Shown: positions 1 through 55,351 of the stretch, one piece after another
How the letters are laid out: every line of letters starts with the position of its first letter
How positions within the stretch are numbered: the first letter of the stretch is position 1
NCBI GenBank assembly: GCA_020439065.1
Contig: JAGQTK010000001.1
Location: 1 to 55,351, forward strand
DNA from: Microthrixaceae bacterium
Lineage (GTDB): Bacteria; Actinomycetota; Actinomycetes; Actinomycetales; Microbacteriaceae
Length of the DNA: 55,351 nt
Reading direction: 5' to 3'
Translations under genes and position numbers: made by a program
Notes under the pieces: model-generated
Databases searched by the model: none
What the model was told of the DNA's origin: nothing
Seen by the model: only the letters and a program-made list of their open reading frames with translations

Positions 1-650
1 TCGACGTCGACATCGCGCGCGGCACCATCACGGGCCTCCTCGGGCCGTCGGGGTGCGGAAAGACCACGCTGCTGCGCGCGATCGTCGGCGTGCAGCAGAC
101 CGCGTCGGGCACCGTGACGGTGCTCGGTGAACCGGCCGGCAGCGCATCGCTACGCCGTCGCGTCGCCTACGGCACGCAGGGATCGTCGGTGTACGCCGAC
201 CTCACCGTGCGGCAGAACCTGCGCTACGTCGCGCGGCTGCTCGGCGCTCCCGGCGGCGACGTCGATCGGGTGATCGTGCAGGTGGGTCTCACCGCGCAGG
301 CCGACCGGCTGGTCGCCTCGCTCTCGGGCGGGCAGCAGAACCGGGTGTCGCTCGCCCTGGCGATGCTCGGCAGCCCCGAACTGCTCGTGCTCGATGAGCC
401 GACCGTGGGGCTCGATCCGCTGTTGCGCGCAGAACTGTGGGATCTCTTCCGCGCGGTGGCCGACGCGGGGGCGACGCTCATCGTCTCGAGCCACGTGATG
501 GACGAGGCGCTGCGGTGCGATCGCCTGTTGCTGCTGCGCGCCGGGCGACTGATCGCCGACACGACGCCTGCGGGCCTGCTCTCGAGCACCGGCACCGCCG
601 ATCCCGATGCGGCGTTCCTCGAACTCATCCGACGGGACGGCGGCGCATGA
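1..650 (+). CDS. ABC transporter ATP-binding protein (5' end outside window)
   Basis: Frame open from position 3. Walker A GPSGCGKTT, signature LSGGQ, Walker B LLVLDEPT, H-loop SSH. Confidence 0.93.
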   Translation, partial: DVDIARGTITGLLGPSGCGKTTLLRAIVGVQQTASGTVTVLGEPAGSASLRRRVAYGTQGSSVYADLTVRQNLRYVARLLGAPGGDVDRVIVQVGLTAQADRLVASLSGGQQNRVSLALAMLGSPELLVLDEPTVGLDPLLRAELWDLFRAVADAGATLIVSSHVMDEALRCDRLLLLRAGRLIADTTPAGLLSSTGTADPDAAFLELIRRDGGA

Positions 651-1381
651 ACGCCGGTCGCACGCTGGCGACGGCGGGGCGCGTGCTGCGTCAGCTCGGC
701 CACGACCCCCGCTCGATCGCCCTCATGCTGGTGGCGCCGAGCCTGCTGGTCGGGCTGTTCGCCTGGCTCTTCAGCGAGCAAGACGGTGTCTTCGACCGCG
801 TCGGCGGGCCGATCCTGGCGCTGTTCCCCTTCGTGGTGATGTTCCTCGTGACCTCGATCACGACACTCCGCGAACGCCGTAGCGGCACTCTCGAACGGCT
901 CATGACCACGCCCCTCGGCAAGGGCGACTTCATCGGCGGGTACGCGCTCGCGTTCGGACTCATGGCCGTGCTGCAGGCGGTCATCACGGTGGCTTTCGCC
1001 GTGCTCGTGTGCGGTCTCGACGTGTCAGGTCCGGTGTGGCAACTGGGTCTCGTGGCCGTGCTCGACGCGCTCCTCGGCACGGCGCTCGGGCTGCTCGCGA
1101 GCGCGTTCGCACGAACCGAGTTCCAGGCGGTGCAGTTCATGCCCCTCCTGGTGTTCCCGCAGATCATCCTCGGCGGGCTGTTCATGCCGCGCGACCAGAT
1201 GCCGGGCGCGCTGCAGGCGATCAGCGATTGGCTGCCGCTGAGCTATGCGATCGACGCCGTCACCGCGGTGACCGCGGGCGACGACGGGTGGACCCTCTGG
1301 GGTCCGCTGCTGATCGTCGCGGCGTTCACCGTCGGCGCGCTCGTACTGGCATCGCTCACGCTGCGCCGCCGCACGCCCTGA
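647..1381 (+). CDS. ABC-2 type permease
   Basis: ATGA overlap with the ATPase gene; about 6 hydrophobic segments; RERRSGTLERLMTTP motif. Confidence 0.9.
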   Translation: MNAGRTLATAGRVLRQLGHDPRSIALMLVAPSLLVGLFAWLFSEQDGVFDRVGGPILALFPFVVMFLVTSITTLRERRSGTLERLMTTPLGKGDFIGGYALAFGLMAVLQAVITVAFAVLVCGLDVSGPVWQLGLVAVLDALLGTALGLLASAFARTEFQAVQFMPLLVFPQIILGGLFMPRDQMPGALQAISDWLPLSYAIDAVTAVTAGDDGWTLWGPLLIVAAFTVGALVLASLTLRRRTP

Positions 1382-1438
1382 TCGCCGTGCGTCCCGAGCG
1401 TCGCAGGCCCCGGCCCCGCAGGCGCGACCGCGGAGCGG

Positions 1439-1870
1439 TCAGCCGACGGCGCGGAGCTTCGCCGTCAGGGTCTGCAGGTCGCTGAGTTCGGCGTCGGACA
1501 GCACCGACATGCGCTCGGCGATCGAGCGGGCGTGCGCCGTCGCGACGCGGCGGAACGCCGCGAGTCCCTCGTCGGTCGCGCGCACGATCGCGCCGCGACC
1601 GTCGAGCGGATCGGGGCCCTTCTCGATGAGGCGTCGCGCGACCATGCGGTCGACGAGGCGTGACACGCTCGGCTGACTGATGAGCATGTTCGCCGTCACG
1701 TCGCGCAGTCGCGCCGCGTGGTCGTCGCCTCGGGTGACGGTCAGCAGCACGTCGTACTCGGCCTGCGTCAGGTCGTCGTCGCTGAAATCGCCGCTGATCT
1801 CGTGCAGAACCTCGTGCTGCGCGCGGAACAGGCTCTCCCACGCGGCGACGGCGAGGCGTCGGTCTGTCAT
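1439..1870 (-). CDS. MarR-family transcriptional regulator
   Basis: From MTDRRL; wHTH SQPSVSRLVDRM...DPLDGR; possibly leaderless. Confidence 0.88.
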   Translation of the reverse strand: MTDRRLAVAAWESLFRAQHEVLHEISGDFSDDDLTQAEYDVLLTVTRGDDHAARLRDVTANMLISQPSVSRLVDRMVARRLIEKGPDPLDGRGAIVRATDEGLAAFRRVATAHARSIAERMSVLSDAELSDLQTLTAKLRAVG

Positions 1871-1945
1871 GGCCTCAACATTAGTGCGGCTTTCATGCGG
1901 CGACGGTGACGCACCGCACCGCGCCACGTGTGGGAAGGTGGGGGC

Positions 1946-3814
1946 ATGAATCGCATGCGCGCGATCGCGATGGCTGTGGTCGCGGGGGCGCTGGGCGCGC
2001 TGATGCTGGCGGGTCTTTTTGCGGCACAGGCATCCACGGCGCCGTCCACCTCGGAAGAGCCGGTCGCCGCCGCCGCCGCGCGAGAGCCCGCGGCCGTCGC
2101 CGCGGTGCCGTCCGGGCTCGACGACTTCACGTTCGACTCGTTCGATGCCGATTACACCCTCACCCGCGCCGACGACGGCACGAGCCGGCTGCGCGTGGTC
2201 GAGACGATCGTGGCGGTCTTTCCCGAGACCGACCAGAATCATGGCATCCGCCGGGCGATGCCCGACACCTTCAAAGACCAGCCCCTGCGCGCGCACCTCG
2301 AGTCGATCACCGACGAGAACGGCACCCCGCGGCCATCCGAGATCGAAGACGTCGACGGAGAGTTCTCGGTGGTCTCTCGCGCCGACGGGTATGTGCACGG
2401 GCGGCAGACCTACGTCATCACCTACACGCTGCAGAACGTCACGTTCGACTATCCCGACTCGGGCCTGGAGTTCTTCTGGGATGTCAACGGCGTCGGCTGG
2501 GCGCAGCCGTTCGGCTCCGTGACCGCGCGCCTGCACCTCGACCCCGAACTGGCGGGGGCGCTCACCGGTCGGATGGCGTGCTTCCAGGGGTATCAGGGCG
2601 CGACGGATGCCTGCGGTCAGATCGCGCGCGCCGACGAGGGCTCAGGCGGTGCGGTGATCACGGCGACGGCCCAGTCTCTCGCGCCGTACCAGACCCTGAC
2701 GATGGCGGTCGGATTCGCGCCGGGCACGTTCGCGGCGTTCGACGGTTCGTACTTCGCGTCGCCGTTCGGGTGGCTGCAGGTGCTCGCCGGGCTGGGCGTG
2801 GTCGGCGGCGCGGTGCTGGCGGTGCGGGCACGGCGCCGGCCGCTCGCCGATGAGCCCGGGCGCCCGACGATCATCGCCGAGTACGACCCGCCCGCGGCGG
2901 TCGACGCGCTCGAGAGCGCCGTGCTGCTCGGGCGCAAGAACAAGGCGATCCCCGCCGAGGTGCTCGAGCAGTCGGTGGTCGGGTCGATCCGCATTCTCGA
3001 GAGCGAGGGCGGGTGGTTCTCGAGGCCCAAGCTCACCGCCGAGCTGGTCGACCCGGCACGGGCCGACGGCGACGGACGCATGCTGCTCGACGGGCTCTTT
3101 CCGACCGGACAGCCGGGCGAGCAATACACCTTCGGCCGGCAAGACTCCCGGTTCTCGTCGGCGGCGCAGGGGATCCTCGCGGCCGCAGACCGCGAGCTCA
3201 CCACGCGCGGGGTGCGCCGCACGGTGCCGCGCGGCACGCGGCTATGGCCCGTGCTGCTGACGGCGCTCTCCGCGGTACTCGTCTTCGTCTTCGGCTCGGC
3301 GGCGGTCGATCGGGGCGTGCACGGGTTCGGGCCGCTCGCGCTGATCGTGGCATCCGCGATCTTGGTCGTCACGGTGCTGCGTCTGGTGTCGCGCCGGCCG
3401 CTGAGCGCGCTCGGCGCCGACACGCGCGACCATCTGCGCGGGCTCGAAGAGTTCATCGGCTGGGCCGAGGCCGACCGCATCCGCATGCTGCAGTCGCCGT
3501 CGGGTGCCGAGCGGGTGCCGGTCGACGTGAACGACCCGCGCCAGAAGCTCGACCTGTACGAGAAGCTGCTTCCGTACGCCGTCGTGTTCGGGCAAGAGAA
3601 GGAATGGTCGCGCCAGCTCGCGGTGCTCTACACCACCGTCGGGGCGAGCGGACCGTACTGGTTCGCGGGCACCGGGGGCTTCGATGCGTCGTCGTTCTCG
3701 GCGGGCATCGGCTCGCTGTCGTCGGCCGCCTCGTCATCGTCGTCGACGGGCGGCACGGGTGGGGGCGGCTCGGCCGGCGGTGGTGGCGGTGGCGGAGGTG
3801 GCGGCGGCGTCTGA
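1946..3814 (+). CDS. DUF2207-family membrane protein
   Basis: Signal/TM N-terminus, FFWDVNG, YEKLLPYAVVFG and a Gly/Ser-rich C-terminal tail typical of DUF2207. Confidence 0.85.
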   Translation: MNRMRAIAMAVVAGALGALMLAGLFAAQASTAPSTSEEPVAAAAAREPAAVAAVPSGLDDFTFDSFDADYTLTRADDGTSRLRVVETIVAVFPETDQNHGIRRAMPDTFKDQPLRAHLESITDENGTPRPSEIEDVDGEFSVVSRADGYVHGRQTYVITYTLQNVTFDYPDSGLEFFWDVNGVGWAQPFGSVTARLHLDPELAGALTGRMACFQGYQGATDACGQIARADEGSGGAVITATAQSLAPYQTLTMAVGFAPGTFAAFDGSYFASPFGWLQVLAGLGVVGGAVLAVRARRRPLADEPGRPTIIAEYDPPAAVDALESAVLLGRKNKAIPAEVLEQSVVGSIRILESEGGWFSRPKLTAELVDPARADGDGRMLLDGLFPTGQPGEQYTFGRQDSRFSSAAQGILAAADRELTTRGVRRTVPRGTRLWPVLLTALSAVLVFVFGSAAVDRGVHGFGPLALIVASAILVVTVLRLVSRRPLSALGADTRDHLRGLEEFIGWAEADRIRMLQSPSGAERVPVDVNDPRQKLDLYEKLLPYAVVFGQEKEWSRQLAVLYTTVGASGPYWFAGTGGFDASSFSAGIGSLSSAASSSSSTGGTGGGGSAGGGGGGGGGGGV

Positions 3815-3883
3815 CGGGTGGATGCCTCGCGGCGTGGCAAGTTCGCGTCGGTGGGCCGCCCCGGGCGTGCGCCTCGGGGGCGC

Positions 3884-4207
3884 TCAGGCGCCGGCGAGCC
3901 CTGCGCCGGGTTCGAGGATCTCGCGGAGCGTCGCGAGGTCGATCGCCGTGTCGCCGTCGTCATCGTGTTCGGTGAGCGTGAAGGCGAGCCCGTGCTCGGT
4001 GAGGAAGGCGATCGTCTTCTCGAGGCGCGGTACCGCGGTGATGTGCTCGCGCCCGAACAGTGCGGCGGTGTACAGCGGCTCGCCGGCGAGGATGGCGCGC
4101 CGCAGCTCGGGGGTGGAGCGATCCGTGATGCGGTAGAGCGCCTGCAGCGGCGCGCTCGGCAGATCGGGCGCGCCGTCGAGGGTGAGGGAGATCGAGAGGT
4201 CGCTCAT
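3884..4207 (-). CDS. hypothetical protein (107 aa)
   Basis: Protein-like composition, host-like codon usage, fills the gap between flanking features. Confidence 0.65.
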   Translation of the reverse strand: MSDLSISLTLDGAPDLPSAPLQALYRITDRSTPELRRAILAGEPLYTAALFGREHITAVPRLEKTIAFLTEHGLAFTLTEHDDDGDTAIDLATLREILEPGAGLAGA

Positions 4208-4242
4208 GCGTTCAGTTCACCACAGACCGGGCGGAGACGAAG

Positions 4243-4346
4243 TGAGGGCCGGTCGGAGAGGCTTCCGACCGGCCCTTGTCCCTTTGCACCAAGAGTGTCC
4301 TGCAATCACATGTCCGGGAGCCGTCACAGCGAAAGACTTCCGACAC
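4243..4346 (-). ncRNA. putative ~100-nt structured small RNA or 5' leader of the 3884-4207 gene
   Basis: Minus-strand -10 TAGAGT (4352-4357); imperfect 5' stem (4310-4346); perfect 13-bp 3' stem AGGGCCGGTCGGA/TCCGACCGGCCCT (4245-4276). No family recognised. Confidence 0.5.
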
Positions 4347-4366
4347 GAAGCACTCTATAACAGTCC

Positions 4367-4395
4367 GATAACGAAGGGAAGGGTTTTTCGTTATC
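4367..4395. promoter_or_regulatory. inverted repeat GATAACGAA-N11-TTCGTTATC (operator and/or transposon target site)
   Basis: Perfect 9-bp arms overlapping the putative promoter; ends 17 bp before the transposon target duplication. Confidence 0.5.
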
Positions 4396-4417
4396 TCGTT
4401 GTGATCGCTCGTCTTGT

Positions 4418-4500
4418 TGTCCTGTCTCACCGGATCTGTAGAAATCTCATCTACCTGTAGAACGTCTCATCGGAGTTGTAGATTCTCACCCGAGTTGTAG
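4418..4500 (+). repeat. tnsA-proximal transposon end with four contiguous TnsB-type binding sites
   Basis: TCTCACCGGATCTGTAG (4425), TCTCATCTACCTGTAG (4445), TCTCATCGGAGTTGTAG (4465), TCTCACCCGAGTTGTAG (4484); about 20-bp spacing. Confidence 0.88.
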
Positions 4501-4611
4501 CTCGGCGGCGTGTTGTCGGTTCCGCGCCAGACAGCGGAGTAACTTTCGCGTCAAGTCAGGACCCGCACCGCGGAACACCTCCGCGGACTCCGGGGCCGAA
4601 CGGAGTCCGCA

Positions 4612-5355
4612 ATGACGCTGACAACCAACTGGCTTCAGGCGATCGATGGAACGAACGCCCTGGCGGCCACAATTCGATACTCGCTTCACGGGTTCGCTCG
4701 AGAATTGACACCGGCGGACGCTGGGGCGATCGCCTTCGAAGAGACGGCACCCGTCCGGAAATTCCCGGACTACCCACACAAGCGCAACGTTGAAGGCCGC
4801 TTCTGGCTCGCCTCGACGGGCCAGCACGTGCCCTTCGAGTCGTTCTGGGAGCGGGCGTTCCTGATGAGTCTCGATCGAACCCGGAGTGCGGAGGCGGTGT
4901 CGAGTCAGCCCATGTGGATTCATTGGCGCAGCCCGAAACGCCGCCATGCCCCCGACTACTTCGTTCGTCGCAAGGACGGCAGCGCGCTGCTTGTCGACGT
5001 CAGGGAGAGGTCAGACATCGAACCGGAGGATGCCGCAAAGTTCGAGCTCACCCGGAGGATGGCAGCTGCTCTCGGATGGGACTACCTCGTTTTCGACGAT
5101 CTACCCGGAGCGACCCAACAGAACCTGAGGTTTCTGCTGCGCTACCGTGACCCCCAGTGGCTCGAGGGCGTGGTTCTGGACGACCTGCCGGATTCTGGAA
5201 CGATTCGACTCGTCGACCTCGTCGCCCTCTTGGGAGACGTGAAGAACAGCGCACTTGGAGCGGCATACGCCCTTATATGGTCCGACGTCGCTCGATGCGA
5301 TCTCAGCCGTCCGCTGAGCATGTCCGCCACGGTCCGATTCGGGGTAGACCGATGA
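4612..5355 (+). CDS. tnsA: TnsA-like heteromeric transposase endonuclease subunit
   Basis: FESFWE, SQP and HAPDYF...LLVDVR PD-(D/E)xK-type motifs; first gene of the tns operon. Confidence 0.88.
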   Translation: MTLTTNWLQAIDGTNALAATIRYSLHGFARELTPADAGAIAFEETAPVRKFPDYPHKRNVEGRFWLASTGQHVPFESFWERAFLMSLDRTRSAEAVSSQPMWIHWRSPKRRHAPDYFVRRKDGSALLVDVRERSDIEPEDAAKFELTRRMAAALGWDYLVFDDLPGATQQNLRFLLRYRDPQWLEGVVLDDLPDSGTIRLVDLVALLGDVKNSALGAAYALIWSDVARCDLSRPLSMSATVRFGVDR

Positions 5356-7364
5356 TCGTCCATCCTGGCGACGTGGTGAGATGGAAGGACGAGGACCTGC
5401 AAGTCGTCGCTGTTCGGGCGACCTACACCACGCTGCGCAACGCAGAGATGGGCGAGGATCTCGAAGTGCTGAACGCCGATCTCGCTGAACGCGGCGAGCC
5501 GGCAACAGTGAGGTCGACGACCGACGTTTTGGATTTGGGCGTCCTTGACGAGCTCCCGCCCGCCGACCGCAGAGTCGTGGATGTCTGGCTCGAAGAGCTC
5601 GATCGACTCGCAGACCTCCTCGAAGGTGGGATGAAGAAGACGCCCGCCCACCAGGTGACCGTTGACCATGTGAATCGGCGACTTGGTACGGACTACAACG
5701 CGATAAAGGTGACGCGGCAGCTCGCCGCTCTCGACGAGTTCGGAGTCGCCGGGCTTCTCGATCGACGCCGATTCGGGATGGCGGACAGGCCCCGGTCGAC
5801 ACAGGATCCGCGTCTCATCGAAGCGATCGTCTCTGCGATGGATGGACAGACTCGAGCCTCAACCGGCACGGCAGACCGTCTGATCTGGATCGTGGAGCGG
5901 GACCTCGAGACCCGATACGGCAAAGGCGCGGTCGAGGTGCCGAGCAGGTCGACGATCTATCGCCTGATGGAACGCTTGGAAGCCGGACGGCACACATTCG
6001 GAACGGCGCGTACGCGCAGGACGACGGCAAACCAACCCAGCCACGTCTTCGGCAGTCGAACCGGTATGCGCCCCGGCGAGCAGGTACTGATCGACACGAC
6101 GCCGATGGAGATCCTCGTCGACTGCGACGGGGAGCAGGTACGTCCTGACCTCACGATCCTGCTCGACGAGTGCTCGCGAAGTGTTCCGGGGGCGATCGTG
6201 ACGATCGGCACGCGCAGCATCGATCTCGTTGTCCTGCTCGCCCGCGCTCTCGTCCCGTACGCCTACCGGCCCGAGGGCGTTCGCGCCAACCGTCGAAACA
6301 TCGCCCAAGCCTGGGTGGGAGACGACGCCCTCATTGCGCAACGCTTCGAGGACGCACGCGACGCGCAACAGTACATCTTCCCCGAGACCATCACCACAGA
6401 CCGAGGAGCATCCTATGTGTCGAGACACTTCACCGATGCATGTCGCACACTCGGCATCTCCCTGAACCTCGCGGCGGCATACACGCCTACTCAAAAGGCA
6501 AAGATCGAGCGCATGTTCCGCACGATCAAGAACCGCTTCACGCAGTACGTGGTCTCTTTTCTCGGCGAAAGCGCCGACATGCGCGGCGACGAGAGGTTCC
6601 CGACCGACCGGCTGCTCACGCTCGAACAACTGCAGGAGCTCCTCGAAGACTGGATCGCGGCAATCTGGCAGAACCGCCCCCACGGCTCGCTACGGGACCC
6701 ACGCCACCCGAAGTTCAAGCTCAGCCCGAATCAGATGGTGAGCGCATACCGGCAAGCCGTCCCCGAGCTGCTGATCCCACTCACCGCCGATCACTACATC
6801 GCACTGCTCCCAAAGAAATGGCGTGGAATCCATCACTACGGAGTGAACCTCGACCTCCGACGATACGACTCCGAAGCGCTGGGCACCCTGCGCAACAAGC
6901 GATCGCCTGATCGCCGGCACGCGGGTCAATGGCCGATTCACGTCGATCCATACAACCCCATGATCGTCTGGCTCCAACTCGAAGACGAGTTCATCCCCCT
7001 CAGCTGGCGATCCCCGTACTCGAATATGCCGATGGCCGATGAGATCTGGCGAATCGCACGCGCACAAGCCGCAGCGCGCGGTGAGGAAGCCCCGACGAAT
7101 GACGACCTGAACGAGGTCCTCCGCCGCTTCATGAGCACCGGCAACAAGTCCCTTACCTCACGCGATCGCAAGCGCGCGAAGTCGAACATGACAGACCCGC
7201 TCGGGATCACCAACCAGCTGGCGACGCTCTCCCCAGCATCTACGGACTCGGAGCGAGAGATCGCGCCGACCAGCAGCGACGACTCGACCGAAGAGGCTGG
7301 TGCATCCAGCTGGCCGGTGGCGCCTCCGTTCGGGCTCACGCGTCAAGCGGAAGGAACTGAGTGA
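5352..7364 (+). CDS. tnsB: TnsB-like DDE transposase (Mu-type C-terminal domain)
   Basis: ATGA overlap with tnsA; HTH PSRSTIYR; catalytic motifs LIDTT / TDRG / KIERMF; WQNRPH. Confidence 0.92.
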   Translation: MIVHPGDVVRWKDEDLQVVAVRATYTTLRNAEMGEDLEVLNADLAERGEPATVRSTTDVLDLGVLDELPPADRRVVDVWLEELDRLADLLEGGMKKTPAHQVTVDHVNRRLGTDYNAIKVTRQLAALDEFGVAGLLDRRRFGMADRPRSTQDPRLIEAIVSAMDGQTRASTGTADRLIWIVERDLETRYGKGAVEVPSRSTIYRLMERLEAGRHTFGTARTRRTTANQPSHVFGSRTGMRPGEQVLIDTTPMEILVDCDGEQVRPDLTILLDECSRSVPGAIVTIGTRSIDLVVLLARALVPYAYRPEGVRANRRNIAQAWVGDDALIAQRFEDARDAQQYIFPETITTDRGASYVSRHFTDACRTLGISLNLAAAYTPTQKAKIERMFRTIKNRFTQYVVSFLGESADMRGDERFPTDRLLTLEQLQELLEDWIAAIWQNRPHGSLRDPRHPKFKLSPNQMVSAYRQAVPELLIPLTADHYIALLPKKWRGIHHYGVNLDLRRYDSEALGTLRNKRSPDRRHAGQWPIHVDPYNPMIVWLQLEDEFIPLSWRSPYSNMPMADEIWRIARAQAAARGEEAPTNDDLNEVLRRFMSTGNKSLTSRDRKRAKSNMTDPLGITNQLATLSPASTDSEREIAPTSSDDSTEEAGASSWPVAPPFGLTRQAEGTE

Positions 7365-8455
7365 TGTTCGACGATCTGCTCGCCCAGTTCGACTTCGATG
7401 CCCCGACCGTGAACTTCGACTACACGACGAAGGAAGGATGGCGAGAGTTCGTCGAGTTCGATGCTCCACGACCCGCGCCTTGCACCATGAGCGAGTACGA
7501 AGCGATGGCCTCATCGGATCGATCCATCTACAACATCGCTCGCGAGCGCTTCATGTCAGTGGGTGCCCGTATCGCCACACCCTCACTTCGGAGATTCGTT
7601 GCGGCAGCCAGCAGCGCGATGGCCGACAATCGCTCGCCCGACGCGAGCAAATCCGGCGTCGTCATCTCCGGACGACCCAGCACGGGGAAGACGACGGCCG
7701 TCCAAGAATTCGGGCGAGCATATGAACGAGCTCGGCGAGAACGGGCAGGTACTCGAAGAAAGGACCTGATCCCCGTCGCTTTCGCTCAGGTGCCCACGCA
7801 CGCGACCGAGAAGACGATGATGAAAAAGCTTGCGGAGTTCTACGCGCTTCCGTTCTCTCAGACAGCATCGTACGAAACGCTGCTGGGGCGGGTGAGTAAC
7901 GTGATGCGAGCCTGTGAGACCGAGATCGTCATCATCGACGACATCCATCGCCTCGATCTGCGCTATCGCGCGAGCGAACAAGCGGCGGACGCGCTCAAGG
8001 AACTCTCGGAACGCTGCCCCGGAACGATGATCTACGCCGGAGTCAACGTCGCGCAGAACGGGCTCTTCTGGGGGTCGCGGGGAGAACAGATCATGGCCAG
8101 ATTCGAGACTGTCCAGTTCGACGAATATGACGTCGCAACAAACGAGGGAGCTGCGGTCTGGGGACGAGTCCTCACTGAACTTGAAGACTCGCTCTGTCTC
8201 ATCCGTCAGCATGAAGGCGACATTCTGAAGATTGCCGCGGAGCTTCGCGAAATCTCACGAGGATCGCTGGGACGCATGGCCAAGGCGATTCGCCGTTGCG
8301 CTCGCGATGCGATTCGTGATCGTTCCGAACAACTCGACCTGGACCATCTCCTGGTGGTTCTCGAGACGATACGGCGACTCGAAGATCGCGTAGCCGACGA
8401 AGCGGCACAGAGCACACGACGACCACGAGGGCGACGGGTGAAGGCTGGCCGATGA
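7361..8455 (+). CDS. tnsC: TnsC/TniB-like AAA+ ATPase
   Basis: Walker A GRPSTGKT, Walker B IIIDDIH; overlaps the tnsB stop. Confidence 0.9.
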   Translation: MMFDDLLAQFDFDAPTVNFDYTTKEGWREFVEFDAPRPAPCTMSEYEAMASSDRSIYNIARERFMSVGARIATPSLRRFVAAASSAMADNRSPDASKSGVVISGRPSTGKTTAVQEFGRAYERARRERAGTRRKDLIPVAFAQVPTHATEKTMMKKLAEFYALPFSQTASYETLLGRVSNVMRACETEIVIIDDIHRLDLRYRASEQAADALKELSERCPGTMIYAGVNVAQNGLFWGSRGEQIMARFETVQFDEYDVATNEGAAVWGRVLTELEDSLCLIRQHEGDILKIAAELREISRGSLGRMAKAIRRCARDAIRDRSEQLDLDHLLVVLETIRRLEDRVADEAAQSTRRPRGRRVKAGR

Positions 8456-9408
8456 GAGTGCTGCCGGCGACGGTCAGTCCGTTCCCGGGCGAAACCGTGC
8501 GGAGCCTTTACAACAGGCTCGTCGAACGCAACTCCCTGACGGCCGGAGAACTCTGGACCGCCATCCGCAAGTCGAAGCAGGGGCTTCCGTTGCGGACAAC
8601 GCCGGAGGCCGCCCCGGACGTGGTCGCGCAACTCGACGATCTGCCAGCGAACTGGTTCGACCGAGACGACACCACCCACCGACTCTTCAGCCGCTGCATC
8701 CACAACAACTGGGCCCGCGCGCAATGCCCGCGCTGTTCCCCGCTTCCCAAGCCGGTCACGATGTGTCGGCGGTGCTCGAGCGGGATGAACGTCGAGGTCC
8801 AATCTCGGGCCGGCGCCTTCTGCGCACGCCATAAGCGTTGGCACCGTGACGGACGCGACGAGGCGATCAGGATCCCCGTCGTATATGCCCGAGCAGAAAG
8901 ATGCCTCACCGGAACTCTATGGGCGCGTGGGATCGGCCTCGACACGGGCGAGATCGAGCTCGCCGGCGAAATCATCTCGACCTACCGTGAACTCGTCGAC
9001 GACGCTCTCTCCATCGGCGGCGCCGAGCAGCACATGCGTGACTTCTATCCTGAGGCTGTCGAACTGACCGCATTCCTCACGGCGCCTTCGATGCAGGCGT
9101 TCCTTCGCAACAGACAGATCGGGCACCTTCCCGTCGCCGCGATGGTCGAGGCAGCTGCGACGGCAGTCGCGTCGCGATCGCGGAACCAACTCGGCTCCGT
9201 GAATGAAATGTTCCAGGCCTCCGGCCGTGAACTACGACTCGGTGATTCAGCAACCAAGCCCCTGCGGCACGGGCGATCCCTTGAGATGGGGGCACTCGGC
9301 GTCCTGATCCGTGACAATGTCCCTCGCATTCGAGCGGTCTTTCTGCGCCACGACGACGCTCGTCGTCTATTGCCGACATTGCGCGACCAACCTTCACGCC
9401 ATCGATAG
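8452..9408 (+). CDS. tniQ: TniQ-like target selector 1
   Basis: N-terminal LPATVSPFPGETVRSLYNRL; Cys/His clusters CIH, CPRC, CRRC, CARH; follows tnsC. Confidence 0.75.
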   Translation: MRVLPATVSPFPGETVRSLYNRLVERNSLTAGELWTAIRKSKQGLPLRTTPEAAPDVVAQLDDLPANWFDRDDTTHRLFSRCIHNNWARAQCPRCSPLPKPVTMCRRCSSGMNVEVQSRAGAFCARHKRWHRDGRDEAIRIPVVYARAERCLTGTLWARGIGLDTGEIELAGEIISTYRELVDDALSIGGAEQHMRDFYPEAVELTAFLTAPSMQAFLRNRQIGHLPVAAMVEAAATAVASRSRNQLGSVNEMFQASGRELRLGDSATKPLRHGRSLEMGALGVLIRDNVPRIRAVFLRHDDARRLLPTLRDQPSRHR

Positions 9409-9413
9409 ACGCG

Positions 9414-10460
9414 ATGCGTACCCTGCCCATTTACGTCGCCCCGGTGCCCGCCGAAACGGTCAGTGGCTATATCGGGCGCATCGCCCAGACGCACTGCCTG
9501 GAGGTTGGGGAGATTCGTCGCATGCTGATTCGAGAGGCGGAGCGTTCAACGTGGAGAGAAAACGATCCACGCATCACGCTCGCGCTCGCCCGGCTCTGCG
9601 GCCTGCCCGATGATGCACTCGAGGTGTCCTTCGAAGACCACGGGATGTGGACTCGCTGCGGTCATCCGCGCTGGAAGCCCCAGAAGTGCCCGCGGTGCCG
9701 CACGCTCGCCGAACCACGCACTGCCTGCGTGGAATGTGCCGGTGGACTCACAACCACTACCCGAGCGAGAAGCGGACCTCTCTGCCTGAAGCATGGCCGT
9801 TGGACGCTTCGCGGACTGGACACCAAGGTCTCCGTTGAGGCGTCCGCGAGCCACGCGGAAGAGACCCTGCGCGGACCACTGTGGGAGCGCGGCATCGCCT
9901 TGCACACCGGCGAATACAACCTCGCGGCCGCAGCGGTACTCGCGTGGTCCCAAGGAAGTGACGGTGAGACGTTCCTCGAGGAGCGGGCCCAACGGCTCGG
10001 CCTCCCTGCACCGACCACGTTTGAGGAGGTGATGCTATGTGCCTATCCCGAAGTAGTGAGAGTTGTCGAAGTCGCCATGAGCCCACGGATACTCCGCGGC
10101 GTCCTCCAGGTGTCGCGATCGGCACTGCCGCAGATCGATGGCTTCGCGAACGTCATCGCAACTGTGCTGGGTGCAACCGTAAACGAGCGACTGCACGACT
10201 GGGCGGGCGCCGTCATCGGGCACGCGCACCGCGCGGTCCTCTACGCTGCGGGGCTCAGGCGAACCACGAGCGCCAAGAACGCTCTATGCCCGCAAGATCG
10301 CGCGCTCATCGTCGCGTCCGGTACTCAACGGGCATGCCTGCTCCGACACGTCTCGCCACGAATACTGGACGGACTCATGCGAGGCCACACTGAGGGCACA
10401 TCGCGGCTGAGCGTGACCAGAAGATATCCCCTGGAACCAGATGAGTTGGCTCTGCCCTGA
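9414..10460 (+). CDS. tniQ: TniQ-like target selector 2 (paralogue of 8452-9408)
   Basis: LPIYVAPVPAETVSGYIGRI; CGH, CPRC, CVEC, CLKH; shares LW.RGI.L.TGE and YPE.V with selector 1. Confidence 0.75.
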   Translation: MRTLPIYVAPVPAETVSGYIGRIAQTHCLEVGEIRRMLIREAERSTWRENDPRITLALARLCGLPDDALEVSFEDHGMWTRCGHPRWKPQKCPRCRTLAEPRTACVECAGGLTTTTRARSGPLCLKHGRWTLRGLDTKVSVEASASHAEETLRGPLWERGIALHTGEYNLAAAAVLAWSQGSDGETFLEERAQRLGLPAPTTFEEVMLCAYPEVVRVVEVAMSPRILRGVLQVSRSALPQIDGFANVIATVLGATVNERLHDWAGAVIGHAHRAVLYAAGLRRTTSAKNALCPQDRALIVASGTQRACLLRHVSPRILDGLMRGHTEGTSRLSVTRRYPLEPDELALP

Positions 10461-10648
10461 TCTAGCGGCTGCGGAGATCCGGGGCGCCGTCCGGGACTAA
10501 ATCAGCCAGGGGCAGACCAAGCACCTGCGAGAGCGCGAGCATCGTTCGAAGCGTCGGGTTCGCCGGATTCCCCGGCCGCGACTCGCCCTTTTCGTACTTC
10601 TGATACGTGTAGCGCGTAGGGCCCGACCGATAGGCGACATCTTCCTGG

Positions 10649-12056
10649 GGTGACGTCCCGCTGAGTGGTGGAGAATCTCAACACCGTGCGGTCAGTGCTT
10701 TTTGATTATGCCGCGTTGAGTTCCGGGATCGCCACCTCCTCGTCGTTCGCGAACAGGAGCTTCATGGAGTGTTCGCTGAAGTAGCGGCGGTCGGCGCCGT
10801 CCCATTCGTCGTGCTGCTCGATCAGGACGTGCCCTGCGAGGCGCAGCAACGCGGCGGGGTTCGGGAATGTGCCGACGACGTCGGTGCGGCGTTTGATCTC
10901 CTTGTTCACGCGTTCCAGGGGGTTCGTGGACCAGATCTGCCGCCAGTGCTGTTGCGGGAATCCGCAGAACGCGAGGATGTCATTCTTCGCGTCCTCGAGC
11001 ATGTCCGCGATCTTCGGATGTGACCGGGTCAGCATCCGGACGACTTCGTGGAACTGGGCGAAGACGTGCTCGGTGTCTGGTTAGGCGAAGATCGTGCGGA
11101 TGATCGAGGCGACCATCGGACCTGACGCTTTCGGGACGTTGGAGAGCACGTTGCGCATGAAATGCACCCGACACCGTTGCCAGGAAGAGCCAGCGAACAC
11201 GGTCTCGATCGCGGAGATCAGACCCGTGTGGGCGTCGCTGATGACGAGCTTCACACCATCGAGTCCGCGGGCCTTCAAAGAACGCAGAAAGCTCGTCCAG
11301 AACGGCTGCGATTCGGTCTCTCCAACCTCGAAACCCAAGACCTCGCGGCGCCCATCGGCGGCGACACCAATGGCAACGACAACGGCCTGAGAGACCACTC
11401 GCCGGCCAACCCTGGCTTTGCAGTAGGTCGCGTCGAGAAACACATACGGATAGGTCGTGTCAGCCAGCGCACGGTCACGGAATGCGGCAACGTCCTCGTC
11501 CAGGTTCGCGCAGATCCGTGACACCTCGGACTTGCTGATCCCGGTATCGGCGCCGAGAGCTTTGACGAGATCATCGACCTTTCTCGTGCTCACGCCGTGA
11601 ACATAGGCCTCCATCACCACCGCAAACAGTGCCTGATCGACGCGGCGGCGCCGCTCCAGCAGCGAGGGGAAGAAGGACCCCTGTCGCAGCTTCGGGAGCC
11701 GCAACTCCAGGTCCCCGGCCGTCGTGGTCAGGGTGCGCGGGCGGGTGCCATTGCGTTGCGTGATTCGCTCAGCGCTGCGCTCGAATGGGGCGGCGCCGAT
11801 GAACGCGGCCGCTTCCGCATCGATCAGTTCCTGATAGAGCGTTTCGGTCGCGACACGGATCCGGTCGGTGACATCGGTGAGTTTCAGCTCCCCGAGAAGC
11901 TCGAGGAGGGCAGACTGGTCTAGAGCCATCGTGCTTTGTGTCTTTCTGTGAGAGAACTTTGATCGGTACTTCTCACTGACCATCGCACGATGGCTCACCC
12001 ACGTCTACGACGCAAACAACCCTGCCGAATCCTCCACCACTCCACGGGACGTCACC
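10649..12056 (-). mobile_element. IS256-family insertion sequence
   Basis: Terminal inverted repeats GGTGACGTCCCG..GAGTGGTGGAG; 8-bp TSD CTTCCTGG at 10641-10648 and 12057-12064. Confidence 0.93.
10706..11929 (-). pseudogene. IS256 transposase with an internal nonsense codon
   Basis: Mutator-type motifs (FLDATY, ISDAH, WQRCRVHF, STNPLERVNKEIKRR); in-frame TAA at 11081-11083 in IFA*PDT, likely CAA>TAA. Confidence 0.88.
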
Positions 12057-12189
12057 CTTCCTGGCTCAGCCCGGCACGTTCCCGCGCAGAACGAAGCGAG
12101 GTCGCAAAGCGCTGGGAGTACGCGCTCCACTCCGCTTCAATCTCGTCGTTCCGTCGGGCCACCTACCAAGCGTCTCGACGGGCCACTCC

Positions 12190-12233
12190 TCGTATGGCCT
12201 AATCGGTATGGCATAATTCGGAAGGCCATACGA
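12190..12233. promoter_or_regulatory. 11-bp inverted repeat operator between the divergent XRE and wHTH genes
   Basis: TCGTATGGCCT (12190-12200) and AGGCCATACGA (12223-12233), with a third GTATGGC half-site at 12206-12212. Confidence 0.65.
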
Positions 12234-12277
12234 AACAATCTCGTCCTCGTCGGATCGCTCCGCTCTTCCCTGCACGT

Positions 12278-12835
12278 GTGCTGCCCATCCCGATGACAGG
12301 CGGTCGCGTCGCGGGAAGGCCCGTGCAAGCGACCGCGATTGTGATGGTTGACATGCCCGAGTCGTACCCGATCTGGTGGCAGGAAATCGACTCGCCGCCG
12401 CCAGCCGAGTGGCTGTTCATGTTCGAGGACTTCACCAGTGACGACACGGCAGAGCAATGGGCGCTGGCCGCGGCGATCTTCATCGCCCAAACTCGCCGCC
12501 GCACAGCCGCAGGCCCCACATTCGCTGAACTCTTCACATACCTCTTGCCGGACACAGACGGGCTCCCCGGCCCGCTGCCGCGAAACCTAGACTTCATGCA
12601 GCGCCGCCGCGCCGTTGCGGGCTTCCGCGGCCACGCGGCAATCGAATGGCGCCGGCGAGGAATGATCAGCTTCGACAACGGCGTCATGCGCAGCCTGCGC
12701 GTGGGACGCGAGTTTCGCGAGCGGTCGAGGCATCGCCAACAGGCCCGGGAAGCCACACGCCATCAGTGCGAAACCGATCGCGAACCGAGCTCGGAACTCA
12801 CGGTCATGACCGCCATCACGGAACGAGAAGGTTAA
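12278..12835 (+). CDS. hypothetical protein with LexA-like winged-helix features (start uncertain)
   Basis: GPTFAELF...WRRRGMISFDNGVMRSLRV resembles the LexA N-terminal DNA-binding domain; no peptidase domain. Confidence 0.6.
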   Translation: MLPIPMTGGRVAGRPVQATAIVMVDMPESYPIWWQEIDSPPPAEWLFMFEDFTSDDTAEQWALAAAIFIAQTRRRTAAGPTFAELFTYLLPDTDGLPGPLPRNLDFMQRRRAVAGFRGHAAIEWRRRGMISFDNGVMRSLRVGREFRERSRHRQQAREATRHQCETDREPSSELTVMTAITEREG

Positions 12836-12836
12836 C

Positions 12837-13082
12837 TTGACCGAGGAATATCCGCCGGAACTCCAGGGCCTTCTCAAGCGGATCGCTCCAGGCTGGCCAG
12901 AACTGCTGGAAGTCGGAGCCGGCTGGTACCCGCTGCTGACCAGACTCGATGCGACACTGTCGGTCATCGCCCCGAAATACGTCGTACAGCAGGTGAAATC
13001 GAAGTTTGGCGCCCTAAACTTCTACGCCGACCCGTCTGATGACCCGTCGAGCTTCGATGAGGCATTTACGGAGGCGGTGTGA
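12837..13082 (+). pseudogene. hypothetical protein truncated by IS3
   Basis: VGAGWYPLL...QVKSKFGALNFY; the stop codon is supplied by the first bases (TGA) of the IS3 end. Confidence 0.65.
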
Positions 13083-13121
13083 GGCTGACCCCGATTCCCG
13101 GACAGGTGGTTGGTTGGTTGG

Positions 13122-14003
13122 TCAGGCTGCCAGCGCGAGCTGGCGTCGTTCGTACTCTAACGGGCTGAGGTAGCCGATGCTCGAGTGGCGTCGGCGAGCG
13201 TTGTACCAGCCGTCGATCCAGACGTAAGCGCCGCGTCGAGCGGCGTCGATCGTGGCGAAGGTGTGCCGGTGGTAGTACTCGTTCTTGAACGTGGACCAGA
13301 ACGATTCCGCGGCGGCGTTATCCCAGCACACCCCGGTGCGACCCATCGACCGCAGCACGCCAAGCTCCTTCGCTGCTTTCGCGAGCTGCGCGCTGGTGTA
13401 CTGGGTGCCTCTATCTGCGTGGAAGATCACCTTCCGCGGCAGGTGACCGCGCAGCGCGACCGCCTGGCGCAGTGCGTCTTCGACGAGGTCGGTATGCAGA
13501 CTGTCAGCGACAGTCCGGCCGAGGACGCGGCGGGTGTTCCCGTCCCTGACGACACACAGAAACGCCCATCCCTCACCGGTATGCAAATACGTGATGTCGG
13601 AGAACCAAGCGACGTCGCGTTCGCCCCTGTCGAACTGCCGCTCCACCAGGTCGGGAACCGGGAACGGATCCTCACCATGGACGGTCGTCGGTGGATGCCA
13701 AGTGGCGGGGCTGATCCCCGTGACGCCGTCTGCCTGCATGAGTTTCGCGACCGTCTTGCGCGAGACCACCACCCCGGCGTCCTGCAGATCTGCATGGATT
13801 CTTGGCGCCCCATAGGTCCCGTCGGACGCGGCATGGAACTCGCGGATCCGCACCGTCAGGTCCGCGGCTCGCTGCTGCCGTGGCGACGGGCCGGCAGCTA
13901 TCCGGGTCCGCCACTCGTAGTACCGGCGCCGGTCCACCCCGAGCAGCGCACACATCCGTGTCACCGTTATCGTCGTCTGTTTGGCCTTCTCCGCCTCGAT
14001 CAC
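13122..14003 (-). CDS. IS3 transposase OrfB (rve integrase core)
   Basis: YGAPRI, WFSDITY, HADRGTQY, DNAAAESFW, YNARRRHS. Confidence 0.92.
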   Translation of the reverse strand: MIEAEKAKQTTITVTRMCALLGVDRRRYYEWRTRIAAGPSPRQQRAADLTVRIREFHAASDGTYGAPRIHADLQDAGVVVSRKTVAKLMQADGVTGISPATWHPPTTVHGEDPFPVPDLVERQFDRGERDVAWFSDITYLHTGEGWAFLCVVRDGNTRRVLGRTVADSLHTDLVEDALRQAVALRGHLPRKVIFHADRGTQYTSAQLAKAAKELGVLRSMGRTGVCWDNAAAESFWSTFKNEYYHRHTFATIDAARRGAYVWIDGWYNARRRHSSIGYLSPLEYERRQLALAA

Positions 14004-14314
14004 CGCGAACCGCTCCTCGGGTTCTGCTTCGATGCGAAGAAGGCCGCCGCTTTTCCCAGGAACTCGTTGTCCATCCGCAGATCCTGATTCTCGCGGCGTA
14101 ACCGTTCCAGCTCGGCGCGCTCGTTCAGATCCAGCAACGTGTCGGTCTCAACGCCTGTGCGCGCTCGTTCGGCGTGCACCCACCGGCCCAACAGTTGCTC
14201 ACCGACGCCGATCTCGCGCGCTACCGCCGCGACGGTCCGGCCCGTGTCGATCACCAGACGCGCAGCCTCACGGCGATACTCCGGCGTGTATGTCTTTCTC
14301 TTGCTCGTGCCCAT
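14000..14314 (-). CDS. IS3 transposase OrfA (HTH); probable -1 frameshift into OrfB
   Basis: YTPEYRREAARLV HTH; ELERLRREN zipper; GGGAAAA slippery-like site at about 14051-14057. Confidence 0.9.
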   Translation of the reverse strand: MGTSKRKTYTPEYRREAARLVIDTGRTVAAVAREIGVGEQLLGRWVHAERARTGVETDTLLDLNERAELERLRRENQDLRMDNEFLGKAAAFFASKQNPRSGSR

Positions 14315-14391
14315 CAAGGACATCCTCCCCGACAGGCCCGCAAACACACGGATCCCGCCTGGTCAATGTCCGGAATCCGGGGGCAACCTCA

Positions 14392-15725
14392 ACCTCAGCG
14401 GACTGGTTGCTTTGCGACGGCAAGACGGCATGCGTTCCCTCGCGTCGGACATCCTCCGAAGAATGCCGGCCGAGCTCACGGCACGAGACCGCAGCCTTCG
14501 TAGCGACGCCAAGCATCTGGCGGATGCGGTGCTCGCCGGGGCTGACTACTTCGTGACGCGGGACGAGACCTTCCTCGCCGCGACCGCGAGCTGGTCACGC
14601 GAAGAGTACGCGATCGATGTTCTCCGGCCAGTTGATCTTCTCAGGACATTCATTCCGCCGTCCGCTCCAACGGAGTTCCGCTCAGGACGACTCGAGTCGG
14701 TCGGACTTCGCTGGGAAGAAGTGACGGCATCATCCTCTGGTCTCGAGGAGGTGTTCGTCGAAGTTCATAAAGGCGAGAAGGGCAAGCAGTTCCGGAAACG
14801 GCTTCATGCCGTTCTTGCGAGACCTGCTAGTGCGAGGATCGACCTGCTGGTTGACGAGCGAGGGCGGAAACGTGCCCTGCTCTCGGCCGAGGTCCGCGGT
14901 GACGTGCTGTCGGTTGCGGTGATCCGCGTCGCGCGGGGATCACTTGGCGGCACCATCGCGTTTCAGCTCACACGATACCTTCGGGCGTTGGCATTGGAAC
15001 GAGGCGCGACGGCCGTTGAGGTCGTCGACGACGTGGTCGATGAAGTGCTTCGAGCCGCCCTGGTCGCAGATGGTTTCGAGGGGGCGCCCCTCGCGGTGAA
15101 ACTAGGTCGTCACCCTCGCGCGGCCCAGACTGAGTCGCTAGAGACCCCAGGCGCGGTCGCTGACTACGAGCGAAAGAACTGGCTCCAGATCGTGCTCGAC
15201 AAAGCTGTTCCAGTGCGCATCGTGCCTATTCAACCGCGGTATGCGCGCGAGCTCCTCGGGTTCAATGACACGCTGATCCAGCTGCGCGAACGCCCTGCGC
15301 TGGGGCTCGCCCGCGAGTTCGTCTACTTCGCTGCACCGAAGATGAGACACTGGGACATCCCGACTCGCGTGCTTTGGTACGTGACCAAAGATCCCAGGGC
15401 GCGAGAAAGTAGCGCCGTCCGAGCTGTGGTGGCACACTCCCGCGTACTCGATGCTGAAGTACTGGACGTCCAGGACGCGGCTGAGAAGTATCGATCACTC
15501 GGCGTCCTGCACCGAGGCGAGATCCAAGGTCATGCGATTGACGGAAAGGTGCTTGTGCTGAGGTTCGAAGACACGCAGGTGCTTGACCAGCCCGTCGGCA
15601 AGCGCTCGTTCGACGCGCTGCTCCGCATGCACGGAACCACGACGTCGCTACTCACGACACGTACCGGCGCTCCCGGTCTTTTCGACGACCTCATCCGCAC
15701 GCAGCCAGGATGGGAAGGCAGATGA
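14392..15725 (+). pseudogene. 5'-truncated PIN / GNAT-like / ASCH-EVE-like multidomain protein
   Basis: Frame starts at the IS3 end; C-terminal half of a PIN domain (DAKHLADAVLAGADYFVTRD); GNAT-like middle; PUA-like tail (IVPIQPRYA, VYFAA, VLWYV). First ATG at 14430. Confidence 0.65.
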
Positions 15726-16162
15726 AAAGGGCGCTGCTCATCTCAGTGAAACCACGATACGCGCGCGCGATTCTCGAAGGACGAAAAACCGTCGAGGTGC
15801 GACGGCGATTCCCAGAGGTGCCACCCGGCACCACAGTTGTTCTGTACTCCAGCTCCCCGGAGAGAGCGGTTCTGGGTACTGTGCGCCTCAAGCAAACAAG
15901 CACAGTTCCTTCCGACCGCGTCTGGGAGATGCACTCCGATGCGATCGGCATCGCCGAAGACGCGCTCGGCGAGTACCTTGATGGCGCCGAAGCCTCCACT
16001 CTGCTTGAAGTGGAGGACCCGAAAACGTGGGCACGGCCTGTCTCGTTGGCGTCCTTGCGGACTCTACTTGGCCTTGAGCCGCCTCAGAGCTTCCGCTATC
16101 TCGATGCGGATCAGGTGGCTCTGATCGCGACCAGCGGATCAGAGAGCCTACCGGCGTCCTAG
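15722..16162 (+). CDS. ASCH domain protein
   Basis: LISVKPRYARAILEGRKTVEVRR (GxKxxExR), LYSSSP, PPQSFRY; ATGA overlap with the upstream gene. Confidence 0.88.
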   Translation: MKRALLISVKPRYARAILEGRKTVEVRRRFPEVPPGTTVVLYSSSPERAVLGTVRLKQTSTVPSDRVWEMHSDAIGIAEDALGEYLDGAEASTLLEVEDPKTWARPVSLASLRTLLGLEPPQSFRYLDADQVALIATSGSESLPAS

Positions 16163-16207
16163 TACGCGTGCGTGGCTAGTGTCGGTGCAAGCTGAGAGAC
16201 TTCCCTC

Positions 16208-17218
16208 ATGACCTTTCGCACCGCTGATGGCGCAAGCTATGAGGGACGTGACGAATCAGGGAATGAGACGTTTCGCGTCTCTATACCGTCTGACGAGCAC
16301 GGCTACTTCGGACGCGAGTGCCCAGCATGCCAGCAGATCTTCAGGATGCATCTAGACGACTACAAGGCGCTTCCCGATGATCTGATCCTGACCTGTCCGT
16401 ACTGCGGACATCAAGAGGAGCACACAAGCTTCGTGACCTCGCAGCAGCAAGAACGTGTGATGCGCGTTGCTCAGGATGCCGCGATGCAACTCATATCCGA
16501 GGCCTTCGGAGGTCTCGGACGATCAGGCAGAAGCAACAAGTTCGTGAAGATCACCTACAGGTCGACGCCCTTCTACCCTCAGCCTCTCCCAGATCTGGAC
16601 GAGGAGCGGCTTGTCAGGGAGCGTACGTGTGTGACGTGCGGTATCCGCTATGCCGTCTTTGGCGAGCATTCGTTCTGCCCCGTCAGCGGAGCTCTCGATG
16701 CAGGCGAGGTCGCCCGCGATGCGCTGGGAGCGGAAGCCGCGAAGCTGAGCGCGCTCGACAGCATTCCCGGCCCTCAACGAGCCGCCTTAAGAGAGCAAGG
16801 AGTGTTCGATCGTATTGCAGTCGACACGCTCAGCAGAGTCGTGGGCGTCATTGAGCGCTTGGCGCGGGCTGAGTTCGAACGCCGCGTCGAACCTGCGGGT
16901 CAACTCCTGAAAGGAAAAGGCAACGTCTTTCAGAGGCTGGATGACCTGGCGGACCTGTACTCCGCTCACCTGGATATCGATCCGCGACTCGTTCCAGATG
17001 TCGACTGGGTTCTCCTCGCGAAGCTTTGGGCAACACGTCACGCGCACGTGCACGCAGGTGGGCTTGTCGATACGAAGTATCTGCAGGTCGTGAACTACTC
17101 ATCGCTGAAGGTGGGTCAGCGAATCGTCGTGACCGCAGACGACGCCCGAAACGCAATCGGACAGGCGATGATCCTCTGCTCTATCTTGGCTGGACAGGAT
17201 GCCTCGGATCTCGCCTGA
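16208..17218 (+). CDS. Zn-ribbon plus HEPN-like hypothetical protein
   Basis: CPAC, CPYC, CVTC and CPVS motifs; C-terminal RHAHVHAGGLVD (Rx4H). Confidence 0.6.
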   Translation: MTFRTADGASYEGRDESGNETFRVSIPSDEHGYFGRECPACQQIFRMHLDDYKALPDDLILTCPYCGHQEEHTSFVTSQQQERVMRVAQDAAMQLISEAFGGLGRSGRSNKFVKITYRSTPFYPQPLPDLDEERLVRERTCVTCGIRYAVFGEHSFCPVSGALDAGEVARDALGAEAAKLSALDSIPGPQRAALREQGVFDRIAVDTLSRVVGVIERLARAEFERRVEPAGQLLKGKGNVFQRLDDLADLYSAHLDIDPRLVPDVDWVLLAKLWATRHAHVHAGGLVDTKYLQVVNYSSLKVGQRIVVTADDARNAIGQAMILCSILAGQDASDLA

Positions 17219-17250
17219 CCGAAACACCGAGACACGCTTCGTCCCAGGTA

Positions 17251-17351
17251 CTGACAACTCGGGTGAGACAGATTGGCGGTCGCGTCAGCGATTCCGCGTG
17301 ATTCCGGTGATCGTTCGTCTCATCTGATGACGACTCTCGCGAGAACGGACA
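17251..17351 (-). repeat. internal copy of the tnsA-distal transposon end
   Basis: CTGACAACTCGGGTGAGACA, TGATTCCGGTGATCG and CGCGAGA.CGGACA are shared with 27280-27384. Confidence 0.85.
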
Positions 17352-17379
17352 TCAGCGACTGTCCTGTCCCCTGGGACCG

Positions 17380-17434
17380 CCCCGAGCTGCTGATCCCGCG
17401 CACCGTCGATCACTACATCGCGCTGCTCCCAAAG
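17380..17434 (+). pseudogene. 55-bp tnsB fragment
   Basis: 51/55 identical to 6761-6815 (PELLIP.T.DHYIALLPK). Confidence 0.85.
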
Positions 17435-17694
17435 TCGTTCGAGACGGCAACAATGCGCGGGCGCGGGCGCGGACCGTCCGCCGGCTGGCGCTTTCCGGTC
17501 GACTACCCCAAACAGCGGTGCTCACCATCGCCGACCCCAAAGCGTCGGTCTTCGCGCAAATGCGCCAGAACCTCAATGCGGTCGGCGTGCACACCGATGA
17601 CCTTCGCACGAGATCCGGACCCGAGCAACCACCTGCGTGTCGAGCTGAGGGCTGCCGTCGATGCCCGACTCCTGCAAACGAGTCAGCGACGGCC

Positions 17695-17732
17695 GGGGAG
17701 GCCGGCCCTGCGGGGAGGCGGCTTCCCCTTTT
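17695..17732 (+). terminator. putative intrinsic terminator
   Basis: GGGGAGGCCG...CGGCTTCCCC stem followed by TTTT; next to the 3' end of the 17750-18940 gene. Confidence 0.45.
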
Positions 17733-17749
17733 GCGTCGAGACGAGGGGA

Positions 17750-18940
17750 TCAGGTCGTGAGCGGGTGCTCGGCGTGGCTCACGCCGGCCCGAAGGCGACG
17801 TCCGGGCAGGTTGAGCCAGGTGAGTGCGAGTCCCACGATCGTCCAGATGCCGAGAAGAAGCCATTGATTGGCGACGGCCGCGTCGGGGAAGTACGACAGG
17901 TTGCGGATGAGCGTCGCTGCGGCTCCCGGCGGCAGCCACTGGCCGATCGCGCCCCATGGGGATGCGATGAATTCGACCGGGACGGCGGCCGCCGAGAGCG
18001 GGTTCGCCACCAGCATCATGAAGGCGGCACCGACACCGGATCCGGCGGGGCCGATGAGGCCTGCGAGTCCGGTGATCGTGCTGGCGATGGCGGCGATGGC
18101 GAGCCCGAGAGCCGCGCTGTTGAGAAGGTAGTTGCCCTGCAGTGCGCCGAACATCCCCTGCAGCACTCCGGCGAGCACCAGGCCGGCTGCCGCGGCGTAG
18201 ACGACCACGCCGACGATGCGACGACCGCCGCCGCCCTTGAGGAGGGTCGTGAGCCCGATGCCGCCGATCATTCCACCGAGGATGATCGGGAACAGCGCAG
18301 AGGCGAGTCCCGCACCCCGTGAGTCGGTGTCGGCGAACGGCACGATGTCGGTGACCTTGACCGTCACGGTCGGGATCGAGATCGGGGTCGTCGCGCTCGC
18401 GTCCGGAAGCTGGGGAGCCTGGCCCTGCAGTGCCGCCTGGATCGCTGCCTGCATCGCGGCTGCGGCCTTCTCCTGGGCTGCAGCGAGGTTGCTCTCGACC
18501 GTCGTGCGGATCTGAGTGTCGATCTGCGTCTGCAGCTGCTGCGAGAGGCCGTCCATGAGCTGTGCGACCTGGGCATTCGCTGCCGTCGCCTTCAGGATCT
18601 CGGGAGCGTCGGTGGGCGTGGCGCCGAGGACGATCGCGCCATAGGCGTGACGCTCCTTGATCGCCTTCACCGCGGCGTCCCGGTCGTCGTACTGGGTGAG
18701 GGCGATCGCGCCGTCGGACTGCTCGGCGACGGCATCGCCCATCTGCTCGACCTGCGCGGACGTGCCCACGATGCCGACCGGCAGGTCGTGGGGCGACGCC
18801 GTGACCGCGGGCCAGGCGAAGGCAAGAAGCACGATGCCGACGATGAGGGACAGGGCGACGGCGATGATCGGCACGCGGATCCACGGCGTCGCAGCGCTCG
18901 CCTCGGGATCGACGACCGGTGAAGCGGTGTCGGTGGTCAT
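17750..18940 (-). CDS. ABC-2/YhgE-like membrane protein (permease)
   Basis: N-terminal TM, PHDLPVGIVG, extracytoplasmic domain, about 5 C-terminal TMs, WLPPGA. Confidence 0.75.
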   Translation of the reverse strand: MTTDTASPVVDPEASAATPWIRVPIIAVALSLIVGIVLLAFAWPAVTASPHDLPVGIVGTSAQVEQMGDAVAEQSDGAIALTQYDDRDAAVKAIKERHAYGAIVLGATPTDAPEILKATAANAQVAQLMDGLSQQLQTQIDTQIRTTVESNLAAAQEKAAAAMQAAIQAALQGQAPQLPDASATTPISIPTVTVKVTDIVPFADTDSRGAGLASALFPIILGGMIGGIGLTTLLKGGGGRRIVGVVVYAAAAGLVLAGVLQGMFGALQGNYLLNSAALGLAIAAIASTITGLAGLIGPAGSGVGAAFMMLVANPLSAAAVPVEFIASPWGAIGQWLPPGAAATLIRNLSYFPDAAVANQWLLLGIWTIVGLALTWLNLPGRRLRAGVSHAEHPLTT

Positions 18941-18959
18941 GGGGAAGCTCCTTTAAAAA

Positions 18960-18973
18960 CGAATGATCGTTCG
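18960..18973. promoter_or_regulatory. putative TetR operator
   Basis: Near-palindrome CGAATGATCGTTCG in the divergent intergenic region, next to TATACT (18975-18980). Confidence 0.5.
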
Positions 18974-19020
18974 CTATACTGAACCTTAGTACGATGATTG
19001 TCAACCTGGAGCCGGAGACG

Positions 19021-19659
19021 ATGCCGAAGATCAGTGACGAGCAACGCGACGCGAGACGCACCGAGATCATGAATGCTGCGCTGCGTTGCTTCGTGCGCTC
19101 GGGATACCAGCAGACCTCGATGGCCGACATCATCGCCGAGTCGGGGCTGTCCGCCGGCGCGATCTACAGCTACTTCTCGAGCAAGCAGGAACTCATCCGC
19201 GACGTCGCCGCCGGCGTGTTGGCGAACCGGCGCAGCGAACTCATCGCCGCGCAGCAGGATCACGTCCTGTCTCCGGCGGAGATCATCACGACGATCGCCG
19301 CCGGCTTCGGCAAGGACGCCCCGATCGAAGCACTGATCCAGACCTGGGCCGAAGCCACGGTCGATCCGGAGGTGCGAGATCTCGTGTTGAATGCGCTTGC
19401 CACGATGCGGACGGTCATCGTCGGCGCGCTGGCTCGGTGGGCAGAGAGCTTGCCCCGGCTGCCGGAAGGATGGGCCTCGGCTGAGGACTGGGCCGAGGTG
19501 AGTGCACCTGTGTTGATGAGCGTCCTGCCCGGCTTCGCCCTGCAACGCGCCATCGTCCCCGGATTCGACACCGCCCGCTTTCTCGACGCGCTCCCGACGT
19601 TGCTTCCGGGCCGCCCCGTACTGGCGACACGTTCTCACGCACCATCGCTGCCTGACTGA
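19021..19659 (+). CDS. TetR/AcrR-family regulator
   Basis: TSMADIIAESGLSAGAIYSYFSSK HTH. Confidence 0.92.
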   Translation: MPKISDEQRDARRTEIMNAALRCFVRSGYQQTSMADIIAESGLSAGAIYSYFSSKQELIRDVAAGVLANRRSELIAAQQDHVLSPAEIITTIAAGFGKDAPIEALIQTWAEATVDPEVRDLVLNALATMRTVIVGALARWAESLPRLPEGWASAEDWAEVSAPVLMSVLPGFALQRAIVPGFDTARFLDALPTLLPGRPVLATRSHAPSLPD

Positions 19660-19685
19660 GTCGGCAGCACTGAAAGGAGACGACG

Positions 19686-20366
19686 ATGAGGTTTCTGCTC
19701 CGCCACTGGTACGACCTGGGTCTCGCGCTCGCGATCGCCACTCTCGTGTGGCAGGCGTTCGCACAATATGACGGGCTTCGCCTGATCCTGCTGCTGAACC
19801 TCGTGGTGATCTCCCTCCATCAGTACGAGGAGTATCACTGGCCCGGGGGAGGCCCGTGGATGATCAACGTGGTTCTCGGCACGAAAGACGCCACGGTCGA
19901 CAGATACCCGCTGAACCAGCTCAACGCGTTGCTGAACAACTTCGTCCTGTGGCTCCTCTACCTGCTGCCCGTGATCTGGCCTGAGACGATCTGGCTCGGC
20001 CTCGGCGCGGTCCTCGTGGGTTTCGGCCAGCTGTTCGCGCACGGCGTGCAATGCAACATCAAGCTCAAGACCTGGTACAACCCCGGGCTCGCCACCGTCA
20101 TCATCGGCCACGTCCCGCTGGGTATCTGGTACCTCGTGGAGGTGTACCGCAACGACCTCATCAGCGGATGGGACTGGGTCGGGGCCATCGCCTACGTCCT
20201 GGTCGTCATGGGGATCATCGTCGGGGTGGGGTTCGTTCTGATGGGCAACAAGACCTCCCCTCATCCGTTCGCACGAGAGGAACTCGTCAGGTCGAACGCG
20301 GTGCGGCACCTCACCCGACTGGGGATCGCTCTGCCCGAAGCGCTGCTCCCCGAGTCGCATGCTTGA
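19686..20366 (+). CDS. HXXEE-domain membrane protein
   Basis: LHQYEEY motif, FAHG, YNPGL; multiple TMs; RBS GAAAGGAG. Confidence 0.85.
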   Translation: MRFLLRHWYDLGLALAIATLVWQAFAQYDGLRLILLLNLVVISLHQYEEYHWPGGGPWMINVVLGTKDATVDRYPLNQLNALLNNFVLWLLYLLPVIWPETIWLGLGAVLVGFGQLFAHGVQCNIKLKTWYNPGLATVIIGHVPLGIWYLVEVYRNDLISGWDWVGAIAYVLVVMGIIVGVGFVLMGNKTSPHPFAREELVRSNAVRHLTRLGIALPEALLPESHA

Positions 20367-21420
20367 GCTGGCAGAGCAGTTGCTCCCGATTCTGCACGCG
20401 GGAACGCGCGTCGCGGCGATCTCGGTGACGAGGGTCGCCCAAAGTGCGCCTCGCGGCGTCGGGGCGAGCATGGCGGTGACGGCTGACGGGAAGGTCATCG
20501 GCTCCATCTCCGGTGGCTGCGTCGAAGGCGACGCCGTCATGCTGGGACTGAGGGTTCTGCGCGAGGGGATCGGGCGGACCGCGAGTTTCGGGTTCGATGA
20601 CGAAGCCGCCCACGCCGCCGGGCTCGCGTGCGGCGGTGCGATCGACGTCGTCGTCTATCCCGTCACGCGGGAGCATGTCCCGATTCTCGAGCGAGTCGTC
20701 GACGGCGAGGCGGCAGCGATCGGTGTCTACGCTTCCGGCCCTCGGTGCGGCCAGACGGTGATGAGTCCGCCTGCGTTCGCCGCATCCGCTGTCGCGGGGC
20801 GCGAGAGCGTGCTGTTTCCCGCCGAGAACGAGCAGGCCGCCGATCTTCTGCTGCTTTCACGAGCGCCGCGTCCCCGGCTCATCATCCTCGGCGCCGGGGA
20901 GCATGGGGCTGCACTCTGTCGGATCGCTGCGGCCGCGGGCTACGCGGTATCGGTCTGCGACGCGTGGGGCACGCTCGTGACGCGCGACCGGTTCCCTGAC
21001 GCCGAGCAGCTCATCATCGACCTGCCGCACGAATATCTGGCCACGCTTAGGCCCGGGGATGTCGATGCGCGCACGGCGGTCTGTGTCCTCACGCACGACG
21101 AGCGAGTCGACATCCCCGCGCTGCAGCTCGCGTTGAGGATGCCCGTCGGGTTCGTTGGCGCGCTGGGTGCGCGTCGAACGGCGGCCCATCGGGAAACCGT
21201 GCTGCGACGATCAGGTCTGGATGAAGACGCGATCGCGCGGCTCCACTCGCCACTGGGGCTCGACCTCGGCGGATCCAGTCCCGTCGAGACTGCGCTGTCG
21301 ATCCTCGCTGAGATCACTTCTTCTCGGTACGCCGGGTCGGGGCTACCGCTTCGTGACCTTTCGGGTTCTCTGCATCATGACGTCGGCATCGAAGCGGATA
21401 GCCGGAGGCTGGTCGGATGA
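20359..21420 (+). CDS. xdhC: XdhC/CoxI-family molybdenum-cofactor chaperone
   Basis: GSISGGCVE, GLACGG, LTHD, LHSPLGLDLG. Confidence 0.9.
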   Translation: MLELAEQLLPILHAGTRVAAISVTRVAQSAPRGVGASMAVTADGKVIGSISGGCVEGDAVMLGLRVLREGIGRTASFGFDDEAAHAAGLACGGAIDVVVYPVTREHVPILERVVDGEAAAIGVYASGPRCGQTVMSPPAFAASAVAGRESVLFPAENEQAADLLLLSRAPRPRLIILGAGEHGAALCRIAAAAGYAVSVCDAWGTLVTRDRFPDAEQLIIDLPHEYLATLRPGDVDARTAVCVLTHDERVDIPALQLALRMPVGFVGALGARRTAAHRETVLRRSGLDEDAIARLHSPLGLDLGGSSPVETALSILAEITSSRYAGSGLPLRDLSGSLHHDVGIEADSRRLVG

Positions 21421-22028
21421 GCACGCGCGATTCAGATGCAACAGCTCCTCGGCTGTGCGGACTCGTCCTCGCAGCCGGGGCCGGCCGCCGCTACGGTGTG
21501 CCGAAGGCTCTGGTCCGCGATTCCGACGGCACGCCGTGGCTCACGCGTGCCGTCGACGCACTCCGACAGGGCGGATGCGATGACGTGGTGGTCGTGCTCG
21601 GCGCGCAAGCCGAAGAGGCCCGGAAGCTTGTGCCGGACCGAACGATGATCGTGCCCATCGAGGGTTGGCCGGAGGGGATGGCGGCGAGTCTGCGCGCCGG
21701 TCTGTCGGATCCCTCGTGCCGGGCAGCAGATGCCGTCGTCGTCATGCCGGTGGACACGCCGGATGCTTCTCCCCGCGCACTTCATCGGCTTGTCGCAACT
21801 TCGGCGTCGCGCACGCGCAATGCCCTTGCGCAGGCGACCTATGGCGGGAACCCTGGACATCCGGTGCTTCTCGGTCGAGATCATCTCGACGACATCGTGC
21901 GCATGCTGCACGGCGACGCGGGAGCCCGGGAGTACTTGGTCGCTCATGGCGTGTGCGAGGTCGAATGTGGGGATATCTGGTCGGGCGATGACGTCGACGT
22001 TCCTGTCGGTGCCGGGGTTCCGGGATGA
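21417..22028 (+). CDS. molybdenum cofactor cytidylyltransferase (MocA-like)
   Basis: LVLAAGAGRRYG.PKAL, GMAASL, PVDTP, GHPVL, GDAGAR. Confidence 0.88.
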   Translation: MSTRDSDATAPRLCGLVLAAGAGRRYGVPKALVRDSDGTPWLTRAVDALRQGGCDDVVVVLGAQAEEARKLVPDRTMIVPIEGWPEGMAASLRAGLSDPSCRAADAVVVMPVDTPDASPRALHRLVATSASRTRNALAQATYGGNPGHPVLLGRDHLDDIVRMLHGDAGAREYLVAHGVCEVECGDIWSGDDVDVPVGAGVPG

Positions 22029-22576
22029 CGTCGAAGATCGGGGTCGAGATGCAGGACGTGGTGCTGTCGGTGAACGGCGAGACGCATGCGCTCACGGTGG
22101 ATCCGCGCGAGAGCCTGCTCGACGTCCTCCGCGAGCGGGTCGGATTGACCGGGAGCAAGAAAGGCTGCGATCAGGGTGCGTGCGGTGCATGCACGGTGCT
22201 GGTCGACGGCGTGCGCACCGCCAGCTGCCTGGCGCTGGCCGTGCAGTACGGCGACGGACGTGCGATCACCACGATCGAAGGTGTCGGCGATTCCGAGAAT
22301 CCGCACCCGATGCAGCGGGCGTTCGTCGCACGGGACGGGTTGCAATGCGGGTACTGCACGCCCGGGCAGATCTGCTCAGCCATCGGGATGCTCGCAGAGT
22401 TCCAGGCGGGATGGCCGAGCGTCGTCACCGCCGACATCTCCGCTGGTCCCGAGCACCTCGACGATGGTGAGATCAGAGAACGGATGAGCGGCAACCTGTG
22501 TCGCTGCGGAGCACACAACGGCATCGTCGACGCCATCCGAGACGTCGCCACCGAAGCGGGGAGCGTCGCCCCGTGA
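22025..22576 (+). CDS. xanthine-dehydrogenase-family 2Fe-2S subunit (PaoA/YagT-like, no Tat signal seen)
   Basis: KKGCDQGACGAC, QCGYCTPGQ, GNLCRC. Confidence 0.93.
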   Translation: MTSKIGVEMQDVVLSVNGETHALTVDPRESLLDVLRERVGLTGSKKGCDQGACGACTVLVDGVRTASCLALAVQYGDGRAITTIEGVGDSENPHPMQRAFVARDGLQCGYCTPGQICSAIGMLAEFQAGWPSVVTADISAGPEHLDDGEIRERMSGNLCRCGAHNGIVDAIRDVATEAGSVAP

Positions 22577-23568
22577 AGACTTTCACGTTCTCCCGCGCCG
22601 CCGACACGGACTCGGCACTGCACACCCTGGCGCAGCCGGGAACGCGGGCTCTTGCGGGTGGCACGAATCTCGTCGACCTGATGCGCCGGGGAGTGGAGCG
22701 ACCGGACGGCATCGTCGACATCACCTCGTTGCCCCTCTCCGACGTGGCCGAACTCCCCGACGGGTCGATCCGCATCGGCACCACCGTGCGCAACAGCACT
22801 CTCGCGGCGCACCCCCTCATCCGGGAGAGATATCCCCTGCTGAGTCGGGCGCTCCTGTCCGGGGCATCGGGTCAGATCCGCAACATGGCTACCGTGGGCG
22901 GCAACCTTCTGCAGCGCACCCGTTGCCTGTACTTCATGGACGTCGAATCAGGGGTGGGGTGCAACAAGCGCGAACCGGGCAGCGGGTGCGGGGCGCGAGG
23001 CGGGTTCCAGCGTGATGCCGCGATCTTCGGTGCCAGCGACCAGTGCATCGCCGTGCACCCCTCCGATATGGCGGTCGCACTGGCGGCCCTCGACGCCGTG
23101 GTCGAGGTGCAGAGCACGACCGGCATCCGGCGGGTCCCCATCGGGGACTTGCATCGCCTCCCCGGGGACATGCCGCAGCTCGACACCACGCTCGATCCCG
23201 GAGAGCTGATCATCGCGGTCGAGCTGCCTCCGGCGATCTCGGCCCGATCGACCTATCGAAAAGTGCGCGATCGAGCCTCTTTCGCGTTCGCCCTGGTTTC
23301 TGTGGCAGCCGTTCTCGTCATCGAGGATGGCCAGATCACGGCAGCGCAGATCGCTCTCGGTGGCGTCGCGTCGCAGCCGTGGCGGGCGCGGGAGGCGGAA
23401 CGGGCGCTGATAGGAGCGGAGCCGACGAGAGACGGCTTCCGGCGCGCTGCCGACGCAGAACTCGCCGCGGCTGAAGGGCTTCCCGGCAACATGTTCAAGA
23501 TCGAACTTGCCAGACGAACCCTAGTGAGCGTTCTCGCAGAGCTCGCCGCCGAGGAGTCGGAGCGATGA
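22573..23568 (+). CDS. xanthine-dehydrogenase-family FAD subunit (PaoB/YagS-like)
   Basis: AGGTNLVD, ASGQIRNMATVGGNL, Cys-rich insert, YRKVRDRASFAF. Confidence 0.92.
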   Translation: MKTFTFSRAADTDSALHTLAQPGTRALAGGTNLVDLMRRGVERPDGIVDITSLPLSDVAELPDGSIRIGTTVRNSTLAAHPLIRERYPLLSRALLSGASGQIRNMATVGGNLLQRTRCLYFMDVESGVGCNKREPGSGCGARGGFQRDAAIFGASDQCIAVHPSDMAVALAALDAVVEVQSTTGIRRVPIGDLHRLPGDMPQLDTTLDPGELIIAVELPPAISARSTYRKVRDRASFAFALVSVAAVLVIEDGQITAAQIALGGVASQPWRAREAERALIGAEPTRDGFRRAADAELAAAEGLPGNMFKIELARRTLVSVLAELAAEESER

Positions 23569-25829
23569 CGCCGTCTCGCCAGCGGCCGACCTTCGAGAGC
23601 CCCGCCGCCTCCTCGTCGGTCGGCAAGGCGGTCGATCGAGTCGACGGGCCGCTCAAAGCAGCGGGTTCGGCCAAATACGCTGCCGAATACGACTATCCGG
23701 ATCTCGCCTACGCCGCCTTGACGTACTCGACCATCCCTCGCGGCCGGATCGTCGACATCGACACGCACGCTGCGCAGGGACACCCCGGGGTGGTATCGGT
23801 CATCACCCATCTCACTGCGCCGGAGATGACTCCGATCCGACGCCTCAACCCGCTGGTCCCCGGAAGCTTCACCTCCGGCACGCTGGTCAACTACCTCAAC
23901 ACCGGCCAAGTGCACTGGAACGGACAACCCGTCGCACTCGTCGTCGCGGAGACGCTCGAGGCCGCGCAGGAGGCAGCCCGCCTCGTGCACGTCACCTACG
24001 AGGCATCGCCTGCGACGGTCGACTTCGAGACGGAGCGGCACAAAGCGGAGCAGAAGAAGAGCCTCGTGAACACCCTCATGGGCGGTGATGCCGCTGTCGG
24101 CGACGCCGATGCCGCGCTGAAGGTCGCTCCGGTGAGCGTCGATCGGATGTACAGCACGCCCTACGAGAACCACAACGCCATGGAACTCCATGCGACGACG
24201 GCGATCTGGGAGGGCGGGCGGCTCACCGTCCATGACAACACCCAGAACATCGACTGGACGCGCAAGCACCTGGCGATCAAGTTCGGTCTGAAGGCGCGGG
24301 ACATCCGCGTCATCGCAACCTATGTCGGCGGCGGCTTCGGTGGAAAGTCGTCCGTGTGGGCGGTCACCGTGCTCGCCGCGCTGGCGGCGCAGGTCACCGG
24401 GCGCCCGGTGCGGATGATGCTGACCCGCGAAGGCGTCTACCGCACAGTCGGAGCGCGAAGCCCCACATCTCAACGCGTTGCTCTGGGTGCCGGCCATGAC
24501 GGCCGGCTCACCGCCCTCGTGCACGAGGGAGTCTCGCAGATCGGTCGCGTGGGTGGTCTACCCGAACCGGTCACCGCACAGTCCGGCCACATGTACGCGA
24601 CGCCGAACATCCGCCTGAGCGTCGCGACGGTCGAGACGGACACGCTGCCGAACACCTTCATGCGAGCGCCCGGTGAGGCTGTCGGCTCGTTCGCGCTCGA
24701 GTCGGCGATCGACGAACTCGCCACCGAACTGGATGTCGACCCGATCGAGCTGCGACGGCGAAACGAGCCGGAGCGAAGCCCTGTCGACGGCAAGCCGTTC
24801 ACGCGTCGTGACATGGACTCCGTATACGCGCGAGGTGAGCAGCTCTTCGGGTGGGGTGACCGCCCTTCGGGGCAACGAGCCGTCCGAGACGGGCGATGGC
24901 TGGTCGGCACGGGTATGGCTTCCGCGTTCTACCTGCCGGCCCGCGTCACCGCAGATGTCTCGGTGCGCCTCAACGCCGACGGAACCGTGCTCGTCCGCTG
25001 CGCCTTCCACGAGATCGGAGTGGGCGCCGCGACCGCCCAAGCGCAGATCGCCGCAGACGCACTGGGTGTGCCGTTCAGCGCCGTCACCGTGGAACACGGC
25101 GACAGCGAACAGCCCGTCGGCCCTGGTGCGTTCGCATCGGCACAGACCGCGAGCGTCGCGGCCAGCATCCTCGTCGCCTGTGAGCTGCTCACCCGCGATC
25201 TCGAACGAGTCGCCCGTCGGAACGGGCAAGGGCGAGAAGTCGGCGCCCCAGGTTCGCCGGCCGCCGCCTCCGCGGTGCTCCGGCGAGCCGGGCTCACACA
25301 TCTCGAAGTCCGCACCGGTTCGGACACCGCAATGGGACGCGCGGTCTCGCAGGCGCGACTGGTCGGAATGATCCTCAACGACCGGCGCCGGTTCGTCAGG
25401 GCGGCAACCGGCGCCCACTTCTGCGAGGTACGCGTCGACGTCGACACCGGCGAGGTCCGCGTCACGCGATGGCTCGGAGTCTTCGACGTCGGAAGGGTCA
25501 TCAACCCCAAGCTCGCCTCGAGCCAACTACGGGGCGGGATTATCATGGGCCTCGGAGCTGCGCTGTTCGAGGAGGCGCTCGTCGACCCGCGCACCGGCCG
25601 AGTCATGAACGCCGGAATGGCGGACTATCACGTTCCCGTCCACGCCGACCTACCGCACATCGACATCGACTATCTCGACGACCCCGATCCCACGACACCG
25701 CTGGGACTGCTCGGCCTCGGCGAAGTCGGAATCACCGGTGTGGCAGCGGCTGTCGCGAACGCCGTCTTCCACGCGACCGGAGTCCGCGTCCGCGACCTGC
25801 CCATCACCCTTGACCAGCTGCTGACCTGA
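23565..25829 (+). CDS. xanthine-dehydrogenase-family molybdopterin subunit (PaoC/YagR-like)
   Basis: VGGGFGGK, MRAPGE, GLGEVG, ANAVFHATG.R.RDLP. Confidence 0.93.
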   Translation: MTPSRQRPTFESPAASSSVGKAVDRVDGPLKAAGSAKYAAEYDYPDLAYAALTYSTIPRGRIVDIDTHAAQGHPGVVSVITHLTAPEMTPIRRLNPLVPGSFTSGTLVNYLNTGQVHWNGQPVALVVAETLEAAQEAARLVHVTYEASPATVDFETERHKAEQKKSLVNTLMGGDAAVGDADAALKVAPVSVDRMYSTPYENHNAMELHATTAIWEGGRLTVHDNTQNIDWTRKHLAIKFGLKARDIRVIATYVGGGFGGKSSVWAVTVLAALAAQVTGRPVRMMLTREGVYRTVGARSPTSQRVALGAGHDGRLTALVHEGVSQIGRVGGLPEPVTAQSGHMYATPNIRLSVATVETDTLPNTFMRAPGEAVGSFALESAIDELATELDVDPIELRRRNEPERSPVDGKPFTRRDMDSVYARGEQLFGWGDRPSGQRAVRDGRWLVGTGMASAFYLPARVTADVSVRLNADGTVLVRCAFHEIGVGAATAQAQIAADALGVPFSAVTVEHGDSEQPVGPGAFASAQTASVAASILVACELLTRDLERVARRNGQGREVGAPGSPAAASAVLRRAGLTHLEVRTGSDTAMGRAVSQARLVGMILNDRRRFVRAATGAHFCEVRVDVDTGEVRVTRWLGVFDVGRVINPKLASSQLRGGIIMGLGAALFEEALVDPRTGRVMNAGMADYHVPVHADLPHIDIDYLDDPDPTTPLGLLGLGEVGITGVAAAVANAVFHATGVRVRDLPITLDQLLT

Positions 25830-25888
25830 TCGTCGTTCAACCCACCAAAGGAAGCGCCGCCACGCGGCATCGACACACGGAGGTACTG

Positions 25889-26566
25889 ATGAGTTCACTG
25901 ATGGATCGTTACCGCAAGAACTGGCCCCGAGTCGGCGCGGTCGCCGCGATGGCCCTCGGCGGGGCGAGCGTGCTGGCATTCACGCGGAAGAAGCCGGGAA
26001 ACGTCCGGGCCCTCGCCGTCATGAACTCGATGACGATGTCGGCGCACCAGTACGAGGAATACGTCGACCCCGGCGACTTCCCCGGAATGGCGAACCGCGT
26101 TCTGTTTAAGAGCGGCCAGCCCCGCAACTGGCCGATGAACGCGCAAGGTCTGATGTGCGCGAACTGGGGCTTCAGCGCCCTGTACATCCCACCGATCCTG
26201 TTCCCCAAGGTGAAATGGCTGGTTCTTCCTGGAGCCGTCCTCGGGATCTTCCAGGCCTTCGCGCACGGCGTGCTCATGCCGCGCGCCGCACACACGCACT
26301 ACAGCCCGGGGATGATCACGTCGACCCTGCTGCATGTGCCGATCGGCATCGCCACCATTCGTGCTGTGCGCGCCGAGCAAGGCATCACGAAGGGCGACTG
26401 GGGCAAGACGATCGCCATGCTGGCGGGATTCTTCGCCGTCGGCGTCATCCTGCCCAACGCCGCCTATGCGAAGCGTGACTCGCCCTATCCCGTCAGTGAC
26501 GCCCAGCTCGGGAAATGGGCCGACGAACCGCTGCAGAAGAAGCGCCCATCCAAGCGCGGACGCTGA
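25889..26566 (+). CDS. HXXEE-domain membrane protein (second copy, divergent)
   Basis: AHQYEEY, FAHG, YSPGM, HVPIG; RBS GGAGG. Confidence 0.85.
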   Translation: MSSLMDRYRKNWPRVGAVAAMALGGASVLAFTRKKPGNVRALAVMNSMTMSAHQYEEYVDPGDFPGMANRVLFKSGQPRNWPMNAQGLMCANWGFSALYIPPILFPKVKWLVLPGAVLGIFQAFAHGVLMPRAAHTHYSPGMITSTLLHVPIGIATIRAVRAEQGITKGDWGKTIAMLAGFFAVGVILPNAAYAKRDSPYPVSDAQLGKWADEPLQKKRPSKRGR

Positions 26567-27279
26567 GCGGGTTCAAGCCAAGTCGCTGGCATCGGTCTTC
26601 ACTCGTTCGCCGGGCACCCCTGACTCGCCACACCGATAGTCCTACCCTGAGTCCTCCGCCGCCTCGAATCGATCGCCATCCGAGGAGTGCGATCGCGCCA
26701 GATACATGGCAGATGGCTCTCAAATCTGCTCCGCTGGCGAAGCTCGGCCGTCGGGTTAGTGTCTCCGCGGCGATGCAGCAACCTAGGAGAGGGCGACGAC
26801 GCCGAGCAACAGGACGGCAGGGAGAGTATCCGTCAGAGAGAGCCAGACGTTGATCGCGACCGCGACCCCTAGAGCAATCGTGCGCCCCACATGTAGCGCA
26901 GGGCAGAACCTGTCGGGCGCCTGGCCGCGTGGGGCGAACAGCGCCGGACGTACGAGCGCGGCCACTCAGAACCCGGACGTGACCAACGCTGCGGCGGTGT
27001 TGAATGCTGCCAACCACCAGAGCGTCGAAGCCCTTCTTCGGAGTCGCCGGGTCACCTGGCCTAGCCGACGTTGCCCCGCCCACGGTGTCGCGCCACCTGA
27101 AGTTCCTCAAGGAGGTCGACATGCTCGCTTCCGAACGACGTGAGTCAGTGAATCGTGGTGATCGCTGACGAAGCCGGAATCGCAATTCGACGGGCAAAAA
27201 TCCGTTACTCATCCTTGGGTGAGCAAATACGTCGCCTGCCACCCGACTGAAACCCAACTACGTGCTCTTGGCGCAGATT

Positions 27280-27384
27280 CTGACAACTCGGGTGAGACAA
27301 ATCAAAGCAGGAGGGCGTTCGAGATCTCGGATGATTCCGGTGATCGCGCGTCTCACTTCGTGACAGTTGTCGCGAGATCGGACA
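27280..27384 (-). repeat. tnsA-distal end of the Tn7-like element
   Basis: Spaced inverted TnsB-type sites; ends GAGATCGGACA followed by TSD CTTGT. Confidence 0.88.
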
Positions 27385-27389
27385 CTTGT

Positions 27390-27453
27390 TGTCCGATCTC
27401 ATCGGAGCTGTCCATTCCTCACGCACCTGTCACAACTTCTCATCGAGCCAGGT
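27390..27453 (+). mobile_element. tnsA-proximal-type end of an older, decayed Tn7-like element
   Basis: TGTCCGATCTCATCGGAGCTGTC, CCTCACGCACCTGTC, TCTCATCGAGCCAGGTC; starts immediately after the TSD; no tns genes follow. Confidence 0.75.
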
Positions 27454-27663
27454 CGTCGGGGGAACTTGTCCTAGCTTCACTGGCGTGACGAATGATCGCT
27501 GGCACCGACGCTCGTGCGAGCATCACGGTGCCAGCGATTGTTCGCTTTGTGAATCAGCGATCTGCGGGGACGGCCTCGGGACGTGCGTCGATGAGAATCG
27601 GTTCTGTGGGTGGCAGAAGAATGTCGGCGGGGCCGGTGCCGACGCCTGCCGCCGGGGCGGGCG

Positions 27664-28755
27664 TCAACATTTCCCGGTGTCCCGGTCGGTCGACATCTTG
27701 CCGCAGACGGTGCCGCCGACGGGTGCGTGGTCGACGATGTTGGTGGTCACGGTGCTCCACGCGAACGCTGTCCCAGCAGGGACGCCGGCGGCGTCGCTGA
27801 GGAGGACTTCGCGGTTGCCGATGAATGCCCCGGTGTCGGGATCGATGATGATCTCGAATCGGGTGCCCCACGCGTTCTCGACGCGACCGATGGCGACCCC
27901 TGTCGTTCCGTCCAAGGTTGCTTGGTCGTCGACGAACGTCACGCCGGGGATCATGGCTGCGGCCTGGTACATGGCAGCGCGCAGGTTCGCCGGGACTGCG
28001 CCGATGCGCAAATGGTCGGCGATGTAGACCAGCGCTTGCGTGTCGGGGGAGGGCCCCGTTCCCAGTGTGACGCGGTAGATGTAGTTCAGGAGCCGGTAAG
28101 GATCGCGCGGGAGCGCATCGAGGTCGCCGAGGCCGGCAGCGGGGTTACCGCCATAGAACGCGCCACCCGGCGCTCGCAGAATGTCCCCGGTCTCGAAGGA
28201 GCCGGACGAGGAAACATCTCGCCACCACTCTTCAGCGACGGTCTCAGAGTCCTTCCCGAATGTGTTCACGACTTTCTGCGGGCCGCGTACCCACACCCAG
28301 TCCTCTTCGGTGTCCGCCGGGAGGTACAGCGTGTCCTCCGATCCGTACTGGAACGAGGCGGTGATGTCTCCGCTCTGACTGTTCGTCAGACGCACACTGC
28401 GGGTGCGCATCTCCAAGTACTGCCCAGGGTTCAAGACAGGGTCCACCGTCACGATCGCGGACGCCGCAGCGTCATCCAGAACAGCGGCCGCGGCAGGATC
28501 GGCGCCCCCGCGCCACCCGGCCAGTCCGACCACGTTCGTCAGAACAAGTCCGGTCGCCAGCGCAGCTGCACCCAAGGTGCTCAGCCCGCCGATCGCGAAC
28601 TTTCTCCCGCGTCGTGGCGAGGCATTCGTGCGTACCGGCGGTCGAGTGCTCTCGCCGGTGCGCTCGAGGAGCGCTGCTCGCCCTCGGTTCAGCGCGTCCT
28701 GCGGAGGTTCGATGTTGTCGTCACGCGTGTGGCGCAACAGCGTCAGCTCGTCCAT
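27664..28755 (-). CDS. CU044_5270-family protein (putative anti-sigma factor)
   Basis: MDELTLL start, single TM, PGQYL, LRAAMYQAAAMIPGV, IIDPDTG; overlaps the ECF sigma gene. Confidence 0.8.
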   Translation of the reverse strand: MDELTLLRHTRDDNIEPPQDALNRGRAALLERTGESTRPPVRTNASPRRGRKFAIGGLSTLGAAALATGLVLTNVVGLAGWRGGADPAAAAVLDDAAASAIVTVDPVLNPGQYLEMRTRSVRLTNSQSGDITASFQYGSEDTLYLPADTEEDWVWVRGPQKVVNTFGKDSETVAEEWWRDVSSSGSFETGDILRAPGGAFYGGNPAAGLGDLDALPRDPYRLLNYIYRVTLGTGPSPDTQALVYIADHLRIGAVPANLRAAMYQAAAMIPGVTFVDDQATLDGTTGVAIGRVENAWGTRFEIIIDPDTGAFIGNREVLLSDAAGVPAGTAFAWSTVTTNIVDHAPVGGTVCGKMSTDRDTGKC

Positions 28756-29329
28756 GTGCTCTCTCCTGTTCACCGTCCGGGGTGCCGGCCGCGGTGCGCA
28801 GCAAGCGTCGTGCCCGGTTCAAACGTGAGCGGACCGTGCCGATCGGCACGTCCAGGGCTGCAGCGATTCCCGCGTAGTCGAGGTCGCCCCACGCGTACAG
28901 CAGCAGAGTGTCGCGATCCGCTACCGATAACCCGCGCAACGCCGACGCCAGGCGTCGCGTCATCCGGGCCGCGTCCAACCGGGCGCCTGCCTGCTCAATC
29001 ATGTCGGGCGAGAGCTGCGCCGCGAGGTCCGCGGCCATGCCCTTCCAAGCCCGCGCTTCCAACCGCACATGCTTCTGCAATAGCCGGGTCGCGATACCTA
29101 GCAGCCAGGGGCGAGCGTTCGCCACCGCAAGGTCGTACGTTGCTCGCTTCTCGAAGGCGATGAGGAACGTCTCGGACATCACGTCCTCAGCGTTGCTCTG
29201 CCCGATCCGTTGCGCCGCGTAGCGAAAGATTGCTGGCGCGTGCCGATCGAACAGCAGCGCGAATGCGCCGGGCTCGTTGCCCGACCGTTCGATCACCTCG
29301 TTGTCCATGCTCACATCTGTATTGCTCAT
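28721..29329 (-). CDS. ECF RNA polymerase sigma factor
   Basis: FDRHA, AEDVMSETF, RPWLLGIA, PIGTVRSRLNRAR. Confidence 0.92.
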   Translation of the reverse strand: MSNTDVSMDNEVIERSGNEPGAFALLFDRHAPAIFRYAAQRIGQSNAEDVMSETFLIAFEKRATYDLAVANARPWLLGIATRLLQKHVRLEARAWKGMAADLAAQLSPDMIEQAGARLDAARMTRRLASALRGLSVADRDTLLLYAWGDLDYAGIAAALDVPIGTVRSRLNRARRLLRTAAGTPDGEQERAHGRADAVAPHA

Positions 29330-29589
29330 CTATCCGAATCGAGTTCACGCTAGCCTCGCCAGCCCAAGAATCGAGGCCGATGCACGGCCCCTCATCCGGT
29401 ATGAACCCGACGACCGCCGAAAGCGATCGTGATCGGCGGTGCCTGACTTGCTATGTCGGCGATCCGATCTTTCCCCACTCGTTCGGTACTCGTTCGATCG
29501 AGGAAATGTTGCGGATGCTCGCTCGTCGGCTTCGCAGCTCGCTGAGCTTGGTTGTCTGGTCGCTTGCGGGGCCCTGTGGTCGCGAGGTG

Positions 29590-29955
29590 CTATGAGAGCG
29601 GGAAACCTGGGATCCAGGCGACCGACAGATACGAGATCACTGGAGCGACGGCGAGCAGCGTGACGCCCGCGATCGCCAGTCGCCGGCCGCGACGGTTGAT
29701 CAGTGCCGCCACCATCGTCGCGAGGGAGACCGCGAGCAACACAATCGTCACCACCAGTGCGGTGCTGGCGCGATCGGACGCGAAGCAGTTTCTCGGCGCG
29801 GGGTAGATCGCGGGGCACACGATCGGCCCCCAGGGGACCGCAGCGAACCAGACGAGTGCGATCGTGGCGCCCGTGAGCAGCGTCGCCGCGAGCATCAGCC
29901 CCCAGGAAAGCGGTGTGCGTTCCAGTCGAAGTGGGTCGGACCTCGTGGTGGTCAT
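29590..29955 (-). CDS. small membrane protein
   Basis: Three hydrophobic segments with a CPAIYPAPRNC loop. Confidence 0.65.
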   Translation of the reverse strand: MTTTRSDPLRLERTPLSWGLMLAATLLTGATIALVWFAAVPWGPIVCPAIYPAPRNCFASDRASTALVVTIVLLAVSLATMVAALINRRGRRLAIAGVTLLAVAPVISYLSVAWIPGFPLS

Positions 29956-30121
29956 AGCCCGAGCGTAGAGGAGAGCCTTGCCGTGATCAGTGTTCGGGGT
30001 GCATAGGTGGGCTGCAACACGCGCTCTTGCGCTACGGCACACCTCGCTCCGTGAAGGTCAGCCGCGGAATGTAGCCTCAGCCGCCACACGCTTGCGGCCG
30101 TCCGTGCGCGCGCTCCCGCAC

Positions 30122-31299
30122 TCACGAGAATCGGGCGAAGGCGAGCGAGAGCGCGGCGAGGCCGACGGCGATGAGGGCCATCGCAGAGTAGGAGCCGGCG
30201 GCGACTGCGAGCAGCGGCCCCAAGGCCGGGCCGAATGCGCCGATGAATGTGATCGGGGCGGCGAAGAATCCGTTGATGGCGCCGTACGAGCGGGTGCCCC
30301 AGCGGTCGGCGACGGCAGAACCCTGGACGAGCGTCTGCGCCCCGCGCACGGCGCCGGTGATGATGCCGATGACGATCAGCAGCCACGGCGGCCCTGGGAC
30401 GAGCGCCAGGAGCGCGAGCGACGCCGCGCTGAGGCCGGCAGTCACAGCCAACGGCACCCACGGCGCCACGGTGTGCGGCATGGCCACATAGAGCAGCCGG
30501 CCGATCACTTGCCCGGCGCCGAGCAACCCGAGGGCCCACGCGGCGAGCTCGGAGCTCATCCCCTTCTCGGTGAACAGCGGAATGAGGGCGAGGGTCACGC
30601 TGAACAGGGCCGTCGCGAGCGTGAGCATCGACAGCTCGAGCATCCAGAAGCGACGCGTGCGCACGACCGCGCTCACCGTGTGCACCTCCTTGGGCCCGTC
30701 GTGGCGAACGGGCGCCCAGGTGCGCTCGAGGCTGAACCAGTGCAGTGGGGCGCCGTGGTGGCAAGCAGCACGCCCGCGAGGAGCAGGAACACGGCGCGCC
30801 AGTCTATGACGGTCAAGAGGCCGGCAACGGTCGGGGCGAAGATGGTGGACGCGAGCCCGCCGGCGAGCGTCAGGATCGTCATCGCGCCACGGCGTCGCGC
30901 GCCGTAGCGATGGGCGATGACCGTGAACGCGGCCTGGTACAGCACCGCAGATTGGGCGAAGCCCGTGATCACCCATCCGGCCGTGAACACCAGAAGATTC
31001 GGTGCGAGGGCGACGACGACAAGTCCGGCGGGGCCGATGACGCTGCCGACGGTCATGATCAGGCGCGGCCCCCGCGCATCGAGCAGCCTGCCGACGAACA
31101 CCCCCGCGATCGCAGATATGACCATCGCCGACGAGAACGTGAGCGTTACCAGCGCCACGGGCCACCCCGTGTCATCGGCGATCGCCGGCGAGGCGACGAT
31201 CAACGCATAGAACAGGATGCCCCAGCTGATGACCTGCCCCACCGAGAGCGCGGCCAGCCGCCCGCCCAGGCGGGGCGGGGCGCCCGGCGAAGGCGCCAC
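30122..31299 (-). pseudogene. MFS transporter, frameshifted
   Basis: N-half (QVISWGILFYA, GRLLDARGPR) and C-half (PLHWFSL, GQVIGRL, DRWG) are in different frames; shift near the G4 tract at 30747-30750. Confidence 0.8.
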
Positions 31300-31358
31300 G
31301 AGCGGGGTTCGTTCGCTCTCAGGCCGACTGTTGGGTCTCACGCGCAGGCGATCGGGGC

Positions 31359-31973
31359 TCAGTCGAGGGCTGCCCGGCCCGGCGCATCGCGGGCCGCGGC
31401 GACGAGCGCGACGACACCGAGAACGATGGTGCCGAACACGAAGGCGAGCAGCGCGAGCCCGCCGAACACCGGGCTCGCGCCCAGCACGCCGGCCGGCCCC
31501 AGCGTCAGCGAGGTGAGCTGCGGGGCGGCCCAGGCCAGCGCATACAGTCCGAAGGCGCACAGCGGCAGCCAGCGCAATCCTCCCGGCGCGACGCCGGAGC
31601 GCACGATCTGCATCGTGCCGATCACCGCGGCCGCGGTGGGCACGACGATCGCGACGTAACTCAGCAGCGTCCAGCCGTTCTGCGCGACCGGGATCACGTA
31701 CGTGAACAGCAGCACGAGCCCGGTGAGGGTCAGCGGCCACGCGCCGAGCACGATCAGGGCGGTCATGCCGAGCGGCCTCCGCTCGACAAGGCTCGCCCCG
31801 TGGGCGAACCCGACCGCGAACAGCACGAGCGCCACCGCGTACAGCGCGTCGTTCGTGATCGCCAGCCACCCCGTCGCCGGGCCGAGATCGCTGACGCTCT
31901 GCAGGATCCCGATCACACCGCACGCGATCAGCGCGAGGCCTCCAACGGTCCACGTTGCCTGTCGAGGGGTCAT
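31359..31973 (-). CDS. hypothetical membrane protein
   Basis: About 6 TM segments. Confidence 0.7.
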   Translation of the reverse strand: MTPRQATWTVGGLALIACGVIGILQSVSDLGPATGWLAITNDALYAVALVLFAVGFAHGASLVERRPLGMTALIVLGAWPLTLTGLVLLFTYVIPVAQNGWTLLSYVAIVVPTAAAVIGTMQIVRSGVAPGGLRWLPLCAFGLYALAWAAPQLTSLTLGPAGVLGASPVFGGLALLAFVFGTIVLGVVALVAAARDAPGRAALD

Positions 31974-32084
31974 GCCGACACGCTATCGTGCCCGCAGGAT
32001 CGCCGCCCGGCTGCGTCGACGCGGGGCGTTGCTATCGTGAGAGCCAGCGCCCCGGGAAGGCGCATCGTCACGGGGAGGGCAAGC

Positions 32085-32744
32085 ATGCGCTGGTTCGTGG
32101 TGGGGCAGCGGGCCGCACTGGTGCTCGGGATCATCGCGGTGATCGGGATCCTCTGGATCGACATCGCGACGGGGCTTTGGCAGGACTACGTGATCCTCGC
32201 CGGTCTCGCGGCCGGTCTGGTGACCTTCGTGCTCACCGCACTCGTCGTCGACCGTGCGGTCGCGCGCTCGCAGCACCGTCGTTGGGCCCCGCTCTCGCGA
32301 CTCGCCTTCACCGACATGCTCCACGCGCTCGCCGACGAGCGCGCTAGCGAGGTGGCGCTCGGCAAGATCGTGCCAAGAACGCTCGCGCCGGTGGCGATGG
32401 ATGCCGCAGCCGCGGAAACCCGCGACGCCACCGCCCGGCTCCGCCACGCCGTGGTGGGGGAGCGCCGGCAGCTGACGGCGGTGCTGTCGTCGTGGGCGAG
32501 CTTTCTCGCTGCGAGCGCGGATGCGGGGCAGGTGCTCGAGCACGCAGCGAACATCGCCGAGCGGCTCGACCTCATGCGTGATGTGACGCTCGAGGTCGAC
32601 GCATCCACCACCCACCCGGCGGGGGCGCGGGCACAGCTCGAGCGGTTGAATCTGGCGATTGAGGCGTACAATTCCGGTGTCGGCGCGCTGATCGACGAAC
32701 TCGATCGGGTGATCGCCGAGACGAACCGGCTGGAGTCGATGTGA
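32085..32744 (+). CDS. hypothetical membrane-anchored protein
   Basis: Two N-terminal TMs then a helical domain; GGAGG-like RBS. Confidence 0.7.
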   Translation: MRWFVVGQRAALVLGIIAVIGILWIDIATGLWQDYVILAGLAAGLVTFVLTALVVDRAVARSQHRRWAPLSRLAFTDMLHALADERASEVALGKIVPRTLAPVAMDAAAAETRDATARLRHAVVGERRQLTAVLSSWASFLAASADAGQVLEHAANIAERLDLMRDVTLEVDASTTHPAGARAQLERLNLAIEAYNSGVGALIDELDRVIAETNRLESM

Positions 32745-32962
32745 CCGAGCAGATCAGCGTGACCCGAACCTTCGATGCACCGCGAGCGCTGGTGTGGGAG
32801 GTGGTGACCGGCCGCGAGCACTTCGCCGAATGGTTCGGCACCGACGCCGTAAGAGTGCCGCTCGACACCCCGGGCTGGTCGCCAGACGCGCGCGCCGCGC
32901 TGGTGGGCGGCTACCACAGCTTCTTCGACACGATGGCGCGCATCATCGAGCGAGTGCGCTGA
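32741..32962 (+). pseudogene. internally deleted SRPBCC/AHSA1-domain protein
   Basis: TRTFDAPRALVW...WFG N-terminus joined directly to the C-terminal helix GYHSFFDTM; only 73 aa. Confidence 0.65.
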
Positions 32963-33058
32963 AGGCGTGCGCCGCGACGACACCGCTTCCACGCCGTGCA
33001 TGTCACGTTCCGCGTCGCGGGCGCGGGCGCGCCGGCGAACGGGAATACGCTGGCGGGT

Positions 33059-33358
33059 ATGACTGATCTGATCTTCACGCACGAGCGCGAGCGCTCCCGC
33101 TACGCGCTGCGCCGCGGGGATGACCTGCTGGGCGTGCTCGACTACGTGGACGACGGCGGGACCGTGGCGATGACCCGAGCCTTCACGACGCCGACGTTCC
33201 GCGGGAACGGCTACGCCGCGGTGCTCGTCGAGCGCGCCGTCGCCGAGCTCGAGGCTGCGGGCGATCGGCGCATCAGTCCGGTCTGCTGGTACGTCGCCGA
33301 GTGGTTCGACGCGCACCCGGAGCGAGCGGGCATCCTGCAGGAGCGTCCGGCTTCCTGA
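33059..33358 (+). CDS. GNAT-family acetyltransferase (YjdJ-like)
   Basis: FRGNGYA acetyl-CoA motif; PVCWYV. Confidence 0.85.
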   Translation: MTDLIFTHERERSRYALRRGDDLLGVLDYVDDGGTVAMTRAFTTPTFRGNGYAAVLVERAVAELEAAGDRRISPVCWYVAEWFDAHPERAGILQERPAS

Positions 33359-33398
33359 GCGCAGCACGCGGAGTCGCCCCGCAGGAAATGGAGGATCC

Positions 33399-35132
33399 AT
33401 GCTCTGGACGCTGATCTTGCGGTACGTGAAGCCGGCCTGGCCCCTGATCGTGGGCGTCATCGTCTTTCAGGCCGCGCAGTCGATCGCCTCGCTGCTGCTG
33501 CCGACGCTGAACGCCGACATCATCGACAAGGGGGTCGTCACCGGCGACATCGGCTACATCTGGTCGACCGGCGCGCTGATGCTGGCCATCTCGGCCGTGC
33601 AGGTGGTGTGCTCGATCGTCGCCGTCTACTTCGGCTCGAAGCTGGCCATGGGCATGGGCCGCGATCTGCGCGCCGCGCTGTTCAAGCGGGTGGTCGCGTT
33701 CTCCCAGAAGGAGGTCGGCGAGTTCGGTGCGCCGTCGCTGATCACCCGCAACACCAACGACGTGCAGCAGGTGCAGATGCTCGTGCAGGTCACGGGCACG
33801 CTGATGGTCTCGGCGCCGATGCTCGCCATCGGCGGGGTGATCATGGCGATTCGGCAGGATGTCGGACTCTCGTGGCTGATGGCCGTGAGCGTACCGATCC
33901 TGCTGGTGATCGTCGTGCTCGTGATCGTGCGCATGGTGCCGGCGTTCCAGCAGATGCAGGAGCGCATCGACCGGATCAACCAGATCATGCGCGAGCAGCT
34001 CACCGGCATTCGCGTGATCCGCGCCTTCGTGCGCGAGCGCGAGGAGCGCGCCCGCTTCGACGCCGCCAGCATGGGCGTCGCCGAGACCGGCATCCGGACG
34101 GGCAATCTGATGGCGCTCATGTTCCCGGCGATCATGCTCGTGATGAACGTCTCCAGCATCGCGGTGATCTGGTTCGGCGGCATCCAGGTGCAAGACGGTC
34201 AGACCGAGATCGGCACCCTGTTCGCGTTCCTGCAATACATCATGCAGGTGCTGATGGGCGTCATGATGGCGGCCTTCATGTTCATCATGATTCCGCGCGC
34301 CTCGGTCTGTGCCGACCGCATCGGCGCGGTGCTCGACACCGAGGTCTCGGTCTTGGCCCCCGCCGAGCCCGTCCATGCCGGGATCCGGGGTGGCGAGATC
34401 GTGTTCGACGACGTCACCTTCAGCTACCCGGGCGCCGAGCAGCCCGTGCTGCGCAGCATCTCGTTGCGTGTCGCCCCCGGCACGACCACCGCGATCATCG
34501 GCTCGACCGGATCGGGCAAGTCGACCCTCATCGGGCTCGTTCCGCGCCTGTTCGACGTGACCGAGGGCGCGGTGCGCGTCGACGGCGCCGACGTGCGCGC
34601 GCTCGACCCCGACGAGCTCTGGGCGCGCATCGGGCTGGTGCCCCAGCGCGCATTCCTCTTCTCGGGAACCATCGCATCGAACCTGCGATACGGCAAAGAC
34701 GGTGCCACCGAAGAAGAGATGTGGCGCGCGCTCGAGATCGCGCAGGCGCGCGAGTTTGTCGAGCGGATGCCCGGTGGGCTCCAGGCATCCATCGCCCAGG
34801 GCGGGACGAACGTCTCGGGCGGCCAGCGGCAGCGGCTCGCGATCGCGCGGGCGCTGATGAAGCGCCCCGAGATCTATATCTTCGACGACTCGTTCTCGGC
34901 ACTCGATGTGGCCACGGATGCCGCGCTCCGCCGCGCGCTCTCGCACCACGTGCCGCACTCGACCCGCCTGATCGTCGCGCAGCGCGTCAGCACGATTCGC
35001 GAGGCCGACCAGATCGTGGTCCTCGATCACGGCGACGTCGTCGGGCTCGGCACGCACGGCGAGCTGCTGGGCACGTGCGAGACCTACCGTGAGATCGTCG
35101 AGTCGCAGGAAAGCGTGGAGGCCTCGGCATGA
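33399..35132 (+). CDS. heterodimeric ABC exporter subunit (TMD+NBD)
   Basis: GSTGSGKS, VSGGQ, degenerate Walker B IFDDS. Confidence 0.93.
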   Translation: MLWTLILRYVKPAWPLIVGVIVFQAAQSIASLLLPTLNADIIDKGVVTGDIGYIWSTGALMLAISAVQVVCSIVAVYFGSKLAMGMGRDLRAALFKRVVAFSQKEVGEFGAPSLITRNTNDVQQVQMLVQVTGTLMVSAPMLAIGGVIMAIRQDVGLSWLMAVSVPILLVIVVLVIVRMVPAFQQMQERIDRINQIMREQLTGIRVIRAFVREREERARFDAASMGVAETGIRTGNLMALMFPAIMLVMNVSSIAVIWFGGIQVQDGQTEIGTLFAFLQYIMQVLMGVMMAAFMFIMIPRASVCADRIGAVLDTEVSVLAPAEPVHAGIRGGEIVFDDVTFSYPGAEQPVLRSISLRVAPGTTTAIIGSTGSGKSTLIGLVPRLFDVTEGAVRVDGADVRALDPDELWARIGLVPQRAFLFSGTIASNLRYGKDGATEEEMWRALEIAQAREFVERMPGGLQASIAQGGTNVSGGQRQRLAIARALMKRPEIYIFDDSFSALDVATDAALRRALSHHVPHSTRLIVAQRVSTIREADQIVVLDHGDVVGLGTHGELLGTCETYREIVESQESVEASA

Positions 35133-37153
35133 GCGAGCAGGAACAGGCCGGCGCCGAGACCGAGCCCGAGATCCCCCGCCCCCAGCCCACCCGCGGCCCG
35201 GGCGGCCACGGCATGGCCCGCGGGCCGGTCGAGAAGGCGAAGAACTTCGGGCCCTCGGCCAAGCGGCTGCTGGGCACCCTGCGTCAGGATGCCTCGCGCC
35301 TGGTGGTTGTCATCGTCTTCGGCGTGCTCAGCGTCGGGCTCACGGTGCTCGGGCCGAAGCTGCTGGGCGAGGGGACGAACATCGTGTTCGCCGGCTTCAT
35401 CTCGCTCCAGTTTCCGGCCGGTGCTTCCAAGCAGGCGGTGATCGATCAGCTCGTCGCCGCCGGTGAGACGACCCAGGCCGACATGCTCCGCGCCATGGAT
35501 TTCGTGCCCGGCGCGGGCATCGACTTCACCCAGCTCACCTGGATCCTGCTGGCGGTGCTCGCCGTGTACTCGATCGGCAGCGTGTTCTCGTACTTCCAAT
35601 CCCGGATCCTGAACTTCGTGGTGCAGGGCGCCATGCACCGCCTTCGGGTGCAGGTCGAGACGAAGCTGCACACCCTGCCGCTGAGTTACTTCGACCGCGT
35701 CCAGCGCGGCGAGCTGCTCAGCCGCGTCACGAACGACGTCGACAACATCGGCCAATCGCTGCAGCAATCCCTCTCGCAGGTGATCTCTTCGCTGCTCACG
35801 GTGATCGGCGTGCTGCTCATGATGTTCCTGATCTCGCCGCTGCTGGCCGGGATCGCCCTGGTCACGATCCCACTCACCCTCGCGATCACGGTGGTGGTGG
35901 CGAAGCGCTCGCAACGCCTGTTCATCGCGCAGTGGAAGCAGACCGGCATCCTGAACGCCCGCGTGGAGGAGACCTTCTCGGGGCACGCCGTCGTCAAGGT
36001 GTTCGGGCACCAGCGTCGCGTTGAGGCCGCGTTCGACGCAGAGAACGAGCGGGTCTACAAGGCGAGCTTCGGGGCGCAGTTCGTCTCGGGCATCATCATG
36101 CCGTCGATGACGTTCGTCGGAAACCTGGTCTACGTCGCCATCGCGGTGGTCGGTGGGATCCAGGTCGCCTCCGGGCAGATGTCGATCGGCAACGTGCAGG
36201 CGTTCATCCAGTACTCGCGCCAGTTCACCCAACCGCTCAGCCAGCTCGGCTCCATGGCGAATCTGCTGCAATCGGGGGTGGCCAGCGCCGAGCGCGTGTT
36301 CGAACTGCTCGACCAGCCCGAGCAGACACCGGATGCCTCGCCCGCCGAGACCGTCTCGCAGCACGCGAGCCACCTCGCATTCCACGACGTGTCGTTCGCC
36401 TACTCGCCCGAGAAGCCGCTCATCCAGGGGCTCAGCCTCGAGGCGCGACCGGGCAGCACGGTGGCGATCGTGGGCCCGACCGGCGCCGGCAAGACGACGC
36501 TTGTCAACCTCATCATGCGCTTCTACGAGATCGACGCGGGCTCGATCACGCTCGGCCGCAGCGAGGACGCCGAGACGGCGATCGACACGCGCCGCATGAC
36601 GCGCGACGATCTGCGCTCTCGCACCGGGATGGTGCTGCAAGACACGTGGCTGTTCTCGGGCACCATCCGCGAGAACATCATGTACGGGCGGCCCGACGCC
36701 ACGGAGGAGGAGATGGTGGCTGCGGCATCCGCCGCCTACGTCGATCGCTTCGTGCACGCGCTGCCCGATGGGTACGAGACGATGCTTGACGATGAAGCCA
36801 CGAACCTCAGCGTCGGTGAGCGGCAGCTCGTGACCATCGCCCGCGCGTTCCTCGCCGACCCGCGCCTGCTGATCCTCGACGAGGCGACCTCCTCGGTCGA
36901 CACGCGCACCGAGCTGCTGATCCAGCGCGCGATGTCGCAGCTGCGGCGCAATCGCACCGCGTTCGTGATCGCGCACCGGCTCTCGACGATCCGCGACGCC
37001 GAGCTGATCCTCGTGATGGAGGACGGCGCGATCGTGGAGCAGGGCAATCACGACGAACTGATCGCCGCGCAGGGTGCGTATTGGCGCCTGTACAACGCGC
37101 AATTCGCGGCACCGATGGACAGCGATGAGGAGCCGGAGGCGGTGCAGGCGTAG
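35129..37153 (+). CDS. heterodimeric ABC exporter subunit (TMD+NBD)
   Basis: GPTGAGKT, LSVGE, ILDEAT, AHRLST. Confidence 0.93.
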   Translation: MSEQEQAGAETEPEIPRPQPTRGPGGHGMARGPVEKAKNFGPSAKRLLGTLRQDASRLVVVIVFGVLSVGLTVLGPKLLGEGTNIVFAGFISLQFPAGASKQAVIDQLVAAGETTQADMLRAMDFVPGAGIDFTQLTWILLAVLAVYSIGSVFSYFQSRILNFVVQGAMHRLRVQVETKLHTLPLSYFDRVQRGELLSRVTNDVDNIGQSLQQSLSQVISSLLTVIGVLLMMFLISPLLAGIALVTIPLTLAITVVVAKRSQRLFIAQWKQTGILNARVEETFSGHAVVKVFGHQRRVEAAFDAENERVYKASFGAQFVSGIIMPSMTFVGNLVYVAIAVVGGIQVASGQMSIGNVQAFIQYSRQFTQPLSQLGSMANLLQSGVASAERVFELLDQPEQTPDASPAETVSQHASHLAFHDVSFAYSPEKPLIQGLSLEARPGSTVAIVGPTGAGKTTLVNLIMRFYEIDAGSITLGRSEDAETAIDTRRMTRDDLRSRTGMVLQDTWLFSGTIRENIMYGRPDATEEEMVAAASAAYVDRFVHALPDGYETMLDDEATNLSVGERQLVTIARAFLADPRLLILDEATSSVDTRTELLIQRAMSQLRRNRTAFVIAHRLSTIRDAELILVMEDGAIVEQGNHDELIAAQGAYWRLYNAQFAAPMDSDEEPEAVQA

Positions 37154-37234
37154 CCGTGCATCATCCAAACGGTTGAAGCGGGGCTCGTCCGCCCGCGTGA
37201 TCCGCGCAGCCGCCGCGCACGGTGGACTCGAGGT

Positions 37235-39412
37235 ATGCCCAACACTCGTACCTCCGCCGGGTTCGCCGACCGCCTCACCTCGCGCCGCGGCGCCTGGATC
37301 TCGCTCCTGCTCGCGCTGCTCGCCATCGTCGGGGTCTTCGGCGTGCTGAGCGGCGCGAGCGCCCCCAGCGGCAACGACGCGGCGCCGCCGGCCTCCGAGT
37401 CGGCGGCCGTCACCGCGGCGCTCGCCGAGTTCGACGAGGGCACGAAGCAGGCGCTGCTGCTGGTTGCCAGCCGCGACGACGGCGCGGTCCTCACCGAGGC
37501 CGACCTTGCGGCGGTGGGCGCACTGGCCCCGCTGCTGGACGAGCAGACCGGCTACACCGCCTCGCGGCCCTTCGCCAGCGAGGACGGGCTGGCCGCGGTC
37601 ATGCAAACCTCGATCATGCCGGGCGCCGACAACGCCGAGACCGCCGAGACCGTGGGTGTGCTGCGGGACATCGTGGCGGAGCACCCCGTCGACGGCGTCA
37701 CCGTGCTCGTCACCGGCGGCCCCGCCTTCGGCGCCGACATCGTCGGGGCGTTCGCGGGCGCCGATTTCACGCTCCTGCTCGTGACCATCGGCATCGTCGC
37801 ACTGCTGCTGATCTTCACCTACCGCTCGCCGATCCTGTGGATCGTGCCCCTCGTGGTGATCGCCATCGCCGACCGGATGGCGAGCCTGGTCACCTCCACC
37901 GTCGGCACCGCACTCGAGCTGCAGTTCGATGCGGGCATCGTCAGCGTGCTGGTGTTCGGCGCCGGCACGAACTACGCGCTGCTGCTGATCTCGCGCTACC
38001 GGGAGGAGCTGGGGCGCACCGCCGACCACCGGGCCGCGCTCGCGAGCGCCTGGCGACACACCGCGCCCGCGATCCTGGCCTCCAACCTCACGGTCGTGCT
38101 CTCGCTCGCGACGCTCGTGTTCGCCGTGATCCCCGGCACGCGCGGCCTCGGGGTCTCGTCGGCGATCGGCCTGCTGATCGCCCTCGCGTTCGGGCTGCTG
38201 GTGCTGCCGCCCGTGCTCGCGGTCTGCGGCCGCGGCATCTTCTGGCCGCTCGTGCCGAAGCCTGGGCAGCAGCGCGTGCAGGGCGCCAAGTGGCGGGCGC
38301 TCGCGAGCCGGGTGGTCGCCCGACCCGTCGTCTCCATCGTCGCCGCGGGTGCGCTGCTCGCGATCATGGCCACTGGCCTCATCGGCACGTCGGTGGGTCT
38401 CAGCCAGTCCGAGAAGTTCCGCGTCGCCTCCGAATCGGCGGCGGGCCTGGTGGTGCTGGGCGAGCACTTCCCCGCCGGCGAGGCGCAGCCGATGGTCGTC
38501 ATCGCGAACACCGGGGCCACCGCCGAGGTGGTCGCCGCAGCCCAAGACATCGACGGCGTGCTGCGCGTCACCGCGGTCGGCGAAAGCCGCGACGGCGCCC
38601 TCACCCGCATCGTCGTCACCGGCGAGCCCGCACCCTCCACGCCCGAGAGCCTCGCCCTCGTCGACGAGCTGCGCGCGACGCTGCACGCCATCGACGGTGC
38701 CGACGCGCTCGTGGGCGGCGCCGTTGCGACCGACGTCGACGCTCGCGAGGGCAACCAGCGCGACCTGCTGGTGATCGCCCCGCTCGTGCTGCTCGTCAGC
38801 TTCATCGTGCTGCTGCTTCTGCTGCGCTCGCTCGTCGCGCCCATCCTGCTGATGCTGGTGAACCTCATCAGCGCGCTCGCCGCGATCGGCGCCGGCGCGT
38901 GGCTGAGCCGCATGCTGTTCGGGCAGGAGGCACTCGATCTGCAGGTGCCGCTGCTGTCGTTCCTGTTCCTCGTCGCGCTCGGCATCGACTACACGATCTT
39001 CCTCGTGCACCGTGCTCGGGCCGAGGCGGCCGCGCTCGGCACGAAACAGGGCATGGTGGCGGCGGTGGCCGGCACGGGCGGCGTGATCACGAGCGCCGGC
39101 ATCGTGCTCGCCGCGGTCTTCGCGGCGCTCGGGGTGCTGCCGCTGGTCACGCTCGGCCAGATCGGCCTGATCGTCGGGCTCGGCGTGGTCGTCGACACGT
39201 TCGTCGTGCGCACGATCATCGTGCCGGCCCTGTTCAGCCTGCTCGGCGACCGCATCTGGTGGCCGGGTCGCGTGCCCGGTGCCGGCACGGGGGCGGCGGA
39301 TGCCGACAGCGACGCGGATGGCGAGGCCGATGCCGAGGCTGTTGCAGCGGCGGCGCGTCTCGGCGGGGCAGAATCGAACCATGTCACACCCCGCGCAGAC
39401 GCGCTCACCTAA
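37235..39412 (+). CDS. MMPL-family transporter
   Basis: Two repeats with VTGGPA/VGG, GAGTNYALL and ALGIDY motifs. Confidence 0.9.
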   Translation: MPNTRTSAGFADRLTSRRGAWISLLLALLAIVGVFGVLSGASAPSGNDAAPPASESAAVTAALAEFDEGTKQALLLVASRDDGAVLTEADLAAVGALAPLLDEQTGYTASRPFASEDGLAAVMQTSIMPGADNAETAETVGVLRDIVAEHPVDGVTVLVTGGPAFGADIVGAFAGADFTLLLVTIGIVALLLIFTYRSPILWIVPLVVIAIADRMASLVTSTVGTALELQFDAGIVSVLVFGAGTNYALLLISRYREELGRTADHRAALASAWRHTAPAILASNLTVVLSLATLVFAVIPGTRGLGVSSAIGLLIALAFGLLVLPPVLAVCGRGIFWPLVPKPGQQRVQGAKWRALASRVVARPVVSIVAAGALLAIMATGLIGTSVGLSQSEKFRVASESAAGLVVLGEHFPAGEAQPMVVIANTGATAEVVAAAQDIDGVLRVTAVGESRDGALTRIVVTGEPAPSTPESLALVDELRATLHAIDGADALVGGAVATDVDAREGNQRDLLVIAPLVLLVSFIVLLLLLRSLVAPILLMLVNLISALAAIGAGAWLSRMLFGQEALDLQVPLLSFLFLVALGIDYTIFLVHRARAEAAALGTKQGMVAAVAGTGGVITSAGIVLAAVFAALGVLPLVTLGQIGLIVGLGVVVDTFVVRTIIVPALFSLLGDRIWWPGRVPGAGTGAADADSDADGEADAEAVAAAARLGGAESNHVTPRADALT

Positions 39413-40706
39413 CGACCGGCCCGCGATGCTGCGCGGCGGCGTCGCGGTGATGCTCCGGTCGATGCAGGTCGGGCAGCTCGTGATCGCCGCGGTGCTCGTG
39501 TGCATCGGCGCGGTGCGCGCCGTCGCCGGTGGCACGCCCCCGGTGCTGGCGGTGGCCGCATCGCTGGTCTTCGCGGGCTGGTATTTCGGCGGCATCGTGC
39601 TGACCACGCGCGCGCACGATCAGCGCGTGAGCATCACGTGGATGCTCGGGCTCGTGGTGATCTGGGCCGGAACGGTGACCATCTCGGTCGAGTTCATCTG
39701 GCTCGCGTTCGCGCTCTGGCTCCTGGGCGGGCTGATTCTGCGGGTGCGCTGGGCGATCGTGTACTCGCTCGCGGTGTTCGCGGTGGTGGTGATCGCACCG
39801 CTCGTGCAGCACGGGACGATCGCGTTCGCCAACGTGATCGGCCCGCTCGTGGGGGGCCTGTTCGCGTTCGGCGTCTCGCGCGGCTATCTCGAGATGGTCC
39901 GCGATTCGCAGGAGCGGCAGCGGCTCGTCGATTCGCTGCTGCACGCGCAGACCGAGATGGCAGAGCTGCAGCAGGAGCTCGCCCGCACGCAGCGCGAGTC
40001 CGGGGCGATCGCCGAGCGCACCCGGCTCTCCCGCGACATCCACGACACGATCGCGCAGGGGTTCACATCGATCGGCCTGCTCGCGCGCGGCGCGCTGCAG
40101 CAGGAGGAGCTGCAACCCGATGCGCTGCAGGCGGGTGCGTCGCAGGCGGATGCGCGAACGCGTGGTGCCGCGCGCCGGGTGCTCGAGCAGATCGACGCGC
40201 TCGCCCGAGACAGCCTCGTCGACGTGCGGCGCATCGTGGCGGCGCTCGCGCCCGCAGAGCTCGAGGAGGGGGCGCTCGCCGGCGCCATCGCACGCATGCT
40301 GGAGCGCCTCGAGGCCGAGAGCGGTATCTCGACCGAATTGCGCGTGGATGCCCCGTTCCCGGCGTTGCCGACGGCGGTCGAGGTGGCCTTCCTGCGCACG
40401 GCGCAGTCGGCGCTCGCGAACGTGCGGCAGCACGCGGGCGCGAGCCGTGTCGTCGTGAGCCTCGCCGACGCCGAGCATGCGGTGCGCCTCGACATCGTCG
40501 ACGACGGCCGTGGCTTCGACGTGCCCAGTTGGGATCGCGGCGGCCGCGCGCTCGCTGCGAGCGGATACGGTCTGCACTCGATGCGCGACCGGTTGCGCGA
40601 ACTCGGTGGCGGGCTCGTGGTCGAGAGCGCGCCCGGCGACGGCACGGCGCTCTCCGCGTTCGCCCCCTACGCGCAGATCGACCGGCGCGGCCCTGAGGAA
40701 GGCTGA
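39381..40706 (+). CDS. HisKA_3 sensor histidine kinase (start uncertain)
   Basis: [27 protein letters not shown]. Confidence 0.9.
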
Positions 40707-40707
40707 C

Positions 40708-41328
40708 ATGGCAATCACCGTGCTCCTGGTCGACGACCATCCCATCGTGCGGGGTGGCGTGCGCGCGCTGTTCGCGCAGCACCCCGAGGTCGAGATCATT
40801 GGCGAGGCGGCCTCCGGGGAGGAGGCCGTCACCCTCGCGGCGCATCTGCGCCCCGACGTCGTGCTGTGCGATCTGCGGCTCGGCGACGGGATGGACGGCG
40901 TGCAGACGACGGCGGCGCTGCGGGCGGAGGATCCCGCACCCGCCGTGATCATCCTCACGACCTTCGACCGGGATGCCGAGATCATCGGCGCGATCGAGGC
41001 GGGGGCTGCGGGCTACCTGCTCAAGGACGTCTCGCCGGAGACGATCCTGCACTCGATCAAGGAGGCCGCCGCCGGGCGCATCGTGCTCGCGCCGGAGATG
41101 GCGCAGCGCGTCGTGCAGGGCATGCGCCGGCCCCGAGTGCACCTGACCGAGCGAGAGCTCGACGTGCTGCGCCTGCTCGGGGAGGGGGCATCCAATCGCG
41201 AGATCGCCCGCAGCCTGTTCGTCTCGGAGGCGACGGTGAAAACCCACCTCGGCAACCTGTTCGCGAAGCTCGGCGTCGAAAGTCGCGCCAAGGCCGTGAC
41301 CCAGGCGCGAGAGCTGGGTCTGCTCTGA
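40708..41328 (+). CDS. NarL/LuxR-family response regulator
   Basis: LVDDH, DLRL, LTERE, SNREIA, TVKTH. Confidence 0.93.
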
Positions 41329-41471
41329 CGCAGCGTCGAATCTGCGCCGCGCTGGCGCGGGGTCGTTACGATGCCCCGATGCCGCGGCCAAGATGAGGGG
41401 TGCTTCAACCATTCGGCTGATCCGTGGTTGCCGGCGTTGCTGCAGACTGCAGGTGACCTTGGGAGGATTGT

Positions 41472-41966
41472 ATGAAGAAGCTGTTCTATGCCGCGTTCAC
41501 CTACATGTTGGTGGGGGTTGTCTCTGGCCTGTACTACCGGGAGTTCACGAAGCTCAACGACTTCGCGCTCGGCGAGTACACCCAGCTCGGCGTCGTGCAC
41601 ACGCACCTGCTGACCCTCGGGTTCATCATCCTGCTCGTCGTGCTCGCGCTCGAGAAGCTCTTCGGCCTCTCGCGCAGCCGCCTGTTCGGCTGGTTCTTCT
41701 GGGTGTACAACGCCGGCATTATCCTGACCACCGCCATGATGCTCTGGCACGGCTCGCTGACCGTGCTCGGTCAGGAGGGGAACGGCATGATCTCGGGTAT
41801 CGCGGGGCTCGGCCACATCCTGCTCACCGCAGGCATGGTGCTGCTGTTTCTCAGCCTGCGGCGCGGCCTCGTGCTCGACGGCGTGATCCACGACCCGGCC
41901 AGCGCATACGCCGCGAACAGCCAGGCCGCCAAGGCTGACGCGAACAACACGGGGGCGGTCGCCTGA
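41472..41966 (+). CDS. DUF2871-family membrane protein
   Basis: SGLYYREFTK, VHTHLL, IAGLGH. Confidence 0.8.
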   Translation: MKKLFYAAFTYMLVGVVSGLYYREFTKLNDFALGEYTQLGVVHTHLLTLGFIILLVVLALEKLFGLSRSRLFGWFFWVYNAGIILTTAMMLWHGSLTVLGQEGNGMISGIAGLGHILLTAGMVLLFLSLRRGLVLDGVIHDPASAYAANSQAAKADANNTGAVA

Positions 41967-43801
41967 TGTCATCGAACAACGCGAACCAGAACACGAACGC
42001 CGCGGCGCAGGCCGAGGCCGAGGCGCCGGCCCCGAGCAAGCGCGCCTGGCTCGGCCTGGCCGTGCTTTCGGCGGGCCTCGGCATGATCGTGCTCGACGGC
42101 ACGATCGTCGGTGTCGCGCTGCCCGACATCATCCTCGATCTCAAGCTCAACATCACCGACGCGCAGTGGGTGAACAGCCTCTACGCCATGCTCCTCGCGG
42201 CGCTGCTGCTCTCGACGGGGCGCCTATCCGACCGTTGGGGGCGCAAGCGCCTCTTCCTCATCGGCATCGTGATCTTCGTCGGCGGCAGCCTCTATGCCGC
42301 GATGTCTGCCGACGCCGGGCACCTGATCATGGCCCGCGCCGTGCAAGCGGTCGGTGCGGCCCTGATCATGCCTTCGACCCTCTCCTCGGTCAACGCGATG
42401 TTCCGCGGAAAGTACCGCGCGGCGGCGTTCGGCGTCTGGGGCGCGGTCATCTCGGGGGCGGCCGCGGTGGGTCCGCTCGCCGGTGGCGCGCTGACGCAGT
42501 GGGGCTCGTGGGAGTGGATCTTCCTCGTGAACATTCCGCTCGGCGCGATCGTGTTTGTCGCCGCGCTGTTCACGGTCGTCGAGAGCAAGGGCGGCAAGTC
42601 CCGCCCCGGCGCCGACGTCGACGGCGCGCTGCTCAGCGGCATCGGCTTCGCCGCCCTCGTCTTCGCGGTGATCGAGGGCCCCGAGATCGGGTGGTGGAAG
42701 CCAACGGCCGAGCTGCACATCTTCGGCCTCACCTGGCCGACGACCGCGCCGATTTCGCTCGTGCCGATCGCGATCGTGGTCGCGATCGGCACCCTGACAC
42801 TCTTCGTCATCTGGGAGCGCCATCGCGCGAAGGTGCGCCGCTCCGCGCTGCTTGATCTCGAGCTGTTCCGTCTGCCCACCTTCTCGTGGGGCAACACGAC
42901 GGCCGCGATGGTCGCGGTGGGCGAGTTCGCGATCCTGTTCGTGCTGCCGCTGTACCTCATCAACGCACTCGGGCTCGATGTCATGGGCGCGGGCCTGATC
43001 CTCGCCGCGATGGCGATCGGCGCGTTCGTCTCCGGCGCGATGGCCCGGCACCTGGCGGCCCGCTTCGGTTCGCCGGGGACCGTGCTGATCGGTCTCGGGC
43101 TCGAGCTGCTCGGCATCGTCGTGCTGGCCTTCACCGTGACCGCGACCACCCCCGGCTGGGTGATCGCGATCCCGCTCGTGGTCTATGGCCTCGGCCTCGG
43201 CCTCGCCTCCGCGCAGCTGACGGGCACCGTGCTGCGCGATGTGCCCGTCGAGGTGTCGGGCCAGGGCTCGGCGACGCAGAGCACGGTTCGCCAGATCGGC
43301 TCGGCACTCGGTACGGCCTTCGCGGGCACCGCGCTGTCGGTCTCGCTCGCCTTCACGCTGCCCGCCGCGCTCAGCAAGGCCGGCCTCAGCGGCGCCGAGG
43401 CAGACACGCTCGCCGAGACCACCCGCCAGAGCGCCGGCTCGACGATCACCCAGCTGCGCGAGCAAGGCGCGCACAGTGCGTTCGGCCCCGATACGGCAAA
43501 GGCCATCGAGGCGCTCTCGCAGGGCTTCTCGGACGGTTCGCGCCTCGCGATGCTCATCGCCTCGGTGTTCCTGCTGCTCGGGTTCGTGGGTGCCATCCGC
43601 CTGCGCATCAGCAGCAACCGCCCCGTGCCGGTGCTCGCTGAGCCCGATGCGCTCGTCGACGACGTGCAGCCCGACGGTCCGCTCCCCGCGGTCGACATCG
43701 CGGGCACTGCGGCGGCGGCTGCAGGAGCCGCGGAACCCACGGGCGCCCCGATGACCGATCCGCGAGCCGGTGGCGGGGCCGGGAGCGGGGCCGGGGGCTG
43801 A
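41966..43801 (+). CDS. DHA2-family MFS efflux transporter
   Basis: LDGTIVGVALP, GRLSDRWGRKR, WIFLVNIP; 14-TM type. Confidence 0.9.
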   Translation: MSSNNANQNTNAAAQAEAEAPAPSKRAWLGLAVLSAGLGMIVLDGTIVGVALPDIILDLKLNITDAQWVNSLYAMLLAALLLSTGRLSDRWGRKRLFLIGIVIFVGGSLYAAMSADAGHLIMARAVQAVGAALIMPSTLSSVNAMFRGKYRAAAFGVWGAVISGAAAVGPLAGGALTQWGSWEWIFLVNIPLGAIVFVAALFTVVESKGGKSRPGADVDGALLSGIGFAALVFAVIEGPEIGWWKPTAELHIFGLTWPTTAPISLVPIAIVVAIGTLTLFVIWERHRAKVRRSALLDLELFRLPTFSWGNTTAAMVAVGEFAILFVLPLYLINALGLDVMGAGLILAAMAIGAFVSGAMARHLAARFGSPGTVLIGLGLELLGIVVLAFTVTATTPGWVIAIPLVVYGLGLGLASAQLTGTVLRDVPVEVSGQGSATQSTVRQIGSALGTAFAGTALSVSLAFTLPAALSKAGLSGAEADTLAETTRQSAGSTITQLREQGAHSAFGPDTAKAIEALSQGFSDGSRLAMLIASVFLLLGFVGAIRLRISSNRPVPVLAEPDALVDDVQPDGPLPAVDIAGTAAAAAGAAEPTGAPMTDPRAGGGAGSGAGG

Positions 43802-43825
43802 TTCGGATGCGAACGCGAGCCTGAG

Positions 43826-44857
43826 GTGCGCACGCCAGCCGCCGTCGTCCGCGGGATTCGACACCCGGAGGCCTTCCACGGCCGGGGTGTGACGCGCGGA
43901 TTCTTCGAGGGCTGGTACCTCAAGCTCGTGTCCGCCGACCGGGCACAGCGCTGGGCGATCATCCCGGGCATCTTCCGGGGGCAGCCGTCGCACACCGAGG
44001 CGGGCGGCGGCAGCCGCGACGAGGCGTTTGTGCAGGTACTCGACGGGCGCCTCGGTCGCTCGTGGTTCTCCCCCTACGCCACCGACGAGTTTGCGGCATC
44101 CGATCGCGCCTTCGATGTGCGCGTCGGCCCGAACCGCTTCACGGCATCGGGGATGACGCTCGAGCTGCCGCACCTGCGCGGCCAGATCGAGTTCACGAGC
44201 CCGCTCGAGCCGTGGCCGGTCACCTGGCGCGAGCCGGGGATCATGGGCTGGTACGGTTTCGTGCCGTTCATGGAGTGCTTCCACGGCATCGTCTCGTTCG
44301 GCCACGGGCTGCGCGGCAGCCTCGAGATCGATGGCACCCCGACCTCGTTCGATGGTGGCTTGGGGTACATCGAGACCGATTGGGGTGAGGCATTCCCCTC
44401 GGGCTACGTGTGGATGGCGAGCAACCACATCGATGTGCGCGAGGGTCCGGCCGAAGCGGCCGTGGGGGCGTCGCTCATCGCCTCCGTCGCCATCATTCCG
44501 TGGATCGGTCGCGCGTTCCGTGGCACGATCATCGGGTTTCGGCACAGCGGGCGCCTCTACAAATGGACCACCTACAACCGCTCGCGCGAGACGCGGCTCA
44601 CGATCGACGACCATCACGTGCGCTGGAGCGTCGCGGGGCCGGACGGCGTGCTCGAGCTGGATGCCGAGCGCGTGCGCGGCGGGCTGCTGCACGCGCCCCT
44701 GCGCACCGCGATGCACCGGCGGGTGGAAGAGACCCTCGACGCGCGCATCGCGTTTCGTCACCGCGACCACGACGGCAACACCCTGCTCGCCGGTACCGCG
44801 GATTGCGCCGGGCTCGAGGTTTTCGGCGACACCGCTCGGCTGCTCGGGCTGCGCTGA
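43826..44857 (+). CDS. tocopherol-cyclase-family protein
   Basis: FFEGWYLK, PGIMGW, FMECFHG, GYIETDWG..FP..YVW. Confidence 0.8.
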   Translation: MRTPAAVVRGIRHPEAFHGRGVTRGFFEGWYLKLVSADRAQRWAIIPGIFRGQPSHTEAGGGSRDEAFVQVLDGRLGRSWFSPYATDEFAASDRAFDVRVGPNRFTASGMTLELPHLRGQIEFTSPLEPWPVTWREPGIMGWYGFVPFMECFHGIVSFGHGLRGSLEIDGTPTSFDGGLGYIETDWGEAFPSGYVWMASNHIDVREGPAEAAVGASLIASVAIIPWIGRAFRGTIIGFRHSGRLYKWTTYNRSRETRLTIDDHHVRWSVAGPDGVLELDAERVRGGLLHAPLRTAMHRRVEETLDARIAFRHRDHDGNTLLAGTADCAGLEVFGDTARLLGLR

Positions 44858-44970
44858 TCGCGCCCCGGCGCCCCGGCGCGCACGCGGCTGCGCGGCGTCC
44901 ACCCGCACGTGTTGCGCCGAACTTCTCGTCGGGCGCGCCCTGGCCGCTCGCGCCATGACACGATAGAAGG

Positions 44971-47900
44971 ATGCCTGACGCCAGCCTCCCTGCCATCGAG
45001 GACCTGACGATCGCGCGCCTCGTCGGCCCGCTCTCGAACAGCCGCGGCCGCGTGTACGCCGAGAACGGGCACGTCGAGGGCATCCAATGGGACGCAGCGA
45101 CGCAGACCCTGCGGGGTCGGGTGCGGGGCGGGGCGCCCGAACCATACGAGGTCACCGTGAAGCTGCTGGGGGCCAACAGCGGGCGCGTGAGCGTGCGCAC
45201 CGCGATGTGCACCTGCCCCGTCGGCATCAACTGCAAGCACGCCGCCGCCCTGTTGCACGCCAGCACCACCCGCCGCCGTGGCGCGGAGCACGCGAGTGCG
45301 AATGCCGAGGCAGCGGTCGAGGCCGAGGTCACCGAGTCGGTGCAGGAGGCCGGCTGGCGAGGCCTCGTCGCGGCCCTCGATCGCGCCGGGCTGCCGGGCG
45401 AGCCGCCTGCGAAGCCGCTCGCGCTGCAGTTCGAGCTGCGTCGCCGCGCGCCGCGCACATCGATGCGGATGAGCGGCCGGAACGACGAGACGGCGCGGGA
45501 CGCGGCATCCGCCGACCGCCTCGCGGTGCGCCCCGTGACGGCGGGGGCGCGCGGCGGCTGGATCAAGAGCTCGCTCACCTGGCAGAACGTGGGCTACCAG
45601 GGCGCCGCGGGCGGGTTCGACCCCGCGCAGGCGCGCTGGTTCGCGCAGCTGAACACGCTCAAGGGCGCCCCGCTGGGGGGCATCCCCGAGTACGGCTCGG
45701 AGTGGATCACCCTCGACCGCTTCGAATCGAACCTGCTGTGGCCGCTGCTGGCGGAGGCCGGCGAGCTTGGGATCGCGCTGGTGGGCACGAATGTGCCGGA
45801 GGTGGTGCTCGCAGGCACCGCCGAGATCGGCTTCGACGCAGCGGTGCGCGAAGACGCGCTGAGCCTGCGCCCGAGCGTGCTGATCGAGGGCAGCACCTTC
45901 GACGCGAGTCGCGTGCGGCTGATCGGCTCGCACGGGGTGTACGCCATCGATGTGCACGGGCAGAGGCTGCTGCTGGCCCGGCTGAGTGCGCCACTGGGGC
46001 GGGCGCAGCGGGCCCTGATCGAGCGCCCCACGCCCGTGCAGGTCGTGCCCGACGAGCTCGACGAGTTTCTCGGCGAGCACTACACCGCGCTCGCACGCTC
46101 GCTCCGCGTGGTCTCGACCGACGAGAGCTTCACCCCGCCCGAGGTGCCGAGCCCGACGCTCGTGCTCGGCGCGCGTTTCGAGGCCGGGCACCTGCTGCGC
46201 CTGCAGTGGGAATGGGACATCGGGCTGCGCCGGCGTGTGCCGCTCGCCGCGGCGGAGGCGCTGTTTCGCGATCGTCCCGCCGACCGGGAGCCCGCCCTCG
46301 CGGCCGTCGACGTGCTCGCCGCGGATCCGGCGGGCACCGCGCTGGTGCAGGCCGACGGATCGTTGCGCGAGGCTGTGCGGCTGCAGGGGATCGCCGCCGC
46401 CGAGTTCACGGCGCGGATGCTGCCCGTGCTCAGCGCGCTCGACGGCGTCGCCGTCGAGATCACGGGCGAGAAGCCGGACTATCGCGAGGTCATCGAGGCT
46501 CCCGTGCTGGCGGTCTCGGCGATGGAATCCGAGTCAAACGATTGGTTCGACCTCGGCGTGACCGTGTCGGTCGAGGGGCGCGTCATCCCGTTCGGCCCGC
46601 TGTTCACCGCCCTGTCGCGGGGTGCCGACAAGCTGCTCCTGGTCGACCACAGCTACCTCTCGCTCCACCAGCCCGTGTTCGCGCCGCTGCGCGAGCTGAT
46701 CGAGGAGGCGGGCGGCCTCGAGGAATGGGAGACCGGCCTGCGGATCAGCCGCTACCAGGCCGCGCTGTGGTCCGAGTTCGAGGACCTCGCCGACGAGAGC
46801 GAAGCGGCCGTGAGCTGGCGCGCGACCGTCGATGGCCTGCGCGACATCGGGAGCGTGCCGCCGCCGCCCGTGCCGGCGGGGTTCACCGGCGAGCTGCGCC
46901 CGTATCAGCGCGACGGCTTCAGCTGGCTCGCCTTCCTGTACGCGCATCGGCTCGGCGGGATCCTGGCCGACGACATGGGCCTCGGCAAGACCGCCCAGAC
47001 CCTGGCGCTCATCGCGCACGCGCACGAGGCGCCCGAACGCCCCGGCCCCTTCCTCGTCGTCGCCCCGACCTCGGTGGTGTCGAACTGGAAGCACGAGGCC
47101 GCGCGCTTCACGCCGGGCCTGCGGGTCGCCGAGGTCGCCACCACAGGGCGCAAGCAGCGCCAGAGCCTTGCCGATATCGCCGCCGGCGCCGATATCGTGC
47201 TCACCAGCTACGCGATCCTGCGGCTGGATGCCGAGTCCTTCGCCGGCATCGACTGGGGCGGGCTGGTGCTCGACGAGGCGCAGTTCGCCAAGAATCCGGC
47301 ATCCAAAGTGCACGACGCGGCACGCGGCATCCGGGCCCCCTTCCGCCTCGCGGTGACCGGCACGCCGATCGAGAACAACTTGACCGAGCTGTGGGCCCTG
47401 CTCCGGATCGTGGCGCCGGGGTTGTTCGCGTCTTCGCGGGAGTTCGCGGAGCAGTACCGGCGCCCCATCGAGGTGAACCATGACGCCGAGCGCCTCGCCC
47501 GGCTACGCCGCCGCGTACGGCCGTTCATGCTGCGCCGCACCAAAGAATCGGTCGCGCCCGAGCTGCCGCCCAAGCAGGAGCAGGTGCTCGAGATCACCCT
47601 CGACCCCCGCCACCGCCGCATCTACGACACGCACCTGCAGCGCGAGCGGCAGAAGATTCTGGGGCTCGTGGACGACCTCGACCGCAACCGCTTCATCGTG
47701 TTCCGCTCGCTCACGCTGCTGCGCATGCTGAGCCTCGATGCCGCGCTGATCGACCCGGAGGGCTACGCGCAGGTGCCCTCGGCCAAGCTCGATGCGCTCC
47801 TGGAGCAGCTCGATGACGTCGTGCAGGAGGGGCACCAGGCGCTCGTGTTCAGCCAGTTCACGTCGTTCCTGCACCGCGCCGCCGATCGCTTGGATGCCGC

Positions 47901-48285
47901 AGGCATCCCGTACTCCTATCTCGACGGCACCACGCGCCAGCGCCAGAAGGTGATCGACGGGTTCCGCCGCGGCGACGGGCGGGTGTTCTTGATCAGCCTG
48001 AAGGCCGGCGGGTTCGGGTTGAACCTGACCGAGGCCGACTACGTCTTCTTGCTCGACCCGTGGTGGAACCCGGCCAGCGAGGCGCAGGCCGTCGACCGTG
48101 CGCACCGCATCGGGCAGACCAAGCAGGTGATGGTGTACCGCATGGTGGCGGCGAACACCATCGAGCAGAAGGTGATGGCGCTGAAGGAGAAGAAGGCCGC
48201 GCTCGTGTCGGCGGTGATCGACGACGATGCGTTCTTCAGCGAAGCGCTCTCGGCCGACGACATCCGCGAGCTGCTCGCGGGCTGA
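44971..48285 (+). CDS. SWIM zinc finger plus SNF2-family helicase
   Basis: CTCP...CKH; LADDMGLGKT, DEAQ, TGTPIEN, QAVDRAHRIGQ. Confidence 0.93.
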   Translation: MPDASLPAIEDLTIARLVGPLSNSRGRVYAENGHVEGIQWDAATQTLRGRVRGGAPEPYEVTVKLLGANSGRVSVRTAMCTCPVGINCKHAAALLHASTTRRRGAEHASANAEAAVEAEVTESVQEAGWRGLVAALDRAGLPGEPPAKPLALQFELRRRAPRTSMRMSGRNDETARDAASADRLAVRPVTAGARGGWIKSSLTWQNVGYQGAAGGFDPAQARWFAQLNTLKGAPLGGIPEYGSEWITLDRFESNLLWPLLAEAGELGIALVGTNVPEVVLAGTAEIGFDAAVREDALSLRPSVLIEGSTFDASRVRLIGSHGVYAIDVHGQRLLLARLSAPLGRAQRALIERPTPVQVVPDELDEFLGEHYTALARSLRVVSTDESFTPPEVPSPTLVLGARFEAGHLLRLQWEWDIGLRRRVPLAAAEALFRDRPADREPALAAVDVLAADPAGTALVQADGSLREAVRLQGIAAAEFTARMLPVLSALDGVAVEITGEKPDYREVIEAPVLAVSAMESESNDWFDLGVTVSVEGRVIPFGPLFTALSRGADKLLLVDHSYLSLHQPVFAPLRELIEEAGGLEEWETGLRISRYQAALWSEFEDLADESEAAVSWRATVDGLRDIGSVPPPPVPAGFTGELRPYQRDGFSWLAFLYAHRLGGILADDMGLGKTAQTLALIAHAHEAPERPGPFLVVAPTSVVSNWKHEAARFTPGLRVAEVATTGRKQRQSLADIAAGADIVLTSYAILRLDAESFAGIDWGGLVLDEAQFAKNPASKVHDAARGIRAPFRLAVTGTPIENNLTELWALLRIVAPGLFASSREFAEQYRRPIEVNHDAERLARLRRRVRPFMLRRTKESVAPELPPKQEQVLEITLDPRHRRIYDTHLQRERQKILGLVDDLDRNRFIVFRSLTLLRMLSLDAALIDPEGYAQVPSAKLDALLEQLDDVVQEGHQALVFSQFTSFLHRAADRLDAAGIPYSYLDGTTRQRQKVIDGFRRGDGRVFLISLKAGGFGLNLTEADYVFLLDPWWNPASEAQAVDRAHRIGQTKQVMVYRMVAANTIEQKVMALKEKKAALVSAVIDDDAFFSEALSADDIRELLAG

Positions 48286-48361
48286 GGCACCGACGCCGTG
48301 AGGCGCGGGCAGCTGCCGCTGCACCGCGCCTCACGCGTCTCGCCGGTCGAGTGGCCGGTCG

Positions 48362-48661
48362 CTACGCCAGCATCATGAAGAGCTTCTCGAGCTCTTCGGG
48401 GTTGGTCCCGCCTTCACCGTCGGCCGCGCCGGCGGGGTCGGTGAGGCACTCCTGCATCGCGGTCGAGATGATCGCGAAGCCGGCACGGTCGAGCGCGCTC
48501 GAGACCGCCGCCAGCTGCGTGACCACCTGTCGGCAGGAGGCGTCGGCCTCCACCGCTGCGATCACGGCGTTCAGCTGCCCTTGCGCACGGCGGAGCCGGT
48601 TGATGACCTTGCGCTGTGCGTCAGGCTGGGCCGGCGCCCCCGCGCCGCGTGGTGTCGTCAT
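48362..48661 (-). CDS. CsoR/CstR-family transcriptional repressor
   Basis: NRLRRAQGQL, CRQVVTQL, C-terminal MQEC. Confidence 0.88.
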   Translation of the reverse strand: MTTPRGAGAPAQPDAQRKVINRLRRAQGQLNAVIAAVEADASCRQVVTQLAAVSSALDRAGFAIISTAMQECLTDPAGAADGEGGTNPEELEKLFMMLA

Positions 48662-48664
48662 GAT

Positions 48665-50356
48665 TCACACACTTTCCTTGAGGGGTTCGCTCACGAGGAG
48701 CGCCGCCGCACGGTCGCCGAGCGCCGCGCGCAGGGTCAGGATGCCGCCGGAGAGCGTTGTCGCATCGAAACCGTGCTGTGCCAGCACGCGATACGCGATG
48801 TACGAACGCATCCCAGACGCGCACATGACGCTCGTGCGGCGCCCGGCCGCGGCATCCCGAACCTCGTCGAGGCGTTCGCGCAGCTCGGTGTGCGGAATGT
48901 TCAGTGCGCCGGGCAGGTGCCCGCTCGCGAACTCGGCGCGGCTGCGGGTATCGAGCACGAGCGTGTGCTCCAGCACCTCGTCGACATCCTGCGCGTACCA
49001 GAGCTTGATCGTGCCGGTGCGCACGTTCTCGCCCTCCATGCCCGCCAGGTTGATCGGATCCTTGGCCATGCCGTAGGGCGGCGAGTAGGCGAGGTCGAGG
49101 TCGATCAGCTCATCGATCGCCATGCCCGCACGCAGCGCCGTGGCGAGCACATCGATGCGCTTGTCGATGCCCTCGGGACCGACGGCCTGGGCGCCGAGGA
49201 GCGCGCCGTCGCCCTCGCGGAAGTGCACGATCAGGTGCATCTGCGCGGCGCCGGGGAAGTAGCCGGCGTGCTGATTCGGGTGCAGGTGCAGCGTGTGGTG
49301 GGCGATGCCCTCCGCCTGCAGCGTGGCCTTGTTGACGCCCGTCGAGGCGGCCGTCAGCTCGCCGACACGCACGATCGCGGTGCCGAGCGGGCGGGGGATG
49401 GGGCGCGCGAGCGCGGGCGTGAAGATGTCGTCTGCGATGAGGCGACCCGCGCGGTTGGCGGGGCCGGCGAGCGCGAACGGGCGGCGGATGCCGGTGACCG
49501 CGCACGTCGAGACGACGGCGTCACCGGCGGCCCACACCTGGGGTGCCGAGGTGCGGCCGTGGTCATCGACCACGATCGCGCCGCGCTCGAGGGCGATGCC
49601 GGCCGCGCCGAACACCTCGGTGTCGGGTCGCACGCCCACCGAGAGCACGATCAGATCGGCGTCGATGCGGGTGCCGTCGGCGAGCACGACGACGTCGTGG
49701 GCCGCGCCCGGCTCGATCGCCGAGGCGGCGACGCCGTCGTGCACGGCGATGCCGAGGCCGGTGAGCTCCTCGGTGATCAGGTGGGCCAGCTCCGGCTCGA
49801 ACGGGGGCAGCACGTGCGGGCTGAGCTCGACGACGGAGGTCTCGAGTCCCTGCAGGCGCAGGGCCTCGGCCGCCTCGATGCCGATGAAGCCGCCGCCGAG
49901 CACGACGGCGCGACGTGCACCCTCGGTGACGAGGCCGCGCAGGGCGATCGCGTCTTCGACGGTGCGGAGCGTGTGCACGCGCGGCGAGTCGATGCCGGGC
50001 AGGGGCGGGCGTACGGCGAGCGCGCCGGGGGAGAGGATGAGCGCGTCGTAGTGCAGCTGTTCGGTGCCGTGCTCGGTCGCCACGGTCAGGGTGCGAGATT
50101 CGGTATCGAGCGCGGTGAGGTCGTGGCGCACGCGCACGTCGAGGTTCAGGGCGGCCTTCAGCGAGGCCGGCGTCTGCACGAGCAGGCTCTGCTGATTCTC
50201 GATCTCGCCGCCGACGAAGTACGGCAGGCCGCAGTTGGCGAACGAGACGTGATTGCCGCGGTCGAGGACGATGATCTCGGCGTTCTCGTCGAGGCGGCGT
50301 GCGCGGGCTGCCGCGCTCATGCCACCGGCGACGCCGCCGACGATGACGAGCCTCAT
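48665..50356 (-). CDS. CoA-disulfide reductase-rhodanese fusion
   Basis: GGVAGG, SFANCGLPY, GGGFIG, YSPPY; rhodanese CASGMRS. Confidence 0.92.
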   Translation of the reverse strand: MRLVIVGGVAGGMSAAARARRLDENAEIIVLDRGNHVSFANCGLPYFVGGEIENQQSLLVQTPASLKAALNLDVRVRHDLTALDTESRTLTVATEHGTEQLHYDALILSPGALAVRPPLPGIDSPRVHTLRTVEDAIALRGLVTEGARRAVVLGGGFIGIEAAEALRLQGLETSVVELSPHVLPPFEPELAHLITEELTGLGIAVHDGVAASAIEPGAAHDVVVLADGTRIDADLIVLSVGVRPDTEVFGAAGIALERGAIVVDDHGRTSAPQVWAAGDAVVSTCAVTGIRRPFALAGPANRAGRLIADDIFTPALARPIPRPLGTAIVRVGELTAASTGVNKATLQAEGIAHHTLHLHPNQHAGYFPGAAQMHLIVHFREGDGALLGAQAVGPEGIDKRIDVLATALRAGMAIDELIDLDLAYSPPYGMAKDPINLAGMEGENVRTGTIKLWYAQDVDEVLEHTLVLDTRSRAEFASGHLPGALNIPHTELRERLDEVRDAAAGRRTSVMCASGMRSYIAYRVLAQHGFDATTLSGGILTLRAALGDRAAALLVSEPLKESV

Positions 50357-50769
50357 CGTGCGTCGCCCTCGGTCGCTGCCTCGGCGGCGCGCTCCTGCGC
50401 GTCGGTCGCGGCCTCCTGCTCGGCGATCGAGGCGCGGACCTCGTTCATGTCGAGCCCCTTCACGCCGTCGACGACGGCGGCCAGCTGGGTCGCGTTCAGC
50501 GCACCCGGCTGCGAGAAGATGAGGATGCCTTCGCGGAAGGCCATGAGCGTCGGGATCGACGTGATCTGGAAGCCCGCGGCGAGCTCACGCTGCGCCTCGG
50601 TGTCGATCTTGCCGAACACGACGTCGGGGTGCGTCTCGGACGCGGCTTCGAACACGGGGCCGAACTGGCGGCACGGGCCGCACCACTCTGCCCAGAAATC
50701 GAGCAGGACGACGTCGTTGCCGGTGATGGTCTCGTTGAGGGTTTCGAGGGTGATCTCTCGCGTAGTCAT
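50353..50769 (-). CDS. thioredoxin
   Basis: DFWAEWCGPC, SIPT. Confidence 0.93.
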   Translation of the reverse strand: MTTREITLETLNETITGNDVVLLDFWAEWCGPCRQFGPVFEAASETHPDVVFGKIDTEAQRELAAGFQITSIPTLMAFREGILIFSQPGALNATQLAAVVDGVKGLDMNEVRASIAEQEAATDAQERAAEAATEGDAR

Positions 50770-50778
50770 ACCGAGAGC

Positions 50779-50794
50779 ATACCCCAGGGGGTAT
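50779..50794. promoter_or_regulatory. CsoR/CstR-type operator
   Basis: ATACCCCAGGGGGTAT, a C/G-tract palindrome just upstream of the thioredoxin start. Confidence 0.8.
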
Positions 50795-50891
50795 CTGCGG
50801 AGCAAGAAAATGCCTGGTGTTCGCTGTGAGCGGTGCGCGGCGGCAGCGCCCCGGGCTGTGCCCGCTCGTCGCTCGAAGCTACCGTGGAGGC

Positions 50892-53057
50892 ATGCCAACA
50901 CACCCCTTCGCCTCGCTCGATGACTACATTGCACAGCCTCGCGTGGAGGGGGTGGCACTCTCGCCCGATGGTTCGCGAGCCGTGTTGACCATCGCGACGC
51001 TCCAGCGCGACGGCACCGGCTACGAGCGTGCGCTCTGGGTGGTCCCGGCCGACGGTGGCGGCACACCCGCGCGATTGACGCGCTCGGCCAAGGGCGAGAC
51101 GGGCGCCGCGTTCACGCCGGCCGGCGACGTGCTGTTCATCTCGGCCCGGCCCGACGCGGAGGCGAGCGACGACGGCGGCCAGGCGCAGCTGTGGCTGCTG
51201 CCGGTCGGCGGCGGCGAGGCGCGCGCGTTGACCGGCCTCGCCGGCGGCGTGGACGGCATCGCGGCGATCGCCGAGGAATCGGGCCTGATCGTGCTCGAAG
51301 CGAAGCTGTTGCCGGGCGCCGACACGCTCGAGGCAGAGGCCGCGCTTCGCGCACGCCGCGACAAGAAGAAGATCTCGGCGATTCTGCACGAGCACTCCCC
51401 GGTCCGCTTCTGGGACCACGACCTGGGGCCGGCCGAGCCGCACCTGCTCGCCCTCGAGTACGTCGGCCTCGTCGACGAGCTGCCGGCTCGCGCCGAGGCG
51501 GCGGATGCTCCGGATGCTCCTGGCACCGCGGACGCTCCCGGCGCCGCGGATGCCGCCGGCCCGGCGCAGCCCGCGCCCGGCGCGCCCGACGAGAAGGAGG
51601 TGCCCTACCCGGCGCACCTGCCGCGGCCGCGCGACCTCACGCCTCGGCCGGGCCGCTCGGCCGATACCGCGGGGGCGGCGCTCACGCCCGATGGCGGCAC
51701 GCTCATCGCGGCCATGCGGGTGCCCGAGGCGCGCGGGGGACGCTTCCGTCTCGTGTCGATCGACGTCGCCACCGGCGTACACACGACGATCCTCGATGAC
51801 CCGGCCGCGGACCTCGAGTCGCCCGTGATCAGCCACGACGGTGCCACCCTCGCGTACCTGCGCTTCGAGACCGGCTCGCCCGCGGGCCCGACGGATGTGG
51901 AGGTGTGGGCGAGCGCGCTCGATGGCACCGGCGCTCGCCGCCTCGTCGGCGGGTGGGATCACTGGGCCTCCAGCCTCGCGTTCGATGCCGACGACACGGC
52001 GCTCGTGGCGACCGCCGATTCGCGCGGCCGCGCGCCGATCTTCCGGCTGCCACTCGACGGCTCGGCCGCCGAGCAGCTCACGCACGACGACTTCGCGTAC
52101 ACCTCCGTGTCGGTCGACCGGGCCACCGGCGCGCTGCTCGCGCTGCGTTCGTCCTGGGTGGCCCCGCCGCACGCGGTGCGCATCGAGCGCGGTCCGGACG
52201 GCAGCACATCGGTCACCCCGCTCGCCAGTCCGGTCTCACTCCCGACCGTGCCGGGCACGATCACCGAGATCGAGACCGTCGCCGAGGACGGTGCCGCGGT
52301 GCGCGGCTGGCTGATGCTGCCCGAGGGCGCGTCCGAGGCGGCGCCGGCGCCCCTGCTGCTGTGGATCCACGGGGGTCCGCTGAACAGCTGGAACGCGTGG
52401 AGCTGGCGCTGGTCGCCGGCGCTGGCCGTGGCCCGCGGCTACGCCGTGCTGCTGCCCGACCCCGCCCTCTCCACCGGCTACGGCCTCGCGTTCATCGCCC
52501 GCGGCTGGAACAGCTGGGGTGGCAAGCCCTACAGCGATCTGATGCGCATCACCGACGCGACGATCGCCCGTGCCGACATCGACGAGATGCGAACCGCGGC
52601 GATGGGCGGCTCGTTCGGTGGGTACATGGCCAACTGGGTAGCCGGCAACACCGATCGCTTCCGGGCGATCGTCACGCACGCCAGTCTGTGGGCGCTCGAG
52701 CAGTTCGCCGGCACCACCGACAACTCGGAGTACTGGCAGCGCATCTTCACGCCCGAAGCGATGGCCGCGAACTCGCCGCATCAGCACGTGGCGCGGATCC
52801 GCACGCCGATGCTCGTGATCCACGGCGATCGCGACTACCGCGTGCCGATCGGCGAGAGCCTGCGGCTGTGGTCGGAGCTGGCCGAGCACCATGCTGCAGC
52901 CGATGGCACGAGCATCCACCGCTTCTTGTACTTCCCGGACGAGAACCATTGGGTGCTCAAGCCCCAGCACGCGGTGATCTGGTACCAGACCGTCTTCGCG
53001 TTTCTCGACCAGCACGTGCGCGGGGCGAAGTGGGAGCGCCCGCAGCTGCTCGGCTAG
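50892..53057 (+). CDS. S9-family peptidase
   Basis: IHGGP, GGSFGG, HGDRDYRVP, FPDENH. Confidence 0.92.
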   Translation: MPTHPFASLDDYIAQPRVEGVALSPDGSRAVLTIATLQRDGTGYERALWVVPADGGGTPARLTRSAKGETGAAFTPAGDVLFISARPDAEASDDGGQAQLWLLPVGGGEARALTGLAGGVDGIAAIAEESGLIVLEAKLLPGADTLEAEAALRARRDKKKISAILHEHSPVRFWDHDLGPAEPHLLALEYVGLVDELPARAEAADAPDAPGTADAPGAADAAGPAQPAPGAPDEKEVPYPAHLPRPRDLTPRPGRSADTAGAALTPDGGTLIAAMRVPEARGGRFRLVSIDVATGVHTTILDDPAADLESPVISHDGATLAYLRFETGSPAGPTDVEVWASALDGTGARRLVGGWDHWASSLAFDADDTALVATADSRGRAPIFRLPLDGSAAEQLTHDDFAYTSVSVDRATGALLALRSSWVAPPHAVRIERGPDGSTSVTPLASPVSLPTVPGTITEIETVAEDGAAVRGWLMLPEGASEAAPAPLLLWIHGGPLNSWNAWSWRWSPALAVARGYAVLLPDPALSTGYGLAFIARGWNSWGGKPYSDLMRITDATIARADIDEMRTAAMGGSFGGYMANWVAGNTDRFRAIVTHASLWALEQFAGTTDNSEYWQRIFTPEAMAANSPHQHVARIRTPMLVIHGDRDYRVPIGESLRLWSELAEHHAAADGTSIHRFLYFPDENHWVLKPQHAVIWYQTVFAFLDQHVRGAKWERPQLLG

Positions 53058-53078
53058 CGCGGCGAACCGGCGTGCGCG

Positions 53079-53306
53079 CTACAGCACCGCGCCGTCGTCG
53101 TCGGGCGGGCGGTTCCAGCGGCTGCGATTGCCCTCATAGGCGATCAGCCAGCCCAGCGAGACCGCCAGGGCGACCGTCATCATCACCCAGAACTGGTCGA
53201 TCAGGATCCCGATGATCACGCCCAGAATGACGATGGTGGCGATGCCGAGCCACAGCTTCCAGCGGGCGCGAACGTAGCTCTGCTGCGGGGGGCGGTGTGC
53301 GTGCAT
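53079..53306 (-). CDS. small membrane protein
   Basis: Two TM segments. Confidence 0.65.
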   Translation of the reverse strand: MHAHRPPQQSYVRARWKLWLGIATIVILGVIIGILIDQFWVMMTVALAVSLGWLIAYEGNRSRWNRPPDDDGAVL

Positions 53307-53315
53307 GGGCCAAGC

Positions 53316-53618
53316 CTACGACGCGGGGCGGTCATCGCGTGCCGCGGTGCCGCCGGACGTGCGCGGGGCGGTGTCGACGGCGTCGCCCGGATCGCGACGG
53401 GGCTCGCGCATGCGCAGCCCCTTTCGCCGCTGTGCGCGCACCATCGCGAACACCGCGACCCAGGCGATCGTGAGCGCGATCCCCCAGGTCAGGCCGATCA
53501 TGAGGTTGCCGCTGCTCGTGCCGAAGAACACGCCCACGAACGCGGCGACCGCGATCCCGGCCGACCAGACCCAGATCAGGATCGAGGACGCCCAGCGAAT
53601 GCCGCGATCTTCACTCAT
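53316..53618 (-). CDS. small membrane protein
   Basis: Two TM segments and a charged tail. Confidence 0.6.
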   Translation of the reverse strand: MSEDRGIRWASSILIWVWSAGIAVAAFVGVFFGTSSGNLMIGLTWGIALTIAWVAVFAMVRAQRRKGLRMREPRRDPGDAVDTAPRTSGGTAARDDRPAS

Positions 53619-53703
53619 GCCCTGAGCTTAGGCAGGGTGCGACGGGCCATGCGGCGGACGCGCCGCGGGACGGCGAGCCGTCGTCGGCGCGCGAGCCACC
53701 GCG

Positions 53704-54654
53704 TCAGCGGCCGCGGTGATCCTCGGGGTGCAGCCGCGGACCCCGACGCGGCTCCTGCGCGCCACTGAGCCCGATGAGCCGCACCACCCGCTGGCGCTGC
53801 CCGGCCCAGGGCTCCAGCAGCTCGCGCATCCCGTCGTCGTCGACCCGCGACCCGGTCAGCGCGTACCCGACCTGGTTGGCGAGATGAAAATCCGCGAAGC
53901 TCACGGCGTCGGCGTCGCCGAGCGCGCGGATGCGCGTCTCGGCCGAGGTCCAGACGCCGACGCCGTGCAGGCTCATCAGGACCCGGTCGCGCGCCGGCCC
54001 GTCGACAGCGGCGGCCGTGGCCTCCGCGAGTCGCTGCCCGACCCGTGCAGCCCGCACGACGGTGCGCGACTGCGGCGGCTCGACGCCGGCACGGTGCCAC
54101 GCCCAGGAGGCGATCGCGCCCCAGCCCGCGATGGGCGGCGGCGCGAACAGTGCACGCGGCGCGGGCCCGGGAGCCCGCGTGCCGAAGCGGGTCACGAGCA
54201 CGCGCCAGGCGCCGAAGGCCTGCAGGCCGGTGACCTTCTGCTCGATGATCGAGGCGACCAGGGCGTCGAAGACGAGGTCGGTGCGGGTGAGCCGAAGCCC
54301 CGGATTGCGGCGGTGCACCGCCGCGATGAGCGGGTGGTGGTGGGCCTCGAACGGCGCCGGGTCATCGAGCGCGCCGAGCAGCGCGGGCAGCTGCGCGATG
54401 GCCCATTCGGCGCCGGGCCCCCAGGCCGAGGCATCGATCGAACCGTCGCCTCTCGGGCTGGCCGCGAGCGTGGCGACGCCCCGGGGCGTGCGACTGGCAC
54501 GCCAGAACACCCCGCGATCGTGAAGGTGCGTCGGGTCGTTACGCCCGCGCCGGGTCTGGCCGACCGTGGTCCAGAAATCGAGTGGATGCTGCGGCCGGTA
54601 CACCGTGTCGATCCGCGCCGCGCGGGGCTCGGGCTCGGGCTCGGTGGCGCTCAT
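53704..54654 (-). CDS. HhH-GPD / 3-methyladenine DNA glycosylase II-family protein
   Basis: IIEQKVTG, LHGVGVWTSAE (HhH), ADFHL. Confidence 0.85.
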   Translation of the reverse strand: MSATEPEPEPRAARIDTVYRPQHPLDFWTTVGQTRRGRNDPTHLHDRGVFWRASRTPRGVATLAASPRGDGSIDASAWGPGAEWAIAQLPALLGALDDPAPFEAHHHPLIAAVHRRNPGLRLTRTDLVFDALVASIIEQKVTGLQAFGAWRVLVTRFGTRAPGPAPRALFAPPPIAGWGAIASWAWHRAGVEPPQSRTVVRAARVGQRLAEATAAAVDGPARDRVLMSLHGVGVWTSAETRIRALGDADAVSFADFHLANQVGYALTGSRVDDDGMRELLEPWAGQRQRVVRLIGLSGAQEPRRGPRLHPEDHRGR

Positions 54655-54789
54655 GGGATCACGCTAGCGGCCGCTCCTGACAGCGCGCCGGGGCGGGCGG
54701 GGCGCGTGTTCGGGCCGGGAACGCGTGCGCGCGGTGCGCCAGGCTGAGGCCGGCGCACCGCGCGCATGAACGAGGCGGGCGTGTTCGCG

Positions 54790-55351
54790 CTAGAAGCGGT
54801 CGGGCGAGGGAGTGCCGTGGCCGAAGCGGATGGAGACGTCGGCGTGGCGGTCGAAGCGGTAGCCGACGCCGCGCACGGTGCGCACGATGTCTTCGTAGCT
54901 GCCGAGCTTGGCGCGCAGGCGCCGCACGTGCACGTCGATCGTGCGCTCGTTCGGGATGTCGTCGCCGGTCGCGCCGTTCCACAGCGATGCGACGAGCTCG
55001 GCGCGCTCGATCGTGCGTCCCTCGCGCAGCACGAGGTATTGCAGGAGCTCGAATTCCTTGAAGGTCAGCGCGGCGGAGTCGCCGTCGAGCAGCAGGCGCT
55101 TGCGCGAGATGTCGACGATGACGCCCTCGGGGGCGCGATCCTCGGGCTCGGGTTCGGCCTTGGTGCGGGCGATGGCGGTGGGCTCGTGCAGGGCCAGGCG
55201 CACGACATCGACGTTGCGGCCGCCGGCACCGATGGGGGCGAGGGCCACGGTCGCGTAGGTCTCGGCCTGCGGGGCCAGATCGGCGAGGGTGCGACGCAGC
55301 GCGTCGACCAGGAGCCCGAGGTTGACACCGTCAGCCTGCGCGCGCTGCTCG
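54790..55351 (-). CDS. OmpR-type winged-helix regulator (5' end outside window)
   Basis: LTFKEFELL, RTIDVHVRRLRAKL, TVRGVGYRF. Confidence 0.88.
   Translation of the reverse strand, partial: EQRAQADGVNLGLLVDALRRTLADLAPQAETYATVALAPIGAGGRNVDVVRLALHEPTAIARTKAEPEPEDRAPEGVIVDISRKRLLLDGDSAALTFKEFELLQYLVLREGRTIERAELVASLWNGATGDDIPNERTIDVHVRRLRAKLGSYEDIVRTVRGVGYRFDRHADVSIRFGHGTPSPDRF

Follow-up and report, generated by a model that had tools for sequence, protein, structure and literature searches.

Introduction

In transposons of the Tn7 family, TniQ proteins mark the target and a ring of TnsC sets the distance to the insertion (PMC11014353, PMC11406308; all sources are cited here from excerpts). The attachment sites named in this excerpted literature are glmS, tRNA genes, parE, nrdB, nrdD, comM, ffs, guaC, yciA, rsmJ, yhiN, and res, and each of these falls in a gene body, at a 3′ end, or at a recombination site. 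The literature drawn on comprises 10.1101/2021.08.23.457393, PMC10293859, PMC8334368, 10.1101/2024.11.13.623437, 10.1101/2025.07.27.667033, PMC9881144, PMC11406308, PMC11014353, PMC3353115, and PMC5650626. The elements considered here come from an Actinobacteria-dominated clade that the excerpts of Benler et al. describe as experimentally uncharacterized. Within these excerpts we found no description of the site or of the RNA reported below, although supplementary material to Benler 2021 and Faure 2023 may list coordinates of these elements. The words Actinobacteria, Microbacterium, and ncRNA do not occur in the main text of PMC10293859, and four sequence words taken from the RNA were absent from the literature searched. 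Here, we analyze a locus at which a Tn7-like element adjoins the promoter of a predicted small RNA gene, and we compare it with related insertions.

Results

The window, by which we mean the whole 55,351-nucleotide stretch of DNA analyzed, carries a Tn7-like element that spans 4418-27384 and begins TGTCC. Its landmarks are as follows.

4413-4417 (+), target-site duplication CTTGT, first copy; a single copy in the pre-insertion allele L249
4418-4500 (+), tnsA-proximal end with terminal TGT and close repeats at 4418, 4437, 4456, 4477, and 4496
4612-5355 (+), tnsA; PF08722 over cut-off
5352-7364 (+), tnsB; rve/rve_3 at or below cut-off, assigned by operon position
7361-8455 (+), tnsC; PF05621, AAA_22
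8452-9408 (+), tniQ1, 318 aa; PF06527 below cut-off, assigned by alignment
9414-10460 (+), tniQ2, 348 aa; PF06527, structure model with pLDDT 89.9
17254-17351 (-), inner far-end-type sequence without a flanking CTTGT
27290-27384 (-), far end of the element
27385-27389 (+), target-site duplication CTTGT, second copy
27390-27480 (+), end of the tnsA-proximal type, left by an older element that had gone into the same nucleotide position

The tns operon, the 5-bp duplication, the repeat-array TGT/ACA ends, and the fixed distance and orientation identify the element as Tn7-like. TnsA, TniB, and TniQ2 scored over the cut-off in the profile search, and the TnsB and TniQ1 matches were weak. L249, a metagenome contig of another host, has the window's exact promoter, one CTTGT, and then positions 27385-28270 at 99.2% identity; it differs from the window in the downstream gene and in the 3′ half of the RNA. 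As a pre-insertion allele, L249 confirms the duplication and indicates two successive insertions at one nucleotide. An ECF sigma factor and then a gene for a probable anti-sigma factor come after the older end at 27390. No transposition genes were seen behind this older end, and the far end of its element was not found from 27390 onward within the window.

Positions 17352-27384 hold ~10 kb of apparently captured DNA (a xanthine-dehydrogenase-like operon, TetR, and an ABC permease) up to the more distal far end; with an inner far end at 17254-17351 that lacks CTTGT, the mobile unit looks composite. By sequence appearance, IS256-like (10706-11998) and IS3-like (13122-14347) insertion sequences also lie inside the element. 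A 185-aa open reading frame (ORF) at 12278-12835 (+), winged-helix-like by eye and without a Pfam match, is kept at 59 to 89% in ~15 related elements, often together with a small XRE-like ORF on the opposite strand, and both ORFs are likely to encode regulators. Among the window ORFs scanned there was no match to cas genes. An ARAGORN call (tRNA-???) at 36439-36523 was rejected as a false positive inside an ABC transporter ORF. Contig C72 of the window's assembly (G000) contains a second ABC-marR-DUF2207 region, 68 to 74% identical, which is either a paralogue or bin contamination.

Beside the first CTTGT lie the predicted RNA gene, its promoter, and a downstream ORF.

3884-4207 (-), 107-aa ORF downstream of the RNA; no Pfam match
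4240-4345 (-), conserved small RNA gene of ~105 nt, predicted, with estimated ends
4245-4276 (-), perfect 13-bp 3′ hairpin, likely terminator; two-sided changes in 11/13 pairs
4284-4311 (-), near-invariant linker; candidate pairing or protein-binding region and putative recombination interval of the window allele
4311-4345 (-), 5′ hairpin with near-invariant loop; two-sided changes in 6/8 pairs
4352-4357 (-), -10 hexamer TAGAGT (TANNNT), read from the sequence
4352-4373 (-), invariant motif CGTTAYC-N4-CGTTATANNNT, a direct repeat of 11-bp period filling the -35/-10 spacer; 88/89 promoters
4367-4395 (no strand), inverted repeat GATAACGAA-N11-TTCGTTATC; distal arm variable among relatives
4375-4380 (-), -35-like hexamer TTCCCT; begins TTG in 35/89 homologues

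An earlier note on this DNA had read a minus-strand TAGAGT, a 5′ hairpin, a linker, and a perfect 13-bp hairpin here, with an inverted repeat 18 to 46 bp from the target duplication; all are present at that spacing (the repeat at 4367-4395, CTTGT at 4413-4417). The RNA would start ~6 to 7 nt past the -10 box and end past the 3′ hairpin, whose arms fall at 4245-4257 and 4264-4276 (sequence and folding). The linker reads GUGAUUGCAGGACACUCUUGGUGCAAAGGGAC at 4309-4278 on the minus strand, and the loop of the 5′ hairpin is UUUGCUGUGG in relatives versus UUUCGCUGUGA in the window allele. Across 40 chosen homologues, 96.7% of cells pair and 17/26 pairs carry two-sided changes, a level of covariation reached in 0/500 shuffles; relatedness can inflate the shuffle test, but controls in which the alignment was slid keep that relatedness, and in them pairing fell to 25 to 51%. 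The linker's predicted helix never covaries in these homologues and is uninformative. The 5′ hairpin of the window, an unusual allele, is weak when folded alone (z +0.27), and the whole RNA folds with a z of -2.2 in the window versus -3.1 and -5.0 in two relatives.

Window positions 4200-4414 were matched in 22/24 genomes of the genus versus 0/16 of other families, and a 15-nt RNA core (at most 1 mismatch) was found in 118/150 Microbacteriaceae genomes, mostly in single copy. The full RNA was recovered at 28/30 of the core loci returned, the other two being chance matches. Covariance model scores were 74 to 118 bits for family members and at most 36 bits outside the family, where the printed matches (17 + 10) were terminator-like hairpins, two of them behind apparent 5S rRNA. 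The order-level covariance search used model R1, in which two helices were mis-registered, and later searches used model R2. A strict RNA pattern, which also misses the window's own allele, matched 0/291 other genomes of the class. When three alleles were compared with Rfam 15, no family reached threshold; the best was PtaRNA1 (26.2 and 24.7 bits versus a gathering score of 47), and those matches cover the terminator hairpin only. The RNA appears to be an undescribed, Microbacteriaceae-wide family, and the earlier note's inability to assign it to a known one was borne out, as was the conservation it had asked about. The 24 sequencing runs are contigs throughout, and those from RNA libraries run through the RNA promoter. 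A scan for mRNA targets gave a best value of -33.2 kcal/mol, compared to -30 to -34.7 in 12 shuffles, with nothing above the shuffles.

In six runs (X1, X2, X12, X15, X20, and X22), near-identical strains match the window up to position 4314 and then continue with the usual 5′ hairpin. Read against these strains, the window RNA is a chimera with its apparent junction in 4284-4314. L249 shares the 5′ half of the window's RNA, the promoter, and the older island, and has another 3′ half. Recombination in the invariant RNA core is the likely means by which the island passed from one host to another.

The final T of the -10 box is present in 89/89 distinct promoters; because the alignment was anchored on GTTATA, this last T is the only -10 position that counts as a free test. 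The -35-like hexamer lies 17 bp upstream of the TANNNT -10, and a generic sigma-70 and terminator scan returned 0 sites in 4150-4620 (the U-tail is short and the -35 poor). Shuffling of 4331-4420 produced a 9-bp inverted repeat in 20/5000 trials, so that the repeat is more than chance; the exact palindrome occurs at 3/272 loci, two of which are the window itself, and is confined to the window allele. Among the 89 promoters, the distal arm is RTAACG in 49, GTGAYC in 22, and another sequence in 18.

The promoter repeat has the sequence and period of MtrA-type sites, with RTAAC-type half-sites at an 11-bp period in 88/89 promoters, and the motif overlaps the -10 box. In the excerpts cited, the MtrA consensus has matching repeat spacing (PMC3353115, PMC5650626), and at bldD of S. 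coelicolor the MtrA repeat overlaps the -10 box (PMC5650626). The RNA-promoter repeat is unlike the local glnA box (GTAAC-N6-GAAAC) and the local pstS box (GTTCACC), and a Pho box was rejected as the identity of the motif. Exact copies of the GTTAYC-N5-GTTA type number 2 to 4 per genome (reversed control, 0); others lie near sugar-uptake and glycerophosphodiesterase genes, which are not typical cell-wall targets. This genome has a gene (L234) that, from sequence likeness, we take to be MtrA-like. The motif is likely a regulator operator, and the chances seem evenly balanced that a regulator of the OmpR type, for instance MtrA or GlnR, controls the RNA through the promoter repeat.

We surveyed relatives by a TnsC search of 401 Microbacterium genomes, which gave 52 rows at E ≤ 1e-44; 51 were examined (the window included, G484 left out), with TnsC identities of 29 to 100%, and insertion sites were called by reading the DNA upstream of tnsA. 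For 33/51 elements, in 33 genomes, the tnsA-proximal end lies directly upstream of the RNA promoter, with the orientation alike in all 33 (two contig-edge cases show the promoter alone, and L105 has other DNA between the element end and tnsA). Another 6/51 abut another element's end or lie in a tandem-array island, four of them traceable to the RNA; 6/51 gave no clear site call, one across an N gap; and 6/51 were off site (L068, L076, L087, L102, L103, and L107). These observations support the promoter side of the RNA as a recurrent Tn7-like attachment site that the tnsA end faces, much as the earlier note had proposed, and most insertion points of relatives are not at the unrelated loci that would have spoken against it. 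The site is atypical, as that note also suspected: the ends lie upstream of a promoter, not in a gene body or at a 3′ end, and no tRNA genes were present in 60 loci. Dual-TniQ elements do use the site, as anticipated, but not exclusively, since 18 of the on-site elements are dual-TniQ and 15/33 are single-TniQ, in five groups.

Among close elements in other genera, L252 is at the RNA promoter and L253 elsewhere; among distant elements, 0/15 are at it (0/8 weaker TnsC loci and 0/7 distant family loci). Further ends at the promoter, with no nearby TnsC match, occur in G017, G023, G318, G210, G363, G331, G022, and G221. G214, G382, G379, G433, and G492 contain a related element, with no end seen at the RNA promoter. 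Duplications were found at both ends in three relatives (G296, G531, and G264); for six others, no far end turned up in the DNA examined, or the candidate far end did not match. Two candidates from a conditioned pattern search (L273 and L276) were dropped as chance matches with no end arrays, and the sole viral match (L250) was also due to chance.

At the RNA promoter, different Tn7-like elements were seen stacked in arrays of two or three, with later elements cut into earlier ends (G531:C33, with L098, L077, and L111; G264:C15, with L099 and L113; and G296:C1). Two or three RNA copies, usually 1 to 13 kb apart, occur in G003, G009, G011, G016, G246, G296, G379, G382, and L112; in G296, an element end lies upstream of both.

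We compared the distances of element ends from several landmarks. In the closest clade, the TATAACG landmark, which lies at the -10 box, is 52 to 56 bp from the element end (n = 14; SD 1.2; window, 55 bp). Distances in other clades were 52 to 65 bp for 16 sites and 46 to 83 bp overall, a wider spread that is due in part to what earlier insertions left behind. When distances were taken from the RNA core, the SD in the closest clade was 1.9 (n = 14), and the length of the 5′ hairpin correlated with the RNA-core distance at r = 0.81 versus r = 0.34 with the distance from the -10 landmark (n = 14). Because the RNA-core distance varies with hairpin length, the RNA body is disfavored as the target. 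In the closest clade, the distal half-site lies 21 to 25 bp from the end and predicts it as tightly as the -10 box does (SD 1.06 versus 1.19 for the -10 landmark), so distance alone cannot exclude it. An inverted repeat of at least 7 bp is present at 8/14 closest-clade sites versus 0/16 others, and elements 97 to 98% identical in TnsC use hosts with and without the palindrome (the window versus L065 and L066). On these comparisons the perfect palindrome is dispensable for targeting; of the palindromic promoter named as the site in the earlier note, the promoter held up and the palindrome did not.

The RNA is absent from two unrelated plasmid-type sites, pYJNG (L251, with L283 as its empty allele) and G296:C2. 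Each has a single-TniQ-type end at a distance of exactly 60 nt from a -10 in the context GTGATANNNT, whose window equivalent, GTTATANNNT, matches the 60-nt geometry; this plasmid motif was noticed post hoc and from two sites. Their half-site spacing is 9 bp, not 11 bp. Since these plasmid insertions occur without the RNA at an equal distance from GTGATANNNT, the promoter, not the RNA, is the likely target. GTKATANNNT occurs 9 times in the 2.26-Mb window genome, with no element end at the eight other sites. There was no TANNNT at 60 nt for four of six off-site ends, for L253, or for the dual-TniQ end at the G296:C2 site. In L093, L098, and L099, single-TniQ elements are inserted inside the ends of earlier dual-TniQ elements, which argues against recognition of the insertion-point sequence itself. 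The CGTTAYC-N4-CGTTATANNNT motif is thus likely to be the transposon target, and we hold it quite probable that what is recognized is a -10-proximal motif ~43 to 65 bp from the end.

Some off-site elements have surroundings of their own. L087 (G492:C1, ~1.4077 Mb), a related element with a broken tniQ, lies ~50 bp from GCCGATAATGCACATTATGTCA, a sequence that we presume to resemble an actinobacterial dif site, and is possibly a sister lineage with another target. At L076/L102/L279 (G296:C2 and G379:C16), one ~150-bp plasmid-like sequence has a different element on either side, the two facing each other, and the TniQ of the dual-TniQ element at G296:C2 is identical to that of the chromosomal copy in G296, a hint of a second, plasmid-directed pathway. 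In Streptomyces, the distant single-TniQ elements L063 and L064 adjoin a palindromic promoter-like sequence with CGATATATCG and TTGACA, perhaps another promoter-type site.

The model we favor is that a clade of Tn7-like transposons inserts at a fixed distance upstream of the RNA gene with the tnsA end facing it. A compact TniQ would mark the motif at the -10 box predicted for the RNA, and TnsC, acting as a ruler, would place the insertion ~55 bp off, outside the promoter. The site would be a safe harbor that nearly every host offers and in which the RNA gene and its operator stay intact. As a whole, this model of fixed-distance homing to the RNA promoter, with a TniQ-marked motif and a TnsC ruler, is probably correct.

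How TniQ finds the motif is a separate matter. Most TniQ ORFs of relatives are 290 to 410 aa long. In the TniQ2 model, the N-terminal ~115 residues match TniQ chains (8fcu_P, Z 6.6, rmsd 2.4, 71 aligned); residues 160-348 matched no known DNA-binding fold in a whole-model search, which is a weak test of that region, and Foldseek gave no match at E ≤ 0.001. No conserved partner ORF was found behind tniQ (0.2 to 2.7 kb read, ORFs ≥ 90 aa); the commonest, winged-helix-like and at 14 to 16 loci, was not found in single-TniQ groups C and D. A quick tree grouped TniQ2 with the single-TniQ L114 at the promoter site (93% SH-aLRT), and TniQ2 is weakly favored as the promoter-targeting copy. There may be an even chance that TniQ reads the motif directly, through its helical C-terminal half; direct readout is favored because, out of several similar operators and many promoters, chromosomal insertions settle on one site.

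Alternatively, with the same site and ruler, TniQ could be an adaptor that docks on a promoter-bound host protein, either sigma-A RNA polymerase or a regulator of the OmpR type that occupies the direct repeat. We regard this as possible but on the doubtful side. Docking is plausible because the small TniQ, the missing partner ORF, the longer spacing, and the shared -10 all fit an adaptor: the plasmid sites and the RNA promoter have in common the last T of the -10 box, and the near edge of the motif, ~43 bp from the end, is closer to the ~50 bp of CAST elements than to the 30 to 33 nt of TnsD homing to tRNA genes. In the excerpts of Faure et al., small size of TniQ is a hallmark of elements in which a different selector chooses the target, but they also state that TniQ size does not reliably divide direct from indirect selectors (PMC10293859). 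Tn5053 elements, which sense resolvase-occupied res sites, offer a precedent (by a title cited in PMC11406308). Against docking, GTTAYC-N5-GTTA sites number 2 to 4 per genome and promoters number in the hundreds, yet chromosomal insertions concentrate at one site; moreover, the 9-bp half-site spacing of the plasmid sites is a poor fit to a response-regulator dimer. If TniQ were such an adaptor, a Tn7 family would be steered by the host transcription machinery to one small-RNA promoter and its plasmid look-alikes.

Targeting would be unchanged if the RNA were instead a cis-acting leader or attenuator of a downstream gene, ancestrally marR-like. This is improbable. At 36/58 loci, the strand of the RNA also has a marR-like gene within 1.4 kb, often <150 nt away, and folds show an alternative CUCUU/AAGGG helix beside the terminator. 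However, no helix that competes with the terminator covaries, and the marR-like gene has its own leaderless TANNNT 5 to 8 nt before the start codon at 22/33 close loci; at many of the 58 loci it is displaced or separated by other genes. A convergent DUF2207 gene follows the RNA at 5 genus loci, and extra RNA copies precede unrelated genes. The specific proposal of the earlier note, a leader for the 3884-4207 gene, failed, with a homologue of that gene beside the RNA at 0/58 loci. As far as these loci suggest, the RNA is probably a regulatory RNA that acts in trans, independent of its neighbors, with a promoter and a terminator of its own.

Finally, it is very improbable that the elements recognize the inverted repeat (the distal palindrome) or the transcribed RNA sequence: the palindrome lies at the usual distance of a TnsD footprint, comparable to that at glmS in Tn7, and in the closest clade the distal half-site keeps its 21 to 25 bp from the end, but the distal arm varies in sequence across the promoters, near-identical elements occupy hosts that have and that lack the palindrome, and the plasmid sites have neither palindrome nor RNA.

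Discussion

The RNA promoter is a hotspot for island building, occupied in at least 33 of the 401 Microbacterium genomes searched. A promoter would be a different class of Tn7 attachment site, with a candidate target of ~22 bp and a precise ruler distance, and site choice by a small TniQ without a DNA-binding extension or partner becomes directly testable. The promoter is also a candidate neutral integration site and a candidate tool for Microbacteriaceae.

The locus resembles Tn7 at attTn7 in having TnsABC and TniQ, a 5-bp duplication, TGT/ACA ends, and a fixed distance, with the densely repeated end facing the target and the host gene left intact (PMC11406308, PMC11014353). It differs in what is targeted: TnsD sites of Tn7 are the 3′ end of glmS, tRNA genes, parE, and nrdB, whereas here the ends lie on the promoter side of a noncoding RNA gene, and their distance follows promoter landmarks, not a sequence in a gene body or 3′ end. 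In contrast to classic TnsD, the TniQs of 318 and 348 aa have no recognizable long C-terminal DNA-binding extension, and the spacing is longer. The dual tniQ-tnsD elements of Faure et al. 2023 likewise carry two tandem tniQ genes, apparently by duplication (PMC10293859, excerpts). One of those proteins usually exceeds 400 aa, whereas both are ~300 to 390 aa here, and here single-TniQ relatives use the same site.

Other systems share single features. Tn6022 (TniQ and TnsF, at comM) and LoPAST (TniQ and TnsP) also combine a small TniQ with fixed-site insertion; in our elements, however, no conserved partner gene follows tniQ, and the target gene is not disrupted. The res-site hunters of the Tn5053 type have a small TniQ, as here, and could be recruited by a protein encoded apart from the transposition genes, in line with the adaptor alternative. 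Unlike them, the present elements encode TnsA, and their target is a chromosomal promoter, not a resolvase-bound res site. A noncoding RNA gene also serves as the attachment site of type I-F3b CAST at ffs (SRP RNA), but that insertion is directed by a guide RNA; here, no cas gene was seen and the RNA is not SRP RNA. The promoter itself resembles operators of the MtrA/GlnR type in Actinobacteria, with which it shares RTAAC half-sites, an 11-bp period, and overlap with the -10 box (PMC5650626, excerpts).

What the first reader, a model, noticed from the sequence alone, without database searches (positions are those of the whole stretch)
4413..27453. Stacked insertions at one position: end-TSD-end junction
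Seen: 27374-27400 reads GAGATCGGACA-CTTGT-TGTCCGATCTC. This is a distal end, the same 5-mer that precedes 4418, then a new proximal-type end with three decaying TnsB sites. Inference: the 23-kb element inserted at exactly the base used earlier by a relative and pushed the older element away from the target. This indicates base-precise, orientation-specific targeting from the left flank, and escape from target immunity.
Basis: partly seen in the sequence, partly recalled or inferred. Interest (0 to 1): 0.75.

Follow-up and report, generated by a model that had tools for sequence, protein, structure and literature searches.

The report
Transposon stack at small-RNA promoter
A Tn7-like transposon sits exactly in front of an older transposon end, at a chromosomal spot beside a predicted, unannotated small-RNA gene that many different Tn7-like transposons use across Microbacterium; the stacking is a known habit of this family, while the landing site appears to be undescribed.

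Summary
The junction is real. CTTGT flanks a tnsABC + 2x tniQ element (4418-27384), and 27390 is a genuine proximal transposon end. A profile built only from other genomes finds just 4418 and 27390 at E<0.001 in the 2.26-Mb genome. An independent contig, L117, joins 4417 to 27390 across one CTTGT, as predicted. The site lies 62 nt from a conserved TATAAC-N6-RTAAC motif in the predicted promoter of an unannotated ~105-nt RNA with covarying stems. In 33 of 39 tniQ-positive genus genomes examined, elements of several TnsB clades (35-40% identical) sit beside this block, same end first, often stacked. So one-sided, oriented targeting is well supported, with precision of about +/-2 bp. 'Escape from immunity' is not shown: the old end is no closer to the incoming element's end than other clades' ends are, and it has no partner end or tns genes. 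The 23-kb unit is itself a composite, with a fossil junction at 17351-17434. The contig is probably chimeric at 4284-4314, left of the junction. Stacking at Tn7 att sites is known; this att site was not found in my literature searches.

The parts
4240..4345 (-). Predicted ~105-nt small RNA, unannotated: 5' hairpin, invariant core, terminator-like 3' hairpin
   Evidence: Hit in 60 of 60 genus genomes with the flank query; core pattern in 135 of 200 family genomes; covariation in helices 1 and 3; fold z -4.8; no Rfam match at gathering score
4284..4314 (.). 31-nt near-invariant core; probable chimeric assembly join between two species
   Evidence: L117 identical to the window only from 4284; contigs of 4 of 4 runs that hold the left flank stop matching at 4314 or within this core; duplicate ABC-marR-DUF2207 block on contig C72
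4352..4372 (-). Predicted -10 box (TAnnnT, 4352-4357, minus strand) overlapping the TATAAC-N6-RTAAC repeat (4356-4372, plus strand); best candidate for the recognised sequence
   Evidence: Motif in 55 of 56 block copies from the element survey and 30 of 30 loci from the family search; the sigma-70 scanner found nothing
4413..4417 (+). Target-site duplication CTTGT, left copy
4418..4502 (+). Proximal end (right end by Tn7 convention), four TnsB-type sites
   Evidence: 95-96% to G269 and G351 ends
4612..5355 (+). tnsA
   Evidence: NF033179 TnsA_like_Actin 182 bits; PF08722
5352..7364 (+). tnsB, 670 aa
   Evidence: rve_3; 96-97% to G269 and G351
7361..8455 (+). tnsC (AAA+)
   Evidence: PF05621, AAA_22
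8452..9408 (+). tniQ-1, 318 aa
   Evidence: PF06527 E 8e-4, below cut-off; 30% to tniQ-2
9414..10460 (+). tniQ-2, 348 aa; the likely selector, orthologous to the single TniQ of other clades
   Evidence: PF06527; model pLDDT 89; N-terminal part matches TniQ 8fcu_P, Z 6.4, rmsd 2.4, 68 aligned
17238..17351 (+). Inner distal end, 73% to the outer distal end
   Evidence: 39 bits
17352..17434 (+). Fossil stacked junction: 8-nt spacer, 9 nt identical to the 4418 end start (17360-17368), 55-nt tnsB fragment (17380-17434, 93% to 6761-6815)
27271..27384 (+). Outer distal end
   Evidence: 37 bits; same terminal 11 nt as the TSD-confirmed G269 distal end
27385..27389 (+). Target-site duplication CTTGT, right copy
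27390..27449 (+). Older proximal-type end, three TnsB-type sites; no partner end or tns genes found
   Evidence: directly after the block in L117
27664..29329 (-). ECF sigma plus CU044_5270 anti-sigma pair, likely leftover cargo of the older island
   Evidence: matches in 13 of 400 genus genomes

Best explanation
A 23-kb Tn7-like composite with tnsABC and two short tniQ genes sits between two CTTGT copies directly in front of an older transposon end, and it likely got there because its TniQ binds a conserved sequence in the predicted promoter of a host small-RNA gene and sets TnsC/TnsAB a fixed ~62 bp away, where the earlier element had already landed. Shown: both ends, the 5-bp duplication, the strain without the element, and the shared site, orientation and distance across genomes. 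Inferred: TniQ binds TATAAC-N6-RTAAC or the adjoining RNA gene; the recognised sequence survives each insertion, so newcomers land at or within a few bases of the old junction and push older layers outward; stacked layers can later move together by their outermost ends, which would explain the inner junction at 17351; immunity was likely weak or absent here because the old end is of another clade or already crippled.
For: L117 = 4417 joined to 27390 with one CTTGT. Of 41 tniQ-positive genus genomes, 39 were fetched; 33 have an element or stack beside the block, tns-proximal end first. First TCTCA-type end 59-72 nt from TATAAC in 31 loci, 19 of them at 61-63, with background 0.0015 per 50 nt. 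The last ~15 nt before the cut are not conserved, and two host sequence types at +28 to +50 give the same distance. A 5-bp duplication with a distal end was found in 10 of 19 relatives tested (9, G008). Clades with longer reach insert inside older proximal ends and duplicate 5 bp of them (G407, G140), as a ruler predicts. One-sided recognition and retention of the site after insertion are documented for Tn7-likes (PMC11406308 passages; 10.1101/2025.07.27.667033 passages).
Against: No binding or transposition data. 6 of 39 genomes show no block in the fetched DNA (G194, G255, G258, G309, G402, G432), and L137, G652 and the G172 plasmid copy are elsewhere. 9 of 19 relatives gave no matched distal end in the fetched DNA. 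L145 and L150 look like 4- and 6-bp duplications. The TniQ C-terminal part has no recognisable DNA-binding fold. The motif is family-wide while this TniQ family is in 2 of 296 genomes of other genera. No independent contig spans 4417|4418 or 27384|27390 with 31 nt each side. L117 could in principle be a precise deletion, not a pre-insertion allele.
Confidence: 0.78

Rival explanations
1. True escape from target immunity: the incoming TnsB recognises the old end, yet these elements have weak or no immunity and re-insert beside kin.
For: Same-clade neighbours occur: the inner junction has a 93%-identical tnsB fragment; G140 has an X-type end before an X-type end; G053 has a Y-type end inside a Y-type end; G427, G004, G440 and G245 have U-type ends before U-like ends. 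All TCTCA-type ends share a core, so cross-recognition is possible. Natural Tn6022 also re-inserts despite strong immunity in the lab (PMC11014353 passages and section 15).
Against: 27390 scores 60 against 4418, within the cross-clade range 32-72 and far below same-clade 108-114. In the same-clade cases the older end is broken or diverged. All 6 within-contig pairs of intact TnsBs are 35-40% identical.
Confidence: 0.25
2. TniQ does not read the DNA alone but is recruited by a host protein bound at the TAAC repeats (an OmpR-type regulator such as MtrA or GlnR, motif likeness recalled) or by RNA polymerase at this promoter.
For: Both TniQs are core-sized (318 and 348 aa); selectors that act alone are usually >400 aa (PMC10293859 passages). 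No HTH extension is seen in the model. The repeat has 11-bp period and overlaps the predicted -10 to -35 region.
Against: The regulator identity is recalled, not tested. The C-terminal ~190 residues are basic in part and of unknown fold, so they could bind DNA directly.
Confidence: 0.2
3. Reverse order or recombination: the old end arrived after the 23-kb unit, or the arrangement arose by recombination between islands, and L117 is a deletion product.
For: CTTGTTGTCC is a 10-nt direct repeat at both junctions; the older unit's distal end was not found.
Against: 27390 lies at the same +62 position in L117 as first ends do in other genomes; a second insertion 23 kb from the block has no target.
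Confidence: 0.07
4. Artefact or host DNA: the 27390 motif is ordinary host sequence, or the junction is misassembled.
For: The contig is a metagenome bin and is probably chimeric at 4284-4314.
Against: 27390 scores as a proximal end. Block copies without an end show no such motif. The 5-bp duplication and near-identical elements in G269 and G351 argue against a false join at the ends.
Confidence: 0.05

Closest known systems
Tn7 at attTn7 (glmS), including islands with an older remnant plus a newer element (PMC11014353 section 15, read whole; PMC11406308 passages)
   Same: TnsABC plus TniQ-domain selector, TGT/ACA ends with site arrays, 5-bp duplication, fixed distance and orientation, target retained after insertion, layered islands.
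   Different: The site is the promoter side of a predicted small-RNA gene, not the 3' end of a coding gene; no TnsE seen; selectors are 318 and 348 aa without a long TnsD tail; several TnsB clades share the site at different reaches.
Tn6022/AbaR at comM (PMC11014353 passages and section 15)
   Same: Repeated local insertions read from duplications; composite movement capturing neighbouring DNA.
   Different: No comM disruption; no TnsF or TnsE found after tniQ (an XRE gene and two small ORFs follow in some clades only).
Dual TniQ-TnsD Tn7-like loci (PMC10293859 passages)
   Same: Two tandem TniQ paralogues, 30% identical.
   Different: There one is usually >400 aa; here both are core-sized, and single-TniQ clades hit the same site.
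Actinobacteria-dominated Tn7-like clade 2 (10.1101/2021.08.23.457393 passages)
   Same: Host group; TnsA_like_Actin match.
   Different: That paper says none was characterised experimentally; I saw no att site given in the passages read; placement in the clade was not tested.

Membership tests
Tn7-like transposon | tnsA, tnsB, tnsC operon | tested here: met
Tn7-like transposon | TniQ-domain target selector | tested here: met
   PF06527 above cut-off for tniQ-2, below for tniQ-1; structure match to TniQ, Z 6.4
Tn7-like transposon | TGT/ACA ends with asymmetric TnsB-site arrays and 5-bp duplication | tested here: met
Tn7-like transposon | Single att site, fixed orientation and distance | tested here: met
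   33 of 39 genomes
Tn7-like transposon | Target immunity | not testable with these tools
   Needs a transposition assay; genome evidence is mixed
Prototype Tn7 (TnsD/glmS, TnsE) | Long TnsD and insertion downstream of glmS | tested here: not met
   TniQs of 318 and 348 aa; flank is the non-coding block
CRISPR-associated transposon | cas effector genes and array or guide | tested here: inconclusive
   No Cas family among the 20 ORFs scanned and no array among the repeats shown; not all ORFs were scanned
Tn6022/AbaR | Insertion in comM via TniQ+TnsF | tested here: not met
   Site is intergenic; genes after tniQ are XRE and small ORFs
Tn5053/Tn402 res hunters | No TnsA, own resolvase (definition recalled) | tested here: not met
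   TnsA present
Described RNA families (Ms1, 6C, SRP, tmRNA, tRNA) for the target RNA | Rfam or ARAGORN match | tested here: not met
   only sub-threshold hits to the terminator hairpin
Expressed small RNA | Transcript with defined ends and strand | tested here: inconclusive
   RNA run X15 holds pieces of the region, contigs only; covariation and G-U pairs favour a minus-strand RNA

The most novel reading that the evidence does not exclude
A radiation of Microbacterium Tn7-like elements uses a minimal TniQ, with an unrecognised C-terminal fold or a borrowed host regulator, to home on the promoter/operator of an undescribed family-wide small RNA. Clades partition the site by reach (about 62, 65 and 72-80 bp), so longer-reach clades insert into and break the ends of earlier ones, lifting immunity and building cargo composites layer by layer.
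Probability: 0.35. Interest if true: 0.72.

Novelty: new variant of a known kind. Interest (0 to 1): 0.5.

Why it matters
The junction alone is ordinary Tn7 biology. What it leads to is less so: a defined att site, distance and orientation for an actinobacterial Tn7-like group with no characterised member in the papers I read, a compact selector that could give a neutral integration site for Microbacteriaceae, a natural series of stacks in which clade specificity of target immunity can be tested, and a conserved small-RNA candidate missing from Rfam.

Tried and rejected
my junction pattern was one base too long, missed the own genome, and its single hit in 401 genomes (L031) is unrelated host DNA beside a riboswitch-like sequence (likeness recalled); discarded. 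One search used a wrong tnsB frame; corrected. The tree is the quick version with a long-branch warning; I rely on pairwise identities. Search for the older element's distal end: no ACA+CTTGT other than 27382 in the window or genome; a weak distal-like remnant on C451 (E 0.006) lacks the terminus. Laying contigs on 16500-31500 gave no cover at 27021-27521 in 4 runs; uninformative. Viral contigs: 0 hits for the old end. PLSDB: only short Streptomyces tnsB pieces. Foldseek: no match at E<=0.001; the C-terminal part was not folded alone, so no claim of a new fold. Helix 2 was mis-registered in my input and is not counted. RNAalifold proposed a different 5' pairing without covariation. Sigma-70 and terminator scanner: 0 hits. 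The three-gene module after tniQ is absent from several clades that use the site, so it was rejected as the selector partner. Earlier-findings look-ups returned nothing. Literature: nine searches listed no paper on this site or RNA; 'Microbacterium' is absent from the 3 held supplements of PMC10293859 and 'Microbacteri' from the main text of PMC9130861. Parks and Peters 2009 was not held (its account of multi-element attTn7 islands is recalled only). bioRxiv supplements, including the element table of 10.1101/2021.08.23.457393, were not seen and may list these elements.
Full report
Observation. The sequence is as described: CTTGT at 4413-4417 then a TGT end at 4418; a distal end closing at 27384, CTTGT, and a second TGT end at 27390. 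The genes behind 4418 are tnsA, tnsB, tnsC and two tniQ (tnsB starts at 5352). A profile made from 9 proximal ends of other genomes finds only 4418 (64 bits) and 27390 (23 bits, E 1e-4) below E 0.001 in the 2.26-Mb genome; a profile of 10 distal ends finds 17351 and 27384, plus a weak remnant on C451. I use 'proximal' for the end before the tns genes; Tn7 convention calls it the right end (PMC11406308 passage).

The predicted allele exists. One exact match to the flank in the metagenome collection, L117, reads block-CTTGT-27390 with a single CTTGT and differs from the window at 7 of 881 bases after the join. The 5-mer duplicated by the 23-kb unit is therefore the one directly before the older end, so both proximal junctions are at the same base. 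In run X1 a 246-nt contig follows 4316-4430 with one difference and then leaves, and X1 has no cover at 27021-27521. This hints at a third end at the same base, but its letters were not shown. No independent contig spans the element's own junctions with 31 nt on each side.

The target. The flank 4241-4405 is conserved non-coding DNA: all 60 genus genomes hit the flank query, and its core pattern is in 135 of 200 family genomes, control 0. On the minus strand it reads as a -10 box whose T-A and final T stay fixed while the middle varies, then about 105 nt with a 5' hairpin (5 of 8 pairs with two-sided changes) and a 3' hairpin (9 of 14), with 0 of 500 shuffles as high and slid controls lower, in 21 sequences (the structure was drawn from these sequences, which favours it). 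Rfam has no match at gathering score. A TATAAC-N6-RTAAC repeat over the predicted promoter is present in 55 of 56 block copies and 30 of 30 family loci. Expression is not shown.

The site is a genus-wide att. TniQ-2 has relatives in 41 of 400 genus genomes and in 2 of 296 genomes of other genera. I fetched 39 of the 41 (not G049 or G360). In 33 an element or stack begins beside the block with the tns-proximal end facing it; 6 showed no block in the fetched DNA. Among 9 further loci, 5 are at the block, 1 (L137) is inside a permease-like gene and 3 are cut off. Among 16 genomes picked by flank only with the right side visible, 6 carry an end there. The first TCTCA-type end lies 59-72 nt from TATAAC in 31 loci, 19 at 61-63; other end types lie mostly at 60-90. 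Distal ends with a matching 5-bp duplication were found in 10 of 19 relatives tested. Sequence next to the cut is variable, and two host types that differ at +28 to +50 give the same distance, so the recognised sequence is likely TATAAC-N6-RTAAC or further left. This is inference. Kin are not independent, and one genome per species was sampled.

Stacking is common and graded. End-spacer-end junctions appear in G407, G140 (two contigs), G440, G427, G004, G245 and L140 with spacers of 2-17 nt, against 0 in the rest of the own genome. Longer-reach clades insert inside older proximal ends and duplicate 5 bp of them. The window's zero offset is the cleanest point of this range. The 23-kb unit is itself two layers: an inner distal end at 17351, 8 nt, the first 9 nt of a 4418-type end and a 93%-identical tnsB fragment. 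The 5-mer after 17351 is not CTTGT, so the two layers most likely arrived together by the outer ends.

Immunity. The old end aligns ungapped at 44 of 60 with the G365 end (score 72) and scores 60 with 4418; same-clade ends score 108-114 and cross-clade 32-72. G365's TnsB is 41.6% identical to the window's. All 6 within-contig pairs of intact TnsB are 35-40% identical. The old unit has no tns genes and no matched distal end in the 68.7%-complete genome. Same-clade neighbours do occur, each beside a broken or diverged older end, and the breakage may have come later. Tn6022 shows strong immunity in assays yet re-inserts in nature (PMC11014353, passages and section 15). Escape is possible but not needed and not shown.

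Selector. The TniQ-2 model (56 sequences, pLDDT 89) matches TniQ only in its N-terminal ~115 residues (8fcu_P, Z 6.4); the rest was barely tested. Both TniQs are core-sized, whereas stand-alone selectors are usually larger (PMC10293859 passages). Direct binding is my first choice and host-factor recruitment the second.

Assembly caveat. Contig C72 of the same bin repeats window 1-3622 in the same gene order at 67-74% identity and ends in a GGC run. L117 links C72 (99.9%) to the window's block from 4284 on. Contigs of all 4 runs that hold 3300-4314 stop matching within 4284-4314, and the loose ends listed for X1, X11 and X15 continue with the usual form of the RNA. The window's first 4.3 kb therefore probably belong to another species (about 75%). 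The 134 nt left of the insertion are confirmed by L117, so the targeting argument stands.

Verdict. Real, and a member of the Tn7-like family. Stacking is known (older island plus newer Tn7e at glmS in PMC11014353 section 15). The att site at a small-RNA promoter, shared by several clades with short TniQs, was not found in nine literature searches, which cover open-access text only. Interest 0.5.

Noticed in passing
window 1-4314; own contig C72: Probable chimeric join in the 31-nt RNA core; the bin holds two orthologous ABC-marR-DUF2207 blocks at 67-74% identity.
   Followed up: yes
window 4240-4345 (-): Unannotated small-RNA candidate, core in 135 of 200 family genomes, often in two copies in Microbacterium (G052, G142, G172, G009, G038, G050).
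   Followed up: partly
L079 5021-5160 (plasmid p1-HA-8 as titled) and L114 14123-14259: A second 140-nt site, 99% identical in two genomes, with elements of different clades on both sides; candidate plasmid att site or second TniQ pathway.
   Followed up: partly
window 10466-13088: XRE regulator plus two small ORFs conserved after tniQ in several clades; here the XRE gene is split by an IS256-type element (about 10648-12056) whose transposase has an in-frame stop at 11081.
   Followed up: partly
window 13090-14140: An IS3-like element read on the minus strand, apparently with broken frames (from sequence inspection, no family scan).
   Followed up: no
window 14139-17218: Cargo: large ORF without Pfam match, ASCH protein, zinc-ribbon protein; 65-70% similar DNA in G427, G004, G245 and G052 islands; possible defence genes.
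   Followed up: no
window 17750-26566: Cargo of the second layer: ABC-2 permease, XdhC, MobA-like, xanthine-dehydrogenase-type three-subunit operon, HXXEE protein.
   Followed up: no
L145 18040-18100; L150 12580-12640: Apparent 4-bp and 6-bp target duplications instead of 5.
   Followed up: no
L137 7009 onward: Element with the same protein identities as G059's in a Leucobacter record, inserted inside a permease-like gene away from the block.
   Followed up: no
L096 (G017) and L097 (G023), just after the block: Proximal ends with no tns genes detected; G017 has a distal end 1.4 kb on: non-autonomous remnants like 27390.
   Followed up: partly
own contig C451 19226-19322: Degenerate distal-end-like sequence without the terminal ACA.
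   Followed up: partly
window 36439-36523: ARAGORN tRNA-like call with a four-base anticodon inside an ABC transporter gene; likely spurious.
   Followed up: no

What the first reader, a model, noticed from the sequence alone, without database searches (positions are those of the whole stretch)
4418..10460. Cas-less Tn7-like transposon with two tandem paralogous TniQ-like proteins
Seen: intact tnsA-tnsB-tnsC-tniQ1 linked by 4-bp overlaps, then tniQ2 5 bp later. The two proteins (318 and 348 aa) share the N-terminal LP..P..ET motif, four Cys/His clusters, LW.RGI.L.TGE and YPE.V. No cas gene, array or tnsE was seen. Established: TniQ/TnsD proteins select targets, and dual-selector systems such as type I-B CAST pair a short TniQ with a long TnsD. 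Inference: two similar-sized paralogues may act as a heterodimer, possibly on the two arms of the nearby inverted repeat, or may give two protein-guided pathways. This is the best candidate for an undescribed system in the window.
Basis: partly seen in the sequence, partly recalled or inferred. Interest (0 to 1): 0.85.

Follow-up and report, generated by a model that had tools for sequence, protein, structure and literature searches.

The report
Two-target Tn7-like transposon of Microbacterium
A jumping DNA element of Microbacterium bacteria carries two related targeting proteins and is found again and again at two fixed spots, just upstream of a likely small-RNA gene on the chromosome and beside a likely DNA-transfer gene on plasmids; it likely uses one protein for each spot, a CRISPR-free way to both settle and spread.

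Summary
Observation confirmed. tnsA-tnsB-tnsC-Q1-Q2 is intact in a 22,967-bp Tn7-like element (4418-27384) with TGT/ACA ends and a CTTGT target duplication. Q1 and Q2 are old paralogues (30% identical), both under purifying selection, and always paired in the window's clade. Dual tniQ loci are already surveyed (Faure 2023); the targets are what is new. Clade ends lie 60-63 bp from a direct repeat in the promoter of a predicted ~110-nt RNA that is core in Microbacteriaceae and absent from Rfam (21 ends, one orientation). Six more lie at one site upstream of a plasmid ftsK gene. One genome holds the identical 11,064-bp element at both sites, each with its own duplication. No Cas, array or TnsE was found. 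Best model (0.5): two protein-guided pathways, Q2 for the chromosome, Q1 for the plasmid site. Against it: four Q1-only elements sit at the chromosomal site, and single-Q2 elements also reach the plasmid region, from the other side. A heterodimer is neither supported nor excluded. New variant of a known kind; interest 0.68.

The parts
4240..4345 (-). Host gene predicted to be a ~110-nt small RNA (5' hairpin with conserved GCUGUG loop, invariant core at 4286-4309, terminator hairpin 4245-4276); not in Rfam
   Evidence: present in 82 of 82 near-complete genus genomes and 21 of 21 family genomes; expression not shown
4352..4357 (-). Predicted -10 box (TAGAGT) of that RNA
   Evidence: last T of the TAnnnT hexamer invariant in 98 of 98 copies while the middle varies
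4356..4372 (.). Conserved 11-bp direct repeat TATAAC-N6-RTAAC (GlnR/MtrA-box-like on the - strand); best anchor for insertion distance, likely att determinant
   Evidence: box consensus in PMC10704036 Table 2
4367..4395 (.).
   Evidence: absent by pattern in 6 of 21 occupied sites with the same spacing
4413..4417 (+). Target-site duplication CTTGT, first copy
4418..4500 (+). tnsA-proximal end: TGT plus four closely spaced TnsB-site-like repeats; faces the att site
4612..5355 (+). tnsA (actinobacterial TnsA-like subfamily)
5352..7364 (+). tnsB, DDE transposase
7361..8455 (+). tnsC, AAA+ regulator (TniB family)
8452..9408 (+). tniQ1, 318 aa, derived paralogue; candidate plasmid-site selector (inferred)
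9414..10460 (+). tniQ2, 348 aa, ancestral type shared with single-TniQ relatives; candidate chromosomal-site selector (inferred)
10649..12056 (-). IS256-family insertion with 8-bp duplication; transposase ORF interrupted by a stop
12344..13082 (+). Two accessory ORFs (163 aa; 81 aa, cut by an IS3) that follow tniQ in some relatives; not needed by the subclade that uses both targets
13080..14391 (-). IS3-family insertion
14392..17218 (+). Cargo with PADLOC candidate-defence matches (PDC-M11A weak, PDC-M11B/ASCH, PDC-M14A)
17252..17351 (-). Internal second distal end (ends ACA; followed by TCAGC, not the duplication), then a 55-bp tnsB remnant at 17380-17434
17750..26566 (.). Cargo: ABC-2 permease, TetR, two HXXEE proteins, xanthine-dehydrogenase-like cluster
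27281..27384 (-). Distal end of the element (spaced TnsB-site-like repeats, ends ACA)
27385..27389 (+). Target-site duplication CTTGT, second copy
27390..27450 (+). Remnant tnsA-proximal end of an older relative (clade-B type) at the same insertion point
   Evidence: compared with ends

Best explanation
This is a Cas-free Tn7-like transposon whose copies sit at two fixed targets, upstream of a predicted small-RNA promoter on the chromosome and upstream of an ftsK gene on plasmids, and it likely uses its two TniQ proteins as separate selectors, Q2 for the chromosome and Q1 for the plasmid site. Shown from sequence: the genes, ends, 5-bp duplications, both target classes, fixed spacing and orientation, one element at both targets, the old duplication and selection on both genes. 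From established Tn7 biology: TniQ marks the target, recruits TnsC, and TnsAB insert at a set distance. Inferred: that the two sites reflect two pathways, which protein serves which, that the RNA is transcribed, that the plasmids are conjugative, and whether the TniQs read DNA directly or dock on a host or plasmid protein bound there.
For: Chromosome: 21 clade-A ends at 60-63 bp (SD 0.79) from the TATAAC motif, all in one orientation, with differing flanks; that motif is a tighter anchor than the RNA core. Plasmid: six clade-A-type ends (L031, L038, L100, L135, L137, L189) at 89-105 bp downstream of a conserved CTTGAC-N4-GTGRTA motif beside a FtsK/SpoIIIE gene, four with matching 5-bp duplications; empty versions of the site exist (L203, L204, L209). 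Genome G526 has one 11,064-bp element, 0 mismatches, at both sites with duplications GGCGT and CAGAG; L135 (plasmid site) and L139 (chromosomal site) are 7,186-bp near-minimal elements, 94.8% identical. The plasmid site does not match the chromosomal motif (all matrix scores negative), so a second specificity is needed. Q2 groups with single-TniQ elements, several of which use the chromosomal site; Q1 forms its own clade (98 SH-aLRT). Only Q1-bearing end types were seen at the downstream plasmid position (6 ends); single-Q2 ends lie on the other side, in the other orientation (3 ends). Both genes keep the N-terminal P/E/R and Cys/His residues and have dN/dS 0.15-0.54 and 0.16-0.24.
Against: Four Q1-only elements (L059, L061, L063, L065; no Q2 remnant found) sit at the chromosomal site at 65-72 bp, so a Q1-type protein, or Q2 supplied in trans, can reach it. 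Single-Q2 elements reach the same plasmid intergenic region without Q1 (L101, L038, L205; 62, 71, 62 bp from a TATCAC motif). No intact clade-B dual element was found at the plasmid site. Three clade-A ends lie at neither target (L021, L130, L181). The plasmid sample is small, and three of the six ends share one base position. Neither protein has the long C-terminal extension that known att-reading TnsD proteins have. Nothing was assayed.
Confidence: 0.5

Rival explanations
1. Q1 and Q2 work together (heterodimer or cooperative pair) and both are needed for either target.
For: In clade A the pair is never split: 12 of 12 untruncated metagenome elements found by TnsC carry both, as do 13 genome elements; order is fixed; the att motif is a two-unit direct repeat; clade-A spacing is unusually tight (SD 0.79).
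Against: Single-Q2 and Q1-only relatives use the same chromosomal site; dual clade B and related ends are loosely spaced (58-72); the inverted repeat is dispensable.
Confidence: 0.2
2. Both TniQs are adaptors for one kind of host feature, such as a promoter bound by a GlnR/MtrA-type regulator or by RNA polymerase, found at both sites; the second copy only widens spacing, orientation or host range.
For: Both proteins are core-sized, which Faure et al. call a hallmark of TniQs needing a partner; the att motif matches GTnAC-n6-GTnAC; single-Q2 ends sit 62-71 bp upstream of a -10-like motif on plasmids too; both protein types reach the chromosomal site.
Against: Dual-type ends at the plasmid site lie downstream of that promoter, in the opposite orientation, with no att-like motif at the right distance; only one chromosomal promoter is used out of very many.
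Confidence: 0.2
3. Q2 does all targeting; Q1 is a modulator (regulates TnsC, or gives a relaxed, near-random pathway).
For: 26 single-Q2 relatives exist without Q1; Q1 is more divergent, below the Pfam cut-off, and some members have lost the first Cys/His cluster; three off-target ends exist.
Against: Q1-only elements are site-specific; the downstream plasmid position was seen only with Q1-bearing end types; Q1 is under purifying selection.
Confidence: 0.1

Closest known systems
Dual TniQ-TnsD Tn7-like loci (Faure et al. 2023, PMC10293859)
   Same: Tandem tniQ-family genes after tnsC, arisen by duplication; proposed two modes of targeting.
   Different: There one protein is usually over 400 aa and the small one needs a Cas or other partner. 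Here both are 300-350 aa, no encoded partner was found, and two actual targets are mapped. Microbacterium and Actinobacteria were not found in the text passages or the three supplement files searched, though loci may be listed there by accession only.
Tn7 (TnsD/glmS plus TnsE/plasmids)
   Same: TnsABC core, 5-bp duplication, safe chromosomal site plus plasmid route, closely spaced end facing the att site (PMC11406308).
   Different: No TnsE or glmS; the plasmid route goes to one fixed site rather than to replication structures; the chromosomal site is upstream of a promoter of a predicted small RNA.
Two-TniQ CASTs (type I-B1, I-B2, I-D, Tn7017) and cyanobacterial tRNA-targeting elements with an unexplained second TniQ (PMC9881144)
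   Same: Two TniQ-family proteins for two pathways; Hsieh and Peters hypothesised that the second serves horizontal transfer.
   Different: No Cascade or array; no long TnsD; a defined plasmid site is seen here.
Tn5053 family
   Same: A small TniQ thought to target a fixed functional site on plasmids (res sites; PMC11406308 Table 1).
   Different: Tn5053 has one TniQ and no chromosomal pathway; this element has TnsA, two TniQs and a site beside ftsK.
Tn6022/AbaR (TniQ plus TnsF/Orf3, comM)
   Same: Small TniQ, protein-guided chromosomal targeting.
   Different: The second gene here is itself a TniQ paralogue; no comM, no TnsE.

Membership tests
Tn7-like transposons | TnsA endonuclease, DDE TnsB, AAA+ TnsC in an operon | tested here: met
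Tn7-like transposons | TniQ-family selector: Q2 | tested here: met
   PF06527 32.3 bits, cut-off 27; best fold match TniQ 8fcu_P, Z 6.3, rmsd 2.5, 70 aligned
Tn7-like transposons | TniQ-family selector: Q1 | tested here: inconclusive
   PF06527 20.5 bits, below cut-off; fold matches to TniQ chains Z 4.4, tied with unrelated rows; Foldseek top four all TniQ structures but E 0.08-0.6; homology to Q2 E 1e-32
Tn7-like transposons | TGT/ACA ends with repeated TnsB sites and 5-bp target duplication | tested here: met
Tn7-like transposons | Oriented insertion at a fixed distance from a conserved site | tested here: met
   21 ends at 60-63 bp; genomic evidence only
Tn7-like transposons | TniQ- and TnsC-dependent transposition activity | not testable with these tools
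   needs an assay
CAST | cas effector genes and array or guide in the element | tested here: not met
   near-minimal L135 has only one further ORF over 100 aa on the + strand (not scanned)
Canonical Tn7 | TnsE and glmS attachment site | tested here: not met
   no TnsE family among 25 ORFs scanned; site is not glmS
Dual TniQ-TnsD loci (Faure 2023) | Two tandem tniQ/tnsD genes from a duplication | tested here: met
Dual TniQ-TnsD loci (Faure 2023) | One member over 400 aa (usual, not strict) | tested here: not met
   318 and 348 aa; clade-A pairs 312-320 and 348-368 aa
Tn5053 family | Single TniQ, targets plasmid res sites | tested here: not met
   two TniQs and TnsA; plasmid site lies beside ftsK
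GlnR/MtrA-bound promoter (att determinant) | GTnAC-n6-GTnAC box bound by the regulator | not testable with these tools
   sequence resembles the box; binding untested

The most novel reading that the evidence does not exclude
A Tn7-like element that has replaced both TnsD's DNA-reading extension and TnsE/Cas with two core-sized TniQs that hitch onto proteins it does not encode: one docks on a host regulator bound at the promoter of an undescribed, family-wide small RNA, the other on a plasmid protein complex at the transfer locus, giving site-specific plasmid boarding.
Probability: 0.2. Interest if true: 0.9.

Novelty: new variant of a known kind. Interest (0 to 1): 0.68.

Why it matters
What the second TniQ does in Cas-less dual-TniQ elements is an open question (PMC10293859, PMC9881144). 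This family makes it directly testable: a five-gene element, natural single-gene relatives of both types, two mapped targets, and one element caught at both. It would add a new kind of Tn7 safe site (upstream of a small-RNA promoter) and a fixed-site plasmid pathway without TnsE or Cas. It also marks a hot spot that builds tandem islands in Microbacterium (44 of 400 genomes match the family) and points to a predicted core small RNA of Microbacteriaceae missing from Rfam. The compact system could serve as a site-specific integration tool for this group.

Tried and rejected
Q1+Q2 complex prediction gave no verdict (score 0.00 twice, controls not folded) and is used neither way. Foldseek found no match at E<=0.001 for either model; the C-terminal halves found no clear fold match, which does not show a new fold; Atlas hits for Q2 140-348 were all under 0.9. 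Expression of the RNA: no RNA holder listed; four guessed-RNA runs gave only contigs, at least two probably DNA. Rfam at E<=1 gave only terminator-like chance matches. Recent tandem duplication: rejected, AU p 0.0002 for holding clade-A Q1 and Q2 together (quick tree, 29 chosen rows). Inverted-repeat arms as binding sites: rejected. Accessory ORFs as obligatory partners: rejected, found in 16 loci but not in L022-L031 or L135/L139. Viral contigs: none. A loose end pattern was mostly chance; of 18 stricter matches in 17 loci read, six continued into further end repeats. A shared motif for the two targets: none found. Earlier scan findings: none. One Cas family search of the own genome was negative but the genome is 69% complete.

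Full report
1. Observation. The five ORFs, their overlaps and sizes are as described. Q1 and Q2 share 30% over 226 aa. Family scans give TnsA, DDE TnsB, TniB-type TnsC and TniQ; Q2 passes the Pfam cut-off, Q1 does not. Predicted models are confident (pLDDT 83 and 92), and their best fold matches are TniQ/TnsD chains but weak. No other copy of these genes is in the own assembly, which is 69% complete.

2. The element. It starts with TGT at 4418 and four close repeats, and ends with ACA at 27384; CTTGT flanks both ends. An internal distal end at 17351 and a tnsB scrap suggest a composite. An older relative's end begins at 27390, so the same point was hit twice. Cargo includes two IS elements, candidate defence genes and a xanthine-dehydrogenase-like cluster. 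No cas gene, array or TnsE family was found in the ORFs scanned.

3. The family. Q1 matched 44 of 400 other genus genomes and 7 of 400 family genomes, two of them weak hits with stops; named relatives are Microbacterium. I fetched loci for all genus hits except G623 and G705, and for five of the seven family hits. With L001, L002 and the window this gave 13 clade-A dual elements (one broken), 10 clade-B duals, one element with two Q1-type genes, 4 Q1-only and 26 single Q2-type elements (one broken); L024 is truncated, L067 and L068 are broken, and four distant loci were set aside. An independent TnsC search of metagenomes gave 15 loci: 12 carry both genes and 3 are cut by contig ends. All first-position proteins form one clade, and second-position proteins group with the singles (98 SH-aLRT). 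All dual and Q1-only elements share one TnsC branch (91). So one old duplication and a later loss of Q2 in one lineage are inferred; the trees are quick trees with midpoint roots. Both genes are under purifying selection (8 pairs each).

4. Chromosomal target. Most elements sit beside a conserved host cassette. It has a TAnnnT box in 98 of 98 copies, a 5' hairpin (92 of 97 copies z<-1.5), an invariant core and a terminator with compensatory changes in 6 of 14 pairs. I read it as a ~110-nt small RNA on the - strand; transcription is not shown. It occurs in 82 of 82 near-complete genus genomes, 21 of 21 family genomes and 1 of 279 others, a 2-mismatch hit; Rfam has no family for it. Of 100 distinct copies in my loci, which are enriched for occupied ones, 48 carry an end: 21 clade-A ends at 60-63 bp from TATAAC, 17 clade-B-like at 58-72 and 10 single-type at 53-92. 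Insertion is upstream of the promoter and leaves the cassette intact. The conserved repeat resembles a GlnR/MtrA box (PMC10704036). Matching duplications were found for 9 of 32 elements checked; 17 had no distal end detected in the DNA held and 6 had a non-matching end (some read across adjacent fetched stretches).

5. Plasmid target. Six clade-A-type ends lie 89-105 bp downstream of CTTGAC-N4-GTGRTA, upstream of a FtsK/SpoIIIE gene. In an annotated plasmid this is the gap between an M23-peptidase/conjugal-transfer operon and ftsK; 80 plasmid records, mostly actinobacterial, hold relatives of that FtsK. The motif occurs 11 times in 10 of 391 genomes, each time near an ftsK homologue: 4 with a clade-A end, 2 with a decayed end, 5 empty. 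G526 carries the identical 11,064-bp element at the chromosomal site and at this site, with different duplications, so two transposition events. L135 and L139 show the same for a 7,186-bp near-minimal element. Single-Q2 elements enter the same region from the other side (L101, L038, L205). Of the remaining clade-A ends, 3 directly follow another element's end and 3 are elsewhere. The function of the plasmid site (promoter plus hairpin, perhaps a transfer or partition locus) is not established.

6. Mechanism. By known Tn7 biology a TniQ marks the site, recruits TnsC, and TnsAB insert at a set distance (PMC11406308). Two unlike targets and two conserved selectors suggest one each. Q2 is assigned to the chromosome because its single-copy kin go there; Q1 to the downstream plasmid position because only Q1-bearing end types were seen there. 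The Q1-only elements at the chromosomal site and the single-Q2 elements on plasmids argue against a clean split, so I give this 0.5; heterodimer 0.2, shared host-protein adaptor 0.2, modulator 0.1.

7. Known versus new. It meets the Tn7-like tests and belongs to the surveyed dual tniQ class, but lacks the usual long partner, Cas and TnsE. I found no paper on this family, these two targets or the RNA in eight searches; the library lacks most subscription papers. Seen as passages: PMC10293859 (plus a search of 3 supplement files), PMC11406308, PMC9881144, 10.1101/2025.07.27.667033, PMC9151340, PMC10704036; the rest as listings only. Supplements of the preprint and accession-only tables in Faure et al. 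could include these loci. The labels 'clade A/B', 'Q1/Q2 type' and '-10 box' are mine.

8. Verdict. Real, and more informative than first read: a new variant of a known kind, interest 0.68.

Noticed in passing
window 4240-4345 (-); L071-L099, L102-L125: Predicted ~110-nt small RNA cassette, core in Microbacteriaceae, in variable gene context and sometimes duplicated (L075, L080, L083); no Rfam family.
   Followed up: partly
L189:9905-10149; L100:8162-9376: Non-autonomous mini-elements (245 bp and about 1.2 kb) with clade-A ends and 5-bp duplications at the plasmid site.
   Followed up: partly
L027, L040, L047 (att +74 to +78); L132:3993-12073: Single-TniQ elements insert 12-15 bp inside the end of a resident dual element; two dual elements stand in tandem sharing one duplication. 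Target immunity seems weak between lineages.
   Followed up: partly
L200-L210: Conserved promoter-plus-hairpin motif upstream of plasmid ftsK, with short direct repeats nearby and a ParB-C-like gene adjacent in L101; possible transfer or partition locus.
   Followed up: partly
window 12344-12835: Accessory ORF travelling with many elements; by eye it resembles a LexA-type winged helix (recalled, no family hit).
   Followed up: partly
window 14392-17218: Cargo matching PADLOC candidate systems PDC-M11A/B and PDC-M14A; the first gene appears cut by the IS3.
   Followed up: no
L130:3980-3997: A clade-A end sits inside what looks like a tRNA 3' fragment (by eye), an off-target or a third site.
   Followed up: no
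L062:3698-5767: Element with two Q1-type genes and no Q2, inserted inside an ORF.
   Followed up: no
window 36439-36523 (-): ARAGORN calls a tRNA-like gene with a four-base anticodon (cttg).
   Followed up: no
L003, L004: Distant Streptomyces Tn7-like elements with one TniQ followed by an HTH-containing gene.
   Followed up: no
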